From contig CBDBFU010000027.1 in assembly GCA_965205025.1 (NCBI GenBank), positions 1 through 64,000 on the forward strand: a stretch of 64,000 nucleotides of DNA, given 5' to 3'. Positions 1 through 64,000 of the stretch are shown here, in pieces. A program made the translations under genes and the position numbers. Below the pieces are notes generated by a model. The model searched no databases. It worked only from the letters and a program-made list of their open reading frames with translations, and had not been told where the DNA came from. Position 1 is the stretch's first letter. The number at the start of each line of letters is the position of its first letter. Origin of the DNA: Candidatus Poribacteria bacterium. GTDB taxonomy: Bacteria; Poribacteria; WGA-4E; WGA-3G.

Positions 1-1
1 C

Positions 2-667
2 ATGAGCTGCTTTGATGAAGCCAAAGACCGTGTACTCATGGGACCAGAACGGCGAAGTTTAGTCATTAGTGATGAAGAGCGACGCATTACTGCATACCAT
101 GAAGCAGGTCACGCTCTCATGCTGCATTTTGTGCCAGAAAGTGATCCCAATTACAAGTGTACAATCGTCCCACGTGGTAGAGCCCTCGGTGTAACTGCTA
201 AACTTCCGCTTGAAGAACGGCATAACCTTAACAAGAAAGGTCTCCTTGCACATATTATTTTTGCATTAGGTGGTCGGGTTGCCGAAGAGATTATCTTTGG
301 AGAGCAAACAACCGGGGCACAAAATGATTTTTGAACAAGCGACACATCTCGCCCGTAGAATGGTCACACAATGGGAATGAGTACTTTAGGACCATTGACC
401 TACGGTCGAAGAGACGAGCAGGTATTCCTCGGCAAAGAATTAGCTGTCCATCAAGATTATAGTGAACAAACAGCTATCGCGATTGATAAAGCAGTTTATG
501 ATATTGTCATGGAATGTTACGAAAAGGCGAGAGAGATAATAGAGACGAACCTTGATGGCTTGAAACATCTGGCTGACGCTTTATTAGAACAAGAAACCCT
601 GATTACTGAAGAAATAGAAGAGATCCTCGGTCCTCGACCACAGTTGCCAGCAAAACCCCTTACATGA
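2..667 (+). CDS. ftsH: ATP-dependent zinc metalloprotease FtsH, C-terminal part (5' end outside the window; frameshift in a T-run at ~327-331)
   Basis: AYHEAGH zinc motif, TIVPRGRALG, LGGRVAEE, TTGAQND; continues in another frame as WGMS..GP..YSEQTAIAID. Confidence 0.93.
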
Positions 668-668
668 T

Positions 669-1482
669 ATGCCGAGGCATACAAATCCCCGCCTGACAAA
701 CAACCCTTTTGACAGAACACCCAACAGGATTCCATTTTCCGATGGTGGTGCATACCAAGATGTCAACACGGCGATAGTACATGCAAAAACATGGTTGCCG
801 ATGGGGCTACGATTATTGATATCGGTGGGGAGTCATCAAGACCCGGAGCAGAACCAGTTCCTGAAGACGTAGAATTGGATCGCGTGTTACCTGTTATACA
901 CGCACTTGTTTCTGAAAAACTGGACGTTCCAATTTCTATTGACACAACTAAAGCATCTGTCGCACAATATGCGCTTGAAGCCTGGTGCTCATATTATCAA
1001 TGATATAACCGCACTTAACGGCGATAACGCAATGGCACAGGTCGCAGCGGATATGGAAGCAGGAGTAATTCTAATGCATATGAAGGGAACACCCCGTACG
1101 ATGCAAAAAGGCACCACACTATCAGGATGTTATAAAAGAAATATATGAAGCATTGGAGAATTGATTACAAAGGCAACACATAAAGGTATTCATCCGGATC
1201 GAATTATTGTAGATCCTGGTATCGGATTGGAAAAACGACTGAACAGAATATACTAATTTTTAAAGCACCTCAACGACTTCAAACGTCTAACAAACCGATA
1301 TTAATCGGTACATCGCGTAAATCCTTTATCGGTAATCTGTTAGATCTTCCTGTTACACTAAGACTTGAAGGCTCTCTGGCAACGGTATGTTGGGCATTAC
1401 CCAAGGTGTAAATATCGTGCGCGTCCATGATGTAAAAGCCACTGCCCGCGCAGTACGGATCATAGACATCCTATACCAATAA
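669..1482 (+). CDS. folP: Dihydropteroate synthase, broken by multiple frameshifts (errors or pseudogene)
   Basis: Fragments FSDGG, GATIIDIGGESSRPGAEPV, ISIDTTKA, IINDI, ILMHMKGTPRTMQ, DPGIG, GTSRKSFIG, IVRVHDV in different frames; ftsH-folP synteny. Confidence 0.88.
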
Positions 1483-1498
1483 ATCAACTCATAAATTG

Positions 1499-1893
1499 AT
1501 GCTCCAACAAACAATTCAAGGGATCGGTATTGATATTATAGAGGTAGAACGGATTAAAAACATGTCTGTCCGATGGGGAAGTAAATTTGAGAACCGCGTC
1601 TATACCACCCAAGAACTCGAATATTGTGGAAAAACACATACACGGTATGCACGACCTCGCTGCTCGCTTTTGCTGCAAAAGAGGCAACCCTAAAAGCATT
1701 GGGAACAGGACTAATAGATGGAATGTATTGGCAGGATGTAGAAATTCGTTCCAATGATGAGGGTAAACCTATGCTCGTATTACACGGCAAGGTAAGACAA
1801 TATGCAGCAGAACTCGGTATAGTGACTACCTTTGTAAGTCTATCCCATGCTATAGATTACGCCGTGGCACAAGTAACACTTTGTTCTGGTTAA
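1499..1893 (+). CDS. acpS: Holo-[acyl-carrier-protein] synthase, frameshifted near 1655-1665
   Basis: GIGIDIIEVERI in one frame; FAAKEATLKALGTG...GKP...VSLSH in the next. Confidence 0.9.
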
Positions 1894-2080
1894 TTAAAAA
1901 TTGTGATGAAAATTGCATATAAATTCATCTAACACCAGTATACTATTCTTATAGGAAATTATTGAAATAATTGGTATTAATTGAAAAACTGATGAAACTT
2001 GCACTGAATATTTCATACGTTCAGTTTGAATATTAATGGCAACATAGGTTAACATAATATCCCGTGGAGATTGATACACA

Positions 2081-3239
2081 ATGAAAAGCATACTGGAATA
2101 CCTACATAACAGTTTTATGTCAATCAAGATAATTCAAACCCAGTTTTTTATTAGTACTTTGTGTGCTCTTTTCTGTCCAATGTTCCTAAATTGGAATGCT
2201 ATGCAGAAGACACCACCTCAGATGCAGATAGATTTCTTGAATCAGCTACAAGGGGCTGTATACCGTGGTATGGGTGGGAGTTCGTTGGTGTTGCCGATGG
2301 GGCAAATGCAATCTGCAACAATCCCGCCGGCATTAACTCAATAACGGGAGATAGGGTTTGTCCATTAATATGACCCGTTTCCCAACATACAGTTGTCCTA
2401 CTTTCCAAGACGAATGAAACAAAGAGGTATGAGGATTTATAGCCCGATATGAACAGAATGCCTCTGGTATTGAAACATTGAATTGGGCATTTCCATTGGG
2501 TAAACTTGGAACTTTGGGATTTGCTTTCTCCTTAGCACACGAAGGGTCGTTTCGTCGTGTGAACCATCAAGGAAAAGCAATTAACAGTTTCCCAGAAAAT
2601 AACCTTGCTATCGGATTCGGTACGGTTTAAACTGTTTTAAAAGGCACAACTGTCGGATTAGATGCTAAATGGATACGTTCAAAAGTTACGGATACCTCTG
2701 GGAACCGACATCTTGGACGAGGTTATGCATATAATATAGGTATGATTCAACAATTTGGGAAGGCATTTCAGATAGGTATCGTCGTACGTAATTTAAGTAA
2801 TGGTCTATCATTTATAGATCCAAATGTACCAGATAAGATTCGTCGTGATGTTATTGCAGGTATAACCTATCAATACGATATTTCAAAATAGCGTTACGGA
2901 TGGGGTTGGATTTACATTCCCCCATTTACCGATGGTATTCGAGCTAACCTTGGTGCAGAGGTATGGTATCATACTCGTATAGGTGTTAGAATTGGATACT
3001 TAAGAGACACGGAAAAACGATATGCATCGGTATATCTTTTAGATGATGCAACTTTTGAAATGGATGAACGTACATGGAAAGCAGAAGGTTTTTCCTTTGG
3101 GGTTGGTTTTAGAGCAGGGAGCATCACATTAAATGGCGCGTATACCCCAGAATATAAACCTACAAAATCTGATGATGAACGTTTCCATGTTGTTCAAGGC
3201 GCAGCAGTTTATACTTTCTCAATAGAACAGGCATTTTAA
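2081..3239 (+). CDS. PorV/PorQ (UPF0164)-like outer-membrane beta-barrel protein, multiple frameshifts
   Basis: GAVYRGMGG + VGVADGANAICNNPAG N-terminal motif, then beta-strand-rich fragments ending ...VYTFSIEQAF-stop (terminal Phe). Confidence 0.6.
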
Positions 3240-3390
3240 ATATTTCAAGACATTGCAATAATTCAGAGTGTTAATTTTAATTATCATATATCGCGTTGTC
3301 GTCCATTTTAGTAGTATCAACCACCCGTAAATAAATACAGGGTTATTATTGTAAATAAGGACATTGTCTAAAATTAGCAAATTGTGTAAT

Positions 3391-3987
3391 ATGTCAGATA
3401 GATATAAGACAATTAAAGGAATTGCTTCGGCAAAACATGTAGTGAAAAAATCACGATTCTTAGCAGAAGCGAGGACATTAGACAATCGGGATAAAGTGAA
3501 AGGATTCGTTGCTGATGTTAAGAATCGTATTCCACAAGCTACACATTATTGCTATGCTTATAGTATTGACAATGAAGATGAAAAACTGGAATACGTATCA
3601 GATGCAGGTGAACCAACTCACTCAGCTGGTCCACCTATACTCGCTGCGATACATGCAAACGAATTGTCAAATATAATAATCGTTGTTGCTCGATATTATG
3701 GAGGGATAAATCTTGGAATTGGAGGATTGATTCGGGCTTATGGGGCATGCGCTCGTGCATGCCTTGAGAATGCAACTTTAGAAACTCGTATTAGATATAA
3801 AGAAGTACATGTAGATGTTCCTTACACTCAAATAGGAACAGTTGTAACATTGTGTAAACGTATGGGAGGACAGGTCAAAGCAATAAATTACGAACCAAAC
3901 CCAAACATACATATACAGATTAAGGAAAGACAGTTGGAAAGTATTCAGGAACAGCTCCAAAGCATTGGAATTACACCAAGGTATTAA
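3391..3987 (+). CDS. yigZ: YigZ/IMPACT family protein
   Basis: KKSRFLA, ATHYCYAY, SDAGEP, VVARYYGGINLGIGGLIRAY motifs. Confidence 0.9.
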   Translation: MSDRYKTIKGIASAKHVVKKSRFLAEARTLDNRDKVKGFVADVKNRIPQATHYCYAYSIDNEDEKLEYVSDAGEPTHSAGPPILAAIHANELSNIIIVVARYYGGINLGIGGLIRAYGACARACLENATLETRIRYKEVHVDVPYTQIGTVVTLCKRMGGQVKAINYEPNPNIHIQIKERQLESIQEQLQSIGITPRY

Positions 3988-4005
3988 ATCTCGGAGGAAT
4001 GCACG

Positions 4006-4438
4006 TTGAGCACAGTGAAATATACAACTACACATGAATGGATTGAAGTCGTGGGTACAGATGGAACTATTGGTATTACAGAGCGTGCCCAGCTTATATA
4101 TGGGGAAATTATTTTTTATTGATGTTTCACCTGAACAAGAATGTGAACAAGGCGAAATTATAGGAAGAATTGAAACTGAAACCGGAGGAAACTTCTATCT
4201 ATACGCACCTGTCGCTGGTGAAATATACGAAGTAAATGCAGCTCTTGAAGAAGATATTGACCTGATAAATAATGTACCAGAAAACGATGGTTGGATATGC
4301 AAAATATACATTGATAATCTGAGTGAACTTGATTCACTCATGAATATATCCGATTATGAAGACTATGAAGAAGATGAAATTGATGAAGGAGAATATTTGC
4401 CTGAGACAGATTTTTTCGAGAATATTGACGACTATTGA
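4006..4438 (+). CDS. Glycine cleavage H-protein-like protein (TTG start after GGAGG; frameshift in a T-run at ~4112-4117; no lipoyl-Lys)
   Basis: KYTTTHEWI..GTIGITERAQ then YAPVAGEIYEVNAALE..INNVPENDGWI; acidic C-terminal tail. Confidence 0.8.
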
Positions 4439-5376
4439 TAACTTGTTGAGGCAATAAAAATGCGACGTACAATCCGTTGTTTTGGAACTGGAATAACAGT
4501 CTCTACAGTATATCCTAAGTCATTAAGCTGTTTGCTTAGGTCGCGAATATCAATAAAAGCCGCTTTTGGTGCGCGGGCTTGAAGATTAGCAAGGATTTCT
4601 GCAGCAGCTTCCGTATCTTTCACAAGACTTATACCGTAAGGTAAATCTGTAGCAACTGCATCAAATTGTCCAGTAACTGTTCTGGCATCTTCTAATTTTA
4701 TATTTGCCGTAAGACCGAAGTGGTATAGGTTTTTGGTTGTTGCTCCAATCATGCGAGGGTTATTATCCGAACCTGATGCTTGAAGTCCACTATGTGCAGC
4801 AGACATTACAATTGTCCCTGTTCCACAACAAGGGTCTAAAATATGTTGACCAGGAACAGCTACAAGGTTAACGAGCACGCGTGCCAGTCTAGCAGGTAGC
4901 GAACTGGAAGTTGTGTGAGGACGGTGGTCATGCGTTAACCACATGCCATCAGATTCAGAAAGCAAACGTCCAAACCATATCTTTTCAGAGGTAATCACGG
5001 TTGGAAATATGACTCTCGGACAGGATAAATTAGGTTTCCCATCTATCAAACGACCTATCTGACTGGCTAAAGTCATTGAGTTTATCTTCAAACTCTTAGG
5101 TTTTTTAATCACTGATACGCGAAAACCGTCTTCATATAAATCTGCTGCTTTGATATACGTACAAAGTTCCTCAACACTTGACGCAGAAAAGAGGACTTGT
5201 ATACAACTTTTGAGATAAGCACCTCTACATACATTGACACAAGTGTCTGAAACTGTAATACCATACTCATTTGGTGCTTTTCCTGTTAATGCCACAGATT
5301 CTGCTGATGCAAGTTCGGTGAGTTGCGACGGAATTGCTACAAGGTAGAGATACTCTTGAGTTGTCATATTAGTCAT
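4432..5376 (-). CDS. TRM11/RlmL-like SAM-dependent RNA methyltransferase (start uncertain, 5367 or 5376)
   Basis: SSLPARLARVLVN, ILDPCCGTGT, ATDLPYG motifs. Confidence 0.8.
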   Translation of the reverse strand: MTNMTTQEYLYLVAIPSQLTELASAESVALTGKAPNEYGITVSDTCVNVCRGAYLKSCIQVLFSASSVEELCTYIKAADLYEDGFRVSVIKKPKSLKINSMTLASQIGRLIDGKPNLSCPRVIFPTVITSEKIWFGRLLSESDGMWLTHDHRPHTTSSSLPARLARVLVNLVAVPGQHILDPCCGTGTIVMSAAHSGLQASGSDNNPRMIGATTKNLYHFGLTANIKLEDARTVTGQFDAVATDLPYGISLVKDTEAAAEILANLQARAPKAAFIDIRDLSKQLNDLGYTVETVIPVPKQRIVRRIFIASTSYQ

Positions 5377-5420
5377 AATACCATAAACATACAGAAATAA
5401 CAATTTTAGAAAGGAAAAGG

Positions 5421-6260
5421 ATGGTACCAGAAACTGAAAAAATCCGAATTGGACATAGTCCAGATTCAGATGATGCCTTCATGTTCTACGCTCTTGCAAA
5501 AGGACATATATCAACAGGTCCGTTTGAAATCGTCCATGTTATTGAAGATATTGAAACATTAAATCGACGCGCACTTGCAGCAGAACTTGAGGTGACAGCA
5601 ATTTCTGTTCACGCTTATGCTTATGTGGCAAAGGATTACGCCCTTATGCCTTGTGGGGCAAGTATTGGGGATCAGTATGGTCCTCTAATTGTATCTAAAG
5701 AACCATTCAAATCTCTTGCGGGGAAACGTGTTGCTATACCCGGTGATATGACGACTGCTTATCTGACAATGAAACTTTACCAAGCAGATGTAGAAACAGA
5801 ACCATATCGTTTTGATGAGATATTAGATGTTGTCCAGCAAGGTAAAGTGGATGCGGGATTGATTATTCACGAAGGACAATTAACCTATATACGTGAAGGG
5901 TTCTATAAAATAGTGGATCTCGGTGAATGGTGGTATGAAGATACAGGATTGCCACTTCCACTCGGTGCAAATGTAATTCGGCGGAATCTCGGTGATGAGA
6001 AAATACACTCTATCACAACCTTGTTAAAACAGAGCATTCAATATTCACTTGACCATCGTGAAAGCGGTCTCGAATATGCTATGACCTATGCAAGGGATAT
6101 GGAAACTGAACTCGCTGATAAGTTCGTAGGAATGTATGTGAATGATTATACATTAGATTATGGAGATGACGGAAGAACTGCGGTGCAACTACTACTCACT
6201 CGAGGTTATGAGGCAGGTATAATTCCTCATCACGTTCAAGCCGATTTTGTGGAACTATGA
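5421..6260 (+). CDS. mqnD: 1,4-dihydroxy-6-naphthoate synthase (futalosine menaquinone pathway)
   Basis: IRIGHSPDSDDAFMF, DIETLN, IIHEGQ, DLGEWW..TGLPLPLG, MYVN motifs. Confidence 0.88.
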   Translation: MVPETEKIRIGHSPDSDDAFMFYALAKGHISTGPFEIVHVIEDIETLNRRALAAELEVTAISVHAYAYVAKDYALMPCGASIGDQYGPLIVSKEPFKSLAGKRVAIPGDMTTAYLTMKLYQADVETEPYRFDEILDVVQQGKVDAGLIIHEGQLTYIREGFYKIVDLGEWWYEDTGLPLPLGANVIRRNLGDEKIHSITTLLKQSIQYSLDHRESGLEYAMTYARDMETELADKFVGMYVNDYTLDYGDDGRTAVQLLLTRGYEAGIIPHHVQADFVEL

Positions 6261-6290
6261 TAGATACAAAACAGGATGTAGTGAAAACTA

Positions 6291-6524
6291 ATGGATGTAA
6301 AACGTCGCAGGAGTTTTCAATTAGAAGATGTGGATGGCAATAAACTTGCGTCCGGAATCCTATATGATGAGGGGAATGTTCAGGTGTTATGGCGGACAGA
6401 TTATGGATATACTGCGGAGCAATATTCCTCTCTTCACCTTATTATAGATCTTATTCCTGGGATAGTCGTATTGCGGATGGAGGATTCAGAGGATAAATTA
6501 ATTCGAGAAGACGTGTTATCGTAA
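6291..6524 (+). CDS. Small hypothetical protein
   Basis: 77-aa ORF directly after mqnD with plausible composition. Confidence 0.6.
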   Translation: MDVKRRRSFQLEDVDGNKLASGILYDEGNVQVLWRTDYGYTAEQYSSLHLIIDLIPGIVVLRMEDSEDKLIREDVLS

Positions 6525-7388
6525 TCGGTTATCTGCCAATTTTACTATTTGACCACTTTCCTGTGCGATATACATATAGCCAAGACCATCTAAAGTTACG
6601 CCTTCTTGATCATCACCTGGTAATAGATACCGGTGTAGTGGTGTGCCATCCCTCTTGAGTACAACTAAGAGGTTTGTTGTATCGCTAATAAGTATTAGTG
6701 AATCAGCTTTTGAATCGTAGGTAAGACCAGAGATATCAATAAAATCCATTTGATGGAATCGAATGATTGTTCCTTCCGCCTCTGATGTATCGGATGACTT
6801 AATCGGAACGACGACTTCACATACAACAGATAGTTCGCGATTTGGTTTCAAACTAACGGATTGATTTCCAATCCAAAAAGTTCCATCCTCAGAGTGAGAT
6901 GGATCTGGAACAAAAGCAATTGCCTCCATCCCCATACCACCCTTCTTCAGAAGAGTTTTTCCTTCAAACAAACGATTAATTGTAAATTCTCTAATAATTG
7001 TCAGAGTCTGAGGGTTTATCTCTAAGATTGCTTCGTCATCCTCAACTGCAACATAAAGCAATCCTGTCTTGGGGTTAATTGTAATCCCTTCAAGGTCCCG
7101 TCCTTGAAGAGACTTCTTTCGGATAGTAAATCCATCCGGACGGATTTCATGGATATGTCCTTCATCGTCAACAACGAATAAAGTCTTCCGAGTGGGATGA
7201 TAGGTCACCCCAGAAGGTTCCGATATTTTATCTTTATTTATAATACCTAACCAAGTGTATGGAAGTTCAATTGGTATAGATACAGCTTTCTTTTTTCTTT
7301 CTGAATCCTCTAAATAAATCAGAAAGTAGACAAGGAACGCGCTCACAATCAGAAAACAGGTAAAAGCAAGTATTCTCTTATATTGCAT
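6516..7388 (-). CDS. SdiA-regulated/YjiK-like beta-propeller protein with N-terminal membrane anchor
   Basis: EPSGVTYHP..LFVVDD, DLEGIT, DISGLTYD, QEGVTLD..YIAQE repeats. Confidence 0.75.
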   Translation of the reverse strand: MQYKRILAFTCFLIVSAFLVYFLIYLEDSERKKKAVSIPIELPYTWLGIINKDKISEPSGVTYHPTRKTLFVVDDEGHIHEIRPDGFTIRKKSLQGRDLEGITINPKTGLLYVAVEDDEAILEINPQTLTIIREFTINRLFEGKTLLKKGGMGMEAIAFVPDPSHSEDGTFWIGNQSVSLKPNRELSVVCEVVVPIKSSDTSEAEGTIIRFHQMDFIDISGLTYDSKADSLILISDTTNLLVVLKRDGTPLHRYLLPGDDQEGVTLDGLGYMYIAQESGQIVKLADNRLR

Positions 7389-7578
7389 CGGTGTTCCTAC
7401 GTTCCTGTAAAAAACCTAACCATAGAACGGAGAAGGTTTATGCTTTATGAAAATTGTTATATATCAATTATCCCTAACCTTATGGAAATAAAATAACCAG
7501 TTCAAGTTTGTAAAAAAATATCATATATTTATCGGTATGTCAAGACGAAATAATAACTAACCGTTGTTTTCCTTTTCC

Positions 7579-7607
7579 TTGACAAAGCCCATATTGAATG
7601 ATATAAT
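7579..7607 (+). promoter_or_regulatory. Consensus sigma70 promoter upstream of the crystallin/flotillin cluster
   Basis: TTGACA-17 nt-TATAAT, 60 nt before the ATG at 7667. Confidence 0.8.
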
Positions 7608-7666
7608 ATAAATTACTATCAAGGCAGTTATACACATATATATTACCTTCAACGAAAGGCAAAAAT

Positions 7667-9082
7667 ATGGCAAGTATGCCGAGGTTAGTCGTTGAAGTCT
7701 TTGAGCATGTCAACTATCAAGGACGCAAGGTAACCCTCATAGAATCTGTTCCAAGTACAATTGAAATTGGTGCCCAAGATATAATTTCTTCTATAAAGAT
7801 TTATCAGGGACCGGGATTCAATGCGTCTCCTAACTACAAAGCTATTTTCCATGAGCATGTAAAATTTCAAGGGAGACGATTAGTATTAGCACCAGGATTC
7901 TACCCTAATATACATGAAGTTCCATATAATTTCGGGGATGCAATTTCATCTGTTAGTTTCAGTCCAGCTGCTCATCCCACACCTCCAGAATATGGAACCA
8001 TTCCCGTAATCATAGAAGTTTTTCGTGATATAGATTTCAGTGGTCAGCGAAACGTCATCCTTCGAGATGTGAGTTCAATGTTCGAAATCGGTATCAATGA
8101 TACCATTTCGTCTGTACGTATTCAACGGGGCCCCAATTTTCCTTTCAGCGGGTGCCATATCCTTTTTTATGAACATGTAAATTTTGAAGGTCGGAGACTC
8201 AACCTTAGTCTAAACTCCCGAGAATTCCAAATGTCGTTTAGAAATTTACGTGCCCTTCCACATTCTCAATCGTTCTCTGACATTATTTCATCTCTAAAAA
8301 TAGTGCCATTAGGAGTATTCCGAGTGCTAATTGTGGTTGGTGATAGTTTAACCGGTGAACCAGCTGTTTTAGAATCTCTCACATCGCTTGAAGGTTTAGA
8401 ATTTCAATATACAACAGTTCATATCAATGACAACCCCGATAATCGCGGGGATGCGCGTAATGCGACAAAACTATCGAATATTTTACTCTCTGATTTTGAC
8501 ATAGTCTGGTTTACCTGGAATGGACCAGGACACGATGGTGAATATTTCGTTGAAGACGCAGAAGACGAAATCAAGGACTTTGTTAGAAAAGGTGGTATTG
8601 TTTGGGCATCAGCAATGGATAATCATATTATTCGTCCTGATGGAGTGAATATAACTGAACCTACATGGCGAGGGGATTGGATGCCTGTTGATCGACATCC
8701 GATCAAGGTCATAAATTCTGAAGATTCAAACCTTACTATCACAGAAGACGGACAAAAAACCGGGATGTTTACCTGGCCACATAAGATAAATGTTGACACT
8801 TTGATAACTGATGATCATTGGGTTACGAATGATCCAAGTTATCGTAAATTGGCAGTAAGAGAAGATAATGGTGACGCTGCCAGTGTTTTATTGCCATGGG
8901 GAGAGGGATACTATGTTACCTTTGCAATAGATACACGGGATGAACATCGAACTGCTATCGCTAAACCTTTAATTGAAAATACGCTATGTTATTTAGCAAG
9001 CCTTGCATGGCAAACCTCTCCACGCCAACCTCTTAGGGGACGTTATCGCACAACCCAGAATAGTGACTTAAAGTTCCGGTAA
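7667..9082 (+). CDS. Beta/gamma-crystallin domain protein (4 Greek-key motifs) fused to a GATase-like alpha/beta domain
   Basis: Four repeats of F/Y-E-H-x-x-F/Y-x-G-R...D-x-I-S-S; C-terminal DFDIVW...IKDFVRKGGIVW. Confidence 0.75.
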   Translation: MASMPRLVVEVFEHVNYQGRKVTLIESVPSTIEIGAQDIISSIKIYQGPGFNASPNYKAIFHEHVKFQGRRLVLAPGFYPNIHEVPYNFGDAISSVSFSPAAHPTPPEYGTIPVIIEVFRDIDFSGQRNVILRDVSSMFEIGINDTISSVRIQRGPNFPFSGCHILFYEHVNFEGRRLNLSLNSREFQMSFRNLRALPHSQSFSDIISSLKIVPLGVFRVLIVVGDSLTGEPAVLESLTSLEGLEFQYTTVHINDNPDNRGDARNATKLSNILLSDFDIVWFTWNGPGHDGEYFVEDAEDEIKDFVRKGGIVWASAMDNHIIRPDGVNITEPTWRGDWMPVDRHPIKVINSEDSNLTITEDGQKTGMFTWPHKINVDTLITDDHWVTNDPSYRKLAVREDNGDAASVLLPWGEGYYVTFAIDTRDEHRTAIAKPLIENTLCYLASLAWQTSPRQPLRGRYRTTQNSDLKFR

Positions 9083-9122
9083 GAACATTTTCTTAAAGTA
9101 TGCTTTTCTATAGGAGAAATTA

Positions 9123-11162
9123 ATGCGTTTTATATTTGTTGTTGTTTTCCTAATTGCCGTCGCGGTTGCTGTCGGTTGGTTTACTTTTAGTTTTTTTGAC
9201 AATGTAGAAACAGCTGCACGAGTAATTATAGCAACTGGTGTCGTATTGCTTGGGCTTTTAATAGCTTTTGGTATTTCTGTTATACGGTATAGGATACCTA
9301 AAGCGGATATAGCACTTGTAAGGACTGGGGGTGCGAAAGCTAAAATTAACATTACTGGTGGACTCTGGGTTAACACAATTATACACGAAATTAAAGAGAT
9401 ATCACTCAACACTATGCGAATTGAAGTGTTGCGGGAACAGTCCGATTCTTTGATAACCCTTGACCTTAACAGGGCAGACATTGAGGTGGTTTTTTATCTA
9501 AAAGTAGAACCTAATGAGGACGATATTTTAAAGGCTGCTCAAGCTCTCGGTGATAAATCTATGACGCCAGAAACAGTACGCGAACTTATTGAACCCATGT
9601 TAGATGGTGCATTAAGAAGTGTTGCTGCTGAAAGTGATATTCAAGACCTGCTTCAGAAGCGCGTTGAATTTGCAATGAATGTTGAACGGACCGTAGGAGA
9701 TAGTCTTAAAGAGGATAATGGATTGAATCTTGATACGGTATCTATTATTCGTGTTGATCAGACCCCTATAGAGATGTTAGATACCGAAAACAGATTTGAT
9801 GCTGTCGGTATCCGTGATATTACCGACATCACTGCTGATCAAGCACGTGAGAAAGAGCGAATCATACAACAGAAAGAGGCGGACATCGTTGAAATTGAAG
9901 TATTAGCCAGAATCCGTAAACTCGCAGCCGAACAGGAAGAGGAATGGGCTGTGTCTGATCAACAGAAAAATATCGCTATATTTGCTGCTGAACGAGAAGC
10001 GGAAACGATTAAATTCCAGTTTGAAATGGAACAGAGCGTTCAAGAACGTGAATATGAAATGAAACAAGAGGTCGAACGGGCACGCATCGCACAAGAACAG
10101 GTCGTTGTTGAAAGAGAAATTGAAATGAATCGTGATGTGGAAGTTGCTCGTGTCCAACAGGAACAGATAGTTCAGGAACGCGAAATTGAGAAGAATCTTA
10201 TTGTTGAAACCAGACAGATTGAACAATCGAAAGTTGTACAACTTGCAGAGATTGAACAGCATCTCATAGTACAAATGGAAAAGATTGAACAGGAACAGAC
10301 TATTGATGTTAGAGAAATAGAAAAACAATTGATGGTCGAAAAAGCCCGTATTGTCCAGGAAGAGGGTGTCGCATTGAGAGATGTTGAAAAAGAATTACAA
10401 GTTCAGACTGCTAAGCTGTCTCAAGAACAACAAGTACAACAACGTGAAATTGAGAAACATCTCGTTGTTGAAACTGCTCAAATTGACCAGAATCGACAGG
10501 TTGAACTCACTGAAATTAATAAGATGTTGGTTGTTGAACAGTCTCGTATCAATCAAGAATTACAGGTTGCTCTTGTTGACGAAGACCGAAAGATTGAGGT
10601 TGCAGCTAAACAGCAAGTTACCGCCTTAGCAGAGAAAGAGAAATTAGTGGCAGAAGCAGAACGGATGGGGGCAGAAGTTAATGTCACTGCTACAGAACAG
10701 GTTATGGGTGCTGAATGGCAACGAGATGTTGCTGTCCTTGGTGCAGAAGCACAAGCACAGCCCATTGAACGACTTGCAGATGCTGTGTTATCAGAAGCTC
10801 GAGCTAAAGCACAAGGTGAAATGGCGGAATATGAAGCACGTAATGTCGCTGAGCAACGTGTTCTTGTACAAGAGGCCATTTTGGAGTTAATTGAGGAAGC
10901 CCCGGATATTGTTGAACAACTTATGCGTCCCGCTGAGAAAATTGATAGTATCAAGATTCTTGATATGGGGAATGATGGGAACGGAGGAGTCAATCGAAGC
11001 AGCATGGGCCGGCTTGCGAATGCTTTACTTGATACAGGGGCTATATCCCCTATGCTCAAAGAACTTTTTAACTTTGCTGATGTAGATGCTGAACAGGTTG
11101 CTGATAAGATTGCTGAATATCTTGCCGGATTGGTTAACCCTTCCAACAGACCTGACGCTTAG
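9123..11162 (+). CDS. Flotillin/SPFH-domain membrane protein with long coiled coil
   Basis: Two TM helices, ALVRTG, ALRSVAAE, NRFDAVG, EKIDSIKILD flotillin motifs. Confidence 0.88.
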   Translation: MRFIFVVVFLIAVAVAVGWFTFSFFDNVETAARVIIATGVVLLGLLIAFGISVIRYRIPKADIALVRTGGAKAKINITGGLWVNTIIHEIKEISLNTMRIEVLREQSDSLITLDLNRADIEVVFYLKVEPNEDDILKAAQALGDKSMTPETVRELIEPMLDGALRSVAAESDIQDLLQKRVEFAMNVERTVGDSLKEDNGLNLDTVSIIRVDQTPIEMLDTENRFDAVGIRDITDITADQAREKERIIQQKEADIVEIEVLARIRKLAAEQEEEWAVSDQQKNIAIFAAEREAETIKFQFEMEQSVQEREYEMKQEVERARIAQEQVVVEREIEMNRDVEVARVQQEQIVQEREIEKNLIVETRQIEQSKVVQLAEIEQHLIVQMEKIEQEQTIDVREIEKQLMVEKARIVQEEGVALRDVEKELQVQTAKLSQEQQVQQREIEKHLVVETAQIDQNRQVELTEINKMLVVEQSRINQELQVALVDEDRKIEVAAKQQVTALAEKEKLVAEAERMGAEVNVTATEQVMGAEWQRDVAVLGAEAQAQPIERLADAVLSEARAKAQGEMAEYEARNVAEQRVLVQEAILELIEEAPDIVEQLMRPAEKIDSIKILDMGNDGNGGVNRSSMGRLANALLDTGAISPMLKELFNFADVDAEQVADKIAEYLAGLVNPSNRPDA

Positions 11163-11260
11163 AAGTATAGGTCTGTGAGGTGATTATTTTAACATATTAC
11201 GAGTAAACATTTTCGATTTCCGCCTTTTACCGTATCAGTTAATGGGACATACACAGAGCC

Positions 11261-12574
11261 ATGCGTCATCAGAGAGTTCCTACCAGAACGAAACGCACCA
11301 GAAACCAACGGTGTCGTACGTGTAATTCTAATAATGGGAAACGTTCCTGTCCCGCTCTTAGCAACATGATAATCTGTCCTGAATGTTGTAGTGCTAAACG
11401 CGCAAAAATTCCAGGATGCGATAATAATTGTAAATACTACAGTTCACTCATCGTACATAGTCGAAGGCTAGCATCCCCCGATTATCCAATTTATCGATGT
11501 ATGATTAGCCGTTCTCGTGATACTGGAATGGTGATTGTCGTTGGAACACGAAAACGACCAGATGGTAAACTCAAGGCGATGTTCCTTCTCCTTGATCTTT
11601 GGAAAAAGGGTGTTCGAGACTGTTTTTATGATGCAAACCTTACTGAAAGACAATTTGAGCGCGCTACACAAAGGTTTGGAAGCAGTTATGTAGAACCCGA
11701 ACAACCACTTCCTGAAGAACCTGTTGAAGAACGAGAACCCGAAGAAGAAGTGAAGGAACAATTAGTTCGTGTTCCACGGAATACGCTCATTATTGAAGCA
11801 GAATCCGCAATACATTTTGATAATGGTGTGAAGCTTATTGATGATCCGGAAGCTTCAAACGGAAAAGCAATTGTTAATGCAAAAGATGCTCGTGGATTAT
11901 ATGAACTATATATACCAAAGCCTGGAAAATGGTATATATGGATTCGTGCATTTTTCCCAAAAGATGGTGAAGATTCATACTGGATTGGAATAGATAATGC
12001 TGATTCGTTCCCGCGTGATGAACAAGGTGGTCCCAGCGCAATAAGAGTTAGAGTAGAACCAGGAGATACATCAAAATGGGGACGCTGGCTATGGGATACC
12101 GCTACACACCCCCTTGGAAAGCGGATCCCGGGATACTTTCGTATCAAAAGTAAAGGATACTACCGTATCTGGTCAAAAGGTAGAGAAATGGGATCAAGAT
12201 TAGATCAAATTCTACTAACACGTTCCAGAAAATTTAATCCGGAAACTGCCTCCGAAGGTAAATCGATTCCTATCCTAACAGCCCCTCACCCTTATGAACC
12301 TGCTACTTTTGAAGATTGTCGTAAAATAATTCGTCATGCTGTAGAAATATCTAAAGCTGTACAGACCGAATTCCCGTGGGAATTTAAATACTGGATTAAC
12401 GATATCTGGGGGGACATCAGGAGATTTCCTGAACATGAAGGTTCGCTTTACAAATGCCATAAGTGTGATGCCGATTTGCCTGATCAAGCGGTTGACTTAA
12501 TCAAACAGCACGCGCATTCTGATGATATTCAATTTTATATTTTGTGTAGAAAATGTGGTGGTGAATTTGATTAG
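11261..12574 (+). CDS. Cys-rich (putative Zn-binding) hypothetical protein with an internal CBM-like domain
   Basis: N-terminal CxxC..CPAL..ICPECC..C..C; IIEAES..ASNGKA..GKWYIWIRA..DSYW..LDQILLT; C-terminal CHKC/CRKC. Confidence 0.7.
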   Translation: MRHQRVPTRTKRTRNQRCRTCNSNNGKRSCPALSNMIICPECCSAKRAKIPGCDNNCKYYSSLIVHSRRLASPDYPIYRCMISRSRDTGMVIVVGTRKRPDGKLKAMFLLLDLWKKGVRDCFYDANLTERQFERATQRFGSSYVEPEQPLPEEPVEEREPEEEVKEQLVRVPRNTLIIEAESAIHFDNGVKLIDDPEASNGKAIVNAKDARGLYELYIPKPGKWYIWIRAFFPKDGEDSYWIGIDNADSFPRDEQGGPSAIRVRVEPGDTSKWGRWLWDTATHPLGKRIPGYFRIKSKGYYRIWSKGREMGSRLDQILLTRSRKFNPETASEGKSIPILTAPHPYEPATFEDCRKIIRHAVEISKAVQTEFPWEFKYWINDIWGDIRRFPEHEGSLYKCHKCDADLPDQAVDLIKQHAHSDDIQFYILCRKCGGEFD

Positions 12575-14735
12575 CAGGTCTTTTCTCTTTCTCGTTTTTT
12601 GGATTAGTAATCTTATTCTTGTCACTACCATAGGTCATTCAGCCCCACCTAATCCTTACCTCTATTTTGACATTGATAGCGACACTGGAAAATTAACTCC
12701 AAAATCCCTTTCAGGACAAAATGCTGAACTCAGTGTTCTTCAATATATGCAAGCATTGGATGGATGCTGTTTAGCAAGGGAACAAAGTATCCTTCAACCA
12801 GATGGTATAGAATATGTACTTGCCCTCAAGATTGATTTCAGCGATCAACCCGGTAGAAGAAGTAGTGAAGAATTTAACGAATATCTTTATGCTGAAACAG
12901 GTGTTTCCCTAAAAACCTACTTCCGTGAAAACTCATACAATCAGATGGATATACAACCTGGACCTGTTGGTGGTGTTTTACCTGCTGGTGATAAATGGAT
13001 TCGCGCACAGAAGCCGATGTCCTATTATGGAGAAGGAAAAATATTGGTACAGCGTTATCAAGAATTAGTTGCTGAAGCGTGTAGAGCAATAGATAACAGT
13101 GTGGATTTTTCAAAGTATGATCGTGACAAAGATGGGGTTGTAGATCATCTTTTTCTTATCCATTCTGGTAATGATGAGTCATCTTCAGGTGATGAAAACG
13201 ATATATGGTCTATTTTAACACCAAGTGTCAATATAATCGTGGATGGGGTACGGATTGACACAGCTGTTGTTGTTGGTGAAGAACCGGACTTTGAAAAACC
13301 ACACTTAGGAATATATTTTCATGAATTTTTTCATGATTTTGGTGCACCAGATGTATATGGACCAAACTTCACAGATGCCCGAGATCATAAATGGGGGTTA
13401 ATGGGACAATTCGGTCCTTTTCTCGGTCCTGAAGAGTCCGGTATTGGAAATGGCTTAGCACCCAGTCATATCATGGGGTATCTAAAGTGGGATTTTGATG
13501 CTCGACCCGCAAATGGAAGGGTTGGGTGGATTAAGCCTGTAGATATTACACATAACGGTCAAGTATCTGTCCCAGCTTTTGAAATATCCTCAAAAACAGA
13601 TAAACTGTTTAAAATAGATATACCGCATGAGAGGGAAACACGAACGGTTTTTGGTATTGATTTACCATTGCCGAATGTTTTGACAAACAGAGAATTTTTC
13701 CTTATTGAAAATCGTTATAAAGACTCTGGTGCTATTTTCGATACTTATCTTCCCGAATCGGGTATTCTTATTTGGCATATTGATGAAACGCAGGTGCGTC
13801 CCGAAGGTAGTTTTGACGCAGGTTACCAGATTTGGCTTGAAGACCCAAATGACCCTGAACACCTTGGTATCCATCCTGAAGATCCTGGTATCATAAATAT
13901 CAATACCATATCTGAAGGAGCAGCTTATTCTGCTGATGATGACCAAACTGCATTTACTCCAGGAACTTTACCAAACAGTAATTCTAACAAAGGAACACCT
14001 ACCGGTATATCAATTACCAATATTGGAGCGGAAGGTATGGTTATGCAGATGCTTGTTTCCTTTGGTGATACCTATGAACCGAATAATACTATAGAAACAG
14101 CTTTTCCTATCTATTACTCTCACCCCTATCATTCTTTTCTATACGATGCTTCAGATACCGAGGATTATTTTCAAATTGAAGCTGCTGGAGGTGTAACAAT
14201 TCGAGCAACTTTTTCAGTTTTGCCCTCAGATGTGGATTATCGTTTATCGCTTGTTACGGCAACCGGAGAAACTGTTGCAACTGGAGAAAAAGCACCAAAC
14301 ACTTTAGAGTATCAGATACTTTATCAACCTATTGCTAAACAAACGTTATATCTCTTAGTATCATCAAATAACGGGTTTAGCAGTACTGCTACCTATCGAC
14401 TATTTGTTGAACAATTAGAACCAGGTCCTTTTGATTTTTATGAGACGCGTGTTTATCCAAATCCGTTTCGTTTCGAGAAACCGGAAATGACGTTTGCCTA
14501 CCAACTATTTCCATCTCAGTCTGCAGATAACGTATCTCTTGATATTTATACTATTAAAGGTGAGAAAGTCTACCGCAATAAACACCAGGATGTATTCGCC
14601 CCCGGGGAATTCCAATGGGATGGATCTAATCTACGTGGAACCCCACTCGCTCCTGGAATATATATATATCAATTATCAGCTTCTCAGGCAGATACAGTTA
14701 TTCAAGACATAGGTAAGTTCATAATTCTTAGATAG
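12522..14735 (+). CDS. M6-family (immune inhibitor A-like) metalloprotease with PPC and FlgD/T9SS-like C-terminal domain (start probably slightly downstream)
   Basis: DFSKYDRDKDGVVDHLFLIHSG, HEFFH..GAPDVY, EFFLIENR, GILIWHIDE, DTYEPNN, YPNPF..WDG..LAPGIYIY. Confidence 0.85.
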   Translation: MIFNFIFCVENVVVNLISRSFLFLVFWISNLILVTTIGHSAPPNPYLYFDIDSDTGKLTPKSLSGQNAELSVLQYMQALDGCCLAREQSILQPDGIEYVLALKIDFSDQPGRRSSEEFNEYLYAETGVSLKTYFRENSYNQMDIQPGPVGGVLPAGDKWIRAQKPMSYYGEGKILVQRYQELVAEACRAIDNSVDFSKYDRDKDGVVDHLFLIHSGNDESSSGDENDIWSILTPSVNIIVDGVRIDTAVVVGEEPDFEKPHLGIYFHEFFHDFGAPDVYGPNFTDARDHKWGLMGQFGPFLGPEESGIGNGLAPSHIMGYLKWDFDARPANGRVGWIKPVDITHNGQVSVPAFEISSKTDKLFKIDIPHERETRTVFGIDLPLPNVLTNREFFLIENRYKDSGAIFDTYLPESGILIWHIDETQVRPEGSFDAGYQIWLEDPNDPEHLGIHPEDPGIININTISEGAAYSADDDQTAFTPGTLPNSNSNKGTPTGISITNIGAEGMVMQMLVSFGDTYEPNNTIETAFPIYYSHPYHSFLYDASDTEDYFQIEAAGGVTIRATFSVLPSDVDYRLSLVTATGETVATGEKAPNTLEYQILYQPIAKQTLYLLVSSNNGFSSTATYRLFVEQLEPGPFDFYETRVYPNPFRFEKPEMTFAYQLFPSQSADNVSLDIYTIKGEKVYRNKHQDVFAPGEFQWDGSNLRGTPLAPGIYIYQLSASQADTVIQDIGKFIILR

Positions 14736-14971
14736 TTTATTCCTAAACCGATGTCCACTTCTAAGTTAGGTACGGTTTTGAACTGTGCTGGGTGTTCGGA
14801 CTCAACCCCAATACCTTTTACTGCTTAAACTACGATTCTGTATATTCTCGCATCAACATTATTATGTTGTTGACTAAAATTTGTAGTTATGGTAACTTAA
14901 AATCACGTCTATTGGACAAACATCTAACCAGTTGCCATTCTCATATGGTATGCAAGGAGGCAATTTTATCA

Positions 14972-16099
14972 ATGAAAATTTTCAATCAACAGAAAAAAAC
15001 ATATAAGCATCCCCCAAGTATTAAGGAGTGGGGTTTTAGTAAGAGCAGGTTTGAAGGATGTGGTATACTGCTGAATCTTGGGATGCTTTTTCTGTTAGGA
15101 TTCGTCATTTCAGGGTGTGGTCAATCCTTACAAAGTCTGTCACCAGTACAACCTGTTCATAATATTGCAGACGCATTAATGGAACAAAGTATAGATCCTT
15201 CAGCAGATATAGTTATACCTGCAATACCATCAGAAGATCTTGCTAAACCTGTTTTAGATAAACACGGTTTAGAGACAGTAGGATTTCGACTTGTTAAGGC
15301 AGATGAAGCAAATACAAAGAATCTTTCCTATATAGTTGCGTATTCAGAATATGCATATTCTATTGATGATTGGAAGGCATTTCTGGTAGACTGGGCGAAT
15401 GTAGAACCCCAGATTGAATTACCCAAAGAAAACGAAGACAGGAAGAATGTCGATGTAATGCTTATTTCTGATTACCCACAAGCTTTTAATGTACAGGCAC
15501 GTCAACCTTTTCTCACAAAAACACGGGATGGTATAACGGTTTCCATCTGTTACTGGCGTAGTGCAGATCTTGATCGGAAGTATAATCGCGGCAATGCATT
15601 TTCTCCTTTCTATGAAACTGAAGCACTCCACCAAGGAGACAAGACAGATGTGTATTATGTTAAGATAACTAATAATCGAGAGAATGATATCATTATAGAT
15701 GTGAAGAAATGCTCTATTGAAGATCAAGGTGAGAATGTATATCCAGGTATGGATTACGAGGATTTGAGAGATCGATTCCTACTTATGCCGCGCGCTACAG
15801 GACTCTATGTTAAAAACGGTCTTGTAACAGCAAAAGAGATTTTACTTGAAAAAAGGATGCCTATAGTTCAAAGGCAGGTAGGTGCAAATAGAACTGGTGT
15901 GAAACCTGGCGAAAGTGTTGAAGGATTTATTCCATTTATTGAAATTAAAGGAAATGCAGTTGATCTGACTGTGACGATTCCAATTGAAAAAGCACCACCT
16001 CCAGGTGGCGTCCAGCGATATCAAACTATAGATTTCGATTTCCCATTTACTCATAATAGAGGTATTCGGAACGCTCAACCTTCACCACAAAGATATTAG
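14972..16099 (+). CDS. Hypothetical putative lipoprotein
   Basis: AGGAGG before ATG 14972; hydrophobic stretch ending ISGC (lipobox-like). Confidence 0.6.
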   Translation: MKIFNQQKKTYKHPPSIKEWGFSKSRFEGCGILLNLGMLFLLGFVISGCGQSLQSLSPVQPVHNIADALMEQSIDPSADIVIPAIPSEDLAKPVLDKHGLETVGFRLVKADEANTKNLSYIVAYSEYAYSIDDWKAFLVDWANVEPQIELPKENEDRKNVDVMLISDYPQAFNVQARQPFLTKTRDGITVSICYWRSADLDRKYNRGNAFSPFYETEALHQGDKTDVYYVKITNNRENDIIIDVKKCSIEDQGENVYPGMDYEDLRDRFLLMPRATGLYVKNGLVTAKEILLEKRMPIVQRQVGANRTGVKPGESVEGFIPFIEIKGNAVDLTVTIPIEKAPPPGGVQRYQTIDFDFPFTHNRGIRNAQPSPQRY

Positions 16100-16146
16100 A
16101 ATTCGCGGGTATAGGTATTTCTTCTCTCTATACTACCTATAATTGA

Positions 16147-16183
16147 AAAGGCGTTCAGTACGTAAGTCGTATTGAACGCCTTT
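16147..16183. terminator. Bidirectional intrinsic terminator between convergent genes
   Basis: AAAGGCGTTCAGTACG / CGTATTGAACGCCTTT inverted repeat. Confidence 0.75.
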
Positions 16184-16228
16184 CTATTGATATTCAAACT
16201 GGAGTGGTCTGAAAGGATATATCGTATA

Positions 16229-18211
16229 TTAGGTGACGATATCACAAGGTGGAAGAGAATCTATGAAGTGTTTCCCATAACGACGGGTTCGAATACGTGA
16301 ATCCAGTATGACCACAATACCTTGATCTGTCTTTGTACGAATAAGTCGTCCAAAACCTTGTTTGAGACGGAGTATGGCTTCAGGTAAACTGAAATCAAGG
16401 AAATCATTTCCCCCTTGTTCCTTAATCTGCGATACACGTGCTTCCATCACAGGGTGTGTTGGCACTTCAAATGGTAGTTTCGTAATGACCACATTACTAA
16501 GTGCTTCACCTCTTACATCAACCCCTTCCCAAAAGCTTGATGTTCCAAATATGACCGAATCGGTATCTTCCCGAAATGCTTGCAACATATCTGTCCGCGA
16601 AAGTTCCCCACCCTGTTTAAAGATGTCAATTCCAATTTCCTCAAGTGAAGGTGCTACTTCTTCAAACACTTCGTCCATCATTTTGTAGCTTGTAAACAAA
16701 ACAAATGCTTTGCCGTGTGTCATTTTCAGGTAATGTTTGATTTCTTTGATTGCAGCGGGGATAAAAGCTGCACTATTTGGATCCGGCATTGTTTGCGGGA
16801 TATGAATTTTTACCTGTTCTTGGAAATTGAAAGGAGAGTGTACGAGCAATTCTCTGCACTCCGTCATCCCTATTCTTTTTTTAAAGTAGTCGAAATTCTG
16901 ATTTGTTGAGAGTGTAGCACTTGTCATTATAACGCTTTCTTTAGTATCAAACAGGTTTTCTCGTAACATTCCACTTACGTTTACAGGAGTTGCATTAATA
17001 AGTACACGTGGTGTCCGTCCCCGCGTTGATGTTTCAACCCAATAGATATAGTCGGGTTCAACCTGTCTAATCATCAAGTCAAGCTCTTCACGAAGTCTCT
17101 TACATTGATTGTAATAGGATGAGAGTTCCTGTTCTTCGTCATCTGAAACAGCATCATCATTCAGTTTTTTGAGTATACTTTCAATACGGGAGAATGGAAT
17201 CTCTAATGTGTTTCCTTTTTCAAAAACTTTGGATAGACTGTGTTCATCAATTCGTTTTGTTGTTGTGTAGCCGTTATCATTAGAAAAATGGTCTACAATA
17301 CCCTTAAAAAACTCGTTTGTTGATTCTCGCGCTTCCTCAACTTGATCTGTAAGTTCTGTTGATTCAAATCTTGAGGATATACCCGTATTGTTTCTGGGAT
17401 TGTGTAGCGAATCTAACAACCATTTGATTTGTGAGTTGCTGATTTCAAGGCTGCTATGCTTCGTTGCTGTGGCTTCCAAATGGTGTGCTTCATCAATAAT
17501 GAGATAATCGTAATGAGGTAGTATGCCCGCAGAAGGGTCGTTCTGGCGGATTGCTAAGTCACTAAAAAGGAGATGGTGGTTGACGATGAGTAGGTTTGCC
17601 TCCTGCATCTCGTTACGAGCGTTGAAGTAGAAGCAAACATCGTAGGTAGGACATTTACGACCAAGACAATTATCACGATCAGACTTGACTTTCTCCCATA
17701 TATTGATATTAGGTTGAATTGGTAAATCTGCCTGACTTCCATCCTCTGTTGTCTCTACCCATTGAACAATATTTCTGACCTGATCTACCTCCTCCATTGT
17801 ATCAAAGAGTCCTCGTTCATAAGTAAGTAGACTATTGAGTCGTCGTCGTGAGAGGTAATTGCGTCGTCCTTTTGCCAGTACAGCCTTAAATTCACGTGGG
17901 AGTACTTCCTCCAAAAATGGTAGATCCTTAGTGATAAGTTGTTCCTGTAGACTGATAGTATTAGTTGAAACGACAACAGTCTGTTCAGTTTTTAGTGCTA
18001 AAGATATTGCAGGTATCAGATAAGCGAAACTTTTCCCAACACCTGTTCCTGCTTCAACAATTAGATGTTCAGATGCAGCAAAGGCACGCGCAACAGCATT
18101 TGCCATACTCAACTGTTCTTCACGAAACTCATACCCTTGAAGATGGTCGGAGATAATACCTCCGGGACTAAATATATCTTTAAGAGTCAGTGTTTTCGAG
18201 GATTGTGTCAT
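16229..18211 (-). CDS. DinG/YoaA-family ATP-dependent DNA helicase (Fe-S cysteines partly retained)
   Basis: VEAGTGVGKS, KGRRNYLS, IIDEAHH, TSATL, LFTSY, SFWEGVDV, KLPF, QGFGRLIR. Confidence 0.92.
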   Translation of the reverse strand: MTQSSKTLTLKDIFSPGGIISDHLQGYEFREEQLSMANAVARAFAASEHLIVEAGTGVGKSFAYLIPAISLALKTEQTVVVSTNTISLQEQLITKDLPFLEEVLPREFKAVLAKGRRNYLSRRRLNSLLTYERGLFDTMEEVDQVRNIVQWVETTEDGSQADLPIQPNINIWEKVKSDRDNCLGRKCPTYDVCFYFNARNEMQEANLLIVNHHLLFSDLAIRQNDPSAGILPHYDYLIIDEAHHLEATATKHSSLEISNSQIKWLLDSLHNPRNNTGISSRFESTELTDQVEEARESTNEFFKGIVDHFSNDNGYTTTKRIDEHSLSKVFEKGNTLEIPFSRIESILKKLNDDAVSDDEEQELSSYYNQCKRLREELDLMIRQVEPDYIYWVETSTRGRTPRVLINATPVNVSGMLRENLFDTKESVIMTSATLSTNQNFDYFKKRIGMTECRELLVHSPFNFQEQVKIHIPQTMPDPNSAAFIPAAIKEIKHYLKMTHGKAFVLFTSYKMMDEVFEEVAPSLEEIGIDIFKQGGELSRTDMLQAFREDTDSVIFGTSSFWEGVDVRGEALSNVVITKLPFEVPTHPVMEARVSQIKEQGGNDFLDFSLPEAILRLKQGFGRLIRTKTDQGIVVILDSRIRTRRYGKHFIDSLPPCDIVT

Positions 18212-18262
18212 GTGTATATGTGAGAGTTTGGAAAAATAAGAAGAGGGTGAATATAAACTACT

Positions 18263-19606
18263 TTAAGGAGATTTTTTTTCTAATTTTACCGTTAGTTTTT
18301 CATCTCCGTAGTTGCTTTTAATGTCAATTAAGAGTTCTAAAGAATCTTGTTGAACCTGAAGTAATGCCTCAAGTGTTTGAACATCGGAGACCGGTTTCCC
18401 ATTGATTGCATAGATAAGAGCACCACGTGGTATCCTTGCCTTGAACCCTGGGGCGTTTTCCATAACACTTTCGACAATAACGCCACGATCTTTTTCTGTA
18501 AGGTAGGTATATCTTTGAAAATCTTTTTTCTCTAACTTCCTTACCGATAACCCTAACATTTTCCATGATATGGAATTATCTTCTACAGGTAATCCAGCCA
18601 TTTCTCGGGGCATTTCACCTATAATAACGTTTAACGTCCTTTCTTTTCCGTTGCGTAAGACTTTGATAATAGATTGTTTGCCAACTTTCGATTGTGCGAC
18701 CAGCATCTGCAAGTCAGGTGTTTTATATACCTTTTTACCGTTATATTCAACGATAATGTCATATTGTTGTAATCCCCCACGAAATGCTGGTGTATCGGAA
18801 CGAACTTTCGTCACAAGGATACCTTTCAAGATCTCTCGCATTGAAATACCCAGATAACCGTGGATAATCTTACCGTTTGCGATCAATTCTTTGCCAATAG
18901 AACGTACAAGGTTGCTGGGAATTGCAAACCCTGCCCCGGCTCTTACTGGAGCAGGTGTGTTTTCTGATTTTTGGATCAAGGCATTAATACCGATAACTTC
19001 CCCATAGATATTTAGCAGAGGACCACCACTACTGCCGGTGTGTATCCACGTATCCGTTTGGATGAAGTTTTGGTGTCGAACTATACGGAGACCTCCAAGA
19101 ATTAAACGGCTTTTCCCACTGACAACACCCGTTGTTACAGTAAAGTCAAGTGCAAAAGGATTCCCAATGGCGATAGCAAATTGTCCTATCTTAACCTTAT
19201 CAGAATCAGCCAATGGTAATATTGGGAACTCCTCTTTTCTGTTAACCTTTAGTACAGCAATATCGGTGATAACATCTCCGCCGATTAATTTAGCATCAAG
19301 CAATGTTCCATCTAACATTTTAATTCTTAGTTGGTCTGCTTCAACAATATTGTGGTTATTCGTCAGAATATAGCCGTCTTTTTTAAAGAAAAATCCTGAT
19401 CCTTGTTTGAATAGGTCTTTACTTTCATTTCTTGCAAGAACTCCGACAATAGCAGGTTTACTTTGTTCCGCAATATCAACAAATGCCTTTTCAATTGCAC
19501 CTAATAGCTCCAAATTTACTGTCTGTTTAGAACGTGAGGAACACGAAGAGAATGCGATAACGGAAAAGAATAGGATACAATAGCAGAGACTTTTATTATT
19601 CATCAA
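18263..19606 (-). CDS. HtrA/DegP-family serine protease with two PDZ domains, lipoprotein-like signal
   Basis: GSGF..ILTNNH, TDIAV, AIGNPF, GSSGGPL, GYLGI. Confidence 0.9.
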   Translation of the reverse strand: MMNNKSLCYCILFFSVIAFSSCSSRSKQTVNLELLGAIEKAFVDIAEQSKPAIVGVLARNESKDLFKQGSGFFFKKDGYILTNNHNIVEADQLRIKMLDGTLLDAKLIGGDVITDIAVLKVNRKEEFPILPLADSDKVKIGQFAIAIGNPFALDFTVTTGVVSGKSRLILGGLRIVRHQNFIQTDTWIHTGSSGGPLLNIYGEVIGINALIQKSENTPAPVRAGAGFAIPSNLVRSIGKELIANGKIIHGYLGISMREILKGILVTKVRSDTPAFRGGLQQYDIIVEYNGKKVYKTPDLQMLVAQSKVGKQSIIKVLRNGKERTLNVIIGEMPREMAGLPVEDNSISWKMLGLSVRKLEKKDFQRYTYLTEKDRGVIVESVMENAPGFKARIPRGALIYAINGKPVSDVQTLEALLQVQQDSLELLIDIKSNYGDEKLTVKLEKKSP

Positions 19607-19708
19607 ATATTCCTATCAAAACTATTTTAACATAAGGTTCATGTAAGAGGACAACTATTATGTCCTGCATTTTTTTATTACTTATTGGGGTGGAGTGTGA
19701 CTATTTGG

Positions 19709-21066
19709 CTAATTAATTCTTTTGGGGTTGTTCCTATCCAATTTAATAGATACTTTTTCTGTTCCTTGAAGACTCTTGATATCAAGATTGATATCTGTAA
19801 TGTCTTGATTATTCGTGAGATATGTTTCAAGACTGTTAGCGTCAACGATTTTTTGCTCATTGATAGCAGTGATAAGAGCATTCCGAGGGATTTTAGCCTT
19901 ATAACCATGAGACAATCTTCTTATTTTTTCAACGATAACGCCACGATCATCCTGATTAAGGTAGCTATACCGATGCTGTATCCCATTTTCCAAATTTCGT
20001 ACAGCTATTCCCAGAGTTTTCCATGATGCGGATTTAATTTCAGCAGACCGTCCTACTAATTCAAGTGGCATTTCATTAATTGTTACATTGAGTAAAACTT
20101 CTTTATTTTCTCGTAATACTTTTAATGCACATTGTTCGCCAATCTCGAAGTCGGCTATAATCAACCTAAATTCATTGAGTGATGGCACCCTATTATTGTT
20201 GAATTCCAGGATGATATCATCCTGTTTTAATCCTTCATTTGAGGAAGGATTAACATTTTGAACTTTTGTGACTTTGATACCTTTCGAAACATTGTGCATT
20301 TGAGCATTAATGTAGCCCCGGATAATTCTTCCATCGGCAATCAGTTTACGGGAAATAGTCTTAACAAGATCGCTGTTAATTGCTAAAGAGGATCCTTCAC
20401 CTGGATTTAAAGTAGTGATTCCAATAACTTCACCCTCAATATTGAGTAGTGGACCACCACTACTTCCAGGGTTTATCCAAGCATCGGTTTGGATGTAATT
20501 TCTGTGATATTGAAAGAGTTCCGATTTTGGATGGTGGCAACGTTCCTTACCGCCTATGATTCCTGCGGTCACAGTCTGTCTAAAACCTATAGGATCACCG
20601 ATCGCGATAGCAAATTGTCCAACTCGAACATTCTTTGAATCCCCGAGAGAGAGACTGTGAAATTCTTCGTCTCGCTTAATTTTTATAACCGCTATGTCGG
20701 TGTTTGGATCCCCGCCTACCAATGTTGCATTATGCCTACTACCATCGAACAATCTGACTGTGATTTTTTTTGCTCCACTTACGACGTGTTCATTTGTTAG
20801 TATATGTCCATCCTTTTTAAATATAAAGCCAGATCCCCGCGGGTTGTATGTTTATCTTTTAATAGTTTGGATGAAGGTTTTTCTACGGTTAGGCTGACAA
20901 CGGCAGGTTTACTCTGTTCTACAATTTTACTTATAGTGTTTTCAAAGGATCGCAAAATATCGCTATCGTTGGTCTGGCTGGAAGGTGTTGCACACGAGAG
21001 AGTAATTACTGAACATAGGAGTATAATAAAGTAGTTGACCGTTTTTCTTATCATAAGATGCCTCAT
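19709..21066 (-). CDS. Second tandem HtrA/DegP paralogue, frameshift near 20835-20845
   Basis: N-terminal ORF (LSC lipobox, EQSKPAVV) continues into GSGFIF..ILTNEH..TDIAV..INPGSSGGPL and PDZ domains. Confidence 0.85.
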
Positions 21067-21096
21067 TGTTATTTTAAGCCAAGTTGCCACCTATTT

Positions 21097-21170
21097 ACTT
21101 ACATAGCACTCCGCTGGAGTGCAGGACGTTGATATGCCTTTTTCTATAGACATATCACCCCTCTGAGGTG
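21097..21170 (+). repeat. Two short REP-like hairpins of the CTATA(G/A)ACAT family
   Basis: CATAGCACTCCGCTGGAGTGC and CTATAGACATATCACCCCTCTGAGGTG; same architecture as the repeats around the transposase at 53 kb. Confidence 0.6.
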
Positions 21171-22259
21171 CGGACAGTGTCTGAAAACTGTGTTGAAACG
21201 ATCAAAATCCGTTAGTTGCAACTTGGGTTATTTTGAAAGTGTTTTTTTTACCTGTATATATTTGTTTGGTGTTCGATGTAAACATTTTACATTTAAGTTG
21301 CTATTTTGTTGGTCTTCAAAAAAAATAATAATGGTAAGTCTTAGTTAGCGATATAATTTGATTGTCAAATTAGAATGTGGCTTTTTTGTATTGCTCTCCA
21401 CACATGTATCTTGGTATATTGAATTTTAACAAACTATAAATGGTGTTGTCAATGTATTTCTACCATGAGACGCGGAGAGAAATCCGACACGCTTGGTTCA
21501 TGTTGGTTTCTCGAACTCATCCTAACCTACAAGATAAAGTGGTATTTCTGATTGTTAAAAAGGTATAAAAATAGACATTTAATCCTAATATACAGACAGA
21601 AAATAACGTGTAAAAACAGACATTTAATCCTAAATACTCTGACAATAGATTGTGTTGTTGTTGCATTTCACTACACCCCGAAAAGATGAAAAAGTTACAC
21701 TTTTTGTCACACGGTGTGACATCGAAATTTGTGTAAATTACCGCTGTAACCCCTGTCATAGACTGGTTTTATTCCACTTTGAACTTGAATTATAAGAAAT
21801 TCTAAAAAGTGTGATTTTGTGTTATTGTTGTCCTTCCTGATTTTGACATTCTCAACCGCCAAAAAGGTATGCTTTTTTGACGTATATAATATTTCGTTAT
21901 TAGGATCGTTTTTATAGAGAGTCATCATTTATTTTCCTATGAATATGGAGTTTATAGTTGTTAGTTTTTAGTTGATGGTTTGTGCCATAATCTATAATCT
22001 TTTTTCGTAACCCCTAATTTTATTTTCATTTTGACAATTGTTATTAATGTGTTTTTCTGTTTTGTGATATGTGTATGTTAGTTGTTAGAGATTGGTGTTT
22101 TCTTCATTTTTTATTAATTAAAAATGTTTGATCCGTTTTATTTGATGCTTGTTAATGCCATAAACTTTACACGCCCGTATAGCATCCTGGTTTTGACGAA
22201 ACGAATTTGCTGTGATATACTTTTATAAGACAGAATAACGATGGAGAAGTAACAACAGT

Positions 22260-24014
22260 ATGAATATGTTCCGTTTTACCGTAATTTTTTTTATCACAAT
22301 GACATTTACTGCCGCTGGACAACCTATTTCGTTTGGCACACCACCTTGGCAGCCTACAGGCAGATATACACACACCGCAATCCGTGAAAGTTCCGGAATT
22401 GTAGCCAGTAGACAGTTTGAAGGCGTTTATTGGACGTTGAATGATTCTGGGAATCCCGGCGTGCTTTATGCTACAAAGCGAAATGGTGAGTTAATTAGAG
22501 AGATTAAAGTCAATGGTCTACGGAATTTCGATTGGGAGGCACTCGGTATTGATGAGAAAGGACAAATTTGGATAGGAGACATCGGCAACAATAGTAGAAT
22601 GCGGTTTGATCTGAGTGTTTCTGTGCTGAAAGAGCCAAATCCGTATACTGAATCAGAAGCGGATGTTATTGTAAAGTATCCATATAAGTATCCTGATAAA
22701 AACGTTGATGCTGAAGGACTTTTTATCGCAGATGGCATACCCTACATTGTATCTAAAGAACAACAAAACGCAGTACTTTATCGTTTTCCCGAATTGAATG
22801 CGGATACGAAGCAGGTCTTAGAACGAATCGGTGAGTTGGCAGAAGCAAAGTTAGTTACAGGTGCAGGTATTTCTGAGGATGGAAAACGATTGGTGGTATG
22901 CACATACAGTTCTCTTTGGGTATACCAAAATACCACTGGCAACTTAACGGAAATGATTCAAGCTCAACCATGGGTATTACAACACAATTTTGAAGGAGAA
23001 GCAATTTGTTTTGAAGGTTATAATCTTTACTTAACAAATGAAGCACGCGATATTTATGCCCTTCCACAATTTTGGTATGAAAAGGAGTGGAAATTACCAC
23101 CTAAAGATACACAATCCGCGTTATCTTTGTTATTAGGACAAGAATCGGCGGGGTATCAATTAGAAAGCTATCAAGATGCGGGGGTAGAAATTGATGGTGG
23201 ACACGTTGCTTTGAATGTGAATGATACAGGAGCAGTGGTTCATCAAACAATTTCAGTTCCCTATAAGAATCTCTATAAAATCAGTGCTATCTTAACACGG
23301 GGTCCAGAATATGGCTCTGCTGGTCTAACCGTAAATGGTACAAAAATTGGAGAACCGTATGATTGTTATCATCCAGAACTCGTGGCAGGTACATTGGTGA
23401 CATTCGGCACGATACCGATGAATAAAGGTGATAATCAGGTTGTATTGCGGAGTGTTGGTAAATCGGTTGAGTCAACTGGATACAAGGTTGGGGTGGATTC
23501 GTATCAGGTCCTACATGCTTCGCCATTTGTGCCGCGTTACATGGTTTTGGGCCCGTTTCCTAAAGTAGACGCAGACAAGGATAAAACGTCATTTTCTCCT
23601 GATGAACCGATCAACCTTACTGAAAGTTATGTGGGAAAAGATGGTAAAACGATCCGATGGCATGAGGTAGAGACGAAGACCAACGGTATGCTTGATTTAC
23701 GAGCCAATATTGGGATGGATATAGGGGTAGTGGGGTATGCTTTTACCTATGTCTATGCACCAAAAGATATGGATACTGTGCTTCTGTTGGGTAGTGATGA
23801 GACAGTTAATGTATGGTTGAATGGTACAAAGATACACCAGAAGAATGTGTATCGTCGGATAACACGGGATGCGGATACTATTCCATGTCAATTGAAATCT
23901 GGATGGAATGAGGTCTTATGTAGTGTTGAGCAAAATAGTTGGACATGGGGATTATATCTTCGTTTTACTGATGGGGATGGTGTGTTGAAATATAGGATTC
24001 AGCCAGAAGAGTAA
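22260..24014 (+). CDS. Secreted protein: beta-propeller plus carbohydrate-binding-like beta-sandwich domains
   Basis: Signal peptide; ESSGI..WTLNDSG, DWEAL, IGDIGNN, DAEGL; C-terminal VLGPF..LLGSDE..VWLNG..LKSGWN. Confidence 0.7.
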   Translation: MNMFRFTVIFFITMTFTAAGQPISFGTPPWQPTGRYTHTAIRESSGIVASRQFEGVYWTLNDSGNPGVLYATKRNGELIREIKVNGLRNFDWEALGIDEKGQIWIGDIGNNSRMRFDLSVSVLKEPNPYTESEADVIVKYPYKYPDKNVDAEGLFIADGIPYIVSKEQQNAVLYRFPELNADTKQVLERIGELAEAKLVTGAGISEDGKRLVVCTYSSLWVYQNTTGNLTEMIQAQPWVLQHNFEGEAICFEGYNLYLTNEARDIYALPQFWYEKEWKLPPKDTQSALSLLLGQESAGYQLESYQDAGVEIDGGHVALNVNDTGAVVHQTISVPYKNLYKISAILTRGPEYGSAGLTVNGTKIGEPYDCYHPELVAGTLVTFGTIPMNKGDNQVVLRSVGKSVESTGYKVGVDSYQVLHASPFVPRYMVLGPFPKVDADKDKTSFSPDEPINLTESYVGKDGKTIRWHEVETKTNGMLDLRANIGMDIGVVGYAFTYVYAPKDMDTVLLLGSDETVNVWLNGTKIHQKNVYRRITRDADTIPCQLKSGWNEVLCSVEQNSWTWGLYLRFTDGDGVLKYRIQPEE

Positions 24015-24023
24015 GAGGAAGAT

Positions 24024-24280
24024 CGGGAATTTGAATCTCCTCCTACAGAAAAGGATATGAAGAGTGGAAATGTGGAAGGAGTAAGATCACAAACTAAAAG
24101 TTTGTGGTACAAAGAGGTGTTTTTTTTTGAATTACCAATTCGGTTCGGTTAGAAACCGAACCTACCATGGGGTGGGAAAGATCGGGGATCGGAATCCCCT
24201 CCTACAGAAGAGAAGAGGGAAGGATGGAAGGGTTGTGTGTCGGAATTTGAGGATTGTCTGAACCGCGGATTTCGCGGATA
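24024..24280. repeat. Mosaic of dispersed intergenic repeats (CCCTCCTACAGAAG REP, CACAAACTAAAAGTTTGTG palindrome, GGTTCGGTT..AACCGAACCTACC REP)
   Basis: The same motifs recur at ~28840-28950, 33310-33366, 36090-36140, 37590-37660, 39120-39195, 40020-40050, 46500-46740 and 56300-56540. Confidence 0.8.
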
Positions 24281-24388
24281 ATTCCATTTACGAGGAGCAA
24301 AGTTAAAGAAAATCGATTGACGAATCATATTAAAACATGTAATACTTTATTCTGAGTTTTATTTAGAAAGTTCCCAATTGGTGAATCA

Positions 24389-24670
24389 TTGGTATTTAAG
24401 TGGGATATCAGAAAAGCAAAAGAAAACCTTAAGAAACATAAAATATCATTTGAGGAAGCAAGTACTGTTTACTCAGATTTTCTCTCATTGACTATTCCAG
24501 ATCCGATACACACGTATGAAGAAGAAAGATTGATTACGATCGGATATTCTGAAAAACAGAGACTTTTAGTTGTCGTTCATACAGACAAACATAACGAAAT
24601 CCGTATTATTTCTGCACGAAAAGCAACATCTTATGAAAGAAAAACCTATGAATCATTCAACATTGAATGA
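24389..24670 (+). CDS. brnT: BrnT family toxin
   Basis: FKWDIRKAKENLKKHKISFEEA...EER..IG..LLVVVHT...IRIISARKAT. Confidence 0.9.
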   Translation: MVFKWDIRKAKENLKKHKISFEEASTVYSDFLSLTIPDPIHTYEEERLITIGYSEKQRLLVVVHTDKHNEIRIISARKATSYERKTYESFNIE

Positions 24671-24869
24671 ACCTGATTCAGATATGCTTGAAGAGTATGA
24701 TTTCAGCACAGGAATTCGAGGCAAATATGCTGAGAAATATTATGCAGATAAAAGCTTGATTCGACTCGACGAGGATGTAGCACAAATATTTCCTGATGCG
24801 AAATCCGTGAATGATGCTTTACGCGCATTAGCGAAGATTATCTCTGAGTATGAGAAAAAAGTATCATAG
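24648..24869 (+). CDS. BrnA-type antitoxin
   Basis: EEYDFSTGIRGKYA..IRLDEDVAQIFP..SVNDALR; overlaps brnT. Confidence 0.8.
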   Translation: MNHSTLNEPDSDMLEEYDFSTGIRGKYAEKYYADKSLIRLDEDVAQIFPDAKSVNDALRALAKIISEYEKKVS

Positions 24870-24882
24870 TCTATATCAGTTT

Positions 24883-27800
24883 CTATATCTGTTCAACGCT
24901 AAGGGTTGCGGGTTCACCGTTGAGTTTTTGGTCAAGGCTGAAGGCACTTTCCCCTGGAGATTCGGTTATCTCGGTCGTTAGAGTTTCGGAGAGGATATAT
25001 TCCTGATGCGTTTCAAATGCTTCGGTGACAATATCGGATTCGGTATTCAAACTCAGTATAATCCTATCAGATACGTTAAAGTCTGCTTCCTTCCGCATAT
25101 TCTGGATTTTGTTTACAAGTTCCCGTGCCATCCCTTCAAGCACTAATTCATGTGTGAGTTCTGTTGACAAAGCGACAAATTTTCTTGCATCTACTTCTAC
25201 AAAGAAGCCTTCCCGATTTTGTGTCTGCACATCAATATCCGATTCCTCAAGGGTATAGGTCTCGCCTGATGCTTCTACCTGTAAACTTCCGTTTGCTTCC
25301 AATTCCGCTTTTATCTGCATTGTATCTGCGGTAGCAAGTGTTTTTGCAATTGCTTGTACACCCTTGCCGTATTTTGGTCCTAATACCTTGAAGTTAGGCT
25401 TGAGTGTAACCTGAGCGAATGCGTCCAAATCCTCTGTAAAGACAATTTCCTTCACGTTCAGTTCGTCGTGTACAAACGCATTTAAACGATTGACGGTTTC
25501 TTGCTCTGCATCAGATAAGCCACCGATGGTTATATTAGCAAGAGGTTGACGGGTTTTAATGTTGGATCGGTTCCGAGCTGCATGTCCCATACTGATAACA
25601 TCGCGGGTGAAAGTCATATCATTTTCTAATACGGTGTCTATCAATGAATCATCAGATACAGGATATTCTGCGAGGTGAACACTGAGTGGTGCATCCGAAT
25701 CGAGTGAACAGACTAAGTTCCGATAAAGTTCATCCGCTAAGAATGGGATAAACGGTGCAGAGAGTTTGGCTACTGTAACGAGGACTTCATAGAGTGTAGC
25801 GTATGCTGCCTGTTTATCTTGTCCTGCTTCCGCACCCCAGAAACGGTCACGTGAACGACGTACATACCAGTTGCTTAGGTCGTCCACAAATGCCTCAATA
25901 GCGCGCGGGGCATTTGTAAGGTGGTAATTCTCCATATCATCGCGCACCTTATCAATTAGGGTATGTAGACGTGATAAAATCCATCTATCAATGGTAGCGC
26001 GTTCGGTAACTGGTGGCGCATCATCTAAGACATTGACCTGTTCCAAATTGGCATACATAACAAAGAAGCTATAGACGTTTTGTAGCGTACCCATGAATTT
26101 CTTGAGTGCTTCGTCAATACCTTCGAGTTGGAAAGTACGTTGTGCCCAAGGGGGTGATGCTGTGAACATATACCATCGCATAGCATCTGCACCTTGGCTA
26201 TCCAAAATTGTCCAAGGGTCTACAGTGTTTCCACGACTTTTACTCATTTTTGAACCATCAGATGCGAGAATCAACTCAAGACAGAGGCAATTCTTATAGG
26301 CTGGTTTGTCATAGAGGAGTGTGCCTGTTGCGAGAAGACTATAGAACCAACCGCGGGTTTGATCAATTGCTTCAGAGATGAAATCAGGTGGATATGCCTG
26401 TTCAAACAGTTCTTTGTTTTCAAAGGGGTAGTGCCATTGTGCTGTGTGTGCACATCCAGAATCAAACCAGCAATCAATAACATCCTGCACACGATGCATC
26501 TTACCGTTACATTGATTACAATTAAGAACAATATCATCTACATAGGGTCGGTGTAGTTCAATATCGTCTGGTACATCGTTTCCAAGTTCTTTTAGTTCCT
26601 CAATACTTCCGACACAGTGTTGGTGTCCGCAATCCTCACATATCCATACGGGTAGTGGTGTGCCCCAATACCGTTCGCGGCTTAGCCCCCAGTCAATGTT
26701 GTTTTCAAGCCAGTTTCCAAAGCGTCCATTTTTAATGTGTTCAGGATACCAGTTAATCTGCTGATTGTGTTGTTGCATCTGATCTCTGATAGCGGTGGTT
26801 CGGATAAACCAAGAGACACGTGCATAGTAGAGAAGAGGATTATCGCATCGCCAGCAGAAGGGGTATTGGTGTGTATATTCGGATGCTTTGAATAATAACC
26901 CGCGTTCGTCTAAGTTTTCAATAATTTTTGGGTCAGCATCTTTCACATAATCACCTGACCAGATGTCTTTAACTTCTGGAGCGAATTTACCATCCGCACC
27001 TACCAATTGTACCAATGGGAGATTGTGTTTCTGACCGATGTCATAGTCGTCCTGTCCAAAGGCAGGGGCAATGTGTACCAAGCCGCTTCCCTCTGTAGTT
27101 GTAACGAAATCCCCGGGAACCACATAATAGGCATTCTCCGCAATTTCTCCAGCATCAAAAAGGGGTTCATATTCCCAATCACATAGATCGTTTCCTTTAT
27201 AGTTGTCAATGATATTTGGGGTTTCATCCTCAAACAAACTCTCTAAACATTCTTTGGCAAGGATAAGGTGTTGTCCGTTTTGTTCTACAGCGACATAATC
27301 GTAATCTTCTCCGACAGCCACAGCGACGTTGGAAGGTAATGTCCAAGGGGTTGTCGTCCAGACAAGAAGATAGGTGTTCTCTTTATTTTTGACAGGGAAA
27401 CGGACGAAGATAGATGGATCTGCAACTTCTTGATAACCGAGAGCAACTTCGTGGCTTGCCAAGGTTGTACCGCACCGGTAGCAGTAGGGTTGCACCTTAT
27501 GTCCTTGATATAATAACCCTTTATCCCATGCTTGCCGTAATACCCACCAGACACTCTCTATATAATCGTTTGATAATGTAATATATGCATCATCTAAGTT
27601 AACCCAATAGCCGATGCGTTCTGTCATGGCATCCCAATCTTCTTTATATTGGAATACGTTCTCTTTGCACTTTTCAATAAAATTCTGAACACCGTAAGCT
27701 TCGAGTTCTTCTTTGTTTTTAATATTGAGTTGTTTCTCGACTTGGTATTCGACGGGGAGTCCGTGTGTATCCCAACCTGCTTTTCTGTGGACGTAGTGTC

Positions 27801-28026
27801 CGGTCATTGTCTTGTATCTGCAGACGGCATCTTTCATGATGCGTGCGAGCACGTGATGTACCCCGGGCGGTGCATTTGCAAATGGCGGTCCCTCCAAAAA
27901 GACAAAGGGTGGTGCGTGTTTATGCATGTCCATACTTTTTTGGAAGATATTTTTTTCACGCCAAAATTCAAGGATCTGTTTCTCCTTTTCAGCAAATGTG
28001 AATTCGGATGATACCTGATTAAACAT
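24883..28026 (-). CDS. ileS: Isoleucine--tRNA ligase (type 2, archaeal/eukaryote-like)
   Basis: EGPPFAN, GWDTHGLP, WTTTPWTLPSN, SRERYWGTPLP, DQTRGWF, KMSKS, C-terminal ARELVNKIQNMRK; GAGG RBS before ATG 28026. Confidence 0.96.
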   Translation of the reverse strand: MFNQVSSEFTFAEKEKQILEFWREKNIFQKSMDMHKHAPPFVFLEGPPFANAPPGVHHVLARIMKDAVCRYKTMTGHYVHRKAGWDTHGLPVEYQVEKQLNIKNKEELEAYGVQNFIEKCKENVFQYKEDWDAMTERIGYWVNLDDAYITLSNDYIESVWWVLRQAWDKGLLYQGHKVQPYCYRCGTTLASHEVALGYQEVADPSIFVRFPVKNKENTYLLVWTTTPWTLPSNVAVAVGEDYDYVAVEQNGQHLILAKECLESLFEDETPNIIDNYKGNDLCDWEYEPLFDAGEIAENAYYVVPGDFVTTTEGSGLVHIAPAFGQDDYDIGQKHNLPLVQLVGADGKFAPEVKDIWSGDYVKDADPKIIENLDERGLLFKASEYTHQYPFCWRCDNPLLYYARVSWFIRTTAIRDQMQQHNQQINWYPEHIKNGRFGNWLENNIDWGLSRERYWGTPLPVWICEDCGHQHCVGSIEELKELGNDVPDDIELHRPYVDDIVLNCNQCNGKMHRVQDVIDCWFDSGCAHTAQWHYPFENKELFEQAYPPDFISEAIDQTRGWFYSLLATGTLLYDKPAYKNCLCLELILASDGSKMSKSRGNTVDPWTILDSQGADAMRWYMFTASPPWAQRTFQLEGIDEALKKFMGTLQNVYSFFVMYANLEQVNVLDDAPPVTERATIDRWILSRLHTLIDKVRDDMENYHLTNAPRAIEAFVDDLSNWYVRRSRDRFWGAEAGQDKQAAYATLYEVLVTVAKLSAPFIPFLADELYRNLVCSLDSDAPLSVHLAEYPVSDDSLIDTVLENDMTFTRDVISMGHAARNRSNIKTRQPLANITIGGLSDAEQETVNRLNAFVHDELNVKEIVFTEDLDAFAQVTLKPNFKVLGPKYGKGVQAIAKTLATADTMQIKAELEANGSLQVEASGETYTLEESDIDVQTQNREGFFVEVDARKFVALSTELTHELVLEGMARELVNKIQNMRKEADFNVSDRIILSLNTESDIVTEAFETHQEYILSETLTTEITESPGESAFSLDQKLNGEPATLSVEQI

Positions 28027-28046
28027 GTGAAATTTCCTCGTGTGTT

Positions 28047-28102
28047 TAAAAAACAAAACGCCCCACTGACAACTGACATGGTGTGCTTCAGTGATGGGCG
28101 TT
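28047..28102 (-). terminator. Attenuator terminator in the ileS leader
   Basis: Minus strand AACGCCCATCACTGA...TCAGTGGGGCGTT followed by TTGTTTTTT. Confidence 0.8.
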
Positions 28103-28127
28103 CAAGAATACTATTTATGTGCTTACG

Positions 28128-28238
28128 TTAGCCCACCACAGCATGACGAATAGCAATAATAATTCGTATGGCGTGAAGAGCTGGTTGGTGCTGGTTTGTG
28201 TATTGTGTTGTGTGTGTGGTAAGCAAAAGATAAATCAT
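28128..28238 (-). CDS. Ile-rich leader peptide for ileS attenuation (36 aa)
   Basis: MIYLLLTTHTTQYTNQHQPALHAIRIIIAIRHAVVG-stop; 5 Ile in 7 consecutive codons, directly upstream of antiterminator/terminator. Confidence 0.8.
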   Translation of the reverse strand: MIYLLLTTHTTQYTNQHQPALHAIRIIIAIRHAVVG

Positions 28239-28346
28239 CCGTTGATACTGTTTTGTAGATACTCTATTGTATATGTTTGTGTATCTTATAATACAACATG
28301 CAGTGGCATGATGTCAAATCAATTTAGATATTAGGAAAACATGTCT

Positions 28347-28544
28347 TTACGTTTGTAAGTTATCATCTACATTACAAGTAGGATTTTGTTGCTTTTTGTT
28401 GTTAAGGCGTAGAAACTTTATACCTTGTTTTTTTAGTACTTCCTGTCTGTGTCTCACATCAACGCAGTATTTATGAATATTGTTATCATAACGCGCGTTG
28501 ACCCTTCGTTTTGCTTCTCTGACTTCTTCGAGAATATCATTCAT
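28347..28544 (-). CDS. Small protein typical of partners encoded downstream of PIN-domain toxins
   Basis: MNDILEEVREAKRR..; ATGA overlap with the upstream PIN remnant. Confidence 0.6.
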   Translation of the reverse strand: MNDILEEVREAKRRVNARYDNNIHKYCVDVRHRQEVLKKQGIKFLRLNNKKQQNPTCNVDDNLQT

Positions 28545-28717
28545 AGTTCAATCTCCAACAGTTGTGATGGGGTTAGGATCTTGACAGGGAAATATCCCAT
28601 TGCTTTACAAATCCTATCGAACAGATGAGTTGCCTCTTGCATTTCAATGATTTCAGTTTCTGTTCTATGATCACGAATTAAAAAACTCGGGATTGATGTA
28701 TCTAAATAAACAAACAC
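28541..28717 (-). pseudogene. Internally deleted PIN/VapC-like toxin gene (58 aa)
   Basis: VYLDTSIPSFL N-terminus joined in frame to ICKAMGYFPVKILTPSQLLE C-terminus; the middle of the domain is missing. Confidence 0.6.
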
Positions 28718-29098
28718 TACATCTTACTTGTTCAGAGTGGGAGTTCTGTTGAATAACAATAATTAATCAACTTATTTCTTAATCAATTCTACCATTAATT
28801 TATGAGTTCATCAATATATTTTGCCCGTTATGTGTGTCCACAAACTAACATTTTGTGGTACAAAGAGATGTTTTTTTCAGAATCGCGGATTATGCGGAGG
28901 AGCGGGAAGGATGGAAGCGTCGGGAATCGGAGTTCCCTCCTACAGAAGAGGAGAAGAGATGAATGTATGTAACACATGTGTAAAGGGTAGCGTAATTTCT
29001 ATTGAAATATTGATGGTACAGATACGATAAATATACGATGGATTAGAAAGCTGGAGGAGAAACCACCAGTTTTTTTATTGCAGATACCATAAGGAATT

Positions 29099-30118
29099 TT
29101 GATGGAATATATAAAAGAAGAGGGTCTGAATGCAATTGCTAAGAAAGCCTTGACTACTTCTGTAGTCCGTTTGGATGTAGAAAAACCTATTACCTATCCT
29201 GACTATGTCACTGCTTTTGATGTAGAAAAAACTTGTCTATATACCCATATAAAACCTCCTGAAAATAGAATTAAACATCGGTTTCCTCTCTTTGAGATGA
29301 GTGGTGGAAGTGGGTTTTTCATAACAGAACGTTTGATTGTTACCAACTTTCATGTAGTGATAGGTGCTTATTCTATATTGGCGAAACTTGCTGGATCAGA
29401 TTGCGAATTTCAGATAGAAGGTGTTGAGGCATTTGATATCAAAAACGACTTAGTTCTTTTGAGGGTTGCCTATCAAGGGACACCTCTTAGCCTTGGGGAT
29501 AGCGATACTGTTCAGGAAGAGGATGTTATTTGTGCTGTAGGTTACCCTGATGGGGTTGGTAAAATCACTCATGGTACTGTTAATGGTAGACAATGTTGTT
29601 GTGATCAAATTCAGATGAAGATAGATACTACTGGTGGGAGTAGTGGGTGTCCTGTTATGAATAGCGATGGTGAAGTTATAGGTGTTGATGTTTCTGGTGA
29701 TGATCATTATAGTTATGCTATTCCTGTTAACCTAATACGACGACTTATTGGATCGAAATGGACAACCTTTTCTTTGAAATCATGGCATAAGCATCCACAT
29801 ATACGTGCTTTTATTGAGACAAAGGAAGGTGATATGAAAAAGCAAATTGGGTTGTATGAAGATGCTGTCATACATTATAATGCTGCTATTGATCTTAATC
29901 CTGTTTTTACTAAGGCATATATGGGGAGGGCAGAAGCGAAATTTGGAGTTAGGGCGTATGACGAAGGTTTCGCGGACATGCTGACTGTTTTGCGGTTGAA
30001 TCCTGTGCCTTTTCGTTTTTCGAGTCTTGGAGCGTTTGTTTCTTGGAAAAGGAATATTTTTCAGATTAGTGTCGTCCATATTTTGATGGGTTTATATAGG
30101 AGGGTGTTTGTTGGTTAA
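29099..30118 (+). CDS. Trypsin-like serine protease with TPR, possibly C-terminally truncated
   Basis: GSGFF..VTNFHVV, NDLVLL, GGSSGCPV, AAIDLNP TPR. Confidence 0.8.
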   Translation: MMEYIKEEGLNAIAKKALTTSVVRLDVEKPITYPDYVTAFDVEKTCLYTHIKPPENRIKHRFPLFEMSGGSGFFITERLIVTNFHVVIGAYSILAKLAGSDCEFQIEGVEAFDIKNDLVLLRVAYQGTPLSLGDSDTVQEEDVICAVGYPDGVGKITHGTVNGRQCCCDQIQMKIDTTGGSSGCPVMNSDGEVIGVDVSGDDHYSYAIPVNLIRRLIGSKWTTFSLKSWHKHPHIRAFIETKEGDMKKQIGLYEDAVIHYNAAIDLNPVFTKAYMGRAEAKFGVRAYDEGFADMLTVLRLNPVPFRFSSLGAFVSWKRNIFQISVVHILMGLYRRVFVG

Positions 30119-30210
30119 TGGCTTTCAGTTGTTGGCTGTCAGTCAGAAGAGGAAGAGAATTTGGTTAATGGCTTTCAGTTGTTGGCTGTCAGTCAGAAGA
30201 GGAAGAGAAT
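30111..30210 (+). repeat. Exact 50-bp tandem duplication
   Basis: TTGGTTAATGGCTTTCAGTTGTTGGCTGTCAGTCAGAAGAGGAAGAGAAT x2. Confidence 0.95.
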
Positions 30211-30304
30211 AGGGAAGGATGGAACTGTAGTAGGTTGGAAGTGTGGAAGAATAGAAGGATGGACAGAAGAGTAGATGGAAGGGTGGACAGAAGAGGTGTA
30301 ACTG

Positions 30305-32653
30305 ATGAGATTTAATCGAGAGTGTTTTCTTTACTATAGTTTCTATGTATTGATGCTTTTGGGTGTGGCGTTTCCGCAGCTGAGTGTATCGGAAGATGCT
30401 GTGTCTGAAACAGATGCCGTAGTAGAAACCAAGGCAAAAGCGTCAACGGTACGAGTAGTCGGTGGCAACCTTTCTCGCTCAGGTGCTGGGAGTGGTTTCT
30501 TTGTAGAACCGGATAAGGTTGTTACGAATCTCCATGTAGTTTTAGTACCGGGACCAATATTTGTCAGACTGGATGGTAATAAAGAAATCTGGTCTGTGGA
30601 GAGTGTTATTGCGTATGATATGAATAATGATCTTGCGATCTTGAAAATATCGGGTCCAGGTATTCCACTCCCTTTGGCTGATAGTAATACAGTTGAAGTG
30701 GATGACATACTTTATGCTTCTGGGTATCCTGGTGGCGGAGAATATAAGTTTACAAAAGGTGTTTTGCACGAATCAAATAATAAAGAGAAATTATTAGAGA
30801 CGACGGTAGAAACTTCGTCTGGTAGTAGCGGTGGACCTATGCTAAACATTGATGCAGAAGTGGTTGGCATTTGCGTGGGTGGGTCTGAGTTGTATAGTTA
30901 TGCCATTGTTTCGAATGCGCTTAAGGCTTTACTCTTAGAACAGAATGAGACAATACCGTTAATCGAATGGTTTAAAAAAGACGATGTCCGCGCGTATTCA
31001 CGTTACCAACGAGGTCGAGACAAACATAATATGAATGAGTTTAATGGGGGAATAGTTGATGTGAGTGAATCTATTAAACTTGCTCCGAATTTTGTTAAAC
31101 CCTATGCTGAACGTGCACACTTACATTCCCATTTAGGCGATTTAGAAGCAGTACAAGGACGGATGAATAAGGCGCGGAAACATTATCAAGATTCTCTTGC
31201 AGATTATACAGAAGTGGTCAGATTCACCCCTGAAGATGATGTGGCTTATAATCGTCGGGGGCACATGTATGCACATTATGGTCAAGTTGAGGTTGATCAC
31301 GATAACCTCGTTGTAGCGAAGGAACAATATAACGCATCGTTAGTGGATTACAATAGAGCAATTTCGTTAGATCCTGAGTTTGATGACAACTATGCGGGAC
31401 GTGGTTGGGTAAGACATCAGCTTGGACAACTATATGCTAAACAAGATGATATAATGGCCGCCCGAAAGTTGTATCAAGAGTCTATATATGATTTTAATGA
31501 GGCAATAAGGTTGAATCCGAGAGAAGGTGAAAACTATAGTGGTCGTAGTTGGGTAAGGTTTCTCTTTGGACAGTTAATTGAGAAAAACGGGAATCTTTTT
31601 GCAGCTAAAGAATACTATCGGGATGCAATGATAGACAGCGATAAAGCGATAGAATTGGATTCAGAGAAAGCACACGCCTATTATAGACGTGGTGCGGTGA
31701 AGGCTTCATTAAGTCTCTATAAAAGTGCTATTGAGGATTTTGATGTTGCTTTGAAGCTGAAGTCAGATTACAAGAAAGCCTATACTGCTCGGGGTGAGTC
31801 AAAGGTTGAACTTGGTCAAATTGACGCAGCGGAGGTAGACTTCAGGAAGGCTAAGCAGTCTATTGGTCAAGGTTTCGTATCTGCTGAGGAAATAGATAGG
31901 GCAGCGGAAGAGATGGTTTTGATACCTGGTGGTGAGTATCAGATGGGTAGCAAACAGGCTTATGCGGCACCAGAACACACAGTTTATGTTGATGCGTTTT
32001 ATATTGATGCTTTTGAGGTGACGAATGCCCAATTCAAAGCTTTTATTGATGCGAATCCAGAGTGGCGTAAAGACACTATTCCACGGGAATATCATAATGG
32101 TCGTTATTTACGCCTTTGGGATGGGGACAACTATCCGGAGGGTAAAGGGAATCATCCTGTTGTGTATGTGAGTTGGTATGCGGCGATGGCTTATGCTTCT
32201 TGGGTAGGTAAACGTCTTCCGACTGAGGCGGAATGGGAGAAGGCGGCACGTGGTGGCGTTGTGGGTCAAAGGTATGTTTGGGGTGATGTACGTGATCCAA
32301 GTAAATCGAACTATGGGTATTTTGATACGAATACGTTGGCAGTTGGTAGTTATTTACCTAATGGGTATGGTTTGTATGATATGGGTGGAAATGTGTTGGA
32401 ACTATGCTTGGATGAATATGATAAGGATTATTATAAGAGTTCTCCGAAAGAGAATCCACTCTGTGGGGATATGGATAAGGATGTTTTGTTGAGAGATTTT
32501 TTGGATGTGCGTACACGTCGTGTTTCGCGTGGGGGTTCTTGGAATTCGCCTGGTCCAGCGCAGACGGCTGACCGTGGTAGGGGTTTACCGTCAAATACGA
32601 ATAGTTGGGTTGGGTTTCGCTGTGTTAAAGATGGTATACAATTGGTTGATTAG
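30305..32653 (+). CDS. Secreted trypsin-like protease-TPR-FGE/SUMF1 fusion protein
   Basis: GSGFF..VTNLHVV, NDLAIL, GSSGGP; multiple TPRs; EVTNAQF, HPVVYVSW, RLPTEAEWEKAARGG, DMGGNV, RGGSW, GFRC. Confidence 0.88.
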   Translation: MRFNRECFLYYSFYVLMLLGVAFPQLSVSEDAVSETDAVVETKAKASTVRVVGGNLSRSGAGSGFFVEPDKVVTNLHVVLVPGPIFVRLDGNKEIWSVESVIAYDMNNDLAILKISGPGIPLPLADSNTVEVDDILYASGYPGGGEYKFTKGVLHESNNKEKLLETTVETSSGSSGGPMLNIDAEVVGICVGGSELYSYAIVSNALKALLLEQNETIPLIEWFKKDDVRAYSRYQRGRDKHNMNEFNGGIVDVSESIKLAPNFVKPYAERAHLHSHLGDLEAVQGRMNKARKHYQDSLADYTEVVRFTPEDDVAYNRRGHMYAHYGQVEVDHDNLVVAKEQYNASLVDYNRAISLDPEFDDNYAGRGWVRHQLGQLYAKQDDIMAARKLYQESIYDFNEAIRLNPREGENYSGRSWVRFLFGQLIEKNGNLFAAKEYYRDAMIDSDKAIELDSEKAHAYYRRGAVKASLSLYKSAIEDFDVALKLKSDYKKAYTARGESKVELGQIDAAEVDFRKAKQSIGQGFVSAEEIDRAAEEMVLIPGGEYQMGSKQAYAAPEHTVYVDAFYIDAFEVTNAQFKAFIDANPEWRKDTIPREYHNGRYLRLWDGDNYPEGKGNHPVVYVSWYAAMAYASWVGKRLPTEAEWEKAARGGVVGQRYVWGDVRDPSKSNYGYFDTNTLAVGSYLPNGYGLYDMGGNVLELCLDEYDKDYYKSSPKENPLCGDMDKDVLLRDFLDVRTRRVSRGGSWNSPGPAQTADRGRGLPSNTNSWVGFRCVKDGIQLVD

Positions 32654-32774
32654 TTATTGGTTTTTGGTTGTTGGTTATCAGTTTTCAGCCAACTTTACCC
32701 ATCCTTTACTTATCTTTTTGTTGATTTTTATAGATTATTATTGTATTATCTTAATAGTGCTAACCTGGTGATTA

Positions 32775-33176
32775 ATGAGTGATGAAAAAGAAGATTCAAT
32801 CTTATCTGAAATATTAATAGAATGGACACCATCTGTTCTCTGGCGTTCATTCACTATTGTCTTAATTTATTTTATCTGGCAATTAATAGATACAAACGGT
32901 GATTTTAATAAAGTCCTATTGAACATAGGTACAATAATGCCATTAACAATTCTATTGGCTTCACTTACTTTAGAAAGGAGAGGTTTTGTTATGTTCACTG
33001 AATTATGGGTTAAGCGTAGAATCGCCAAAGCAAAAGCCGAAGGTAAAGCCGAAGGTAAAGCCGAAGGTAAAGCCGAAAGTAAGACTAAGTTACAAAATCT
33101 TCAATCCGAATGGGAAACTTGGGTAAAAAATGGAAAAGATCCTAAAAATATGCCTGAACTCCCAAAGGATCTATAA
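32775..33176 (+). CDS. Hypothetical membrane protein with KAEG tandem repeats
   Basis: Two hydrophobic segments; 12-bp repeat AAAGCCGAAGGT about 3.7 times at ~33033-33080. Confidence 0.65.
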   Translation: MSDEKEDSILSEILIEWTPSVLWRSFTIVLIYFIWQLIDTNGDFNKVLLNIGTIMPLTILLASLTLERRGFVMFTELWVKRRIAKAKAEGKAEGKAEGKAESKTKLQNLQSEWETWVKNGKDPKNMPELPKDL

Positions 33177-33374
33177 TCTACAATTACGCTTTTGCCAGGC
33201 TTCTCTCACTGACAAACTTATCAAATATGCTATCCATATCACGATAATTGTATTTATACCATTTCTATTTAAATAGTTCACATTACGGGTGTTCTTAGTA
33301 ATCACTAAAGGTCTGTGGTACAAAGATTTGTGGGATTCGGGAATTGGAATTCCCTCCTACAGAAGAGGTGTGTT

Positions 33375-35615
33375 TTAATAACGGCTTAGCAGTTCTATAC
33401 CCCAGAATCGTGGTTCATTGACATAACCCGTTAGGTTGTTGAAATCTATGCCACCTGTGGGGGATGTGTCGTTGAGTATGTTTCTTCCAAAGATGGCTAT
33501 CTCTGAATATGCATGTGGGAATTGACATGCAAGGCGTATCCCTCCCTCTAAGAGTGAATCATCACTATATTCCACAGAGTCATATAGAAAGAAGTGGACT
33601 CGACTACGATATGCCCAGTCTGTGGATGCGATAAGACGGTAGCCTGCAGGTAGTTCGATAAGATAACTTGCCTCAATGTCTGCAATCCATGCGGGTGCTT
33701 GCGGTAAAGTGTTACCGTCAATAGAATATGTATTCTCTACCGAACCGACAGGATCAAGCACAGTACATGGGGCACCACACCCTTGTATTGCTAAATTTGG
33801 ATCATCAATTTGGGTGTGGTTGTAACTGAATCCTGTTGTTATTGCGAATGTGTATATTGGGTTAAAAGCAATTTCTACCTCCACCCCGCGCCCGATTGTG
33901 TTTTCAACGTTAACCAACCGATTGAAATTCGCTTCTCCACCGACAGCCGTAAGTTGTTGATCCTGCATAGTGTAGTTGAATGCTGCGAGATTTAGGTGTA
34001 ATCGTTGATCCCATAGGCGCATCTTTGTTCCAAGTTCAACTGAATGTATGGTTTCTGTATCTGCTACCGTAACTTCGTTTCCAAAGAGTAAGCGTCCCTG
34101 TATGCTGGGAGCGCGGAAGCCTCGTGCACCCCGTAGATATGTCTGCATGTTTGAGGTGATCTCATATCGTAGGTTTAGGTCTCCACTCCAGACTGTGTCT
34201 TGTGGGTTTTTATGAATGGGACCGAGTGTGCCAGCTTCTGTAGTGGCAGGTGCTTGGTCTCTCCATGCGGTGTAATCCTTTACATCATTAGACAATCGTA
34301 TACCAGCCCCTAATTCCAGAGGATCCGCCAGTTGGTATGTCATTGCGGCAAATGCTGCACTTCCGGTAGCAGTTTGTTCTTGGCGTACGATTCCATCCAA
34401 AGACCCACCCGCCAATGTGTTGTAATTGAAATCCTCCATCTCAACGAATTCATGGAAGTAGTATAGTCCGAAGAGATATGTAATGGGAAGGTTTTCTGGA
34501 CTCATGAATCTGAGTTCTTGACTGAATTGCTGTAAGCGGGGTATACCGGAAGCTGTTTCTGAAGGAAAAGGGATATTACCTGGTCCGCTTGGTTGATCGG
34601 ATAAGAAGGCTGCCCCGTATCCGCCATCTATATCTCCGCGAGAAAATGTGGTAAGCCGTTCTATGCCAGTGAGTGATATGATTTCGTGATTTCCAATATC
34701 ATAACTGATTTGAAGGTTCATACCGAATGATTTTAGTGTTTGCTCATTCTGCCCGTCTTGCGAGACGTTTGTTCTATCAAAGTCGTCTATCAATCCACCT
34801 TCTTTTGGTTTGAGTATGTTTGCTCGAAATAGGCGTGCTGTCCCATCAAGATCGCGTGCCTGGAGTTTGAACCATGCTTCCAATTCTGGTGTTGGTGTCC
34901 ATAATAACTGAATCCGTGAGGCTATATCGCGGTGTCCACCCAATGCATATTCTTCGTTAGTGTGTTGATTGTTTACCCAATCACGGCGTGTTTGTGTTAA
35001 TCCTGATATGCGTGCCGATAGAACGTATGGGATGAAAGGTATAGATACTGCTCCTTCAATATTTATTGTGTTTAGGCTGCCATAATTCACACGGCTAAAT
35101 CCATCAGGTTCGTGTGTGGGACGTGCGGATTCAAATTTTACTGTTCCGGCAGGTGTGTTACGTCCGAATAGTGTGCCTTGGGGTCCGCGTAATATTTCAA
35201 TTCGATTTAAGTCAAATGCGGGGAAACCTTTTAGTAATGGGTTTTCCAATACGACTCCATCGTAGAGTACTGATACGGGTTGTGATGCATTGAGATCGAA
35301 GTCTGTGTTGCCGAGTCCTCGAATGTAAAAGCGAGGGAAGACTCTACCGAAGGACGATTCCATTTGTAGACTGGGTGTTCGGTTGGATAGAAATCGAAGA
35401 TCTAATCCTGATGCGCGTATAGCGTTGGATTTATCCCCATATATTGTGGAAACGGATAGGGGTACGTTAAAAGGTTGTTGGGTGCGTTTTTGGGCAGTTA
35501 CCACAATATCATCTAAGGTATAGATTTCGTCTGTGTTTTCGTTGGCAATGGCGGATATGGATATGATTAATATTGCTAAGATAGATATGATGGTGAGTTG
35601 TTTGGTTTGGTGCAT
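33375..35615 (-). CDS. TonB-dependent receptor
   Basis: DIVVTAQKR TonB box, IRGLG, RIEILRGPQGTLFGRN plug motif, C-terminal EPRFWGIEL..Y. Confidence 0.92.
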   Translation of the reverse strand: MHQTKQLTIISILAILIISISAIANENTDEIYTLDDIVVTAQKRTQQPFNVPLSVSTIYGDKSNAIRASGLDLRFLSNRTPSLQMESSFGRVFPRFYIRGLGNTDFDLNASQPVSVLYDGVVLENPLLKGFPAFDLNRIEILRGPQGTLFGRNTPAGTVKFESARPTHEPDGFSRVNYGSLNTINIEGAVSIPFIPYVLSARISGLTQTRRDWVNNQHTNEEYALGGHRDIASRIQLLWTPTPELEAWFKLQARDLDGTARLFRANILKPKEGGLIDDFDRTNVSQDGQNEQTLKSFGMNLQISYDIGNHEIISLTGIERLTTFSRGDIDGGYGAAFLSDQPSGPGNIPFPSETASGIPRLQQFSQELRFMSPENLPITYLFGLYYFHEFVEMEDFNYNTLAGGSLDGIVRQEQTATGSAAFAAMTYQLADPLELGAGIRLSNDVKDYTAWRDQAPATTEAGTLGPIHKNPQDTVWSGDLNLRYEITSNMQTYLRGARGFRAPSIQGRLLFGNEVTVADTETIHSVELGTKMRLWDQRLHLNLAAFNYTMQDQQLTAVGGEANFNRLVNVENTIGRGVEVEIAFNPIYTFAITTGFSYNHTQIDDPNLAIQGCGAPCTVLDPVGSVENTYSIDGNTLPQAPAWIADIEASYLIELPAGYRLIASTDWAYRSRVHFFLYDSVEYSDDSLLEGGIRLACQFPHAYSEIAIFGRNILNDTSPTGGIDFNNLTGYVNEPRFWGIELLSRY

Positions 35616-35660
35616 TTTAGTTATTTAGCTGTTGGCTATTGGCATTTAGCTATCAGTTGT

Positions 35661-35954
35661 TTAGTTATTGGTTTTATTGAATTCTATTTTTTCTCGTGCC
35701 TCAATTATTGCTTGTTCTATATCGTTTTGTGCCTCTTCCTCATCGACTTTAGGTATTTTATCCCATATTTTTTCCAGTATAGCAAATGATGTTTTTTGCT
35801 GTGTGAATATACGTTCATAAATGTCAATTGGAACAATAGCAGCAAGGGGTTTATCGTCATCTTTTATTATCAATCTATCTCCATTATGGTGAACCCTGTT
35901 CAGAAATTCATTTAACTTCAGTTGTAATTCTACAGTAGAAACTTCTTTACTCAT
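35661..35954 (-). CDS. Phd/YefM-family antitoxin (orphan)
   Basis: VSTVELQLKLNEFLNRV..GDRLII..DKPLAAIVP. Confidence 0.75.
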   Translation of the reverse strand: MSKEVSTVELQLKLNEFLNRVHHNGDRLIIKDDDKPLAAIVPIDIYERIFTQQKTSFAILEKIWDKIPKVDEEEAQNDIEQAIIEAREKIEFNKTNN

Positions 35955-36247
35955 TTGTTGCTCCTAATATCATTTTAATGTCTACTTGTGTCCTTCTCAA
36001 GTATAGCATAAGTTATTTGGAAAATCAAAATAGTTATTGGTTATTGGCTTTCAGCTTTCAGTACTCAGTTAATCTGACTGAATCTCGGATTTCACGGAGG
36101 GATGTAAGGGTCGGGAATCGGAGTTCCAGCATACAGAAGAATCGGAATGATGTAACCTTTTTATCTGATTTTCATTCTTACTTGCAATGATGGTTGAAAA
36201 CAATCTGTTTCATATATATATACTATACGCAAAAATGGAGAAATGTC

Positions 36248-37555
36248 ATGGATAAACATAAGGTTGATGTGTGGGAAACTTTTCTGAATACAATGCAAAA
36301 TCGTGGGGTGTCACATAGTTGGGAGGTGTCTCCAGAGACACAAAGGGAACTGATTGAGTATTTCAAGATGAAAATTGATGCTGGGGTTGTGGATGGCAAG
36401 ACTACTTTTCCAACAGATCTTATTTGGAATGAGTATGTCTGGCGGTTTCCTGATGAAATGCGAGAAGAATTGACCGAATATGCGAGACAGGTTTTTGAAT
36501 CTGATTCGAATAACGGGGCAGCAGCGAAATTCTTGGCAATTGTGACTGCGGGTGTGTCTTACGATTTTCCAACCGATGAATTTTGGGATCTGTATGAAAA
36601 GGTAATGGAATTGATGCCATACGAAGTGGATATGTGCTATTATGCGTTCGAGAATTCCACCCTTGAGATACTCCATGAAGAAGGTGTTGTTGCTCTTGAG
36701 AGGATGTTTGAACGGTATCGTGAAGGTGAGAAACCGACTTTGTATCAGTTGTTGTATCGGTGTTGTTACGACTATTTACATGTTACCTCAAGACCTACAG
36801 ATTTCTATGAGAGGCTTGATCGGGATGATCCGCTTTTCGATCGCTGGACATCGGTATTCGGTAAGATTCAGAATGTGTTTGAAAAACAGTTAGAGAAAAC
36901 CCCTGATCATTGGCATACTGTGCGGATGCTGGGTGAAATTCTTGAGGCGGTAGGTGATACCGATGGTTTGGAAAGGGTATATAAAGAAGCACAGGTTGTC
37001 TTTGAAAGAAAACTGGAACTGGATGAAAATGATTCTGAGGCTTTATACGGATTAGGGAATATCCATGAGAAGTTCGGGAATGCAACGCTTGCCAGAGAAT
37101 ATAGGGTGAGAAAGAATCCGAGTTTGGGTTTTGAAGGTCAACTCATGCCTGATTTCCCTTCTGGTACGGTTGATCTTGATGGGAATCCGATTTCGCTTGC
37201 GGATTATCGTGGTAAATTAGTGTTGGTTGATTTCTGGGCAGTGTGGTGTGGTCCTTGTGTTGGTGAGATTCCGCATATCAAATCTGTCTACGAAAAATAT
37301 CACGATAAAGGTTTCGATGTCATTGGTGTGAGTTTGGATGATGATGTCGATATGTTGCGGAAGTTCAGTACGGAGAAAGGTATATCGTGGCGTCAGGTTA
37401 AGGATGATGGTGGTTTCAGTGGTGGTTTTGCAAAGCAGTATGGTATTCGTAGTATTCCAGCACCGTTTTTGATTGATCCTGATGGTAAGGTTTTAACTAC
37501 AAAAGCGCGTCGTCACGTATTGGATGAGTTGGTTATGAAGGCTATTGGTTGTTAG
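36248..37555 (+). CDS. TlpA/redoxin-domain protein with helical (TPR-like) N-terminus
   Basis: DLDGNPISLADYRGKLVLVDFWAVWCGPC..GVSLD..YGIRSIP; GGAG RBS before ATG 36248. Confidence 0.85.
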   Translation: MDKHKVDVWETFLNTMQNRGVSHSWEVSPETQRELIEYFKMKIDAGVVDGKTTFPTDLIWNEYVWRFPDEMREELTEYARQVFESDSNNGAAAKFLAIVTAGVSYDFPTDEFWDLYEKVMELMPYEVDMCYYAFENSTLEILHEEGVVALERMFERYREGEKPTLYQLLYRCCYDYLHVTSRPTDFYERLDRDDPLFDRWTSVFGKIQNVFEKQLEKTPDHWHTVRMLGEILEAVGDTDGLERVYKEAQVVFERKLELDENDSEALYGLGNIHEKFGNATLAREYRVRKNPSLGFEGQLMPDFPSGTVDLDGNPISLADYRGKLVLVDFWAVWCGPCVGEIPHIKSVYEKYHDKGFDVIGVSLDDDVDMLRKFSTEKGISWRQVKDDGGFSGGFAKQYGIRSIPAPFLIDPDGKVLTTKARRHVLDELVMKAIGC

Positions 37556-37696
37556 TTGTTGGTTTACAGTTTAAATGTAGAATGGACTTTTTTGTAGGAG
37601 CGATCTCCGAATCGCGACCCCCAAATACAGTCGGGAATCGGAGTTCCCTCCTACAGAAGAGTAAGGATTACACGTATATAGTAGAGGATTGTTGTA

Positions 37697-38293
37697 ATGG
37701 ATGAATATCAAGATGATGAATTAGTGCATCAGAATTTGGATGACGCTGATGAGGGTGCATTTGAAATTCTATATCATAGGTATGAAGGTCCTCTACTCAG
37801 TTTTTTCTACCGTCGTGTAAATAATTGGGAGACGGCACAAGATCTTGTGCAAGAGACGTTTATCAAGGTCCACCAAAATCTTGAGAATTTGAAGAAACCG
37901 AAGAGTTTTTCAAGTTGGTTGTTTAGTATTGCGTATCAACTTGTGGCTGCGCATTTCCGTGAAGCACAAAGAAAACTGGAAACGGGGTCGTTGGAGGGGA
38001 ATCCTGAAGCGTATTTGGTGGATCTTGAACATCGATCGCCGATCTATCGGATTATCGGTAAGGAGCAGATGGAGATTGTTATGTCTTTGGTGAAACGGCT
38101 ACCGAAGTCTGAACAGGAGGTCTTTGCGTTGAAGCTTGCGAACCCGAAGATGATGCTTGTTGAGATTGCGGATCGGTTGAATATTGCTGTGTCCGCGACG
38201 AAGGTTCGTATGTATCGTGCAAAAAAAAAGATTGTTGGGTGGATGAAAACGGAATATCCTGGTGAATTTGACCATATATTGGAAGGGAAGTAG
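37697..38293 (+). CDS. ECF sigma-70 family RNA polymerase sigma factor
   Basis: AFEILYHRY, AQDLVQETF, FSSWLFSIA, region 4 EIADRLNI..KVRMYRAK. Confidence 0.9.
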   Translation: MDEYQDDELVHQNLDDADEGAFEILYHRYEGPLLSFFYRRVNNWETAQDLVQETFIKVHQNLENLKKPKSFSSWLFSIAYQLVAAHFREAQRKLETGSLEGNPEAYLVDLEHRSPIYRIIGKEQMEIVMSLVKRLPKSEQEVFALKLANPKMMLVEIADRLNIAVSATKVRMYRAKKKIVGWMKTEYPGEFDHILEGK

Positions 38294-38366
38294 GCTGTTG
38301 GCTATTGGCTATTTATGTAACCTATTTTGTTGTTTTACATTCTGATTATTATAAAGGAGGATATGC

Positions 38367-39089
38367 ATGGTTCCGAATGATGTGAAGGAATTGCTAAAGT
38401 CATTAATTGCGGAAGAATCTCTGCCGATTGATGTTGTTAATGTAACACCGATTGAGAATTATTCGATGTCATCGGATCATACCACGGAGTGCCGTATTAA
38501 AGATGTTATTCAGCAGTGGAATGCCGTGAATGCTGTGAGAAAGAGCCATTCGCGTTCCTCTGGAAAAACGGATATTATGCAATTTTATTCGAAAACTGAT
38601 GTGTCTTCTGCAGGTAAAGAGTTGTTGGAGTCGTTAGATGTTGAATTATTACTTGAATCCATTATTGCTGAACGTGAACTCCCTGTGCGTTATGCGGATC
38701 GCGGGTTCCGATTGGCTACGTTAGCGGAAGAAGATACATCACGGTATCCTGTTAAGATTCTTCATGGGGGTATTCGGTTTGAGAAACGAATTGGAACTCA
38801 GGTGCGGTCATCTGATCTTGAAGGTGTTGTTCATCGGTTTGAAGAGATTTTGAAGGAGAGACGGACGAAATCGAAATTGTTTCATCGTGGGTTTAAGTTG
38901 TTGAAGACTTCTGAAGATAATATCCCGTTACCAGAGATTAAAAGGATTGCGGATGAGATTGTAGGTAGGTTGGGTATTAATTATGTTTTGGATTCGTATA
39001 ATACGCCTGTCTCTGAGGATGTGTATCAATCTACGGATTGTACGAGTGCGAAAATATGTGTGTCTCTGTGGCGGTTTCCGAGGCGATGA
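38367..39089 (+). CDS. Hypothetical soluble protein downstream of the ECF sigma, with internal repeats
   Basis: AGGAGG RBS; repeated LLxSxIAExxLP and RGFxL segments. Confidence 0.7.
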   Translation: MVPNDVKELLKSLIAEESLPIDVVNVTPIENYSMSSDHTTECRIKDVIQQWNAVNAVRKSHSRSSGKTDIMQFYSKTDVSSAGKELLESLDVELLLESIIAERELPVRYADRGFRLATLAEEDTSRYPVKILHGGIRFEKRIGTQVRSSDLEGVVHRFEEILKERRTKSKLFHRGFKLLKTSEDNIPLPEIKRIADEIVGRLGINYVLDSYNTPVSEDVYQSTDCTSAKICVSLWRFPRR

Positions 39090-39255
39090 AGAGAAGATAG
39101 AAGGATGGAAGGAGTAAGATCACAAACTAAAAGTTTGTGGTACAAAGAGAGGGAAGTGTAAGATTCGGGAATCGGAGTTCCCTCGTACAGAAGAGGTGGA
39201 AGATAAAAAGAGTATTTACAAACAATCAAGTTACGTGTAAAATGGAGAATAATAA

Positions 39256-39519
39256 ATGACGTATGTAATCTGTGAACCGTGCATTGATGTTAAAGATCAT
39301 GCGTGTGCGGATGTGTGTCCCGTTGAATGTATACACCCGATGCGTGATGAGGATGCGGAGAAGTTTGAAGAAGTTGACATGCTTTATATTGACCCTGAGG
39401 AGTGTATTGATTGTGATGTATGTGTGCCGGAATGTCCCGTTGAGGCTATCTTTATGGAAGAAGATGTGCCTGAAGAATGGGAACATTTCATTGAGATAAA
39501 TGCTGAATATTTTGAATGA
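39256..39519 (+). CDS. Ferredoxin, FdxA/7Fe type, copy 1
   Basis: MTYVICEPC..CADVCPVECI..YIDPEECIDCDVCVPECPVEAIF. Confidence 0.93.
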   Translation: MTYVICEPCIDVKDHACADVCPVECIHPMRDEDAEKFEEVDMLYIDPEECIDCDVCVPECPVEAIFMEEDVPEEWEHFIEINAEYFE

Positions 39520-39599
39520 CTTATATCGGATGGGGTAAGAAAGCCTATTGTTCTGGTTGACTACTTCTCCGTGAAATCCTAAGAAAGGAGATTACTCAA

Positions 39600-39863
39600 A
39601 TGACGTATGTGATTTGTGAACCTTGCATTGACGAGAAAGATAGTTCTTGTGTTGATGTGTGTCCTGTCGATTGCATTCATCCGCATCCAACGGATGCTGA
39701 GGATGAATTTGAAGAGGTTGAAATGCTCTACATTGATCCTGAAGAATGCATTGATTGTGGTGTATGTGAACCGGAATGTCCTGTTGAGGCTATCTTTATG
39801 GAAGAAGATGTGCCTGAAGAGTGGGAACATTTCATTGAGATTAATGCTGCGTATTTTGAATAA
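39600..39863 (+). CDS. Ferredoxin, FdxA/7Fe type, copy 2
   Basis: MTYVICEPC..CVDVCPVDCI..CIDCGVCEPECPVEAIF. Confidence 0.93.
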   Translation: MTYVICEPCIDEKDSSCVDVCPVDCIHPHPTDAEDEFEEVEMLYIDPEECIDCGVCEPECPVEAIFMEEDVPEEWEHFIEINAAYFE

Positions 39864-39885
39864 ATAGCAGTGTGTATTATATATT

Positions 39886-39930
39886 AAAGGCGTTGTCTGA
39901 ACGGTTGTTTGGATGACGTCTTTTTTTTTT
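39886..39930 (+). terminator. Intrinsic terminator after the ferredoxins
   Basis: AGGCGTTGTCTGAAC / GTTTGGATGACGTCT hairpin with G-U pairs, followed by a T10 run. Confidence 0.7.
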
Positions 39931-40085
39931 GCTGTTGGCTTTCAGCTATCGGCTATCAGTTAATATGGCTGTGCCTCGGATTTCGCGGATAAAAGGGTTT
40001 TGGGGACGGTTAAGTGTGAGATCACAAACTAAAAGTTTGTGGTACAAAGAGATGTTTTTTCTGAAAAACCAATTTTAAATGAAGA

Positions 40086-40160
40086 TACCCCCGACGAGAT
40101 TTGAACTCGTGTCGCCGCCGTGAAAGGGCGGTGTCCTTGGCCAGGCTAGACGACGGGGGC
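40086..40160 (-). tRNA. tRNA-Glu (TTC), CCA not encoded
   Basis: GCCCCCG acceptor, CCGCC-CTTTCAC-GGCGG anticodon arm, GAGTTCAAATCTC T arm. Confidence 0.95.
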
Positions 40161-40166
40161 ATAATT

Positions 40167-40242
40167 TGGTGAGCCGTACAGGAATCGAACCTGTGACCAC
40201 CTGATTAAAAGTCAGATGCTCTACCTGCTGAGCTAACGGCTC
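40167..40242 (-). tRNA. tRNA-Lys (TTT)
   Basis: GAGCCGT acceptor, TAGCTCAG, CTGAC-TTTTAA-TCAG anticodon arm, GGTTCGATTCC, ends ACCA. Confidence 0.96.
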
Positions 40243-40257
40243 AAAGCACAACGTATT

Positions 40258-40286
40258 ATTATACATAGATTTTGACGGATTGTCAA
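40258..40286 (-). promoter_or_regulatory. Consensus sigma70 promoter of the tRNA-Lys/Glu pair
   Basis: TTGACA-17 nt-TATAAT on the minus strand just upstream of tRNA-Lys. Confidence 0.85.
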
Positions 40287-40423
40287 GTTAATTTGTCTGA
40301 ATCGCAGATTACGCGGAGAAGAGGCGGGAGGTTTAGCGTCTCTCCCGCAAGGACGTTCTTGAATAACACAAGTGCCAGTAATTTATACACGCGACTGGCG
40401 GCGACGAGAGATTATGTATGATC

Positions 40424-43400
40424 CTACTTCAGGATCAACATTTTACGGGTAGCAGAAAACTCGTTTGCAGTGAATACGTAGAAATACACACCACTTGCCA
40501 CTTGCTCACCGATAGCATTGCGTCCATCCCAATAGGCTGCACGGCTCCGGTCTGTGTAGTAGCCCTCGGATTGATGTCCAAGTTTCAAGGTGCGTACCAC
40601 GTTTCCTGTTGTGTTGAAAATCGTAATCTGTACATTGGAATCCGTTGCTAACTGATACGGTATCCATGTTTCCGGATTAAACGGATTGGGATAGTTCGCA
40701 AGCAAACGTGTTTTTTCTGGTGATACGACTTCTAACAGACTCTGTAGATATGCCAGCGTATGTTGTGCTGTGAGCGAGTCGTTGTTGGAAGCAATCAACA
40801 GATCAATTTGCTTCTGAACTTCCTCACGTGATACCTTTGGAAGTTTCGCATCTGCGATTGGTGCAGCGTTGGTATCATCACGGTTATCAAACACAAGGAG
40901 CAGATCAAGGAAATTCACACGACCATCACCGTTGACATCAAGGCGTGCATTATCCGGATTCGTCTCTCCGAGTGCATCTGCTACTAATGCAGCATCTGTG
41001 TTATCAACCACGCCATCCTTATTGACATCGTATTTAGAGAAAGTTCCCGGTGGACGTGTCGGTGTTGTGCCGGCTGGCACAGAGATATCTCCGAGTGAAA
41101 CAAGGTCTGCGACGACAGCCTTGGCAGACTTACCGTTGATGTTGCTCTGCATGATTTTCCCACGGATGTTTGTCCAATACAGCTTTTTACCAGCTACATC
41201 AACGGAAATACCGTAGGGGGCAGCGCTTAATGAAATGAGCTCTTGAACATTACTGCCATCAAGATTAGCACTGTGGATTTTCCCTGCTGAACCGCTGGTT
41301 TCCTCTGTCCAGAACACTTTGCCAGCCCCAACAGCGATACTCCCCAATGTGTTATAACCTCTGGCGATTTGCCTTTCCCCTGATCCATCCACATTTGCCA
41401 AATGCACAGTTCCGCGCTCCGTTATCCAGAATATCTTGCCGGAACCAGTGTCAATCGCAACATCTTTGGGGGTGGTCAGACCGATAATCAGGTTCGCTTC
41501 ATATTGTGAACCGTCTATGTTGATGGCTTGTATCTTCCCGCGTTCGGTTGTAACGTAAATCTTACCGTTGACGGTATCGACAGTAATACCCGCAGGAACG
41601 GTCGAGAGATTCCGAATCAGCTGAATGTTTCCACCATTTAGGTTTGCGCTTCGGATTCTACCACTACTACTGGATGATCTTTCAACCCAGAAGAGTTTGT
41701 TGTTTGTAGCAACAAGACTCACAACATTTTGTACACTGGGAGCAACGGCTTCCACACTGCTGCCAACAAGTCGGTGTATTGTGCCGCTGTCCGTGTTAAT
41801 CCAATATGTATCTGCACGCTGTGATGCTGGCAGACGGATATCGGGTTCTGGGGGTGCTGGGTCTTCCGCTGTGGCGGTAAATGTGACACGATCAGAAACA
41901 CCTGAGACGCTTGCACGGACAGTGTTCCGTCCGGGATCATCCCCGAGGGTGAGGTCTGTTTGTGCACGTCCTCTTGAATTTGTGGTGACCGATGTTGACG
42001 AAAGGCTACCGCCTCCTGCTGTTACGCTAAATGTCACGGTAACACCTGAAACAACATCGTCATCTTCGTCAAGTACTTCAACAACAAGCGGGATTGTTAA
42101 GTTCTGTTCCCGGGTCACCGCGTTGGTTATTACCTGAAACGATCTCAATAGAATCGGCTAAATCACCGACTGTAATGGTAAAGCGAACAGATGAAAGTCC
42201 TGGAACTCTTGCATCTATAAAGTGTGTACCTGCAGCACGTGGTCGGAATTCTGCTTCGGCTTCACCGTTCCGATCGGTTGTTGCACTGCGCGTAACTGTG
42301 CCACTACCTCTTAAACTGAACGTGACGGTTACACCTTGCAGATCGTTACCATCTTCATCTGTGACGTGGACGATGAGGGGTTGGTCAAGATAACGGTTCG
42401 GTGTTCCGCGCTGGTTATTCCCTGAAACGATTACGATATCGCCTGGTACAAGTGCACCTGTAGCGTCAAAGAACACATCTGTCACAGTAGTGATGCCGAC
42501 GCTTGCGCGAACCCTGTTATCTTCGTCATCATCACCTAAGACAAGGTATGCACGCACTTCACCGTTTGTATCACTGTCGACTGTTAAGGTATTACTACCA
42601 CTTGTAGCACTTCCTGAAGTTGAAAGTTCACCATCGCCATCTACGATTGTAAACGTCACCTGTATACCTTGTACAGTAGTCGCAGCATTGGTATCCCGAA
42701 CGACTTTGAGGACAAATGGATCGTCAAGTACTTCGCCGCGATTTCCTTCTTGGTTGTCACCGGAAACGCTATCGCTCCGCGTCTTTCAATAGCCGAATAC
42801 CGAATACCGTAACCGTTGCAGTACCAGTATTCACACCTGTGGTAGACGTCACGGTAGCGGTGATGGTATATTGTCCAGGTGTAGTCGGTAGTCTGAACGT
42901 ATTTGGTGTAGTTGCTGTGCCAGTGACATCTGAGGTTAAGATATACGTACCGACATTCGTTCGATCACTGGTTCTGACCACGTCAAGTATGACACGTTGG
43001 TTCGCTGTCCTTTGTGGCAGCAGTATCCCTGATTGTGTGAGGTGCACCTGGTGCGCCAGAAGTACTCGTTTGTCCAGCGTTATTCGTTTGGATAATAGTG
43101 AGTGTACCTGTCGTTGGTGGTTGTTGCGTACCTGTAGACGATATTGTGAAAGTTACATAGTTTCTTCCACTGACTGTAACATTTGAATCTACAACCACTG
43201 CAGTTACCGTCTGTGTTGTAGGACTTGAAAGAATTCTATATGAATAGGAAGCAATACCGTTACTATCCGTTCTATCTGATCCAATGCGTACATTGTTGTT
43301 ATTGCGGAACTCGACATTAACATTGCGAACAGCTCTCTGGGAACTATCCACAACACGTGCCGACAATGTAACAGAACTGTTAGCAGATCCCGATAAAGAA

Positions 43401-46378
43401 CTTCTGCCCGAGATCTGTATACTTACATCGGTTTGCGTTGGTGTAGGTATTGTGGTACCTGTAACCGTAAGGCTTAGTGTTGCGTCTCTATAGTTTCCTG
43501 CTGTGTCAATGACTTGAGCAGTACGAGTCGTACCAGAAGGAAGATTGGGTATTCTTAGTGTGAAAGACACGGAGCCGTTGGCATCGGTTCGTTTAGCAGG
43601 TACGGTAAACGGTGACAAAATATCAATATTTATGCCTGATTGTCGAGGATTGGTGGTTACACTCACGTTCACGACTTCATTCGGGGCGCCACTAACAGAA
43701 CTTGGAAAAACTACGAGACTTCCTGTTTGTGGTTGCGTAGACCGTTGAACGTTAAGTGTGAGAGGTGCTGTCCTCCCACCAGAAGATACAGTAACGTTAT
43801 GTGTTCCGGTAGTGCTTGGTAAGTTAAAAGTTATTACAGCACGACCGTTGGCATCTGCCGTTCCAGAGGCTAATCCTGGTAGACTAAAACTACCTATCTG
43901 AACTGCTGCATGAGGAGTTGCTCCAGTAACAGTAACACTTACCGATGCCCCAGGTGCTCCTGTCCTTGACGTTGGTGAAACGCGGAGGGTTCCTGTGCCT
44001 GGATCTCGTGTGGTTGTTCCGGTACCATTGATATTAAACGTCACTCGCCGGATTATATCATCATAAACACCTGTTGTAATAGTTGCATGAACGACTCTTG
44101 CCCCTGTTGTTGCACCTACGTTGTATCGAACGGAAGCTTCACCGTTTGCATCCGTTGCGACCGTTATTCTACGATCAGAATTAGCAGGAGTAGGAGTCGA
44201 TGCAGGAGCCTGCCCCGGATCACCAGTTCTACGATCCAGTAATCTTCCACTACTGTCAACAGTGAAAACAACATCTTTACCTTCAACAATGGCCCCTGCA
44301 GCATCTCTAACAATAATAACTAATGGTTCTGCAAGTTCATGGCTCGCGGCAGCGCGTTGATTATTGCCGCTGACGATCTCAATTCTTGCAAGGTCTTCGG
44401 GATCTCCCGCAACAGCAGTGAACTCTCTCCTGTAACCGCCAAATTCAGCCCTAACAGTGTGTCCGCCAGTAGAACCACTCAGCTGCAAAAGAACATTGGC
44501 TCTGCCGCTGTTATCTGTCATAACTGTTGTAGCGGTATCAGCGGCGACAGGAAAACCATCAGCATATAATTCATCGGGGAAATTGGGATCTTTAACTAGT
44601 GTACCTTGCGAGACTGCAGTAAATGTAACTGCTTGTCCAGAAACAGGTCTTGTGCCATCAAGCACTTGAACAACAAAAGGTTCTACAAGATTTGTACTTG
44701 TATTTCCAACCTGATCATCACCGGATACCTTTTTAAAAGTAATTGGTCCGTTGAAATAAGTAACAACTCGTGTCGCACTATCTCCTCCTATAGATCCGCG
44801 AATATGTGCTGTAACCTTAGCTGTAGAATTGGGATTCACACGGACAAATGCGCTGGCGACGCTACCAGAACCAGAACTGACATAGAGGTTGGAAACATAA
44901 TTTGGTCTTGTCAAATCCAAAACATCAGGATCCAAATGAAGGGTTCCACCAGTAATTGAGAGATTAACACCAACATTAGCGGCACTTGTTGCAATACTAA
45001 TCAGGCTTCCCTGCGTATATTGAGTACCTCCATAGGTCTGTGGTGTTGGTGTTGTACCGGTTGAAGCAATAGTCGCACCCCTTGCTGCATCACTACTTAA
45101 CGCTTCTACTACATAAGCGGTGAAAGTTTGTGATGCTGTAGTACCACTAACAGGACCAGAAGGTACACTTGCAGTTACAGTAGTTGGAGCAGCAGTAGTA
45201 GGTAGATTACTGTAGTTTACGCGCGCCCTACCGCTTCCATCTGTTAAAATCTCAATTGAATTCACGTTTCCAGATGTTGATCGGAAGCCAGTCTGGCCAG
45301 ATGGAGTTGCAACTGTATACGTAACTGTCTGACCGGAAACACCCCGATTGTTTGTCCCGCTATCTACAACTCTCACCTCAAGAGGTGTATTTAGACCACC
45401 AGCACCAACATTTTGTACCTGACTATTACCGGACACTCTTTGAATTTCTACTTTACCATAAAAAATCGTAACTTCATGTGTTGCCCCACTCTGCGTAGAA
45501 CCAGGAATTGTCACCCTAACCTTGGAAGTAGAGGCTGAACTTGCTTGGTATGTCACAGCAGCAACACCGCTACTGTCAGTGAAAGCGGTAATTGTTCTGG
45601 AACCGGAATTCAAACTTGTATGTATTCTTGACCCACTCACATAATAATAATCCCCGCTTGTCGGTTCGGTTGTATAGAGATTTCCACTTCCGGTACTAAT
45701 AGTAAACTGAACCTTGGTCCATGCGGATGCAGTAGTACCGTCGGTAGATGCCGTAACTTCAATTCTTTTGGCGCTCGCTCTGGCAAGTGTCTGGGGTGAT
45801 GCAGTTTGAGCTGAAAATGAGTAAAAATTAGTTTGACTACGGTTCCGGACAACATAAGCACTGATTGTTTTAGTCTCAGGATCACTATCATCATCCCAAT
45901 CTGGATCTACTGCTACTTCAAAAAGTCCATAGTCGGTAACACTATAGTTGACAGTAATAGTACCAGACCAACGCCACGCTTCAGTCCATGCAGTCCGGGC
46001 GTCAGGATCTGTTATAGAAGCGGGTGGATCAGGGGCAGTAAAAGTAATTCTTGCAGTCCCATCACCATCACTTGCTCCTACCGGTGCATCTGGTACATCT
46101 ATTGACCTTGCAGCGGCAGGACTACTATAAGTAATATCGATTGTATCACCAGTTGCCGCTCTGTTTACTCGAATGTTAAAGGAACGTTGAATTGGATCTG
46201 TAGACGACGGATCATCGGATACCTCAATGAACGTGACCCCAGCAGTTGAGGACGTAATAGCATTATCCCCACTGACTGATAAACTCTGTGCGTCTGCCAC
46301 GCCGTGCACACCAACTGCCAACACCAATGCTATGAGTATGCAGAGGACGGACTTTCGTGTGAAAAATGTGTTATTCAT
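40424..46378 (-). CDS. Giant (~1980 aa) secreted surface protein: Big-1/Ig-like repeats, YWTD/LDLR-B propeller, dockerin-like motif, FlgD/T9SS-like C-terminus; split by about 3 frameshifts
   Basis: Signal peptide MNNTFFTRK..VADAQ; repeated IVSGNNQ..PLVV.V.D...V.VTF units across four consecutive ORFs; KLYWT/KIFWI; DVNKDGVVD..DVNGDG; LLANYPNPFNPETWIPYQLA..ATRKMLILK. Confidence 0.8.
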
Positions 46379-46753
46379 TATATGTCTCCTGAATATAAAA
46401 TATATAATGTCTTCTGATAATGGTTTCTGAAAAGTGAAAAGGTTTTACGTAATCTTGTGTTTCTTCAATAACGGTAGGGCAGTTTCCTATTTTCGCATGC
46501 CCGGTAGGTTCGGTTTCCCGGGGAATGCCTAATGGCATTCATACCGTTGATTCACCGAACCGGGTTTGTTCCAATTGCGTACATAAAGTTTTTCGCGAAG
46601 GATCCAGTGCGATTAGGAAATCGCACCTACCGGTCTGGGAAAACCACTAAATTGACGCCTATATGGCATTCATACCGTTGATTCACCGCACCTACCGTAA
46701 ATCATAAATATCGCGATCAGGAGGTTGCTCCTACAGAATGTATTCTTGTGTAT

Positions 46754-46791
46754 ATAAAGTAAGGACATTGCAAGCAATGTCCTTACTTTAT
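46754..46791. terminator. 18-bp perfect hairpin downstream of the left lamin-tail gene
   Basis: ATAAAGTAAGGACATTGC-AA-GCAATGTCCTTACTTTAT; inverted twin at 61836-61873. Confidence 0.65.
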
Positions 46792-46954
46792 TGAATAGCT
46801 TAGGTTAGCTAAGTATTCCCATTAGGAAACTGTTGTACCGGTTTCTCAACAGCCTCCTAACTGGGGAATAGTTTTAGTTAGATTTCCTACAGTAAGGATA
46901 CTGCAGCATCCTTACTGAGAGGAGAATTGGTTAAATTATCCCTGAAATTCAACC

Positions 46955-49900
46955 TTATTGTGAAGCTTTTAGCTCACTCCACGTCGTTGTAAGTCTGTTC
47001 TTCGCTGAGATGAGGCCTTTCAACTTGGTTATAGCAAGTGCTTGGCGTTCACCGGCGAAGGATACATCTTCAATCTGGTAGTAGTACACAACACCTGGTT
47101 TGGCGGTCTGATCAACCCATTTATAGGTGTTACGTTCACCTGTTGTACCAGCACCTTCGATAAGCTCAGCGTTGACCTGTTTGTACTCACCGTTCCGAGT
47201 ATCACTACGTAGGATATTAAATCCAGCGTTGTCAAGTTCGGATTCGGTTGTCCAACGGACAGTCACTTTACCATCTTCAAGTGTTGGACGGAAGTGTGAT
47301 AATTCAACAGGTAGCACCATACCCGGACGGTTTCCAGGTGTACCGTAATCATCTTCAACACCAAACCAAGTAGACTTGATAGTGATTTTGAATTCCCGTT
47401 CAGTATTCACAGCAGGAATCCAACTATACTTCGCATCAATCTCACCTGGCGTTTTGACTGTCTTGTCACCGGTACCCATGATTGGCTGAACATTACTTTC
47501 TGCTGTGTTCACACCAGCGCGTGCAACGCCTGGTTCGCCGCCAAGACCATCAGCATCATCATAGATACGTATGATAGAAGTACGGTTACCGTCAGCAGCT
47601 ACGCCTGCGGGGAACTCCCATTCAGCATCATCACTGGTTCGGGCATCACCGTCAAGGTTACCAACCATGTCTGCTACATCGCCAGCATTGTCAACAAGTG
47701 CGATATTGAATGCTTTCGGATTGAAGAACATATAACGTGTGTTTGCACCGAATTTATTCGCGCCACCATAATCTCTGAAGACATTGAAGACACGATTGTC
47801 ATTAAACACATCGCCACCAGTTGCAGAGTCACTATTTGCCTGTCTGGCATTACCCGCAACAATCAGAACTGTCTGTTGTGGGAGAATAGTTTTCACTCTA
47901 CCTTTATCTTTGAAACTAAGAGACAGTAGACTATCCATCGGATTGCCATCAGCATCAAGCATTTCAAAGACCAGTTTCCAGCCTTCGCCGAGATCAACAG
48001 CGTTTGTCGGTGAACTGTTGTAAAGCTCAATCCACTGTGGTAATATCGGATTTTCGGGGTTAGGACCGGTGGAATACATGATCTCACTGATGGTCACTGA
48101 AGCATCCGCAGCTTTGGTCTTAACGATACCAGAATTTACAACACTGTTACCGTCGTATCCCGGTGTGCCGTTGTGATAACTGACACGTGCTCTGGCTGTG
48201 CGCCTATAACCGATACCGGTATAAATTGCATCACGGAAAGCGTAGTGTCCAACACCTTCATCTTTGTGTGTGACACCTGTACCTGCACGGTTACCGGGTG
48301 TTCCACCATCAGCATCATTTTTCGCATAAGTAGAAACGTGTTGACGGAAACGAACTCTGTTTACCTCAAGACGATTATGACGTCTGTGATTCAGGTCACC
48401 ATGCCCATAATGTGGTCTCATGTCACCGTTGAAGTTCCACAATGGCCAGAGGGTCGTACTATTGAGACCTGATGGCGTTGATGCTGGATAGTTGGATTTA
48501 TCCAATCCTGTATGGGACCCGGCAATATCCATGATTTTGTCAATATCATGTTCACCAACATCAGCAACACCCTCACCGTCGTTACCACCTGTATTAGACC
48601 TATTACCGTTATATTTGTCATGTCTACGCAGGATCAGTATATAATCGCCACCATTAGGCAGACCACCATTTTCAAAAGTTATCACTTTTTGTCTCGGCGG
48701 TTTACGATTACTGTTATCTCCTTCAACAAGACCCAAACCATCTGCCTGATCACTTGCATGTGCAATATCAACGTTCAGACCGACAGCGATCGGGTGATCA
48801 TCGTCATATCGCGGATCCGTAGCAAGTAATAGAAGAACTTCTCCAGGTTCAATCTGTGCATTATCGTCATTCGGAAATTGAACCAATGGGAGGTCAGTTC
48901 CAACAGCAGTTACCATTGAAATCATCCAGTTCCGTAAATTGACCTTGCTACTACCGACGTTCTTGAGTTCAATCCATTCATACTCGGCATTAGCATTGTC
49001 ACGGTTAGCAACTTCATTGATAATAACAGTAGGTTCACTTCTGAAGATGGTCTTACCGTTACCATCCTTCTGTCCCGTATCTACCCTTGCAACCATTGTT
49101 GTACGTTCACGTGTGCTCGCTCTTGAAAGATTAATGCTATGTGGACGACCCCGGTGAACCTATATAATGATAAAGCGCATTATCGGTATCGCTTCTTGTT
49201 GTTGATGCAAGATACTCTCTATCAGATTCATGCCAATGACCCGCTGATGTACCATTTACATAACCGCGGTTTTTATCGCCAACATAACTTCTGTGCATAG
49301 AGATAAAGTTCACACCTGTATAACTATTACCGTTCTGCCCCTTACTATTATTGTCCGTGCTGTCATCTTCCTCCCGAACTGCCCACGCTGCAGAACCAGG
49401 ACTACCGTTATAGGCATTACCAATTCTATCTTTTACACCTTCGTTATGGGTAACAGCAGAATCTAAACCAGTTCTGGCATACAGGAAGATTTCAACAGCT
49501 TTTCCTGTATCATTACTAAGTTCAATCCACTGTTCAGCAGCTTCTTCGTCGTTAGTGGCACCACGCATGGATAGATCAGATGCCCACATCACTTCAGAAA
49601 TACGGACAGTTTCTCTTTGGTTCTCGCCACCATACGGTACCTGATTAGCGAGGTTTGATTGCCCCGGTGCTTCTTTTAAGTTCAGTGTGCCACCAAACCC
49701 TTGATTAGTACCGGAAGGTTTAAGCCTAAAGAGCACTTCTAAATCAGGCATATTACACCAAACAACTGTTTCAATATTTGGAGCAGGCGTCGGGGGTTGT
49801 TGGTTAACTGGGAGTCTCGGTTGATCTGAAAGATAATCATAAGTCATTCCTGCTGTTTTGGTGACAACCATAATTGTGTTGACGGGAATATGGAATATGG

Positions 49901-51866
49901 GACCAACATTAAATGGCATCTTTTTCTCTGCGTTCCCATTCCCCGCGTCATCGTGCACTACATTCGCCTTTACCACGACTTCCACGGTCGTCTCACCGAT
50001 GTTTGGGATAAGCGTGAAGGTTGCAGTTTTTGGATTCGCGCTCGCATTCCATTTGAAACTACCTGCCTTTATGCTGCCTCTATTCACATCAACTTCATTT
50101 CTAGCAATTGCTGCGTTGCTTGCCAGAGCTACATTGTCCATCGGTGTAATAGTGATCATTGCACCATCAAGTGAATCAACATCACCAGCTTTATTAGGCG
50201 CTACAGGCTCTGGACAAAGGTCGGTATATTGAACAAGATTGCGTGCCGCAATTGTAACAGTCGGAGCATCACCTTCTGGGTTATATACACCTTCCGCACC
50301 GGGTGTGCGATTACCTGCCAGGTCTTGTGCAGCATTAGCTCTCACTTCAACCCTGACTGCTGTATTCGCTGCTCTGGGACGGACATATAACGTGTAACTC
50401 TCTGCAGAATCTCCGTGTGCGGTGGTATCCTTCGTAAGATCGCCATCGGCTAACGGATACGCATCACCAGTATCAATATCAATATCATTGATCGTAAGTG
50501 CTGGAATTTCTGCGGTAAGGTCAGTACGAGTAGAATAAAGTTTTTCGTTAGAAAGAATTCTGAACATCAACAAACCTTTTTCGTTACGATCAGTCGTAGC
50601 TGGATCATCTACAGCGGTGGGTGCTCCAGGCGGTACAACTGTCAATACCGGTGAATCGTTATCTATAACATGAACCGTCACCGTTTCAGATTTTGCGTCC
50701 GATGTCATACCGTTGTTGTTTGTGATCGCTCCTGCTTCAACTGTTAATTTCACATCTCCAGCAGCAGCAGGCGTAACTGTTATTGTCGTTACCATACCAG
50801 CTGTAGCGAAGTTTTTAATGGTTCCGCCTTCAACTGAAACCTCATTGAAGGACAGAACTAAATCCGCACCGGTACCAGCAACAGTATCACTAACAGTTAC
50901 AGTAAACGTGACATCTGTAGTTGCCAAGTCAGAGGCTGCGATCGGACCCGTTGACGGAGCAGGATCGTTCTTTGCAATGGCTACTGTTGGTTTTGTGGTT
51001 ACAGGTGCATCTGGTAAAAAAGGAACGAGTGTAAAGATATCCGGCGTCCCCGTGCACTATTATCAGCATTTCGACTTGATGGAAGGTTGTTCCAACGTGC
51101 AAGTGGATCTACTGCTCGAAAATCGGGCAACGCTTGTGCAGAACCACCTTCTACGACTACTTCAAACAGAATGTTTTTCCCGTCAATAGCGGGTTCCGTA
51201 GAAGCATCGTCTCCAGCTGCCTCTGCAGCCACTGGCAGTGCCCCGTTAGCAAGCGTAAATGTTACATCAAACATCCTTTTAGAATTATTTGCTGTAGCAG
51301 TATCATTGTCCGTATCAACAGGAGCAAATGCAACACTACTTATAGCAGTCGTGAGACTTCCAAAACCACCGCCAGTAGCAGCACCGTAATAAAGCAGCTC
51401 ATTGGTTCCTTCAACACCGATTTTGACGGTGAGTAGATCGCCCAAGGGTTCCGCCATCAGATGTAAATAAACCATCAACAGTAGTGGGTGCCTCGTAAAG
51501 CACGTCTTCACTAAATGTAATTCTAAAGGTAGCAGCAGTTACTGCTGGATAAACAGCAGAATCAGGATCCATTAGGCGTGTGGTTGCGACCCTAGCCAGT
51601 ACATACGTTGTACCACCAAATGTTATGGAGGTAGCTGGTTCAGCATCAGCACCGGTAGCTCCAACAGTAACCGTCGGATGGTCACCTAAGACGTGATCTG
51701 CTGTGGGTGCATTTACCAAGTTACCGTCTGCATCAGTATCAGTGTGTGAGTTATCATCTGCATTTTCATGTGCCATCACAGATGTTCCAACAAACACACC
51801 CCCAAGTGCAAGCAGTAAAATTAAAGTTGTTATACAATATGTCAATTTATTTGACAATAACATCAT
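46955..51866 (-). CDS. Large (~1630 aa) secreted lamin-tail-domain/Ig-like surface protein, left copy; split by about 3 frameshifts
   Basis: Starts MMLLSNKLTYCITT like 56868..61673; VRISEVMWA, VIINEVAN..EWIELKN, ISEIMY..QWIELYN LTD motifs; ends LPVELSHF...LTTTWSELKASQ; four ORFs collinear with the intact paralogue. Confidence 0.85.
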
Positions 51867-52001
51867 ATACTCCTTATAAAGTTGTTGAATTCAAGTTAAA
51901 GATTCAGGGAAAATTAAATCTTCTTAACCTAATCTTCTAAACTAAATTAAACAGACAGGGATAACCTGTTTGTCTGTCTTTTGATTGATTTCGCTATTTT
52001 G

Positions 52002-52031
52002 AATTAGACAAAAGGGGATTTTTGTCTAATT
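52002..52031. other. Left recombination site: 12-bp perfect arms around a 6-bp asymmetric core
   Basis: AATTAGACAAAA-GGGGAT-TTTTGTCTAATT. Confidence 0.8.
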
Positions 52032-52177
52032 GCGTCAATTCACGGTAGTCAATCATCTTCACATTGGATTGTCGAAGCTAAACTTTTCTTAGGTCTGTTG
52101 CTTCGTTCCAATCCACAATATCCTTAAACTTATGTTGCAGTCGGTGTTTAGAACCGTTATCCGCAAACTTGTCAGTA

Positions 52178-52206
52178 ATTATAGGTTATTAATAATATAA
52201 TGTCAA
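52178..52206 (-). promoter_or_regulatory. Consensus sigma70 promoter P1 inside the putative invertible segment, pointing at the left operon
   Basis: TTGACA-TTATATTATTAATAACC(17)-TATAAT on the minus strand. Confidence 0.85.
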
Positions 52207-52434
52207 ATGTTTTTTCTATTGTTTATGTATTAAACATTAGAACCGGGGCTTCAATCTGTTTAAAATTCTGTTTTTCAATGTTGTGTGTATGCTTTTCTGT
52301 ACCCGTTCTATACACCGTTTCGGCTGTACCGTTTTTGAAGTTCCCCTATGAACAGATTTTCATTTTAACATTATTAAAAAATTTAATCAACAATTTTTTT
52401 GCGTTTTATTACTTTATACGCACAATTGTGGATT

Positions 52435-52463
52435 ATTATACACTATTATACGTTTTATGTCAA
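52435..52463 (-). promoter_or_regulatory. Consensus sigma70 promoter P2, tandem with P1
   Basis: TTGACA-TAAAACGTATAATAGTG(17)-TATAAT on the minus strand. Confidence 0.8.
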
Positions 52464-52689
52464 GCAATAATTACAAAAAAACATACACCTCTGTTTAAAT
52501 AGAGTGTTTTACATTTATGACGGTTTGTTAGGTTTGTATCCTAACATTCCCGTATTATACATTATATATATACGTTATAAGTCAAATAATGGATACAAAA
52601 AAATTGAAAAAAGTTTCTGAACGATGGATTACGCGGATTTCACGGAGAAGAGGAAAGCCCGGGGCTTATTGTTTTGCGTTTTTACGTTT

Positions 52690-53790
52690 TCTACACACCT
52701 TTCGCCCCTCTGGGGCTTACGGTATTGGTGATAACGACTTCTATAAACATTCCGTCCCTACGGGACTCAAGAACATGGATCAAGCATTTTTGCTATAGAC
52801 ATTTCGTTCCTACGGAACTCAGGAATATGGAGCAAATATCTTTGCTATAAACATTTCGTAGACAGGTCTATTGAAGACACCCATGTGTTTTTAGAACGGA
52901 TATAGTCCCGTAGGGACGGAATGTCTATAGAAAACGTGTGTATCCCCATAAGTGAGTCCCGTAGGGACGGAATGTCTATATCAACATATAGGTGGAGTTT
53001 TCAAGAGACGTATGATCTTCTAAGAATCGCTCTCTAACACTGGATGAAAAATATATCTTTCATCATAATCAACATTAAATCGTTTTAACAACTCAATATA
53101 TTCTTCTCTAAACGACTTCTGCTTATGGTGCTTTTCTTGATTAAGGATATAATTTGATACACTCTCTATTTGTGAATGTGCGTAAGTAAAGGCAGAATAA
53201 CCTTCTTGCCATTTGAATTGACCGGCAACCCATTGCTTCTTGTTTATGAATCGTGATGAATTTGCTTTAATATCTTTTACCAATTCCGATAGTGCCATTG
53301 AAGGATCTATACCAACAAAAATGTGTATATGGTCTGGCATAGAATTGATTTGGATCACTTTATGTTTATTATTGGTGATTATACCTGTAATGAATTTGTG
53401 AAGTTCTTCTTTATGTTCCTTCGGAATTAGGTTTTGACGATGTTCAACTGCAAAAACAATATGTATATATAATTGTGTATATGTGTTTGCCATAGTATTA
53501 CTCCTTACGGTTTGTATTTTATCATTTTGTCCTTACCCAATCAACGAGAAATGTGCTATAGACATTCCGTCCCTACGGGACTCAAGAATATGGAGCAAAT
53601 ATCTTTGCTATAGACATTCCGTTCCTACGGAACTCAGGAATATGGAGCAAACATCTTTTCTATAAACATTTCGTAGATAGGTTTATTGAATACTCCCATG
53701 TGTTTTTAGAATGGATACAGTCCCGTAGGGACGGAATGTCTATATCAACATATAGGTGGAGTTTTCAAGACACGTATGATCTTCTATAAA
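52690..53790. repeat. REP-like palindromes flanking tnpA on both sides
   Basis: CTATA(A/G)ACATT(C/T)CGT(C/T)CCTACGG(G/A)ACTC at 52741, 52793, 53556, 53608 and inverted at ~52904, ~52955, ~53719. Confidence 0.85.
53020..53493 (-). mobile_element. tnpA: IS200/IS605-family Y1 (HUH) transposase, probably REP-associated (RAYT)
   Basis: YTQLYIHIVF, MPDHIHI (HUH), KANSSRFIN, FKWQEGY, NYILNQEKHH; embedded in REP arrays; no tnpB. Confidence 0.88.
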
Positions 53791-53958
53791 CATTTCGTAG
53801 ATAGGTCTATTCACCCAGGTGTCTTTACATCCGCTGAAGTATATGTTTCTACAGGTTGAGTATTAGGAAAGTTGACTCTAACTATTCAATTTCAATGGTA
53901 TGAAATAGTATAGCCAAAGAAGGTATTTACAGATTAATAGCAGAAAAAGATAATAGTA

Positions 53959-54210
53959 TTAGGAGAGATTGACAAGATGATGCCCACGTTCAAGTTTAAC
54001 CTGATGTAAATCAAATTCAACAAGTCGAATTACACCCGGTTCATCGTCATATACTACACCGATAGATGCAATTGTTTCTTCGGTTCCTAAAGGATCTTTA
54101 AATTCAACTATATCACGGACTTTTCCAGGATTCCCGTCAACAACAATTCTATCACCAACATTTAAGTCTTTTACATTCTGGAAAGGAATATACTTTATAG
54201 TATCTGTCAT
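53959..54210 (-). CDS. Small hypothetical protein (possibly an SH3/KOW-like beta-barrel)
   Basis: 83-aa ORF with AAGGA RBS; DLNVGDRIVVDG..GKV. Confidence 0.55.
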   Translation of the reverse strand: MTDTIKYIPFQNVKDLNVGDRIVVDGNPGKVRDIVEFKDPLGTEETIASIGVVYDDEPGVIRLVEFDLHQVKLERGHHLVNLS

Positions 54211-54515
54211 TTTAGATTCCTTATAATATTATATTTGAATATATGAAATAGGATTGTCAGGATGTAAATTACAAATTGAATCTGTATTGCCAAATTACTT
54301 TACTGAACTAACAAGTAGTTTTATTTTGAAATACAATAGACGGTAAAGAAATAATCAACACATTCTGATTATAAACTATAAAGTTCAAAATGTCAAATTA
54401 CAATTCATTCTTATACCATTTCCAATTGATAGATTTACATTATGATTTAAGTAAAACAGGGACAATCATATACAGATCTATGAGTCCTGGGCTAATTTCT
54501 TTTTTATTTGCTTTT

Positions 54516-55092
54516 CTACGCACCTTTCGCCCCTCTGGGCTTATTGTTTTGCGTTTTTACGTTTTCTACACACCTTTCGCCCCTCTGGGGCTTATACATT
54601 ATAATAGTCACGTTTTCTACACACCTTTCGCCCCTCAAATCAACGGTATGAATGCGCGTATGGCATTCCCCGGGGCTTAGGGTATTGGTGATAACGACTT
54701 CTATAAACATTCCGTCCCTACGGGACTCAAGAATGTGTAGCACGCATTTTTGCTATAGACATTTCGTCCCGATGGGACTCAAGAATGTGTAGCACGCATT
54801 TTTGCTATAAACATTCCGTCCCTACGGGACTCAAGAATGTGTAGCACGCATTTTTGCTATAGACATTCCGTCCCGATGGGACTCAAGAATGTGTAGCACG
54901 CATTTTTGCTATAGACATTTCGTTCCTGCGGAACTCAGGAATATGGAACAAATATCTTTGCTATAAACATTTCGTAGATAGGTTTATTGAAGACACCCAT
55001 GTGTTTTTAGAATGGATATAGTCCCGTAGGGACGGAATGTCTATAGAAAACGTGTGTATTCCATAATTGAGTCCCGTAGGGACGGAATGTTT
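54516..55092. repeat. REP array including five 52-bp tandem units (54701-54960)
   Basis: Units start at 54701, 54753, 54805, 54857 and 54909; three CACCTTTCGCCCCTC(T)GGG(G)C hairpins upstream; two inverted copies at ~55020 and ~55069. Confidence 0.9.
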
Positions 55093-55298
55093 ATTGAAAT
55101 CCGCGAATCAAAAAACTGATAGCCAACAGCTGATAGCCAAACAAAAACAACAAGGAAACACAGACATCAAATCGGCTTCCTTGTTGTTTTTGCTTGTTAA
55201 GTATATATATATTAATGTATTGTGTAGAGTGAATACGTTTCCGAACACCTACCAATCACCAATACAGATTATTCGTATAAAATTAACAGGTTTCAGTT

Positions 55299-56045
55299 TC
55301 ACGCTACTGCAGATGTATTTATATTTTGGATTCCTTTCTTATTGACCATCTCCTCAGGATCATACCCACGCCGAACCAGTTCTCCAAATAAAATATCATC
55401 CGCCACCTCTCCAACAGATGTTGAAGTATAGGTTTTCGGTTTTTCTGCCATTACAGAGATGGCTTCGCTTGCTTGCCTCAGTTTTGTATAGTTTACGCCA
55501 AGATATCTTTGTGTAGTCTTAACGTCGTTATGCCCGAGCATCTCACGTACCGTATATATATCGTTAGTTTGCTCATAAAGACGTTGTGCGTAACTTTTAC
55601 GCAAAGAATGTGTAGCAAGCTTCCCGTTGAGTCCGGCTTTTTTAAAGGCAACCTTTAATATAAGGTGTGCGGATTTCCGTGTCATCGGTTGTTTTCCCTG
55701 TCCGTTCCTTGAAGGGAAAACCGGTCGTGACATATTAAGTCGCTTCCCATACTGTTCTTGATGCCACTTGATAATTTCTTGAACCGCTATAGCTCCATCA
55801 GAATTCAGTGGCACTGCGCGTGATGTTTCTTTCCCCTTAACAATAGATTTGTCAAAAAGCAGATCCGTTACAGGCGCATTGTTCTGATAGACATCTGTGA
55901 GTCGAAGCCCCAACAGTTCAGAAATCCGTCCACCGGTAGAAACACCGAGTATAAACAGACATTTATTGCGTATGGCGAAAGTGCCTTCAAAGCATGCCAT
56001 AACCCGGCGTATTTCATCGTTCATGAGAGGTCTTGTACCTTTCAT
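55299..56045 (-). CDS. Tyrosine recombinase, catalytic-domain-only (FimB/FimE-like), candidate invertase
   Basis: RN..LF.LG.STGGRISELL (R), VKGK (K), HSLRKS (HxxR), LGH, TTQRY (Y); AGGAGG RBS before ATG 56045; no N-terminal core- or arm-binding domain. Confidence 0.9.
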   Translation of the reverse strand: MKGTRPLMNDEIRRVMACFEGTFAIRNKCLFILGVSTGGRISELLGLRLTDVYQNNAPVTDLLFDKSIVKGKETSRAVPLNSDGAIAVQEIIKWHQEQYGKRLNMSRPVFPSRNGQGKQPMTRKSAHLILKVAFKKAGLNGKLATHSLRKSYAQRLYEQTNDIYTVREMLGHNDVKTTQRYLGVNYTKLRQASEAISVMAEKPKTYTSTSVGEVADDILFGELVRRGYDPEEMVNKKGIQNINTSAVA

Positions 56046-56700
56046 GGACACCTCCTAAAATAGATTTTATGTATAAAATTTATGTATAAGTATGTGTAAA
56101 TATGTATAAAGCAGTATATGCCGTATATTATGGTTATACGCTTTAATATATAAGCGTGTTGCAAGATAATTTGGCAGTAGTAGACATATTAAACACTGTT
56201 CTAATCACGCTTTAACCCGTGTGTCCCAACGCTCATACCTCCTCTGTATGGGGCGCTTCGATTCCCATTAGCGTCAATTTAGGAAAAAAATTTTGTATCC
56301 CAGGCCGGTAGGTGCGGTTTCCCAACCGCACCGAATTTGTGCCAAATCTTTGATTGAAAGCCTTCGTGTATAATCCACTTCGGTGAATCAACGGTATGAA
56401 TGCCATAAGGCATTCCCCGGGAAACCGAAGCTACCATTATTAAAGGTGAACTAAATTGACGCCTATAATGAAGGACCTCCAATTCCCGACGCTTCCATCC
56501 TTCCACCTCCTCTGTAGGAGGGAATTCCGATTCCCGATTCTTCCGATATATGATTTTCAAATATATAGTTAATCATATTAAGACAATAAACTTTTTATTA
56601 AGTAATATATTATTTATATATGACTTAATACGAATACATTTATTAACAGATACAATGTTTATAGGTAATTATCAATTACTTTTTATGAAATCATTATTTG

Positions 56701-56730
56701 AATGTGACAAAAATCCCCTTTTGTCAGGTT
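56701..56730. other. Right recombination site, core inverted relative to the left site
   Basis: AATGTGACAAAA-ATCCCC-TTTTGTCAGGTT; the central 20 bp is the exact reverse complement of 52007-52026. Confidence 0.8.
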
Positions 56731-56867
56731 TAGACATGGTGGTCATAGATCAAAAAGACAAACAGGTTATCCCTGTCTGTTTAAATATTTAGTTTAGAAG
56801 ATTAGGTTAAGAAGATTTAATTTTCCCTGAATCTTTAACTTGAATTCAACAACTTTATAAGGAGTAT

Positions 56868-59800
56868 ATGATGTTATTGTCAAATAAATTGACATATTGT
56901 ATAACAACTTTTATTTTCCTGGTGGCGTTTGTAGCGGTGCCGGTGATGGCACACACGCCTGGTGACGGTCATGACGCTGCGCATGATGGTGATAATCCTG
57001 CAACTGCTGATGTAGTAGAAACAGATTTTGCAGAAGAAGTCAATCACACTCACACAGCCGCGCCAATGGTATCTGCTATTACAGCAGTTGACACAAAGGG
57101 TCTCCCCGCAGTGGGTGGTACATTAGTCAGCAATGTAGACGGAAGAGATATAGTGCTTGTGGATGATCTAACAGCAGCTGATGATGCACGCTTAGTTATT
57201 GCTCTTACTGATCATGATAATGATGCCACAACTGGCACTCCCCCAACTCCTGAGCAGCTCGCGGCGGGTGCTTTTCAATTGAAGATCACGTTTAATGAGG
57301 ATGTGTATCCCGTAGCTCAGGCTGGTACTACTGCTGGTGTAGCACCTGCCATTGCTGTTGATACTGGTGCTTTTACTGGTGTGACATTCCTCGCAGCAAC
57401 TAAAAATGGAGTGGATGTTTCTACCTCATTCACCCTTGGTACACTTACACGCGTACAAACTGCAGGGGCTGATACTACTGAAGCTACAGATGATGAATTT
57501 TCTTTAAGAGAATTTCTGGTACCGGTTACGGTGGGTGCAGGTTTAACGGAGCTTCAGCTCCCTGTATCGCTTTGGGTAACCGTGGGTGCTAATCAAGTAT
57601 ATACCTTATCGAAAATTGTCAATGGTGAAACAGTACAAGGTCGTGGAAACACAGAATATAGCACTCCTGGATCAGATCCGTTCTCCGTGGATGGTTATGT
57701 GGCACCAACAATAACAACACCAGATGATACTGCAGGTCCGGATATTGTTACATTCACTTCTTCCGCAGCTGATTCTGATGGTAATGTAACTTTTACGCTT
57801 ACCTTTAGTGAGGCTCTTGGAACAAGTGGTCTTATTCCAGCGGACCTTACGATTACTGGTGGAACGTTAGTAACAGACGGTATTACACCGGCAGGTTCAG
57901 CAACGGTTTATATGATAAAGGTTACCCCAGACGATGATCCGACAGAGGCTGAAGTTACAGTAAGGCTTAATGATGGGTCTGTATCAGATAAAGTCGATGG
58001 AGCTCGTTATGTGGAACCTATGGACGAAGCCGATGTGAAGATAGGTAGATATGATACCGTGAACCCAACGGTGAATGCAGTTGCTACAGGTGTTGTTGGA
58101 ACAGGTACAGGAACTGATGGCAACGGTATAGCAGTTGGCATGGTGAAACTTAGCGTCACTTTCAGTGAAGAACTTGGTAGTGACATGGCTGGTTTCGAAA
58201 ATGATGATATTGATAGAACGAATAGTAATGTGTTGTTAACTAACACCGATCCTATGTTAGCTACAATGCCTGAAGGCAACAAAACTGTTTGGGAATTGAC
58301 GGTTACACCTGTGCCAGCAAATGCCGCACAAGTTGTGATTGTTATTAAAGCAGGTTCAGTCATGGACATGGCTACTAATCCGTTATTGCAGGATACGATT
58401 GTAACGTGGACACGTCCTGGGGCTGACACAGAGAGTGATAATCCGGTCGTTACGATTGCACTCGATGCTGGTATGACTTACATTGACTCTGTGAGTGGTG
58501 GTACAGTTACCGTTACAGCCTCTGATAGTGGTAGTGGACTTGCGACCGGTGCGGAAATTATTGAAACTGAAGTCACTATTGAAAATGGAAGCATCATGGC
58601 AGGTAGTTTCACGAAAGGTGCAACTGCAACGTTCACTCTTATTCCAAATGTCGGTGCCATATCGGTAAAAGTGACGGTCGCCGCAGGTGCTGTGGCTGAC
58701 GCTGATGGTAATACCAATGTCCTTCAAACGGACATGACTAAGCCGAACGCGAACCCGATGACATTCAAAGTCGGTCCGACATTCACGATTCCCGCAAATA
58801 CAATATTGGTTGTCACCAAAACAGAAGGGTTGACACATCAATATCTTTCAGATCAACCGAGATTGCCGGTTACCTCAAATCCACCTGTGCCTGCTCCAGA
58901 TATTCAAACGGCTGTTTGGGATAATATGCCGGATTTAGAAGTGCTCTTTAGTCTATCTGGTGGCGGTAACGGCGGTACAATTAACTTAACGGAAGCAATG
59001 GGTCAGGACGAACTTTCACAGACACGTGATGGAGACAAACAACAAAGGAACTCTGTCCGTATATCTGAAGTGATGTGGGCATCTGATCTATCCATGCGTG
59101 GTGCACAAGACGACGCAGAAGCCGCTGAACAGTGGATTGAAATTAGTAATGATACAGGCGAAGAGGTTGAAATCTTCTTGTTCGCCAGAACAGGACGAGA
59201 TTCTGCTATCAACGTTGATGATGTAGAAGATAGAGTCGGTAACGCATATAATGGTAGTCCTGGTTCTGCACCGTGGGCAGTTAAGGGTCAGAACGGGAAT
59301 AGTTATACTGGTGTAGACTTTATCTCAATGCACAGAAGTTACGTGACCGGTGATAATCGCGGTTATGTGAATGGAACATCAAGTGGTCATTGGCATAATT
59401 CGGATAGAGAGTATCTCACACTGGCGACAAGAAACCCGAATGATGGTGCGCTTTATAATTATATCGGTTCACCGGGTCGTCCACATACTTTCAATCTAAC
59501 ACTACCGAATACCCGTGAACGTACTACAATGGTTGCGCGAGTAAAAGAGAAAAATGATGACGGCTCGGACAAAAAAGATGGAAACGGTAAGCAGATATAC
59601 AAAAGTGTGCCTACTGTTATCATCAATGAAGTTGCGAACCGTGACAATGCTAATGCCGAGTATGAATGGATTGAACTCAAGAACGTTAGCAGTAGCAATG
59701 TTAATTTACGGAACTGGATGATTTCAATGGTAACAGAAGTCGGAACAGACCGTCCATTAGTTCAGTTTCCGAATAACAATAATGCCCAGATTGGACCTGG

Positions 59801-61673
59801 AGAAGTTCTCCTGCTACTTGCTACGGATCCGAGACATGACGATGATCACCCGATCGCTGTCGGTCTGAACGTTGATATTCCTCATGCAAGTGATCAAGTA
59901 GATGGTCTGGGTCTCGTTGAAGGAGATAACAGTAACCGTAAACCACCAAGACAAAAAGTGGTAACTTTCGAAAATGGTGGTCTGCCTGATAATGGCAATT
60001 ATATATTGATTCTCCGTAGACATGACAACCATGAAGGTCATAGATCTGGTGTTGATGGCGGTAAAGGTGTTGCTGAAACCGGTGAAGCAGACATTGATAA
60101 AATCATGGATATTGCCGGGCACCATGAAGGATTGAGTAAATCCAACTATCCAGCGTCAACCCCAGAAGGTCTCAATAGTACAACCCTCTGGCCCTTGTGG
60201 AACTTCAACGGTGATATGCGTCCGCATCGTGGACATGGCGACTGGAATCACAGACGTCATAATCGTATTGAGGCAAACAAGGTTCGTTATCGTCAACACG
60301 TTTCTACTTATGCGAAAAACGATGGTGATGGTGGAACACCCGGTAACCGTGCAGGTACAGGTACAAATCACAAAGATGAAAATGTTGGAAACTACGCTTT
60401 CCGTGATGCAGATTATACCGGCCTCGGTTATAAACGTACTGCCAGAATAGCTGGCTACAATCACGGTACACCCGGATACGATGGTAATAGTGTTGGGAAT
60501 ACCGGTATTGTCAAAGCTACGGCTGCAGATGCTATGGTAACCATCAGTGAGGTCATGTATTCCACTGGTCCTGATGCTGATAATCCGATATTACCGCAGT
60601 GGATTGAGCTTTACAATAGTTCACCTACCGTCGCGGTTAATCTGAGAGGTTGGAAACTCCGCTTTGAAATGCTTGATGCTGATGGCAATCCGATGGATAG
60701 CCTCATGTACCTCGAATTCAATAAGAGTCGGGTGAAAACTATCCTTCCACAACAGACAGTTCTGATTGTTGCGGGGAATGCCAGACAAGCAAATAGTGAT
60801 TCTGCGACAGGTGGCGATGTGTTTAATGACAATCGTGTCTTCAATGTCTTCAGAGATTATGGTGGCGCGAATAAGTTCGGCGCGAACACACGTTATATGT
60901 TCTTCGATCAGAAAGTATTTTACATCGGAGTCATTGACAAAGATGGCAAGGTCGTAGACGAAGTCGGTAACCTTGACGGTGATTCCAGAACAAGTGATAC
61001 GAATAACTGGGAATTCCCATCTGGTATCGCTGCTGACGATAACCGTACATCTATCATCCGTGTCTATGATGATGCTGATGGTCTTGGCGGTGAATCTGGT
61101 AAGGCACGCACTGGAAAGAACACAGCAGAAAGTAATGTCATGCCTATTTTCGGAAGCGGTGACAAGAAAATGACAGATGATGACGGCATTGCTGATAAGT
61201 GGAGTTGGATACCCGCTGTGAATACCGAACGGGAATTCAAAATCACTATCAAGTCTACTTGGTACGGTGACGAAGACGATTACGGTACACCTGGAAACCG
61301 TCCGGGTATGGTGCTACCTGTTGAGTTATCACACTTCCGTCCCACACTTGAAGATGGCGAAGTTACGATCCGTTGGACAACCGAATCCGAACTTGACAAC
61401 GCCGGATTTAATATCCTTCGTAGTGAAACTCGGGACGGTGAGTATACACAGATCAACGCTGAGCTTATCGAAGGTGCTGGTACCACAGGTGAACGTAACA
61501 CCTATAAATGGGTTGATCAGACTGCCAAACCAGGTGTTGTGTACTACTACCAAATTGAAGATGTATCTTTTGCTGGTGAACGCCAAGCACTTGCTATAAC
61601 CAAGTTGAAAGGCTTAATCTCAGCAGAGAACAAACTTACAACGACGTGGAGTGAGCTAAAAGCTTCACAATAA
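56868..61673 (+). CDS. Large (1601 aa) secreted lamin-tail-domain/Ig-like surface protein, right copy (intact)
   Basis: AAGGAG RBS, signal peptide, Big_13-like TFSE repeats, three LTD-like modules, FN3-like LPVELSHF domain, KLTTTWSELKASQ tail. Confidence 0.9.
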   Translation: MMLLSNKLTYCITTFIFLVAFVAVPVMAHTPGDGHDAAHDGDNPATADVVETDFAEEVNHTHTAAPMVSAITAVDTKGLPAVGGTLVSNVDGRDIVLVDDLTAADDARLVIALTDHDNDATTGTPPTPEQLAAGAFQLKITFNEDVYPVAQAGTTAGVAPAIAVDTGAFTGVTFLAATKNGVDVSTSFTLGTLTRVQTAGADTTEATDDEFSLREFLVPVTVGAGLTELQLPVSLWVTVGANQVYTLSKIVNGETVQGRGNTEYSTPGSDPFSVDGYVAPTITTPDDTAGPDIVTFTSSAADSDGNVTFTLTFSEALGTSGLIPADLTITGGTLVTDGITPAGSATVYMIKVTPDDDPTEAEVTVRLNDGSVSDKVDGARYVEPMDEADVKIGRYDTVNPTVNAVATGVVGTGTGTDGNGIAVGMVKLSVTFSEELGSDMAGFENDDIDRTNSNVLLTNTDPMLATMPEGNKTVWELTVTPVPANAAQVVIVIKAGSVMDMATNPLLQDTIVTWTRPGADTESDNPVVTIALDAGMTYIDSVSGGTVTVTASDSGSGLATGAEIIETEVTIENGSIMAGSFTKGATATFTLIPNVGAISVKVTVAAGAVADADGNTNVLQTDMTKPNANPMTFKVGPTFTIPANTILVVTKTEGLTHQYLSDQPRLPVTSNPPVPAPDIQTAVWDNMPDLEVLFSLSGGGNGGTINLTEAMGQDELSQTRDGDKQQRNSVRISEVMWASDLSMRGAQDDAEAAEQWIEISNDTGEEVEIFLFARTGRDSAINVDDVEDRVGNAYNGSPGSAPWAVKGQNGNSYTGVDFISMHRSYVTGDNRGYVNGTSSGHWHNSDREYLTLATRNPNDGALYNYIGSPGRPHTFNLTLPNTRERTTMVARVKEKNDDGSDKKDGNGKQIYKSVPTVIINEVANRDNANAEYEWIELKNVSSSNVNLRNWMISMVTEVGTDRPLVQFPNNNNAQIGPGEVLLLLATDPRHDDDHPIAVGLNVDIPHASDQVDGLGLVEGDNSNRKPPRQKVVTFENGGLPDNGNYILILRRHDNHEGHRSGVDGGKGVAETGEADIDKIMDIAGHHEGLSKSNYPASTPEGLNSTTLWPLWNFNGDMRPHRGHGDWNHRRHNRIEANKVRYRQHVSTYAKNDGDGGTPGNRAGTGTNHKDENVGNYAFRDADYTGLGYKRTARIAGYNHGTPGYDGNSVGNTGIVKATAADAMVTISEVMYSTGPDADNPILPQWIELYNSSPTVAVNLRGWKLRFEMLDADGNPMDSLMYLEFNKSRVKTILPQQTVLIVAGNARQANSDSATGGDVFNDNRVFNVFRDYGGANKFGANTRYMFFDQKVFYIGVIDKDGKVVDEVGNLDGDSRTSDTNNWEFPSGIAADDNRTSIIRVYDDADGLGGESGKARTGKNTAESNVMPIFGSGDKKMTDDDGIADKWSWIPAVNTEREFKITIKSTWYGDEDDYGTPGNRPGMVLPVELSHFRPTLEDGEVTIRWTTESELDNAGFNILRSETRDGEYTQINAELIEGAGTTGERNTYKWVDQTAKPGVVYYYQIEDVSFAGERQALAITKLKGLISAENKLTTTWSELKASQ

Positions 61674-61835
61674 GGTTGAATTTCAGGGATAATTTAACCA
61701 ATTCTCCTCACAGTAAGGATGCTGCAGTATCCTTACTGTGGGAAATCTAACTAAAACTATTCCCGTTTAGGAGACTGTTGAAAATCCGGTGCAACAGTTT
61801 CCTACTGGGAATACTTAGCTAACCTAAGCTATTCA

Positions 61836-61873
61836 ATAAAGTAAGGACATTGCTTGCAATGTCCTTACTTTAT
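61836..61873. terminator. 18-bp perfect hairpin downstream of the right lamin-tail gene
   Basis: ATAAAGTAAGGACATTGC-TT-GCAATGTCCTTACTTTAT. Confidence 0.65.
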
Positions 61874-62354
61874 ATACACACAGTTTCCTACGATATGATT
61901 TATGGTAGGTTCGGTGAATCAACGGTATGAACACCTTTAGGCGTTCCCCGGGAAACCGCATCATATAGGCGTCAATTTAGTGGTTTTCCCAGGCCGGTAG
62001 GTGCGATTTCCTAATCGCACTGGATCCTTCGCGAAAAAATTTATGAACGCAATTGGAACAAACCCGGTTCGGTGAATCAACGGTATGAACACCTTTAGGC
62101 GTTCCCCGGGAAACCGAACCTACCGACCTGAAATTTATAGCGTACTTCTCCTTAAATTGACGCTAATGAATCAACGGTATGAATGCCTTATGGCATTCCC
62201 TGTGGTTAGGAAAACGCATCTACCGGGCATGAAAAAATAGGAAACGGCACTACCTTTGTTGAAGAAACACAAGATTACATAAAACCTTTTTCAAATTTCA
62301 GAAGACATTATCGAAGACATCATATTTTTCTTATATTTATTTAGGAGACATACA

Positions 62355-64000
62355 ATGAATAACACATTTTTCACGCGAAAGCTTGGACTCGGTATCCTCA
62401 TAGCGCTTGTATTCGCGTTTGGTGTGCAGAGCGTAGCAGACGCACAGTTGCGAGTTAGCAGCAGCAGAGGTGATTTACAAGTCAAACCTTTGGTTGCGAA
62501 CCAAACATTTGAGTTCTCGTTTTATATAAGCGGTATTCCAGGAAGCAGACCTGATACTTCTCCTGGGACTGCCGATACTGAGCGGGAAGAGATAACGATA
62601 ACTCCAACTGGCGGGGCTTTCACTGAAGTAAGAATGGGTAGCACACGCTACACATCAGCAACCAAAACTCTTACAGGGGCTTTCACGCTACAAGAATGGC
62701 ATGCCGATAATACCAATGGGATTGCTACTACCGCGGATGATACTGATCTTGGTGCTACTGAAGGTGACCTTGCTACCGGCACTGTAACTGTGACGGTTGA
62801 ACCTACAGCTGTCGGACCTATTACAGTTACAGTTGCTGCAGCAGGCGATTCAACCGGCGATTTTGAAACACTAACATTCACGGTTTATGCTGTACAAATT
62901 CCTACGGACGTTCAAGGTCTCAGGTTTGCAGCAAGCACTCCGACCGTAAATCCAACAACTAAAACAACCTATCCACCATTCGATCCGAATGTTCCCTTAT
63001 ATGATGAGGAAGTTATTGTCACGGTATTTGATGCTTCTGACGCAGCTGGAGGCAATCGGGCGTATGCACTTGTTGATTTTGAAGTTTTTGAGGGACCCGG
63101 ATTTGTTTATCAGGATCTGAACGATGACTCAGAACCTGACCCTGGTGAAAGCAGAAATTCAAAAACTACAAGAACATTAACTCGTCTGGGTACAGATAAC
63201 GATATGGCAAGGGTAAGACTGCGGACGAATGGCGGCACTAACAAAGTTCGCGCAACAATTACTAACACACAACCACCCCAAACCTACGAGATTACTTATC
63301 TCTATCAAGGAGACGGGACAACGACGACACCACCGCCACAACCAGGAGGTCCACAACTTACTGTTAACGCACCTGCCACCGGCACTGTCGGGCAACCGAT
63401 TACTGTTACAGCGACTGTCTCTGATAATCGCGCCCGTCGAGTGGTCGCTTTCTCAAGTAATAGAGGTGGCACTTTTTCACAAACTCCTATACTAACGGAG
63501 AGTAACGGTGTTGCAACAATACAGTTCACACCGAGTACTCCCGGGACAGTAACCATCACCGCACGCTCGACCGGCTATACAAACGGTACCGATACGGTTC
63601 AGGTCTCGTCAGCCCTCCCTCGCCTCACAGTGCTTACACCGACACCACCCATCAGAGGAAATACGGGGCAAAGACTAAACATAGTTATTGGCACAGGAGC
63701 TCCTGCGGGTCTAACAGTCACACTGACAGGCACCAATTTTCAACCTGCCATTGCCCAAGGTGTCACACTTTCCAACGGTTCCGTTACGATCCCCGTTACG
63801 CTACCGAATAATCCTGGGGGTCATCTACTCACTGCCAGTGCTCCTGGATATCAAAATACGAGTATCTCAGTGATTGTTGGAGGGGCAACGACTGGTGGCC
63901 CAGTGCAGTTAACGATTCCCAGCGGACAAACACAAACCGTGTCTATCGGGAGTAATGCTCCGTTGCGGGTACGTGTAACAAGTACAGTGTCGAATGTAAG
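62355..64000 (+). CDS. Ig-like Thr-rich secreted surface protein, counterpart of 40424..46378 (runs off the window end)
   Basis: AGGAG RBS; MNNTFFTRKLGLGILIALVFAFGVQSVADAQ matches the left gene's signal peptide; appears open to the window edge, which would explain its absence from the ORF track. Confidence 0.85.
   Translation, partial: MNNTFFTRKLGLGILIALVFAFGVQSVADAQLRVSSSRGDLQVKPLVANQTFEFSFYISGIPGSRPDTSPGTADTEREEITITPTGGAFTEVRMGSTRYTSATKTLTGAFTLQEWHADNTNGIATTADDTDLGATEGDLATGTVTVTVEPTAVGPITVTVAAAGDSTGDFETLTFTVYAVQIPTDVQGLRFAASTPTVNPTTKTTYPPFDPNVPLYDEEVIVTVFDASDAAGGNRAYALVDFEVFEGPGFVYQDLNDDSEPDPGESRNSKTTRTLTRLGTDNDMARVRLRTNGGTNKVRATITNTQPPQTYEITYLYQGDGTTTTPPPQPGGPQLTVNAPATGTVGQPITVTATVSDNRARRVVAFSSNRGGTFSQTPILTESNGVATIQFTPSTPGTVTITARSTGYTNGTDTVQVSSALPRLTVLTPTPPIRGNTGQRLNIVIGTGAPAGLTVTLTGTNFQPAIAQGVTLSNGSVTIPVTLPNNPGGHLLTASAPGYQNTSISVIVGGATTGGPVQLTIPSGQTQTVSIGSNAPLRVRVTSTVSNV

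Follow-up and report, generated by a model that had tools for sequence, protein, structure and literature searches.

A genome of Candidatus Poribacteria, abundant and uncultivated sponge symbionts, contains a two-gene unit in two copies that lie head to head, and the mirror symmetry between them is real. Within the 64,000-nt stretch of DNA analyzed (hereafter, the window), one unit lies on the minus strand at positions 40424-52026 and the other on the plus strand from 56706 to beyond 64000. In each, a gene with lamin tail domains (LTD; product of ~1600 aa) is followed by an Ig-repeat gene. The ORF coordinates confirm the order given in the initial annotation: Ig-L (minus strand, 46378 to 40424), LTD-L (minus strand, 51866 to 46955), a 4.7-kb center, LTD-R (plus strand, 56868-61673), and Ig-R (plus strand, 62355 to >64000). 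Taken as a whole, the locus probably represents old head-to-head paralogous units that retain old fronts, have conserved rears shuffled by recombination or gene conversion, and encode exposed or secreted binding proteins. The GC3 of the cassettes (0.29-0.43 vs. 0.26-0.40 in housekeeping genes) speaks in favor of a native origin.

The inverted matches between the two units had blastn E-values of 0 to 1e-56, so that the homology is far above chance. The longest covers positions 59282-61880 of the right and 49344-46747 of the left unit (84.9% identity over 2629 nt), followed by 58757-59282 vs. 49920-49377 (77.3%). The inner arms consist of the LTD leaders and were 90.4% identical over 219 nt, with 96% in the inner 145 nt. 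The left arm (51813-52026, minus strand) comprises the 5' leader and the first ~54-64 nt of coding sequence, with a hairpin at 51951-51973 (core AAACAGGTTATCCCTGT), and the right arm (56706-56921, plus strand) comprises the leader and first codons, with a hairpin at 56758-56780. At the other end, the LTD 3' ends and flanks form a 577-nt arm with 93% and a 119-nt arm with 94% identity. The spacers between LTD and Ig genes were 94-96% identical (164 nt at 96%), and the 5' ends of the Ig genes 81% over 110 nt. Three strong hairpins separate each LTD gene from its Ig gene. In the left spacer (46379-46954, minus strand), perfect hairpins such as 46754-46791 occur together with a ~64-nt repeat (core GAATCAACGGTATGAA) that is present twice; the right spacer (61674-62354, plus strand) has this repeat three times and hairpins at 61711-61742 and 61836-61873. 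The mirror continues beyond the window, as protein P0262 from the same contig carries the rest of Ig-R.

Errors do exist in this assembly, and loci rich in repeats tend to misjoin, either by joining two strains' alleles of one locus or as a fold-back chimera. However, a fold-back predicts near-identical arms that meet, whereas the arms observed here range from unalignable to 96% identity and enclose a 4.7-kb center with unique genes. The flanks are also unlike each other: tRNA-Lys/Glu adjoins Ig-L, and the genes 3' of the R-type orthologue on contig L001 have no match in the window. Furthermore, several paralogues per contig are usual in the LTD and Ig families (one 1.39-Mb contig encodes two LTD and two Ig homologues), and on other contigs the L-type front and the R-type front have relatives of their own. 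We thus consider an artificial mirror very improbable.

LTD-L (46955-51866, minus strand, ~1635 codons) encodes a signal peptide followed by a variable N-terminal part of the L type; three LTD-like units come next, and a 121-aa domain forms the C-terminus. LTD-R (56868-61673, plus strand) is an intact frame of 1601 aa, in which the signal peptide precedes a variable N-terminal part of the R type (containing Big_12), LTD units, and the 121-aa domain. Both matched the lamin tail domain PF00932 well above its gathering score of 34.3 (LTD-R, 87.2 bits; rear piece of LTD-L, 79.6 bits), and homologues carry the name 'lamin tail domain-containing protein [Candidatus Poribacteria bacterium]'. As initially proposed, the genes share not only the leader but also the first 14 residues (MMLLSNKLTYCITT; 14/14 identical). 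Also in agreement with that proposal, similarity rises from a divergent front to a near-identical end and 3' flank: residues 15-270 of LTD-R did not align with LTD-L, amino acid identity was 15-53% at residues 271-630 and 63-95% at residues 631-1470, and the final ~130 codons were 90-97% identical. Synonymous divergence (dS) was saturated at residues 271-630, 0.3-0.8 beyond, and ~0.2 in the final 130 codons.

The same annotation had interpreted the divergent fronts as antigenic variants, which the substitution rates do not bear out. No dN/dS value above 1 was found in the windows of the LTD-L vs. LTD-R alignment, where values were 0.07-0.56, nor in the R-type front compared with its orthologue (0.64). 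The ratios indicate relaxed constraint and do not demonstrate diversifying selection.

Ig-L (40424-46378, minus strand, ~1985 codons; from ORFs, Pfam, and TIGR04183) encodes a signal peptide and a divergent N-terminal part of ~1130 aa that contains Big_1/MG-like Ig repeats. Big_1 repeats come next, ahead of a YWTD (Ldl_recept_b) propeller; the protein closes with a dockerin and, at its C-terminus, a T9SS type A/FlgD_ig tail. The window contains codons 1-548 of the 1518 codons of Ig-R (62355-64000, plus strand), and P0262 (1518 aa) was identical to their translation over these initial 548 aa. The translations confirmed that the signal peptides of both copies are common as far as ADAQ. The initial annotation left it to be checked whether the right Ig gene ends in the same YWTD-dockerin-CTD module. 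It does: P0262 was 88% identical to Ig-L at residues 964-1518 and 78% at residues 731-967. As the two architectures agree, the mirror is not refuted by an unrelated right Ig gene. The T9SS type A sorting domain TIGR04183 (cut-off 23) scored 34.1 bits in Ig-L and 28.8 bits in the Ig orthologue of L001, which NCBI names 'T9SS type A sorting domain-containing protein', and PF18962 is among the precomputed domains of P0262. Pfam and NCBIfam gave no match to a T9SS sorting domain in the LTD proteins, and the T9SS machinery (PorK/L/M/N, Sov, PorU/V) was absent from the window genes scanned. The rear of Ig-L was as close to P0266 (90%) and P0263 (89%) as to P0262 (88%), and the Ig pair shows no sign of having been homogenized within the genome. 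Plain purifying selection would explain the conservation of the Ig rears and may account for part of the LTD gradient.

Phylogenies of the front and rear of the LTD proteins conflict, with fronts grouping by type and rears apparently by genome. In the front tree (388 columns), LTD-L grouped with P0029 (support 100), the nearest intact relative of its N-terminal part, and LTD-R with P0030 and P0003 (100). In the rear tree (732 aa), LTD-R and LTD-L were sisters (SH-aLRT 90 and 89) and were joined by P0002 (99), while P0029 and P0030 were sisters (99). The sister grouping of the two rears is not strongly supported at 89-90, and P0002, from another contig, is as near to LTD-R as LTD-L is in this region (83-84% identity). 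In AU tests, for which the groups were chosen after the trees had been inspected, the front rejected LTD-R + LTD-L (p = 8e-5) and P0029 + P0030 (4e-6), and the rear rejected LTD-L + P0029 (6e-4) and LTD-R + P0030 + P0003 (5e-44). This conflict points to recombination or gene conversion. The best-matching LTD homologue shifted between successive 200-aa windows, and dS between LTD-R and the L001 orthologue was 0.53 at residues 31-540, 1.36 at 541-990, and 0.74 at 991-1601, a front pattern opposite to that of LTD-L vs. LTD-R. Judged by these comparisons, the two fronts are distinct types, each with closer relatives in other genomes than in its neighbor, while the rear two-thirds and the non-coding flanks appear most alike within the genome. 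In a long-read assembly rich in repeats, polishing could have made the most similar flanks artificially alike.

We therefore propose for this Poribacteria chromosome an ancient head-to-head pair of paralogous units. Each unit would supply a secreted LTD protein of ~1600 aa, whose Sec-type signal peptide leads into a fast-evolving front of Ig-like character, three LTD-like units, and the 121-aa end, and an Ig protein of 1500-2000 aa, whose signal peptide and variable Big_1 array precede a YWTD propeller, a dockerin, and the T9SS type A tail. Recombination or gene conversion, the latter being the process we infer, between the inverted copies and among family members would homogenize the constant parts, and the same exchange would re-sort the constant rears of the LTD genes against the old front types. 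From their domain content, both proteins are likely exposed or secreted binding proteins of the sponge symbiont.

The left unit is interrupted by frame changes (translation table 11). LTD-L is broken at 51483-51445, 51077-51044 (with a G4 run at 51051), and 49150 (GGGG vs. GGG in the right copy), and Ig-L at ~43038-43031, 42785-42778, and 42091-42081. If these changes are real, the left unit would be a decaying pseudogene pair and function would reside in the right unit only. The distribution of the breaks, six in the 11.4 kb of the left unit and none in the 6.4 kb of the right, would fit such decay, as would the presence of homopolymer runs of at least four at just two of the six. However, other genes of the window are similarly damaged: ftsH has a one-base indel in a T5 run and another in a G3 run, which offset each other within ~60 nt, and folP and acpS are also in pieces. 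This makes assembly indel error the likelier cause. Moreover, the left genes are otherwise open and colinear over their full length with intact homologues (for Ig-L, the L001 Ig protein, P0262, P0263, and P0266), the dN/dS values between the left and right copies are those given above, and the strongest consensus promoters point at the left copy. A decaying left unit thus seems unlikely.

The LTD-Ig unit recurs, to judge by contig linkage, on at least 14 other short contigs. A scan of genome contigs confirmed 2 of 79 candidate stretches, both on Poribacteria MAG contigs. On L001, an LTD gene (1581 aa) precedes an Ig gene (1519 aa); the former was 60% identical to LTD-R, and the latter 64% identical to the front of Ig-R and, in its rear, 72% to Ig-L. 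Using equal contig size as no more than a proxy for LTD and Ig homologues on one contig, 25 of 35 Ig homologues (P0241-P0275) came from a contig exactly as large as that of one of the 30 best LTD homologues, giving 19 distinct sizes, 14 of which were ≤72 kb. Among 27 LTD homologues from other contigs, mean pairwise identity rose from 0.32-0.50 in the front 550 columns to 0.60-0.92 in the rear, extending to the family the initially noted combination of export signals and a constant rear with a divergent front. At E ≤ 1e-3, the final 121 aa of the LTD protein matched 22,776 representative clusters, of which 554 remained at E ≤ 1e-30; judged by eye, 145 of the 150 listed matches stopped within ~4 residues of the C-terminus. 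This domain has no Pfam model. A Pfam scan of 42 proteins carrying it detected LTD in 21, LRR only in four, and NPCBM in one; cadherin, fn3, or He_PIG fronts also occur ahead of it. The domain is a candidate sorting or anchoring signal. Together, the LTD and Ig families are very large and lineage-rich, with a common plan of a constant export signal and rear module around an exchangeable front 'passenger'.

The center, as assembled, would provide strong consensus promoters for LTD-L only. Two perfect TTGACA-N17-TATAAT sites (52178-52206 and 52435-52463, minus strand) point toward LTD-L, with no ORF of ≥31 aa between them and that gene. By consensus matching only, five perfect TTGACA-N16-18-TATAAT sites occur in the 64 kb (0.06 expected), including these two and one directly 5' of tRNA-Lys, and the best sigma-70-type site toward LTD-R reached 9/12 vs. 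12/12 twice toward LTD-L. An 83-aa ORF (53959-54210, minus strand) has its own perfect promoter (54368-54396). Thirteen copies of the palindromic repeat GTCCCGTAGGGACGGAATG, arranged in arrays (52662-55101), surround an IS200/Y1-transposase gene (53020-53493, minus strand; Pfam, NCBIfam), which scored 85.2 bits with the IS200/IS605 model NF033573 (cut-off 55) and 32.2 bits with the RAYT model NF047646 (cut-off 80). A tyrosine recombinase of 250 aa (55299-56051, minus strand; PF00589, 100.1 bits) consists of the catalytic domain only: it aligned with residues 125-288 of XerD in the PDB, lacking the N-terminal core-binding domain, and R42, K72, H148, R151, H174, and Y183 were invariant in an alignment with 16 relatives. 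Its only full-length model match was the FimB/FimE-type 'tyrosine-type DNA invertase' (positions 5-194 of 198), at 53.8 bits vs. a cut-off of 222; no named invertase or Xer model of NCBIfam reached its cut-off.

This layout fits a promoter-inversion switch, which would add to the proposed history rather than compete with it. Either the resident small recombinase or RecA, using the ~215-bp leader repeats, would flip the segment 52027-56705 (4.7 kb), so that the two promoters of this segment drive either LTD-L or LTD-R; one clone would then contain two alternative surface types, with one LTD type per cell. The larger rear repeats (46286-47440 vs. 61188-62447) could additionally invert the inner 14 kb and re-pair LTD with Ig genes, and conserved ends would let thousands of family members swap front modules. 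The leader arms are more conserved than synonymous positions in the closest well-conserved coding windows (dS ~0.2), although RNA structure (z -3.2 and -3.4) could also explain their conservation. The hairpin core was confined to the two leaders and that of L001. Both perfect promoters lie just inward of the left arm and nothing above 9/12 lies inward of the right one. Upstream of the R-type orthologue of L001, whose contig ends 343 nt before the gene, there is a perfect TTGACA-N18-TATAAT; yet this region aligned weakly with that upstream of LTD-R (score 36 vs. a shuffle maximum of 32), pointing to a resident promoter that has decayed, not to a mobile one. The recombinase has all catalytic residues, and 13 of its 16 closest homologues (P0122-P0137, the window's own set aside) are on contigs ≤2 kb (951-1758 nt), as expected for a gene boxed in by repeats. 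Its family is very large, however (2446 matches, with 90% clusters of up to 269 members), and with an IS200-like gene and repeat arrays in the same segment, the recombinase could be a component of mobile DNA. Among the best 120 of the 2446 homologues, only the window's contig and a 5.44-Mb contig matched the size of an LTD contig. Given the strong hairpins between LTD and Ig genes, inversion would not necessarily bring the Ig gene under the promoter. A single orientation appeared in the sequences compared. On balance, we regard a working switch as possible but doubtful.

In the literature searched, no paper combining 'Poribacteria' with 'lamin tail' was found, the sole match for 'Poribacteria' and 'phase variation' was unrelated by its title and abstract, and 'sponge symbiont' was absent from the top-ranked literature on inversion and phase variation. 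The locus suggests that large Poribacteria families of LTD and Ig-repeat proteins are assembled from constant export and rear modules with exchangeable fronts, and that one genome keeps two old LTD front types side by side while recombination re-sorts fronts against rears. The 121-aa domain, found in more than 22,000 protein clusters and without a family model, is worth defining. If the center were a functional inversion switch, sponge symbionts would join pathogens and gut commensals as organisms with phase variation, and a simple read-based assay would reveal the symbiont surface state in metagenomes.

The proteins had also been described as possibly S-layer-like, which was not supported: Pfam and NCBIfam detected no S-layer family and no known S-layer or anchoring domain (SLH and the like) in the four genes. 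A text search of a Poribacteria imaging paper (PMC5087111) did not return 'S-layer'.

The Ig proteins resemble T9SS cargo of Bacteroidota in that their C-terminal domain passes TIGR04183, but Poribacteria lie outside the Bacteroidota, and the C-terminus of the LTD proteins is formed by the different, model-less 121-aa domain. The sap locus of Campylobacter fetus has a 6-kb invertible segment with a single promoter, and its inversion is RecA-dependent. Like the Poribacteria locus, it consists of oppositely oriented surface-protein homologues with conserved 5' ends around a multi-kb segment; this segment carries the promoter, and recombination among the homologues alters the expressed type. The sap proteins, however, are proven S-layer subunits with type I export, in which the anchoring N-terminal part is conserved and the rear varies, whereas the Poribacteria proteins have a variable front and a constant rear, and a tyrosine recombinase lies within the segment. 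In vpma/Xer1 of Mycoplasma agalactiae and mba-UU376 of Ureaplasma, a tyrosine recombinase gene likewise adjoins surface-protein genes with common 5' ends, and inversions shift a single promoter from gene to gene. Their products are small lipoproteins, the bacteria lack a wall, the recombination sites are short and defined, and switching has been demonstrated, in contrast to the proteins of 1500-2000 aa, the ~215-bp repeats, and the hypothetical switching of the Poribacteria locus. Finally, tufA and tufB of Salmonella are inverted duplicates that undergo concerted evolution by gene conversion. As in that system, the inverted LTD paralogues appear partly more alike within the chromosome than orthologues are, but their likeness is limited to the rear and flanks. 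Since the fronts remain two old types, any conversion tracts would have to stop short of the front or be counterselected there.

The right-hand side of the mirrored locus carries a lamin tail domain (LTD) gene, LTD-R, that occupies 56868..61673 on the plus strand as one open frame under table 11 (1601 aa). It is followed 3' by an Ig-repeat gene on the same strand, Ig-R, which begins at 62355 and runs off the window end. On the left side, an LTD and an Ig gene (LTD-L and Ig-L) occur again on the minus strand. Colinear inverted homology between 46286-52026 and 56706-62447 was detected by a repeat finder and by a blastn comparison of the right arm with the reverse-complemented left arm, which bears out the inverted two-gene mirror proposed in the initial annotation. 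The LTD leaders and first codons are 90% identical across 219 nt and 96% across 145 nt, and the first 14 residues of the two LTD proteins are the same, as had been noted. Upstream of aa 475, the signal peptide is the sole part of the LTD proteins that aligns; identity is 54% over aa 475-870 and 81% over aa 870-1601. The LTD rear (the C-terminal constant part) and its 3' flank share 84.9% identity over 2629 nt, including 577 nt at 93% and 119 nt at 94%, and the LTD-Ig spacer is 96% identical across 164 nt. At the 5' ends of the two Ig genes identity is 81-88%, and their signal peptides proved to be common to both up to ADAQ, again as annotated. It is highly improbable that the mirror is a misassembly, as the arms diverge in a graded fashion around a unique 4.7-kb centre, the outer flanks differ, and each front type (the N-terminal variable part) has separate relatives.

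A protein search returned the complete Ig-R product (P0262, 1518 aa), marked as encoded on the window's own 134,293-nt contig and 100% identical to the window translation over residues 1-548. Its identity to Ig-L is 88% over aa 964-1518 and 78% over aa 731-967, but only about 30% over aa 1-650, and its precomputed domains include Big_1, Ldl_recept_b, dockerin, FlgD_ig, and Por_Secre_tail. Because of these domains and identities, Ig-R and Ig-L end in one and the same module. Whether the right Ig gene ends like the left one had been set beforehand as a refutation test, and P0262 indeed carries the YWTD/dockerin/T9SS-type tail; judged from this protein sequence, the mirror continues past the window end.

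Pfam assigned LTD-R an LTD (87.2 bits) plus Big_12, and three units could be discerned by eye, starting ISE(V/I)M or INEVA and closing GTPG or GSPG. The Ig proteins combine Big_1 and MG-like repeats with a YWTD propeller (Ldl_recept_b, 41.8 bits) and a dockerin (40.3 bits), and their tail passes TIGR04183 (34.1 bits vs a cut-off of 23). Another T9SS-like tail in the window, a FlgD_ig/CHU_C-type C-terminal domain, belongs to an M6-type peptidase (12522-14735). Several trypsin-like (HtrA-type) protease genes are located at 18263-20752 and 29099-32653, one of them fused to TPR repeats and an FGE-sulfatase domain. The LTD family gave 2602 matches at E<=0.001 from 8000 scored candidates, and the Ig family 5236, again from 8000. 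The few named sources are all Poribacteria, with proteins annotated as 'lamin tail domain-containing', 'T9SS type A sorting domain-containing', and 'Ig-like domain-containing protein'. A PDB sequence search with LTD-R yielded 0 matches at E<=0.01. A foreign origin of the cassettes was ruled out, since their GC3 (0.29-0.43) resembles the values of housekeeping genes (0.26-0.40) and their extra G+C lies in codon position 2, reflecting amino-acid content.

An alignment of 27 LTD homologues taken from other contigs has a mean pairwise identity of 0.50 over columns 1-50, which hold the signal peptide. The value stays at 0.32-0.50 as far as column 550 and then climbs to 0.92 at the end. The last 121 aa of the LTD protein (the 121-aa tail) match 22,776 representative clusters at E<=1e-3, 3278 at 1e-10, and 554 at 1e-30. 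Among the matches listed, which come from 150 proteins of 181-2222 aa, 145 of 150 end within about four residues of the C-terminus by eye; the 5 exceptions are internal or multiple weak matches. When 42 tail-bearing proteins were searched with Pfam, an LTD was found in 21, including 3 with He_PIG, cadherin, or fn3 fronts, while the others comprised 4 with LRR and without LTD, 1 with NPCBM, 3 with other domains, and 13 with nothing at E<=1e-5. The tail itself matched no Pfam or NCBIfam model, and a protein-atlas search returned unnamed clusters at 0.90, with Por_Secre_tail and fn3 at 0.78 as leads only. Overall, these features match what one would expect of a C-terminal module for sorting or anchoring that many proteins share.

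The genome scan confirmed 2 relatives out of 79 candidate stretches, both on contigs of Candidatus Poribacteria MAGs. The first, L001, contains an LTD gene (1581 aa), a gap of 379 nt, and then an Ig gene (1519 aa). Each belongs to the right-hand type (identity 60% for LTD and 64% for Ig), and the Ig rear shares 72% identity with Ig-L. The distant relative, L002, encodes tandem LTD-family genes (752 and 1059 aa; 1741-7481) followed by WD40 and metallopeptidase-like genes, with no Ig gene. LTD-Ig pairing is therefore a trait of the closer subfamily, and local LTD duplication is not restricted to the mirrored form. With exactly equal contig size as a proxy for the same contig, 25 of the 35 nearest Ig homologues (P0241-P0275) are linked to at least one LTD homologue among the nearest 30; by this proxy, the linkage spans 19 distinct contig sizes, 14 of them at 72 kb or less. 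Two LTD and two Ig homologues (P0007, P0027, P0263, and P0269) are present on one 1.39-Mb contig, and two contigs of about 30 kb each hold one listed LTD homologue with three or four Ig homologues. Close homologues also occur on a 5.24-Mb contig (P0011 and P0270) and on one of 230,704 nt (P0005 and P0266).

Both LTD copies have mosaic affinities, with the best-matching homologue shifting between successive 200-aa windows. Synonymous divergence (dS) between LTD-L and LTD-R is saturated over aa 271-630, 0.3-0.8 over aa 631-1470, and about 0.2 over the last 130 codons. Between LTD-R and its L001 orthologue, dS is 0.53 (aa 31-540), 1.36 (aa 541-990), and 0.74 (aa 991-1601); over aa 31-540, where dS to L001 is 0.53, LTD-L and LTD-R are unalignable or saturated. 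The dN/dS comparison called for in the initial annotation did not support positive selection: values were 0.07-0.56 throughout between LTD-L and LTD-R, and 0.64 (0.52-0.79), 0.32, and 0.19 over the three successive segments between LTD-R and L001.

In the tree of LTD rears, LTD-R and LTD-L are sisters, with SH-aLRT support of 90 (mixture model, 35 rows, without P0018, P0028, P0034, and P0035) or 89 (LG+G4, 29 rows). They are nested with P0002 in a 99% clade, and the homologues P0029 and P0030, possibly from different genomes, are also sisters (99). In the front tree (388 columns, 29 rows, LG+G4), LTD-L groups with P0029 (100) and LTD-R with P0030 and P0003 (100). AU tests on groups named only after inspecting the trees rejected the groupings of the rear tree when given front data, and vice versa (p 6e-4 to 5e-44); P0018 and P0028, both short, as well as P0021 (2136 aa), were left out of the front tree, the LG+G4 rear tree, and the AU tests. 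We read this as two old LTD front types persisting across genomes, with rears and flanks exchanged or homogenised within genomes. The within-genome signal of the LTD rears is absent from the Ig pair: the Ig-L rear is 90% identical to P0266, 89% to P0263, and 88% to its neighbour P0262. No relative above 44% was found for the 1131-aa front of Ig-L among 35 Ig homologues.

LTD-L is interrupted by 3 frame changes, at 51483-51445, at 51077-51044 (where a G4 run is present), and at 49150, where it reads GGGG vs GGG in the right copy. Ig-L likewise contains 3, at about 43038-43031, 42785-42778, and 42091-42081. The LTD-L pieces are colinear with intact P0029, and the Ig-L pieces with the intact L001 Ig protein, P0262, P0263, and P0266. 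An alternative genetic code was rejected as the source, given that each break shifts the frame and that table 11 leaves most genes open. The breaks are concentrated on the left (6 in 11.4 kb, vs 0 across 6.4 kb of the right side), and just 2 of the 6 fall in runs of four or more, so that real decay of the left genes into pseudogenes is retained as an unlikely reading. However, essential genes at 1-3364 of the same window are broken likewise, namely ftsH (2-334 and 371-667, with two compensating one-base indels in a T5 and a G3 run about 60 nt apart), folP (791-1003, 906-1148), and acpS (1624-1893). This points to assembly indel error for the left breaks and limits any pseudogene call in the window. 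A further frame break is possible near 20752-20797, as the protease gene at 19709-20752 begins at model position 37.

The centre between the leaders contains two perfect TTGACA-N17-TATAAT sites on the minus strand (52178-52206 and 52435-52463), and a third (54368-54396) as the consensus promoter of an 83-aa ORF (53959-54210, minus strand) located between a transposase and a recombinase gene. The best site facing LTD-R matches at 9/12 positions, which is background level. Perfect sites are rare (5 in 64 kb vs 0.06 expected) and one lies directly before tRNA-Lys; they are therefore probably real promoters. That tRNA-Lys(ttt) and a tRNA-Glu(ttc), both preceded by this TTGACA-N17-TATAAT site, occupy 40084-40286, 138 nt from the Ig-L end. 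At gathering score, Rfam identified two tRNAs only, and nothing at E<=0.1 in 46300-62400.

The tyrosine recombinase (55299-56051, minus strand, 250 aa) consists of the catalytic domain only, aligning to XerD residues 125-288, and its R42, K72, H148, R151, H174, and Y183 are invariant among 16 relatives. It scores below the cut-off of every named model, the sole full-length match being the FimB/E-type invertase (53.8 bits vs 222). The family has 2446 matches. Leaving aside the window's own protein, 13 of its 16 closest relatives (P0122-P0137) come from contigs no longer than 2 kb, consistent with repeats enclosing the gene in other assemblies as well. PHROGs returned generic integrase and transposase families only; the 83-aa ORF matched no Pfam or PHROGs family and had no protein-atlas match reaching 0.9.

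All 13 copies of a palindromic repeat, GTCCCGTAGGGACGGAATG, fall within 52748-55089 (region 52662-55101), on both sides of the IS200-family Y1 transposase gene (53020-53493, minus strand). This arrangement appears REPtron-like, but the RAYT model reaches only 32 bits vs a cut-off of 80. A second repeat of ~64 nt (core GAATCAACGGTATGAA) forms a long imperfect hairpin and has 7 copies, all in spacers of the locus (46502-46706, 54637, 56372-56435, and 61903-62218); the first 40 kb contains no copy. A 43-nt inverted match (91%) between 39160-39202, in the ferredoxin region, and 56500-56542, upstream of LTD-R, may be a third dispersed repeat. The ferredoxin region itself contains tandem 87-aa 4Fe-4S ferredoxin genes (39256-39519 and 39600-39863; 79-87% nt identity), a duplicate flanked by a 37-nt direct repeat (39114, 40016). 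Elsewhere in the window, a BrnT-family toxin gene with an overlapping downstream ORF (24389-24869) and a Phd/YefM-type antitoxin gene (35661-35954) represent toxin-antitoxin remnants or pairs beside ileS and a TonB-dependent receptor gene. Each LTD leader (51813-52026 and 56706-56921) forms three hairpins (z -3.2 and -3.4), and the hairpin core AAACAGGTTATCCCTGT was found solely in these two leaders and that of L001.

Homologues in opposite orientation that share their 5' ends and enclose a segment with promoter and recombinase recall known systems, and the centre might act as a promoter-inversion switch that flips between LTD-L and LTD-R. The right-type orthologue in L001 has a perfect promoter, on a contig that ends 343 nt before the gene. 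We regard such a switch as possible yet doubtful: a second orientation was not observed, and the recombinase may be part of the surrounding mobile DNA. In addition, the sequence upstream of the L001 gene can be aligned, weakly, with that upstream of LTD-R, as though the promoter there had simply decayed. Strong hairpins separate the LTD genes from the Ig genes, which suggests that a flip would affect the LTD gene and not the pair.

On balance, we favour the view that the locus is an old head-to-head LTD-Ig paralogue pair, the conserved unit of which would encode secreted or exposed binding proteins. Recombination would keep the rear parts and flanks alike and shuffle rears against two maintained front types, and in the assembled orientation expression is predicted to be biased to LTD-L.

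The literature search returned nothing linking Poribacteria with lamin tail, and the one paper on Poribacteria and phase variation is unrelated according to its title and abstract. All that a Poribacteria transcriptome paper notes on the subject is high transcription of a few Ig-like-domain genes. Multigene families whose exposed proteins combine conserved ends with variable passengers, and whose copies recombine, are of a well-known kind; the locus adds a new, well-resolved case in a phylum for which we found no such published description. Comparable systems are described in reports on C. fetus sap, vpma/Xer1, and Ureaplasma mba (PMC3887049, PMC5634654, PMC3047005).

What the first reader, a model, noticed from the sequence alone, without database searches (positions are those of the whole stretch)
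52002..56730. Invertible 4.7-kb promoter segment with its own recombinase, switching between two surface-protein operons
Seen in sequence: (i) two sites with palindromic arms around a 6-bp asymmetric core, AATTAGACAAAA-GGGGAT-TTTTGTCTAATT (52002-52031) and AATGTGACAAAA-ATCCCC-TTTTGTCAGGTT (56701-56730), with cores in inverted orientation and half-site consensus AA-N3-GACAAAA; (ii) an intact catalytic-domain-only tyrosine recombinase between them; (iii) two perfect TTGACA-17-TATAAT promoters just inside the left site firing outward, and no consensus promoter that I could see inside the right site; (iv) each site lies ~135-140 bp upstream of a paralogous gene with a near-identical leader. Established: tyrosine recombinases invert DNA between sites with inverted 6-8 bp cores (FimB/FimE, Cre/lox logic), and promoter inversion selects S-layer genes in Lactobacillus acidophilus slpA/slpB and Campylobacter fetus sap. 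Inference: a binary surface/antigenic switch, currently left-ON and right-OFF, in a probable uncultured sponge-associated lineage where I know of no such described system.
Basis: partly seen in the sequence, partly recalled or inferred. Interest (0 to 1): 0.95.

Follow-up and report, generated by a model that had tools for sequence, protein, structure and literature searches.

The report
Invertible promoter switch in sponge symbiont
A 4.7-kb stretch of a Poribacteria (sponge symbiont) genome carries strong promoters and its own recombinase between two mirror-image sites, and most likely flips to choose which of several variable secreted proteins is made, a known kind of switch not yet described in this phylum.

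Summary
Two 30-bp sites (12-bp arms, 6-bp spacer, spacers inverted) lie at 52002-52031 and 56701-56730. Each is about 136 nt upstream of a paralogous LTD-domain gene. Between them lie a catalytic-domain-only tyrosine recombinase and two perfect sigma-70 promoters at the left end only, firing outward.

New evidence supports inversion at the sites:
- Congeneric Candidatus Poribacteria MAGs have the same module with the same conserved promoters at one end.
- One MAG (G025) has the inner and outer halves of both junctions reciprocally swapped at the spacer, compared with G018 and G000.
- The spacer differs between species but matches between partner sites within each genome.

- It is not strictly binary. 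Five LTD cassettes in this genome carry the spacer and leader.
- The left gene is broken into four frames in this assembly. Otherwise identical short-read contigs lack those three C-run letters, giving one 1635-aa frame.
- Switching inside one population was not shown. Only contigs were available, and they show the reference orientation.

Closest analogue: Mycoplasma vpma/Xer1. Verdict: a new member of a known kind, confidence about 0.68.

The parts
46955..51866 (-). Left LTD-domain paralog (signal peptide, variable N-terminal part, conserved C-terminal part). It is split into four frames in this assembly.
   Evidence: ORFs; Pfam LTD and Big_12. Contigs of runs X6 and X7, otherwise identical to the window, leave out 1, 2 and 1 letters at 49149, 51048 and 51441, all in C runs. 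Without those letters the gene is one frame of 1635 aa.
51867..52001 (-). Left leader (5' UTR) with a conserved hairpin and a Shine-Dalgarno sequence; outer patch of type A
   Evidence: Alignment; five-copy alignment
52002..52031 (.). Left recombination site. A perfect palindrome of two 12-bp arms around the spacer GGGGAT.
52178..52206 (-). Promoter P1, TTGACA-17-TATAAT, firing out through the left site
   Evidence: invariant in G000, G018 and G025
52435..52463 (-). Promoter P2, TTGACA-17-TATAAT, same direction as P1
   Evidence: invariant in G000, G018 and G025
53020..53493 (-). IS200-like / REP-associated Y1 transposase, flanked by arrays of REP-like palindromes (about 52640-53000, 53550-53800, 54500-55110). 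A passenger of the segment.
   Evidence: Pfam PF01797; NCBIfam; repeats. A homologue sits in the G018 segment.
53959..54210 (-). 83-aa ORF of no known family, behind a third perfect promoter (54396-54368)
   Evidence: It is the only copy in the genome.
55299..56051 (-). Tyrosine recombinase with the catalytic domain only, transcribed inward from the right end
   Evidence: Pfam; NCBIfam Xer-like hits, all below cut-off; alignment to XerD with the catalytic motifs kept
56701..56730 (.). Right recombination site, spacer ATCCCC, inverted relative to the left site
56731..56867 (+). Right leader; outer patch of type B followed by the conserved hairpin
56868..61673 (+). Right LTD-domain paralog, intact, 1601 aa
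   Evidence: Residues 30-450 give no blastp hit to the left copy; the last 900 aa are 79% identical to it.
62355..64000 (+). Downstream gene (it runs on to contig position 66911; Big_1, dockerin and FlgD_ig / Por_Secre_tail domains). It may be co-transcribed with the right paralog.
   Evidence: No terminator-like site in the 680-nt gap.

Best explanation
This is a site-specific DNA inversion switch. The 248-250-aa tyrosine recombinase encoded in the segment binds the two 12-bp arms of each 30-bp site. It exchanges strands in the 6-bp spacer and so flips the 4.7-kb segment.

Only one end of the segment carries strong outward promoters (P1 and P2). In the orientation assembled here they read through the left site and leader into the left LTD paralog. 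After inversion they would read into the right paralog. The paralogs share the leader, the signal peptide and the C-terminal two thirds, but their N-terminal 450 residues are unrelated. The switch would therefore change the exposed part of a secreted or surface protein.

Shown here: the anatomy, its conservation in related species, and one natural reciprocal exchange at the spacer between species.

Inferred: that the recombinase is the catalyst, that the promoters are the main drivers of expression, that the unselected copy is silent, and that switching goes on at a useful rate today.
For: 1. Anatomy of the sites. The 12-6-12 sites have identical spacers in inverted orientation. The recombinase keeps the XerD-aligned catalytic motifs.

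2. Promoters at one end only. Of the 4 genomes where I found a pair of sites (G000, G018, G025, G005), 4 of 4 have 2-3 matches of at least 11 of 12 at one end facing out. None of the 4 has such a match facing out at the other end. P1 and P2 are invariant in the 3-species alignment. The genome holds 46 perfect matches against 3.2 expected from base composition, and 3 of them are in this segment.

3. Junction swap. The inner halves fall into a promoter-end kind and a recombinase-end kind. The outer patches fall into type A (TAATTCA...) and type B (A[GT]GTT[TC]AGACAT...). G000 and G018 join promoter end to A and recombinase end to B. G025 joins promoter end to B and recombinase end to A. The two G025 sites share only 13 identical letters, too few for an assembler to jump between them or for ordinary homologous exchange.

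4. Spacer co-variation. ATCCCC in 5 of 5 G000 copies, TTCCCC in 2 of 2 copies in G018 and in G025, and TACCCC in 3 of 3 copies in G005.

5. Extent of the site. The cassette on contig C7 stops resembling the left junction exactly at the end of the inner arm, and it is itself a near-perfect palindrome. The 30-bp unit is therefore what is conserved.

6. Other cassettes lack promoters. No sense-strand match of 10 of 12 or better lies upstream of the sites of the C7, 67-kb and 81-kb cassettes.

7. Both flanking genes are probably intact.
Against: - No flipped junction was seen within one population. Only Logan contigs could be laid. X6 contigs bridge the left site (51918-52691) and the right site (56420-56816) in the reference orientation. 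None of the 15 joints listed out of 40 lies at the sites. Contigs drop rare variants, so this does not test the idea.
- Promoters are consensus matches only. No RNA data were available.
- Both G025 leaders hold a 9-of-12 promoter-like element, TTTAGA-18-TAAAAT. The G000 leaders have a similar stretch. 'Off' copies may therefore have basal expression.
- Leaders evolve in concert within a genome. That could produce the spacer co-variation without recombinase selection, and patchwise gene conversion could mimic the junction swap.
- Of the 6 same-genus genomes with a close recombinase orthologue, only 3 showed a pair of sites in the DNA I fetched. G016 showed one site on a 2.4-kb contig. G028 (3.7-kb contig) and G002 (20 kb fetched) showed none with my motifs.
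- The inversion of the segment in G018 relative to flanking synteny carries the outer patches with it, so it is not diagnostic of exchange at the sites.
Confidence: 0.68

Rival explanations
1. Fossil switch. The sites and recombinase inverted the segment in the past, which explains the differences between species. Today the system is inactive or switches so rarely that it does not regulate anything, and the paralogs are expressed by other means.
For: Only the reference orientation was seen in contigs of X6. Weak promoter-like elements lie in the leaders. Recombinase orthologues occur without detectable paired sites in G002 and G028.
Against: The recombinase frame and catalytic motifs are intact. 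The left site is a perfect palindrome. P1 and P2 are invariant across three species while the surrounding DNA is 70-83% identical. Partner-site spacers are kept identical in every genome examined.
Confidence: 0.14
2. Inversion by general homologous recombination between the long inverted leaders or gene bodies, as recalled for Campylobacter fetus sap. On this view the recombinase is not the catalyst.
For: About 165 nt of near-identical inverted leader, and about 3 kb of 81% identical inverted coding sequence, flank the segment. The whole unit, outer patches included, is inverted in G018 relative to flanking synteny. That fits exchange further out than the sites.
Against: The G025 swap places the exchange between the inner arm and the type A/B patch, within about 13-20 shared letters. 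Exchange in the long identical leader would have kept each patch with its end. A dedicated recombinase travels with the module in G000, G018 and G025, and sits beside it in G005.
Confidence: 0.09
3. The 30-bp palindromes are operators for a dimeric regulator and were duplicated with the leader of the gene family. The recombinase belongs to an unrelated mobile-element remnant.
For: The spacer plus outer arm is present in all five leaders, including two whose inner arm is degenerate. The palindrome also folds as an RNA hairpin in the leader.
Against: It does not explain the reciprocal junction swap. It does not explain strong promoters at one end only in 4 of 4 modules. It does not explain the linkage of the recombinase to LTD pairs in four species. 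The site lies about 140-170 nt downstream of P1, an unusual place for an operator.
Confidence: 0.06

Closest known systems
Mycoplasma agalactiae vpma locus with the Xer1 recombinase (also M. bovis vsp/Mbr and M. pulmonis vsa/HvsR)
   Same: Several paralogous surface-protein genes carry a conserved recombination site in the 5' untranslated region. There is a unique promoter and an adjacent lambda-integrase-family recombinase. Inversions place one gene behind the promoter, and disrupting xer1 locks the phase (PMC2268961, passages read).
   Different: Here the recombinase lies inside the invertible segment in three species, and the promoter module sits between a divergent gene pair. The genes encode 1400-1600-aa LTD/Ig-like proteins, not lipoproteins. 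The phylum is Poribacteria. Switching has not been shown.
E. coli fimS with FimB/FimE
   Same: A promoter on an invertible element, and short tyrosine recombinases that lack the N-terminal core-binding domain. Both points are recalled. The NCBIfam models named 'tyrosine-type DNA invertase' hit weakly.
   Different: From recall, fimS is 314 bp with 9-bp repeats, is an ON/OFF switch for one operon, and has its recombinases outside the element. The protein here scores 53.8 and 46.7 bits against cut-offs of 222 and 221, so it is not a member of that family.
Campylobacter fetus sap and Lactobacillus acidophilus slpA/slpB inversions
   Different: From recall, the C. fetus system depends on RecA and on long 5' homology, with no dedicated recombinase in the segment. 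Here the one mapped exchange lies in the spacer of a 12-6-12 site, and a recombinase travels with the module.
Bacteroides fragilis promoter inversions and outer-membrane-protein shufflons run by tyrosine recombinases
   Same: DNA inversion controls surface molecules (abstract start of PMC4747536 in the listing). The details of the recombinases are recalled.
   Different: Different promoter type, repeats and recombinase clade. No sequence relationship was tested here.

Membership tests
Tyrosine recombinase superfamily (PF00589) | Catalytic domain with the R-K-H-R-H/W-Y residues | tested here: met
   PF00589 at 100.1 bits against a cut-off of 27.1. The alignment to XerD keeps GGR, KGK, HSLR, GH and the Y of TTQRY. 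The identity of the catalytic positions in XerD is recalled.
XerC/XerD equivalogs | Score above the NCBIfam cut-off, and a two-domain protein with an N-terminal core-binding domain | tested here: not met
   96.2 and 92.4 bits against cut-offs of 329.6 and 335.15. Only profile positions 106-290 are matched. Eight residues precede the catalytic domain.
FimB/FimE-type DNA invertases (NF007371, NF007370) | Score above the NCBIfam cut-off | tested here: not met
   53.8 and 46.7 bits against cut-offs of 222 and 221.
Invertible promoter switch (inverton) | Inverted repeats bounding a segment that holds an outward promoter | tested here: met
   Sites. P1 and P2 score 12 of 12 and are conserved in 3 species. 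The promoters are consensus matches only.
Invertible promoter switch (inverton) | Both orientations present in one population | tested here: inconclusive
   Only contigs were available. The reference orientation is bridged in X6 and no joint at the sites was listed. Both junction combinations do exist between species: G025 against G018 and G000.
Single-promoter multi-cassette inversion systems (vpma/vsa type) | Several paralogs that each carry the recombination site in a conserved 5' region | tested here: met
   Five cassettes in G000 have the ATCCCC spacer, the outer arm and the leader. Three have both arms and two have degenerate inner arms.
Single-promoter multi-cassette inversion systems (vpma/vsa type) | A unique promoter, with the other cassettes silent | tested here: inconclusive
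   No sense-strand match of 10 of 12 or better lies upstream of the sites of the other cassettes. Weak leader elements exist, and there are no RNA data.
RecA-dependent sap-type inversion | Exchange anywhere in a long conserved 5' region, with no dedicated recombinase | tested here: not met
   The one mapped exchange lies between the inner arm and the A/B patch, and a recombinase is linked to the module. Dependence on RecA cannot be tested with these tools.

The most novel reading that the evidence does not exclude
The module may not be a two-way toggle. It may be the mobile promoter of a five-cassette shufflon. The sites share one spacer at 52.0 kb (-), 56.7 kb (+), 67.4 kb (+) and 81.7 kb (+) of the same contig, and at one place on another contig. 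Nested inversions of 4.7, 15 and 30 kb, and a much larger chromosomal one, could then bring any of five LTD proteins with unrelated N-terminal parts behind the same promoters. That would be programmed antigenic variation of the vpma kind in an uncultivated mutualist of sponges.
Probability: 0.25. Interest if true: 0.75.

Novelty: new member of a known kind. Interest (0 to 1): 0.6.

Why it matters
Poribacteria are widespread, uncultivated sponge symbionts. How such symbionts avoid being eaten by sponge cells, recognised by host immunity or killed by phages is an open question. A programmed switch of a large secreted or surface protein would show that antigenic or phase variation, known mainly from pathogens and gut commensals, also operates in a marine mutualist.

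It would also give a locus that can be scored directly in existing sponge metagenomes and metatranscriptomes, by orientation ratio per host, tissue or season. I found nothing in print on it. My searches were Poribacteria with 'phase variation' (1 unrelated paper), Poribacteria with invert and recombinase (5 papers, unrelated by title and abstract start), inverton with sponge (2 papers held, 1 listed, unrelated), and Poribacteria with 'lamin tail' (0 papers).

Tried and rejected
1. Reads. Seven runs were listed and four were laid (X6, X7, X1, X2). All are Logan contigs, not raw reads. No opposite-strand joint at 52002-52031 or 56701-56730 appears among the 15 joints shown, and 25 more were not shown. 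This is no verdict on minority orientations.

2. X1 and X2 hold only small shares of the stretch, from relatives. One X1 contig ends inside the left site, at 52020. That cannot be told apart from a branch caused by the C7 paralog, so I dropped it.

3. The JGI metagenome contig scan with the recombinase gave 7 loci, the best at 47% identity over 56 residues. None was a relative of the module.

4. The inversion of the segment in G018 relative to collinear flanks looked at first like a natural flip. The outer A/B patches moved with it, and the flanking LTD genes are not orthologous. I therefore rejected it as evidence for exchange at the sites.

5. More distant recombinase homologues (52-58% identity; 7 loci from G034, G014, G012, G002 and G036). 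No convincing flanking inverted repeat of 22 nt or more was found, and no LTD gene lies nearby. I did not follow these further.

6. Rfam gave no family in the leaders or the segment. One 0.2 E-value match to a plant microRNA model falls in the REP array and is chance.

7. The leader hairpin as an intrinsic terminator. It is flagged in G000, but in G005 the stem is followed by no T run. I rejected it as a general terminator.

8. Pfam on the last 134 aa of the right paralog and on the 83-aa ORF, at E up to 5, found nothing.

Full report
WHAT IS THERE

The window is positions 1-64000 of contig C27 (134 kb) of a 5.66-Mb, 33-contig genome. Close relatives are titled Candidatus Poribacteria MAGs, and the runs holding related DNA include sponge metagenomes.

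Each has two 12-bp arms around a 6-bp spacer. The spacer is GGGGAT on the left and ATCCCC on the right, which is the same spacer inverted. The left site is a perfect palindrome apart from its spacer.

The sites are the innermost part of a longer inverted repeat (51813-52026 against 56706-56921, 90%). That repeat has three zones:
- a 20-nt identical core;
- about 28 nt that differ between the two sides, which I call patch A on the left and patch B on the right;
- about 165 nt of almost perfect identity, covering a hairpin, the ribosome-binding site and the first 22 or so codons.

THE FLANKING GENES

The right gene (56868-61673) encodes 1601 aa with a signal peptide, a Big_12 Ig-like domain and two LTD matches.

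The left gene is in four frames in this assembly. Contigs from runs X6 and X7 carry no other differences from the window. They leave out one letter at 49149 (X7 only; X6 has no cover there), two at 51048 and one at 51441 (both runs). All three places are runs of C. Without those letters the gene is a single frame of 1635 aa. I read the breaks as homopolymer errors of the assembly. These runs may be the window's own source, so they are not independent of it.

The two proteins share the signal peptide and 79% of their last 900 residues. Residues 30-450 give no blastp hit between them. Each gene is followed, after about 600 nt with no terminator-like site, by a Big_1 / dockerin / FlgD_ig gene. 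Whether these pairs are operons is untested.

THE SEGMENT

From left to right the segment contains the following:
- P1 and P2, both perfect TTGACA-17-TATAAT matches on the - strand, which fire out through the left site;
- arrays of REP-like palindromes around an IS200-like Y1 transposase;
- a third perfect promoter in front of an unexplained 83-aa ORF;
- the recombinase, which is transcribed inward from the right end.

The recombinase has the catalytic domain only. It aligns to XerD with the catalytic motifs kept. It scores far below the cut-offs of the XerC/D models and of the FimB/E-type invertase models.

The genome holds 46 perfect promoter matches against about 3 expected from composition, so this consensus is in use in this organism. 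Three of the 46 are in this 4.7 kb. The best outward-facing match at the right end is 9 of 12.

OTHER COPIES IN THE SAME GENOME

The leader plus site occurs five times:
- the left and right copies described above;
- a copy on contig C7 in front of a 1543-aa paralog, with both arms present and near-palindromic;
- two copies further along C27, near 67.4 and 81.7 kb, with the same spacer and outer arm but degenerate inner arms.

All five have the spacer ATCCCC. The C7 copy stops resembling the left junction exactly at the end of the inner arm. This marks the 30-bp unit as the conserved element. No sense-strand promoter match of 10 of 12 or better lies upstream of the sites of these three copies.

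RELATIVES

At E up to 1e-20 the recombinase has a match in 16 of 36 other genomes of the genus. It has none in 24 genomes of three other families of the order. At E up to 1e-90 it has a match in 6 of 39 genomes of the genus.

G018 has the whole module between two divergent, intact LTD genes of 1414 and 1413 aa. In G025 the module is a stand-alone 3.4-kb contig that ends in the leaders.

In G005, a closed genome, a divergent LTD pair flanks a 2.7-kb segment with 12-6-12 sites of spacer TACCCC. The recombinase lies outside the segment, after the right gene.

In all four genomes with a site pair, 2-3 promoter matches of at least 11 of 12 sit at one end facing out, and none sits at the other end. 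P1 and P2 are invariant in the three-species alignment. The recombinase end shows no conserved outward promoter.

G016 showed one site on a 2.4-kb contig. G028 and G002 showed none with my motifs.

EVIDENCE THAT EXCHANGE HAPPENS AT THE SITES

The inner halves of the junctions are recognisably of two kinds across species, a promoter-end kind and a recombinase-end kind. The outer patches are likewise of type A or type B.
- G000 and G018 join the promoter end to A and the recombinase end to B.
- G025 joins the promoter end to B and the recombinase end to A. I checked this by reading the four junctions directly.

That is a reciprocal exchange located between the inner arm and the patch, within the 13-20 letters the two sites share. 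Exchange in the long identical leader would have kept each patch with its own end. The shared stretch is also too short to be an assembly artefact.

The spacer differs between species (ATCCCC, TTCCCC, TACCCC) but is the same in all partner sites of each genome. The counts are 5 of 5, 2 of 2, 2 of 2 and 3 of 3. Strand exchange by a tyrosine recombinase requires matching spacers. Concerted evolution of the leaders could also give this pattern.

WHAT WAS NOT SHOWN

Only assembled contigs could be laid on the window. X6 contigs bridge both sites in the reference orientation, and no joint at the sites was among those listed. Switching within a population is therefore untested. No RNA data were available.

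The inversion of the module in G018 relative to collinear flanks includes the outer patches. The flanking LTD genes of the two species are not orthologous. I do not count that inversion as evidence for exchange at the sites.

MECHANISM AND COMPARISON

The best reading (about 0.68) is a recombinase-driven promoter inversion that selects which LTD paralog is transcribed. The assembled state has the left gene behind the promoters.

The closest described system is the Mycoplasma vpma/Xer1 type. It has several surface-protein genes with a recombination site in the 5' untranslated region, a unique promoter and an adjacent lambda-integrase-family recombinase whose loss locks the phase (PMC2268961, passages read).

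This locus differs in the position of the recombinase, which is inside the segment in three species and outside it in G005. It also differs in the divergent-pair layout, the kind of protein and the phylum. It works like fimS/FimB-FimE, but the protein is not a member of that family. It resembles C. fetus sap in layout (recalled), but the mapped exchange and the linked recombinase argue against a purely RecA-driven process.

VERDICT

It is a new member of a known kind of system, in a phylum where my four literature searches found nothing on it. Interest 0.6.

Noticed in passing
window 49149, 51048, 51441: Three extra letters or letter pairs in C runs break the left LTD gene in this assembly. 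Otherwise identical short-read contigs lack them. The same kind of error may affect other genes of this genome.
   Followed up: yes
window 40086-40242 and 40258-40286: Two tRNA genes on the - strand lie behind a perfect TTGACA-17-TATAAT promoter. The stretch is 97% identical to G018 and marks the left edge of the LTD region in both genomes.
   Followed up: partly
window 53020-53493; contig C27 72619-73089 and 86984-87454: The genome's three copies of the IS200-like/REP-associated Y1 transposase (97-100% identical) all lie on this contig. One is inside the segment and one follows each of the third and fourth LTD genes. The REP palindrome GTCCCTACGGGAC and its complement occur 179 times in the genome, and the REP arrays reach very high summed depth in all four runs laid.
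   Followed up: partly
window 53959-54210 (-), promoter 54368-54396: An 83-aa ORF with a perfect promoter. It has no Pfam or NCBIfam family, no second copy in the genome and no DNA match in the G018 or G025 segments.
   Followed up: partly
window 51951-51973 and 56758-56780; L031 about 1555-1575 and 4365-4385: A hairpin with the stem AAACAGG/CCTGTTT is kept in every LTD leader of G000, G018, G025 and G005, while its loop and its surroundings change. Its function is unknown. It is not followed by a T run in G005.
   Followed up: partly
L077 about 1491-1520 (G005:C1 near 1991710): A stand-alone near-palindromic 12-6-12 site with the TACCCC spacer, 66 kb from the G005 module, with no LTD leader behind it.
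   Followed up: no
window 40424-46378 (-): The gene after the left LTD paralog appears as separate ORFs of 1131, 193 and 574 aa, whereas the right-hand counterpart is one ORF of 1518 aa. This may be further assembly indels or a different gene content.
   Followed up: no
contig C27 about 67560-68226 (L005 5560-6226): The third LTD cassette has the leader and a start codon, but its long ORF begins only at 68226. The N-terminal part is out of frame in the assembly.
   Followed up: no
contig C27 about 67350-67423: The 60 nt upstream of the third cassette's site are 75% identical to the recombinase end of the segment, against 45-67% for other pairs of unlike junction kinds. This looks like a relic of an earlier junction or duplication.
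   Followed up: partly
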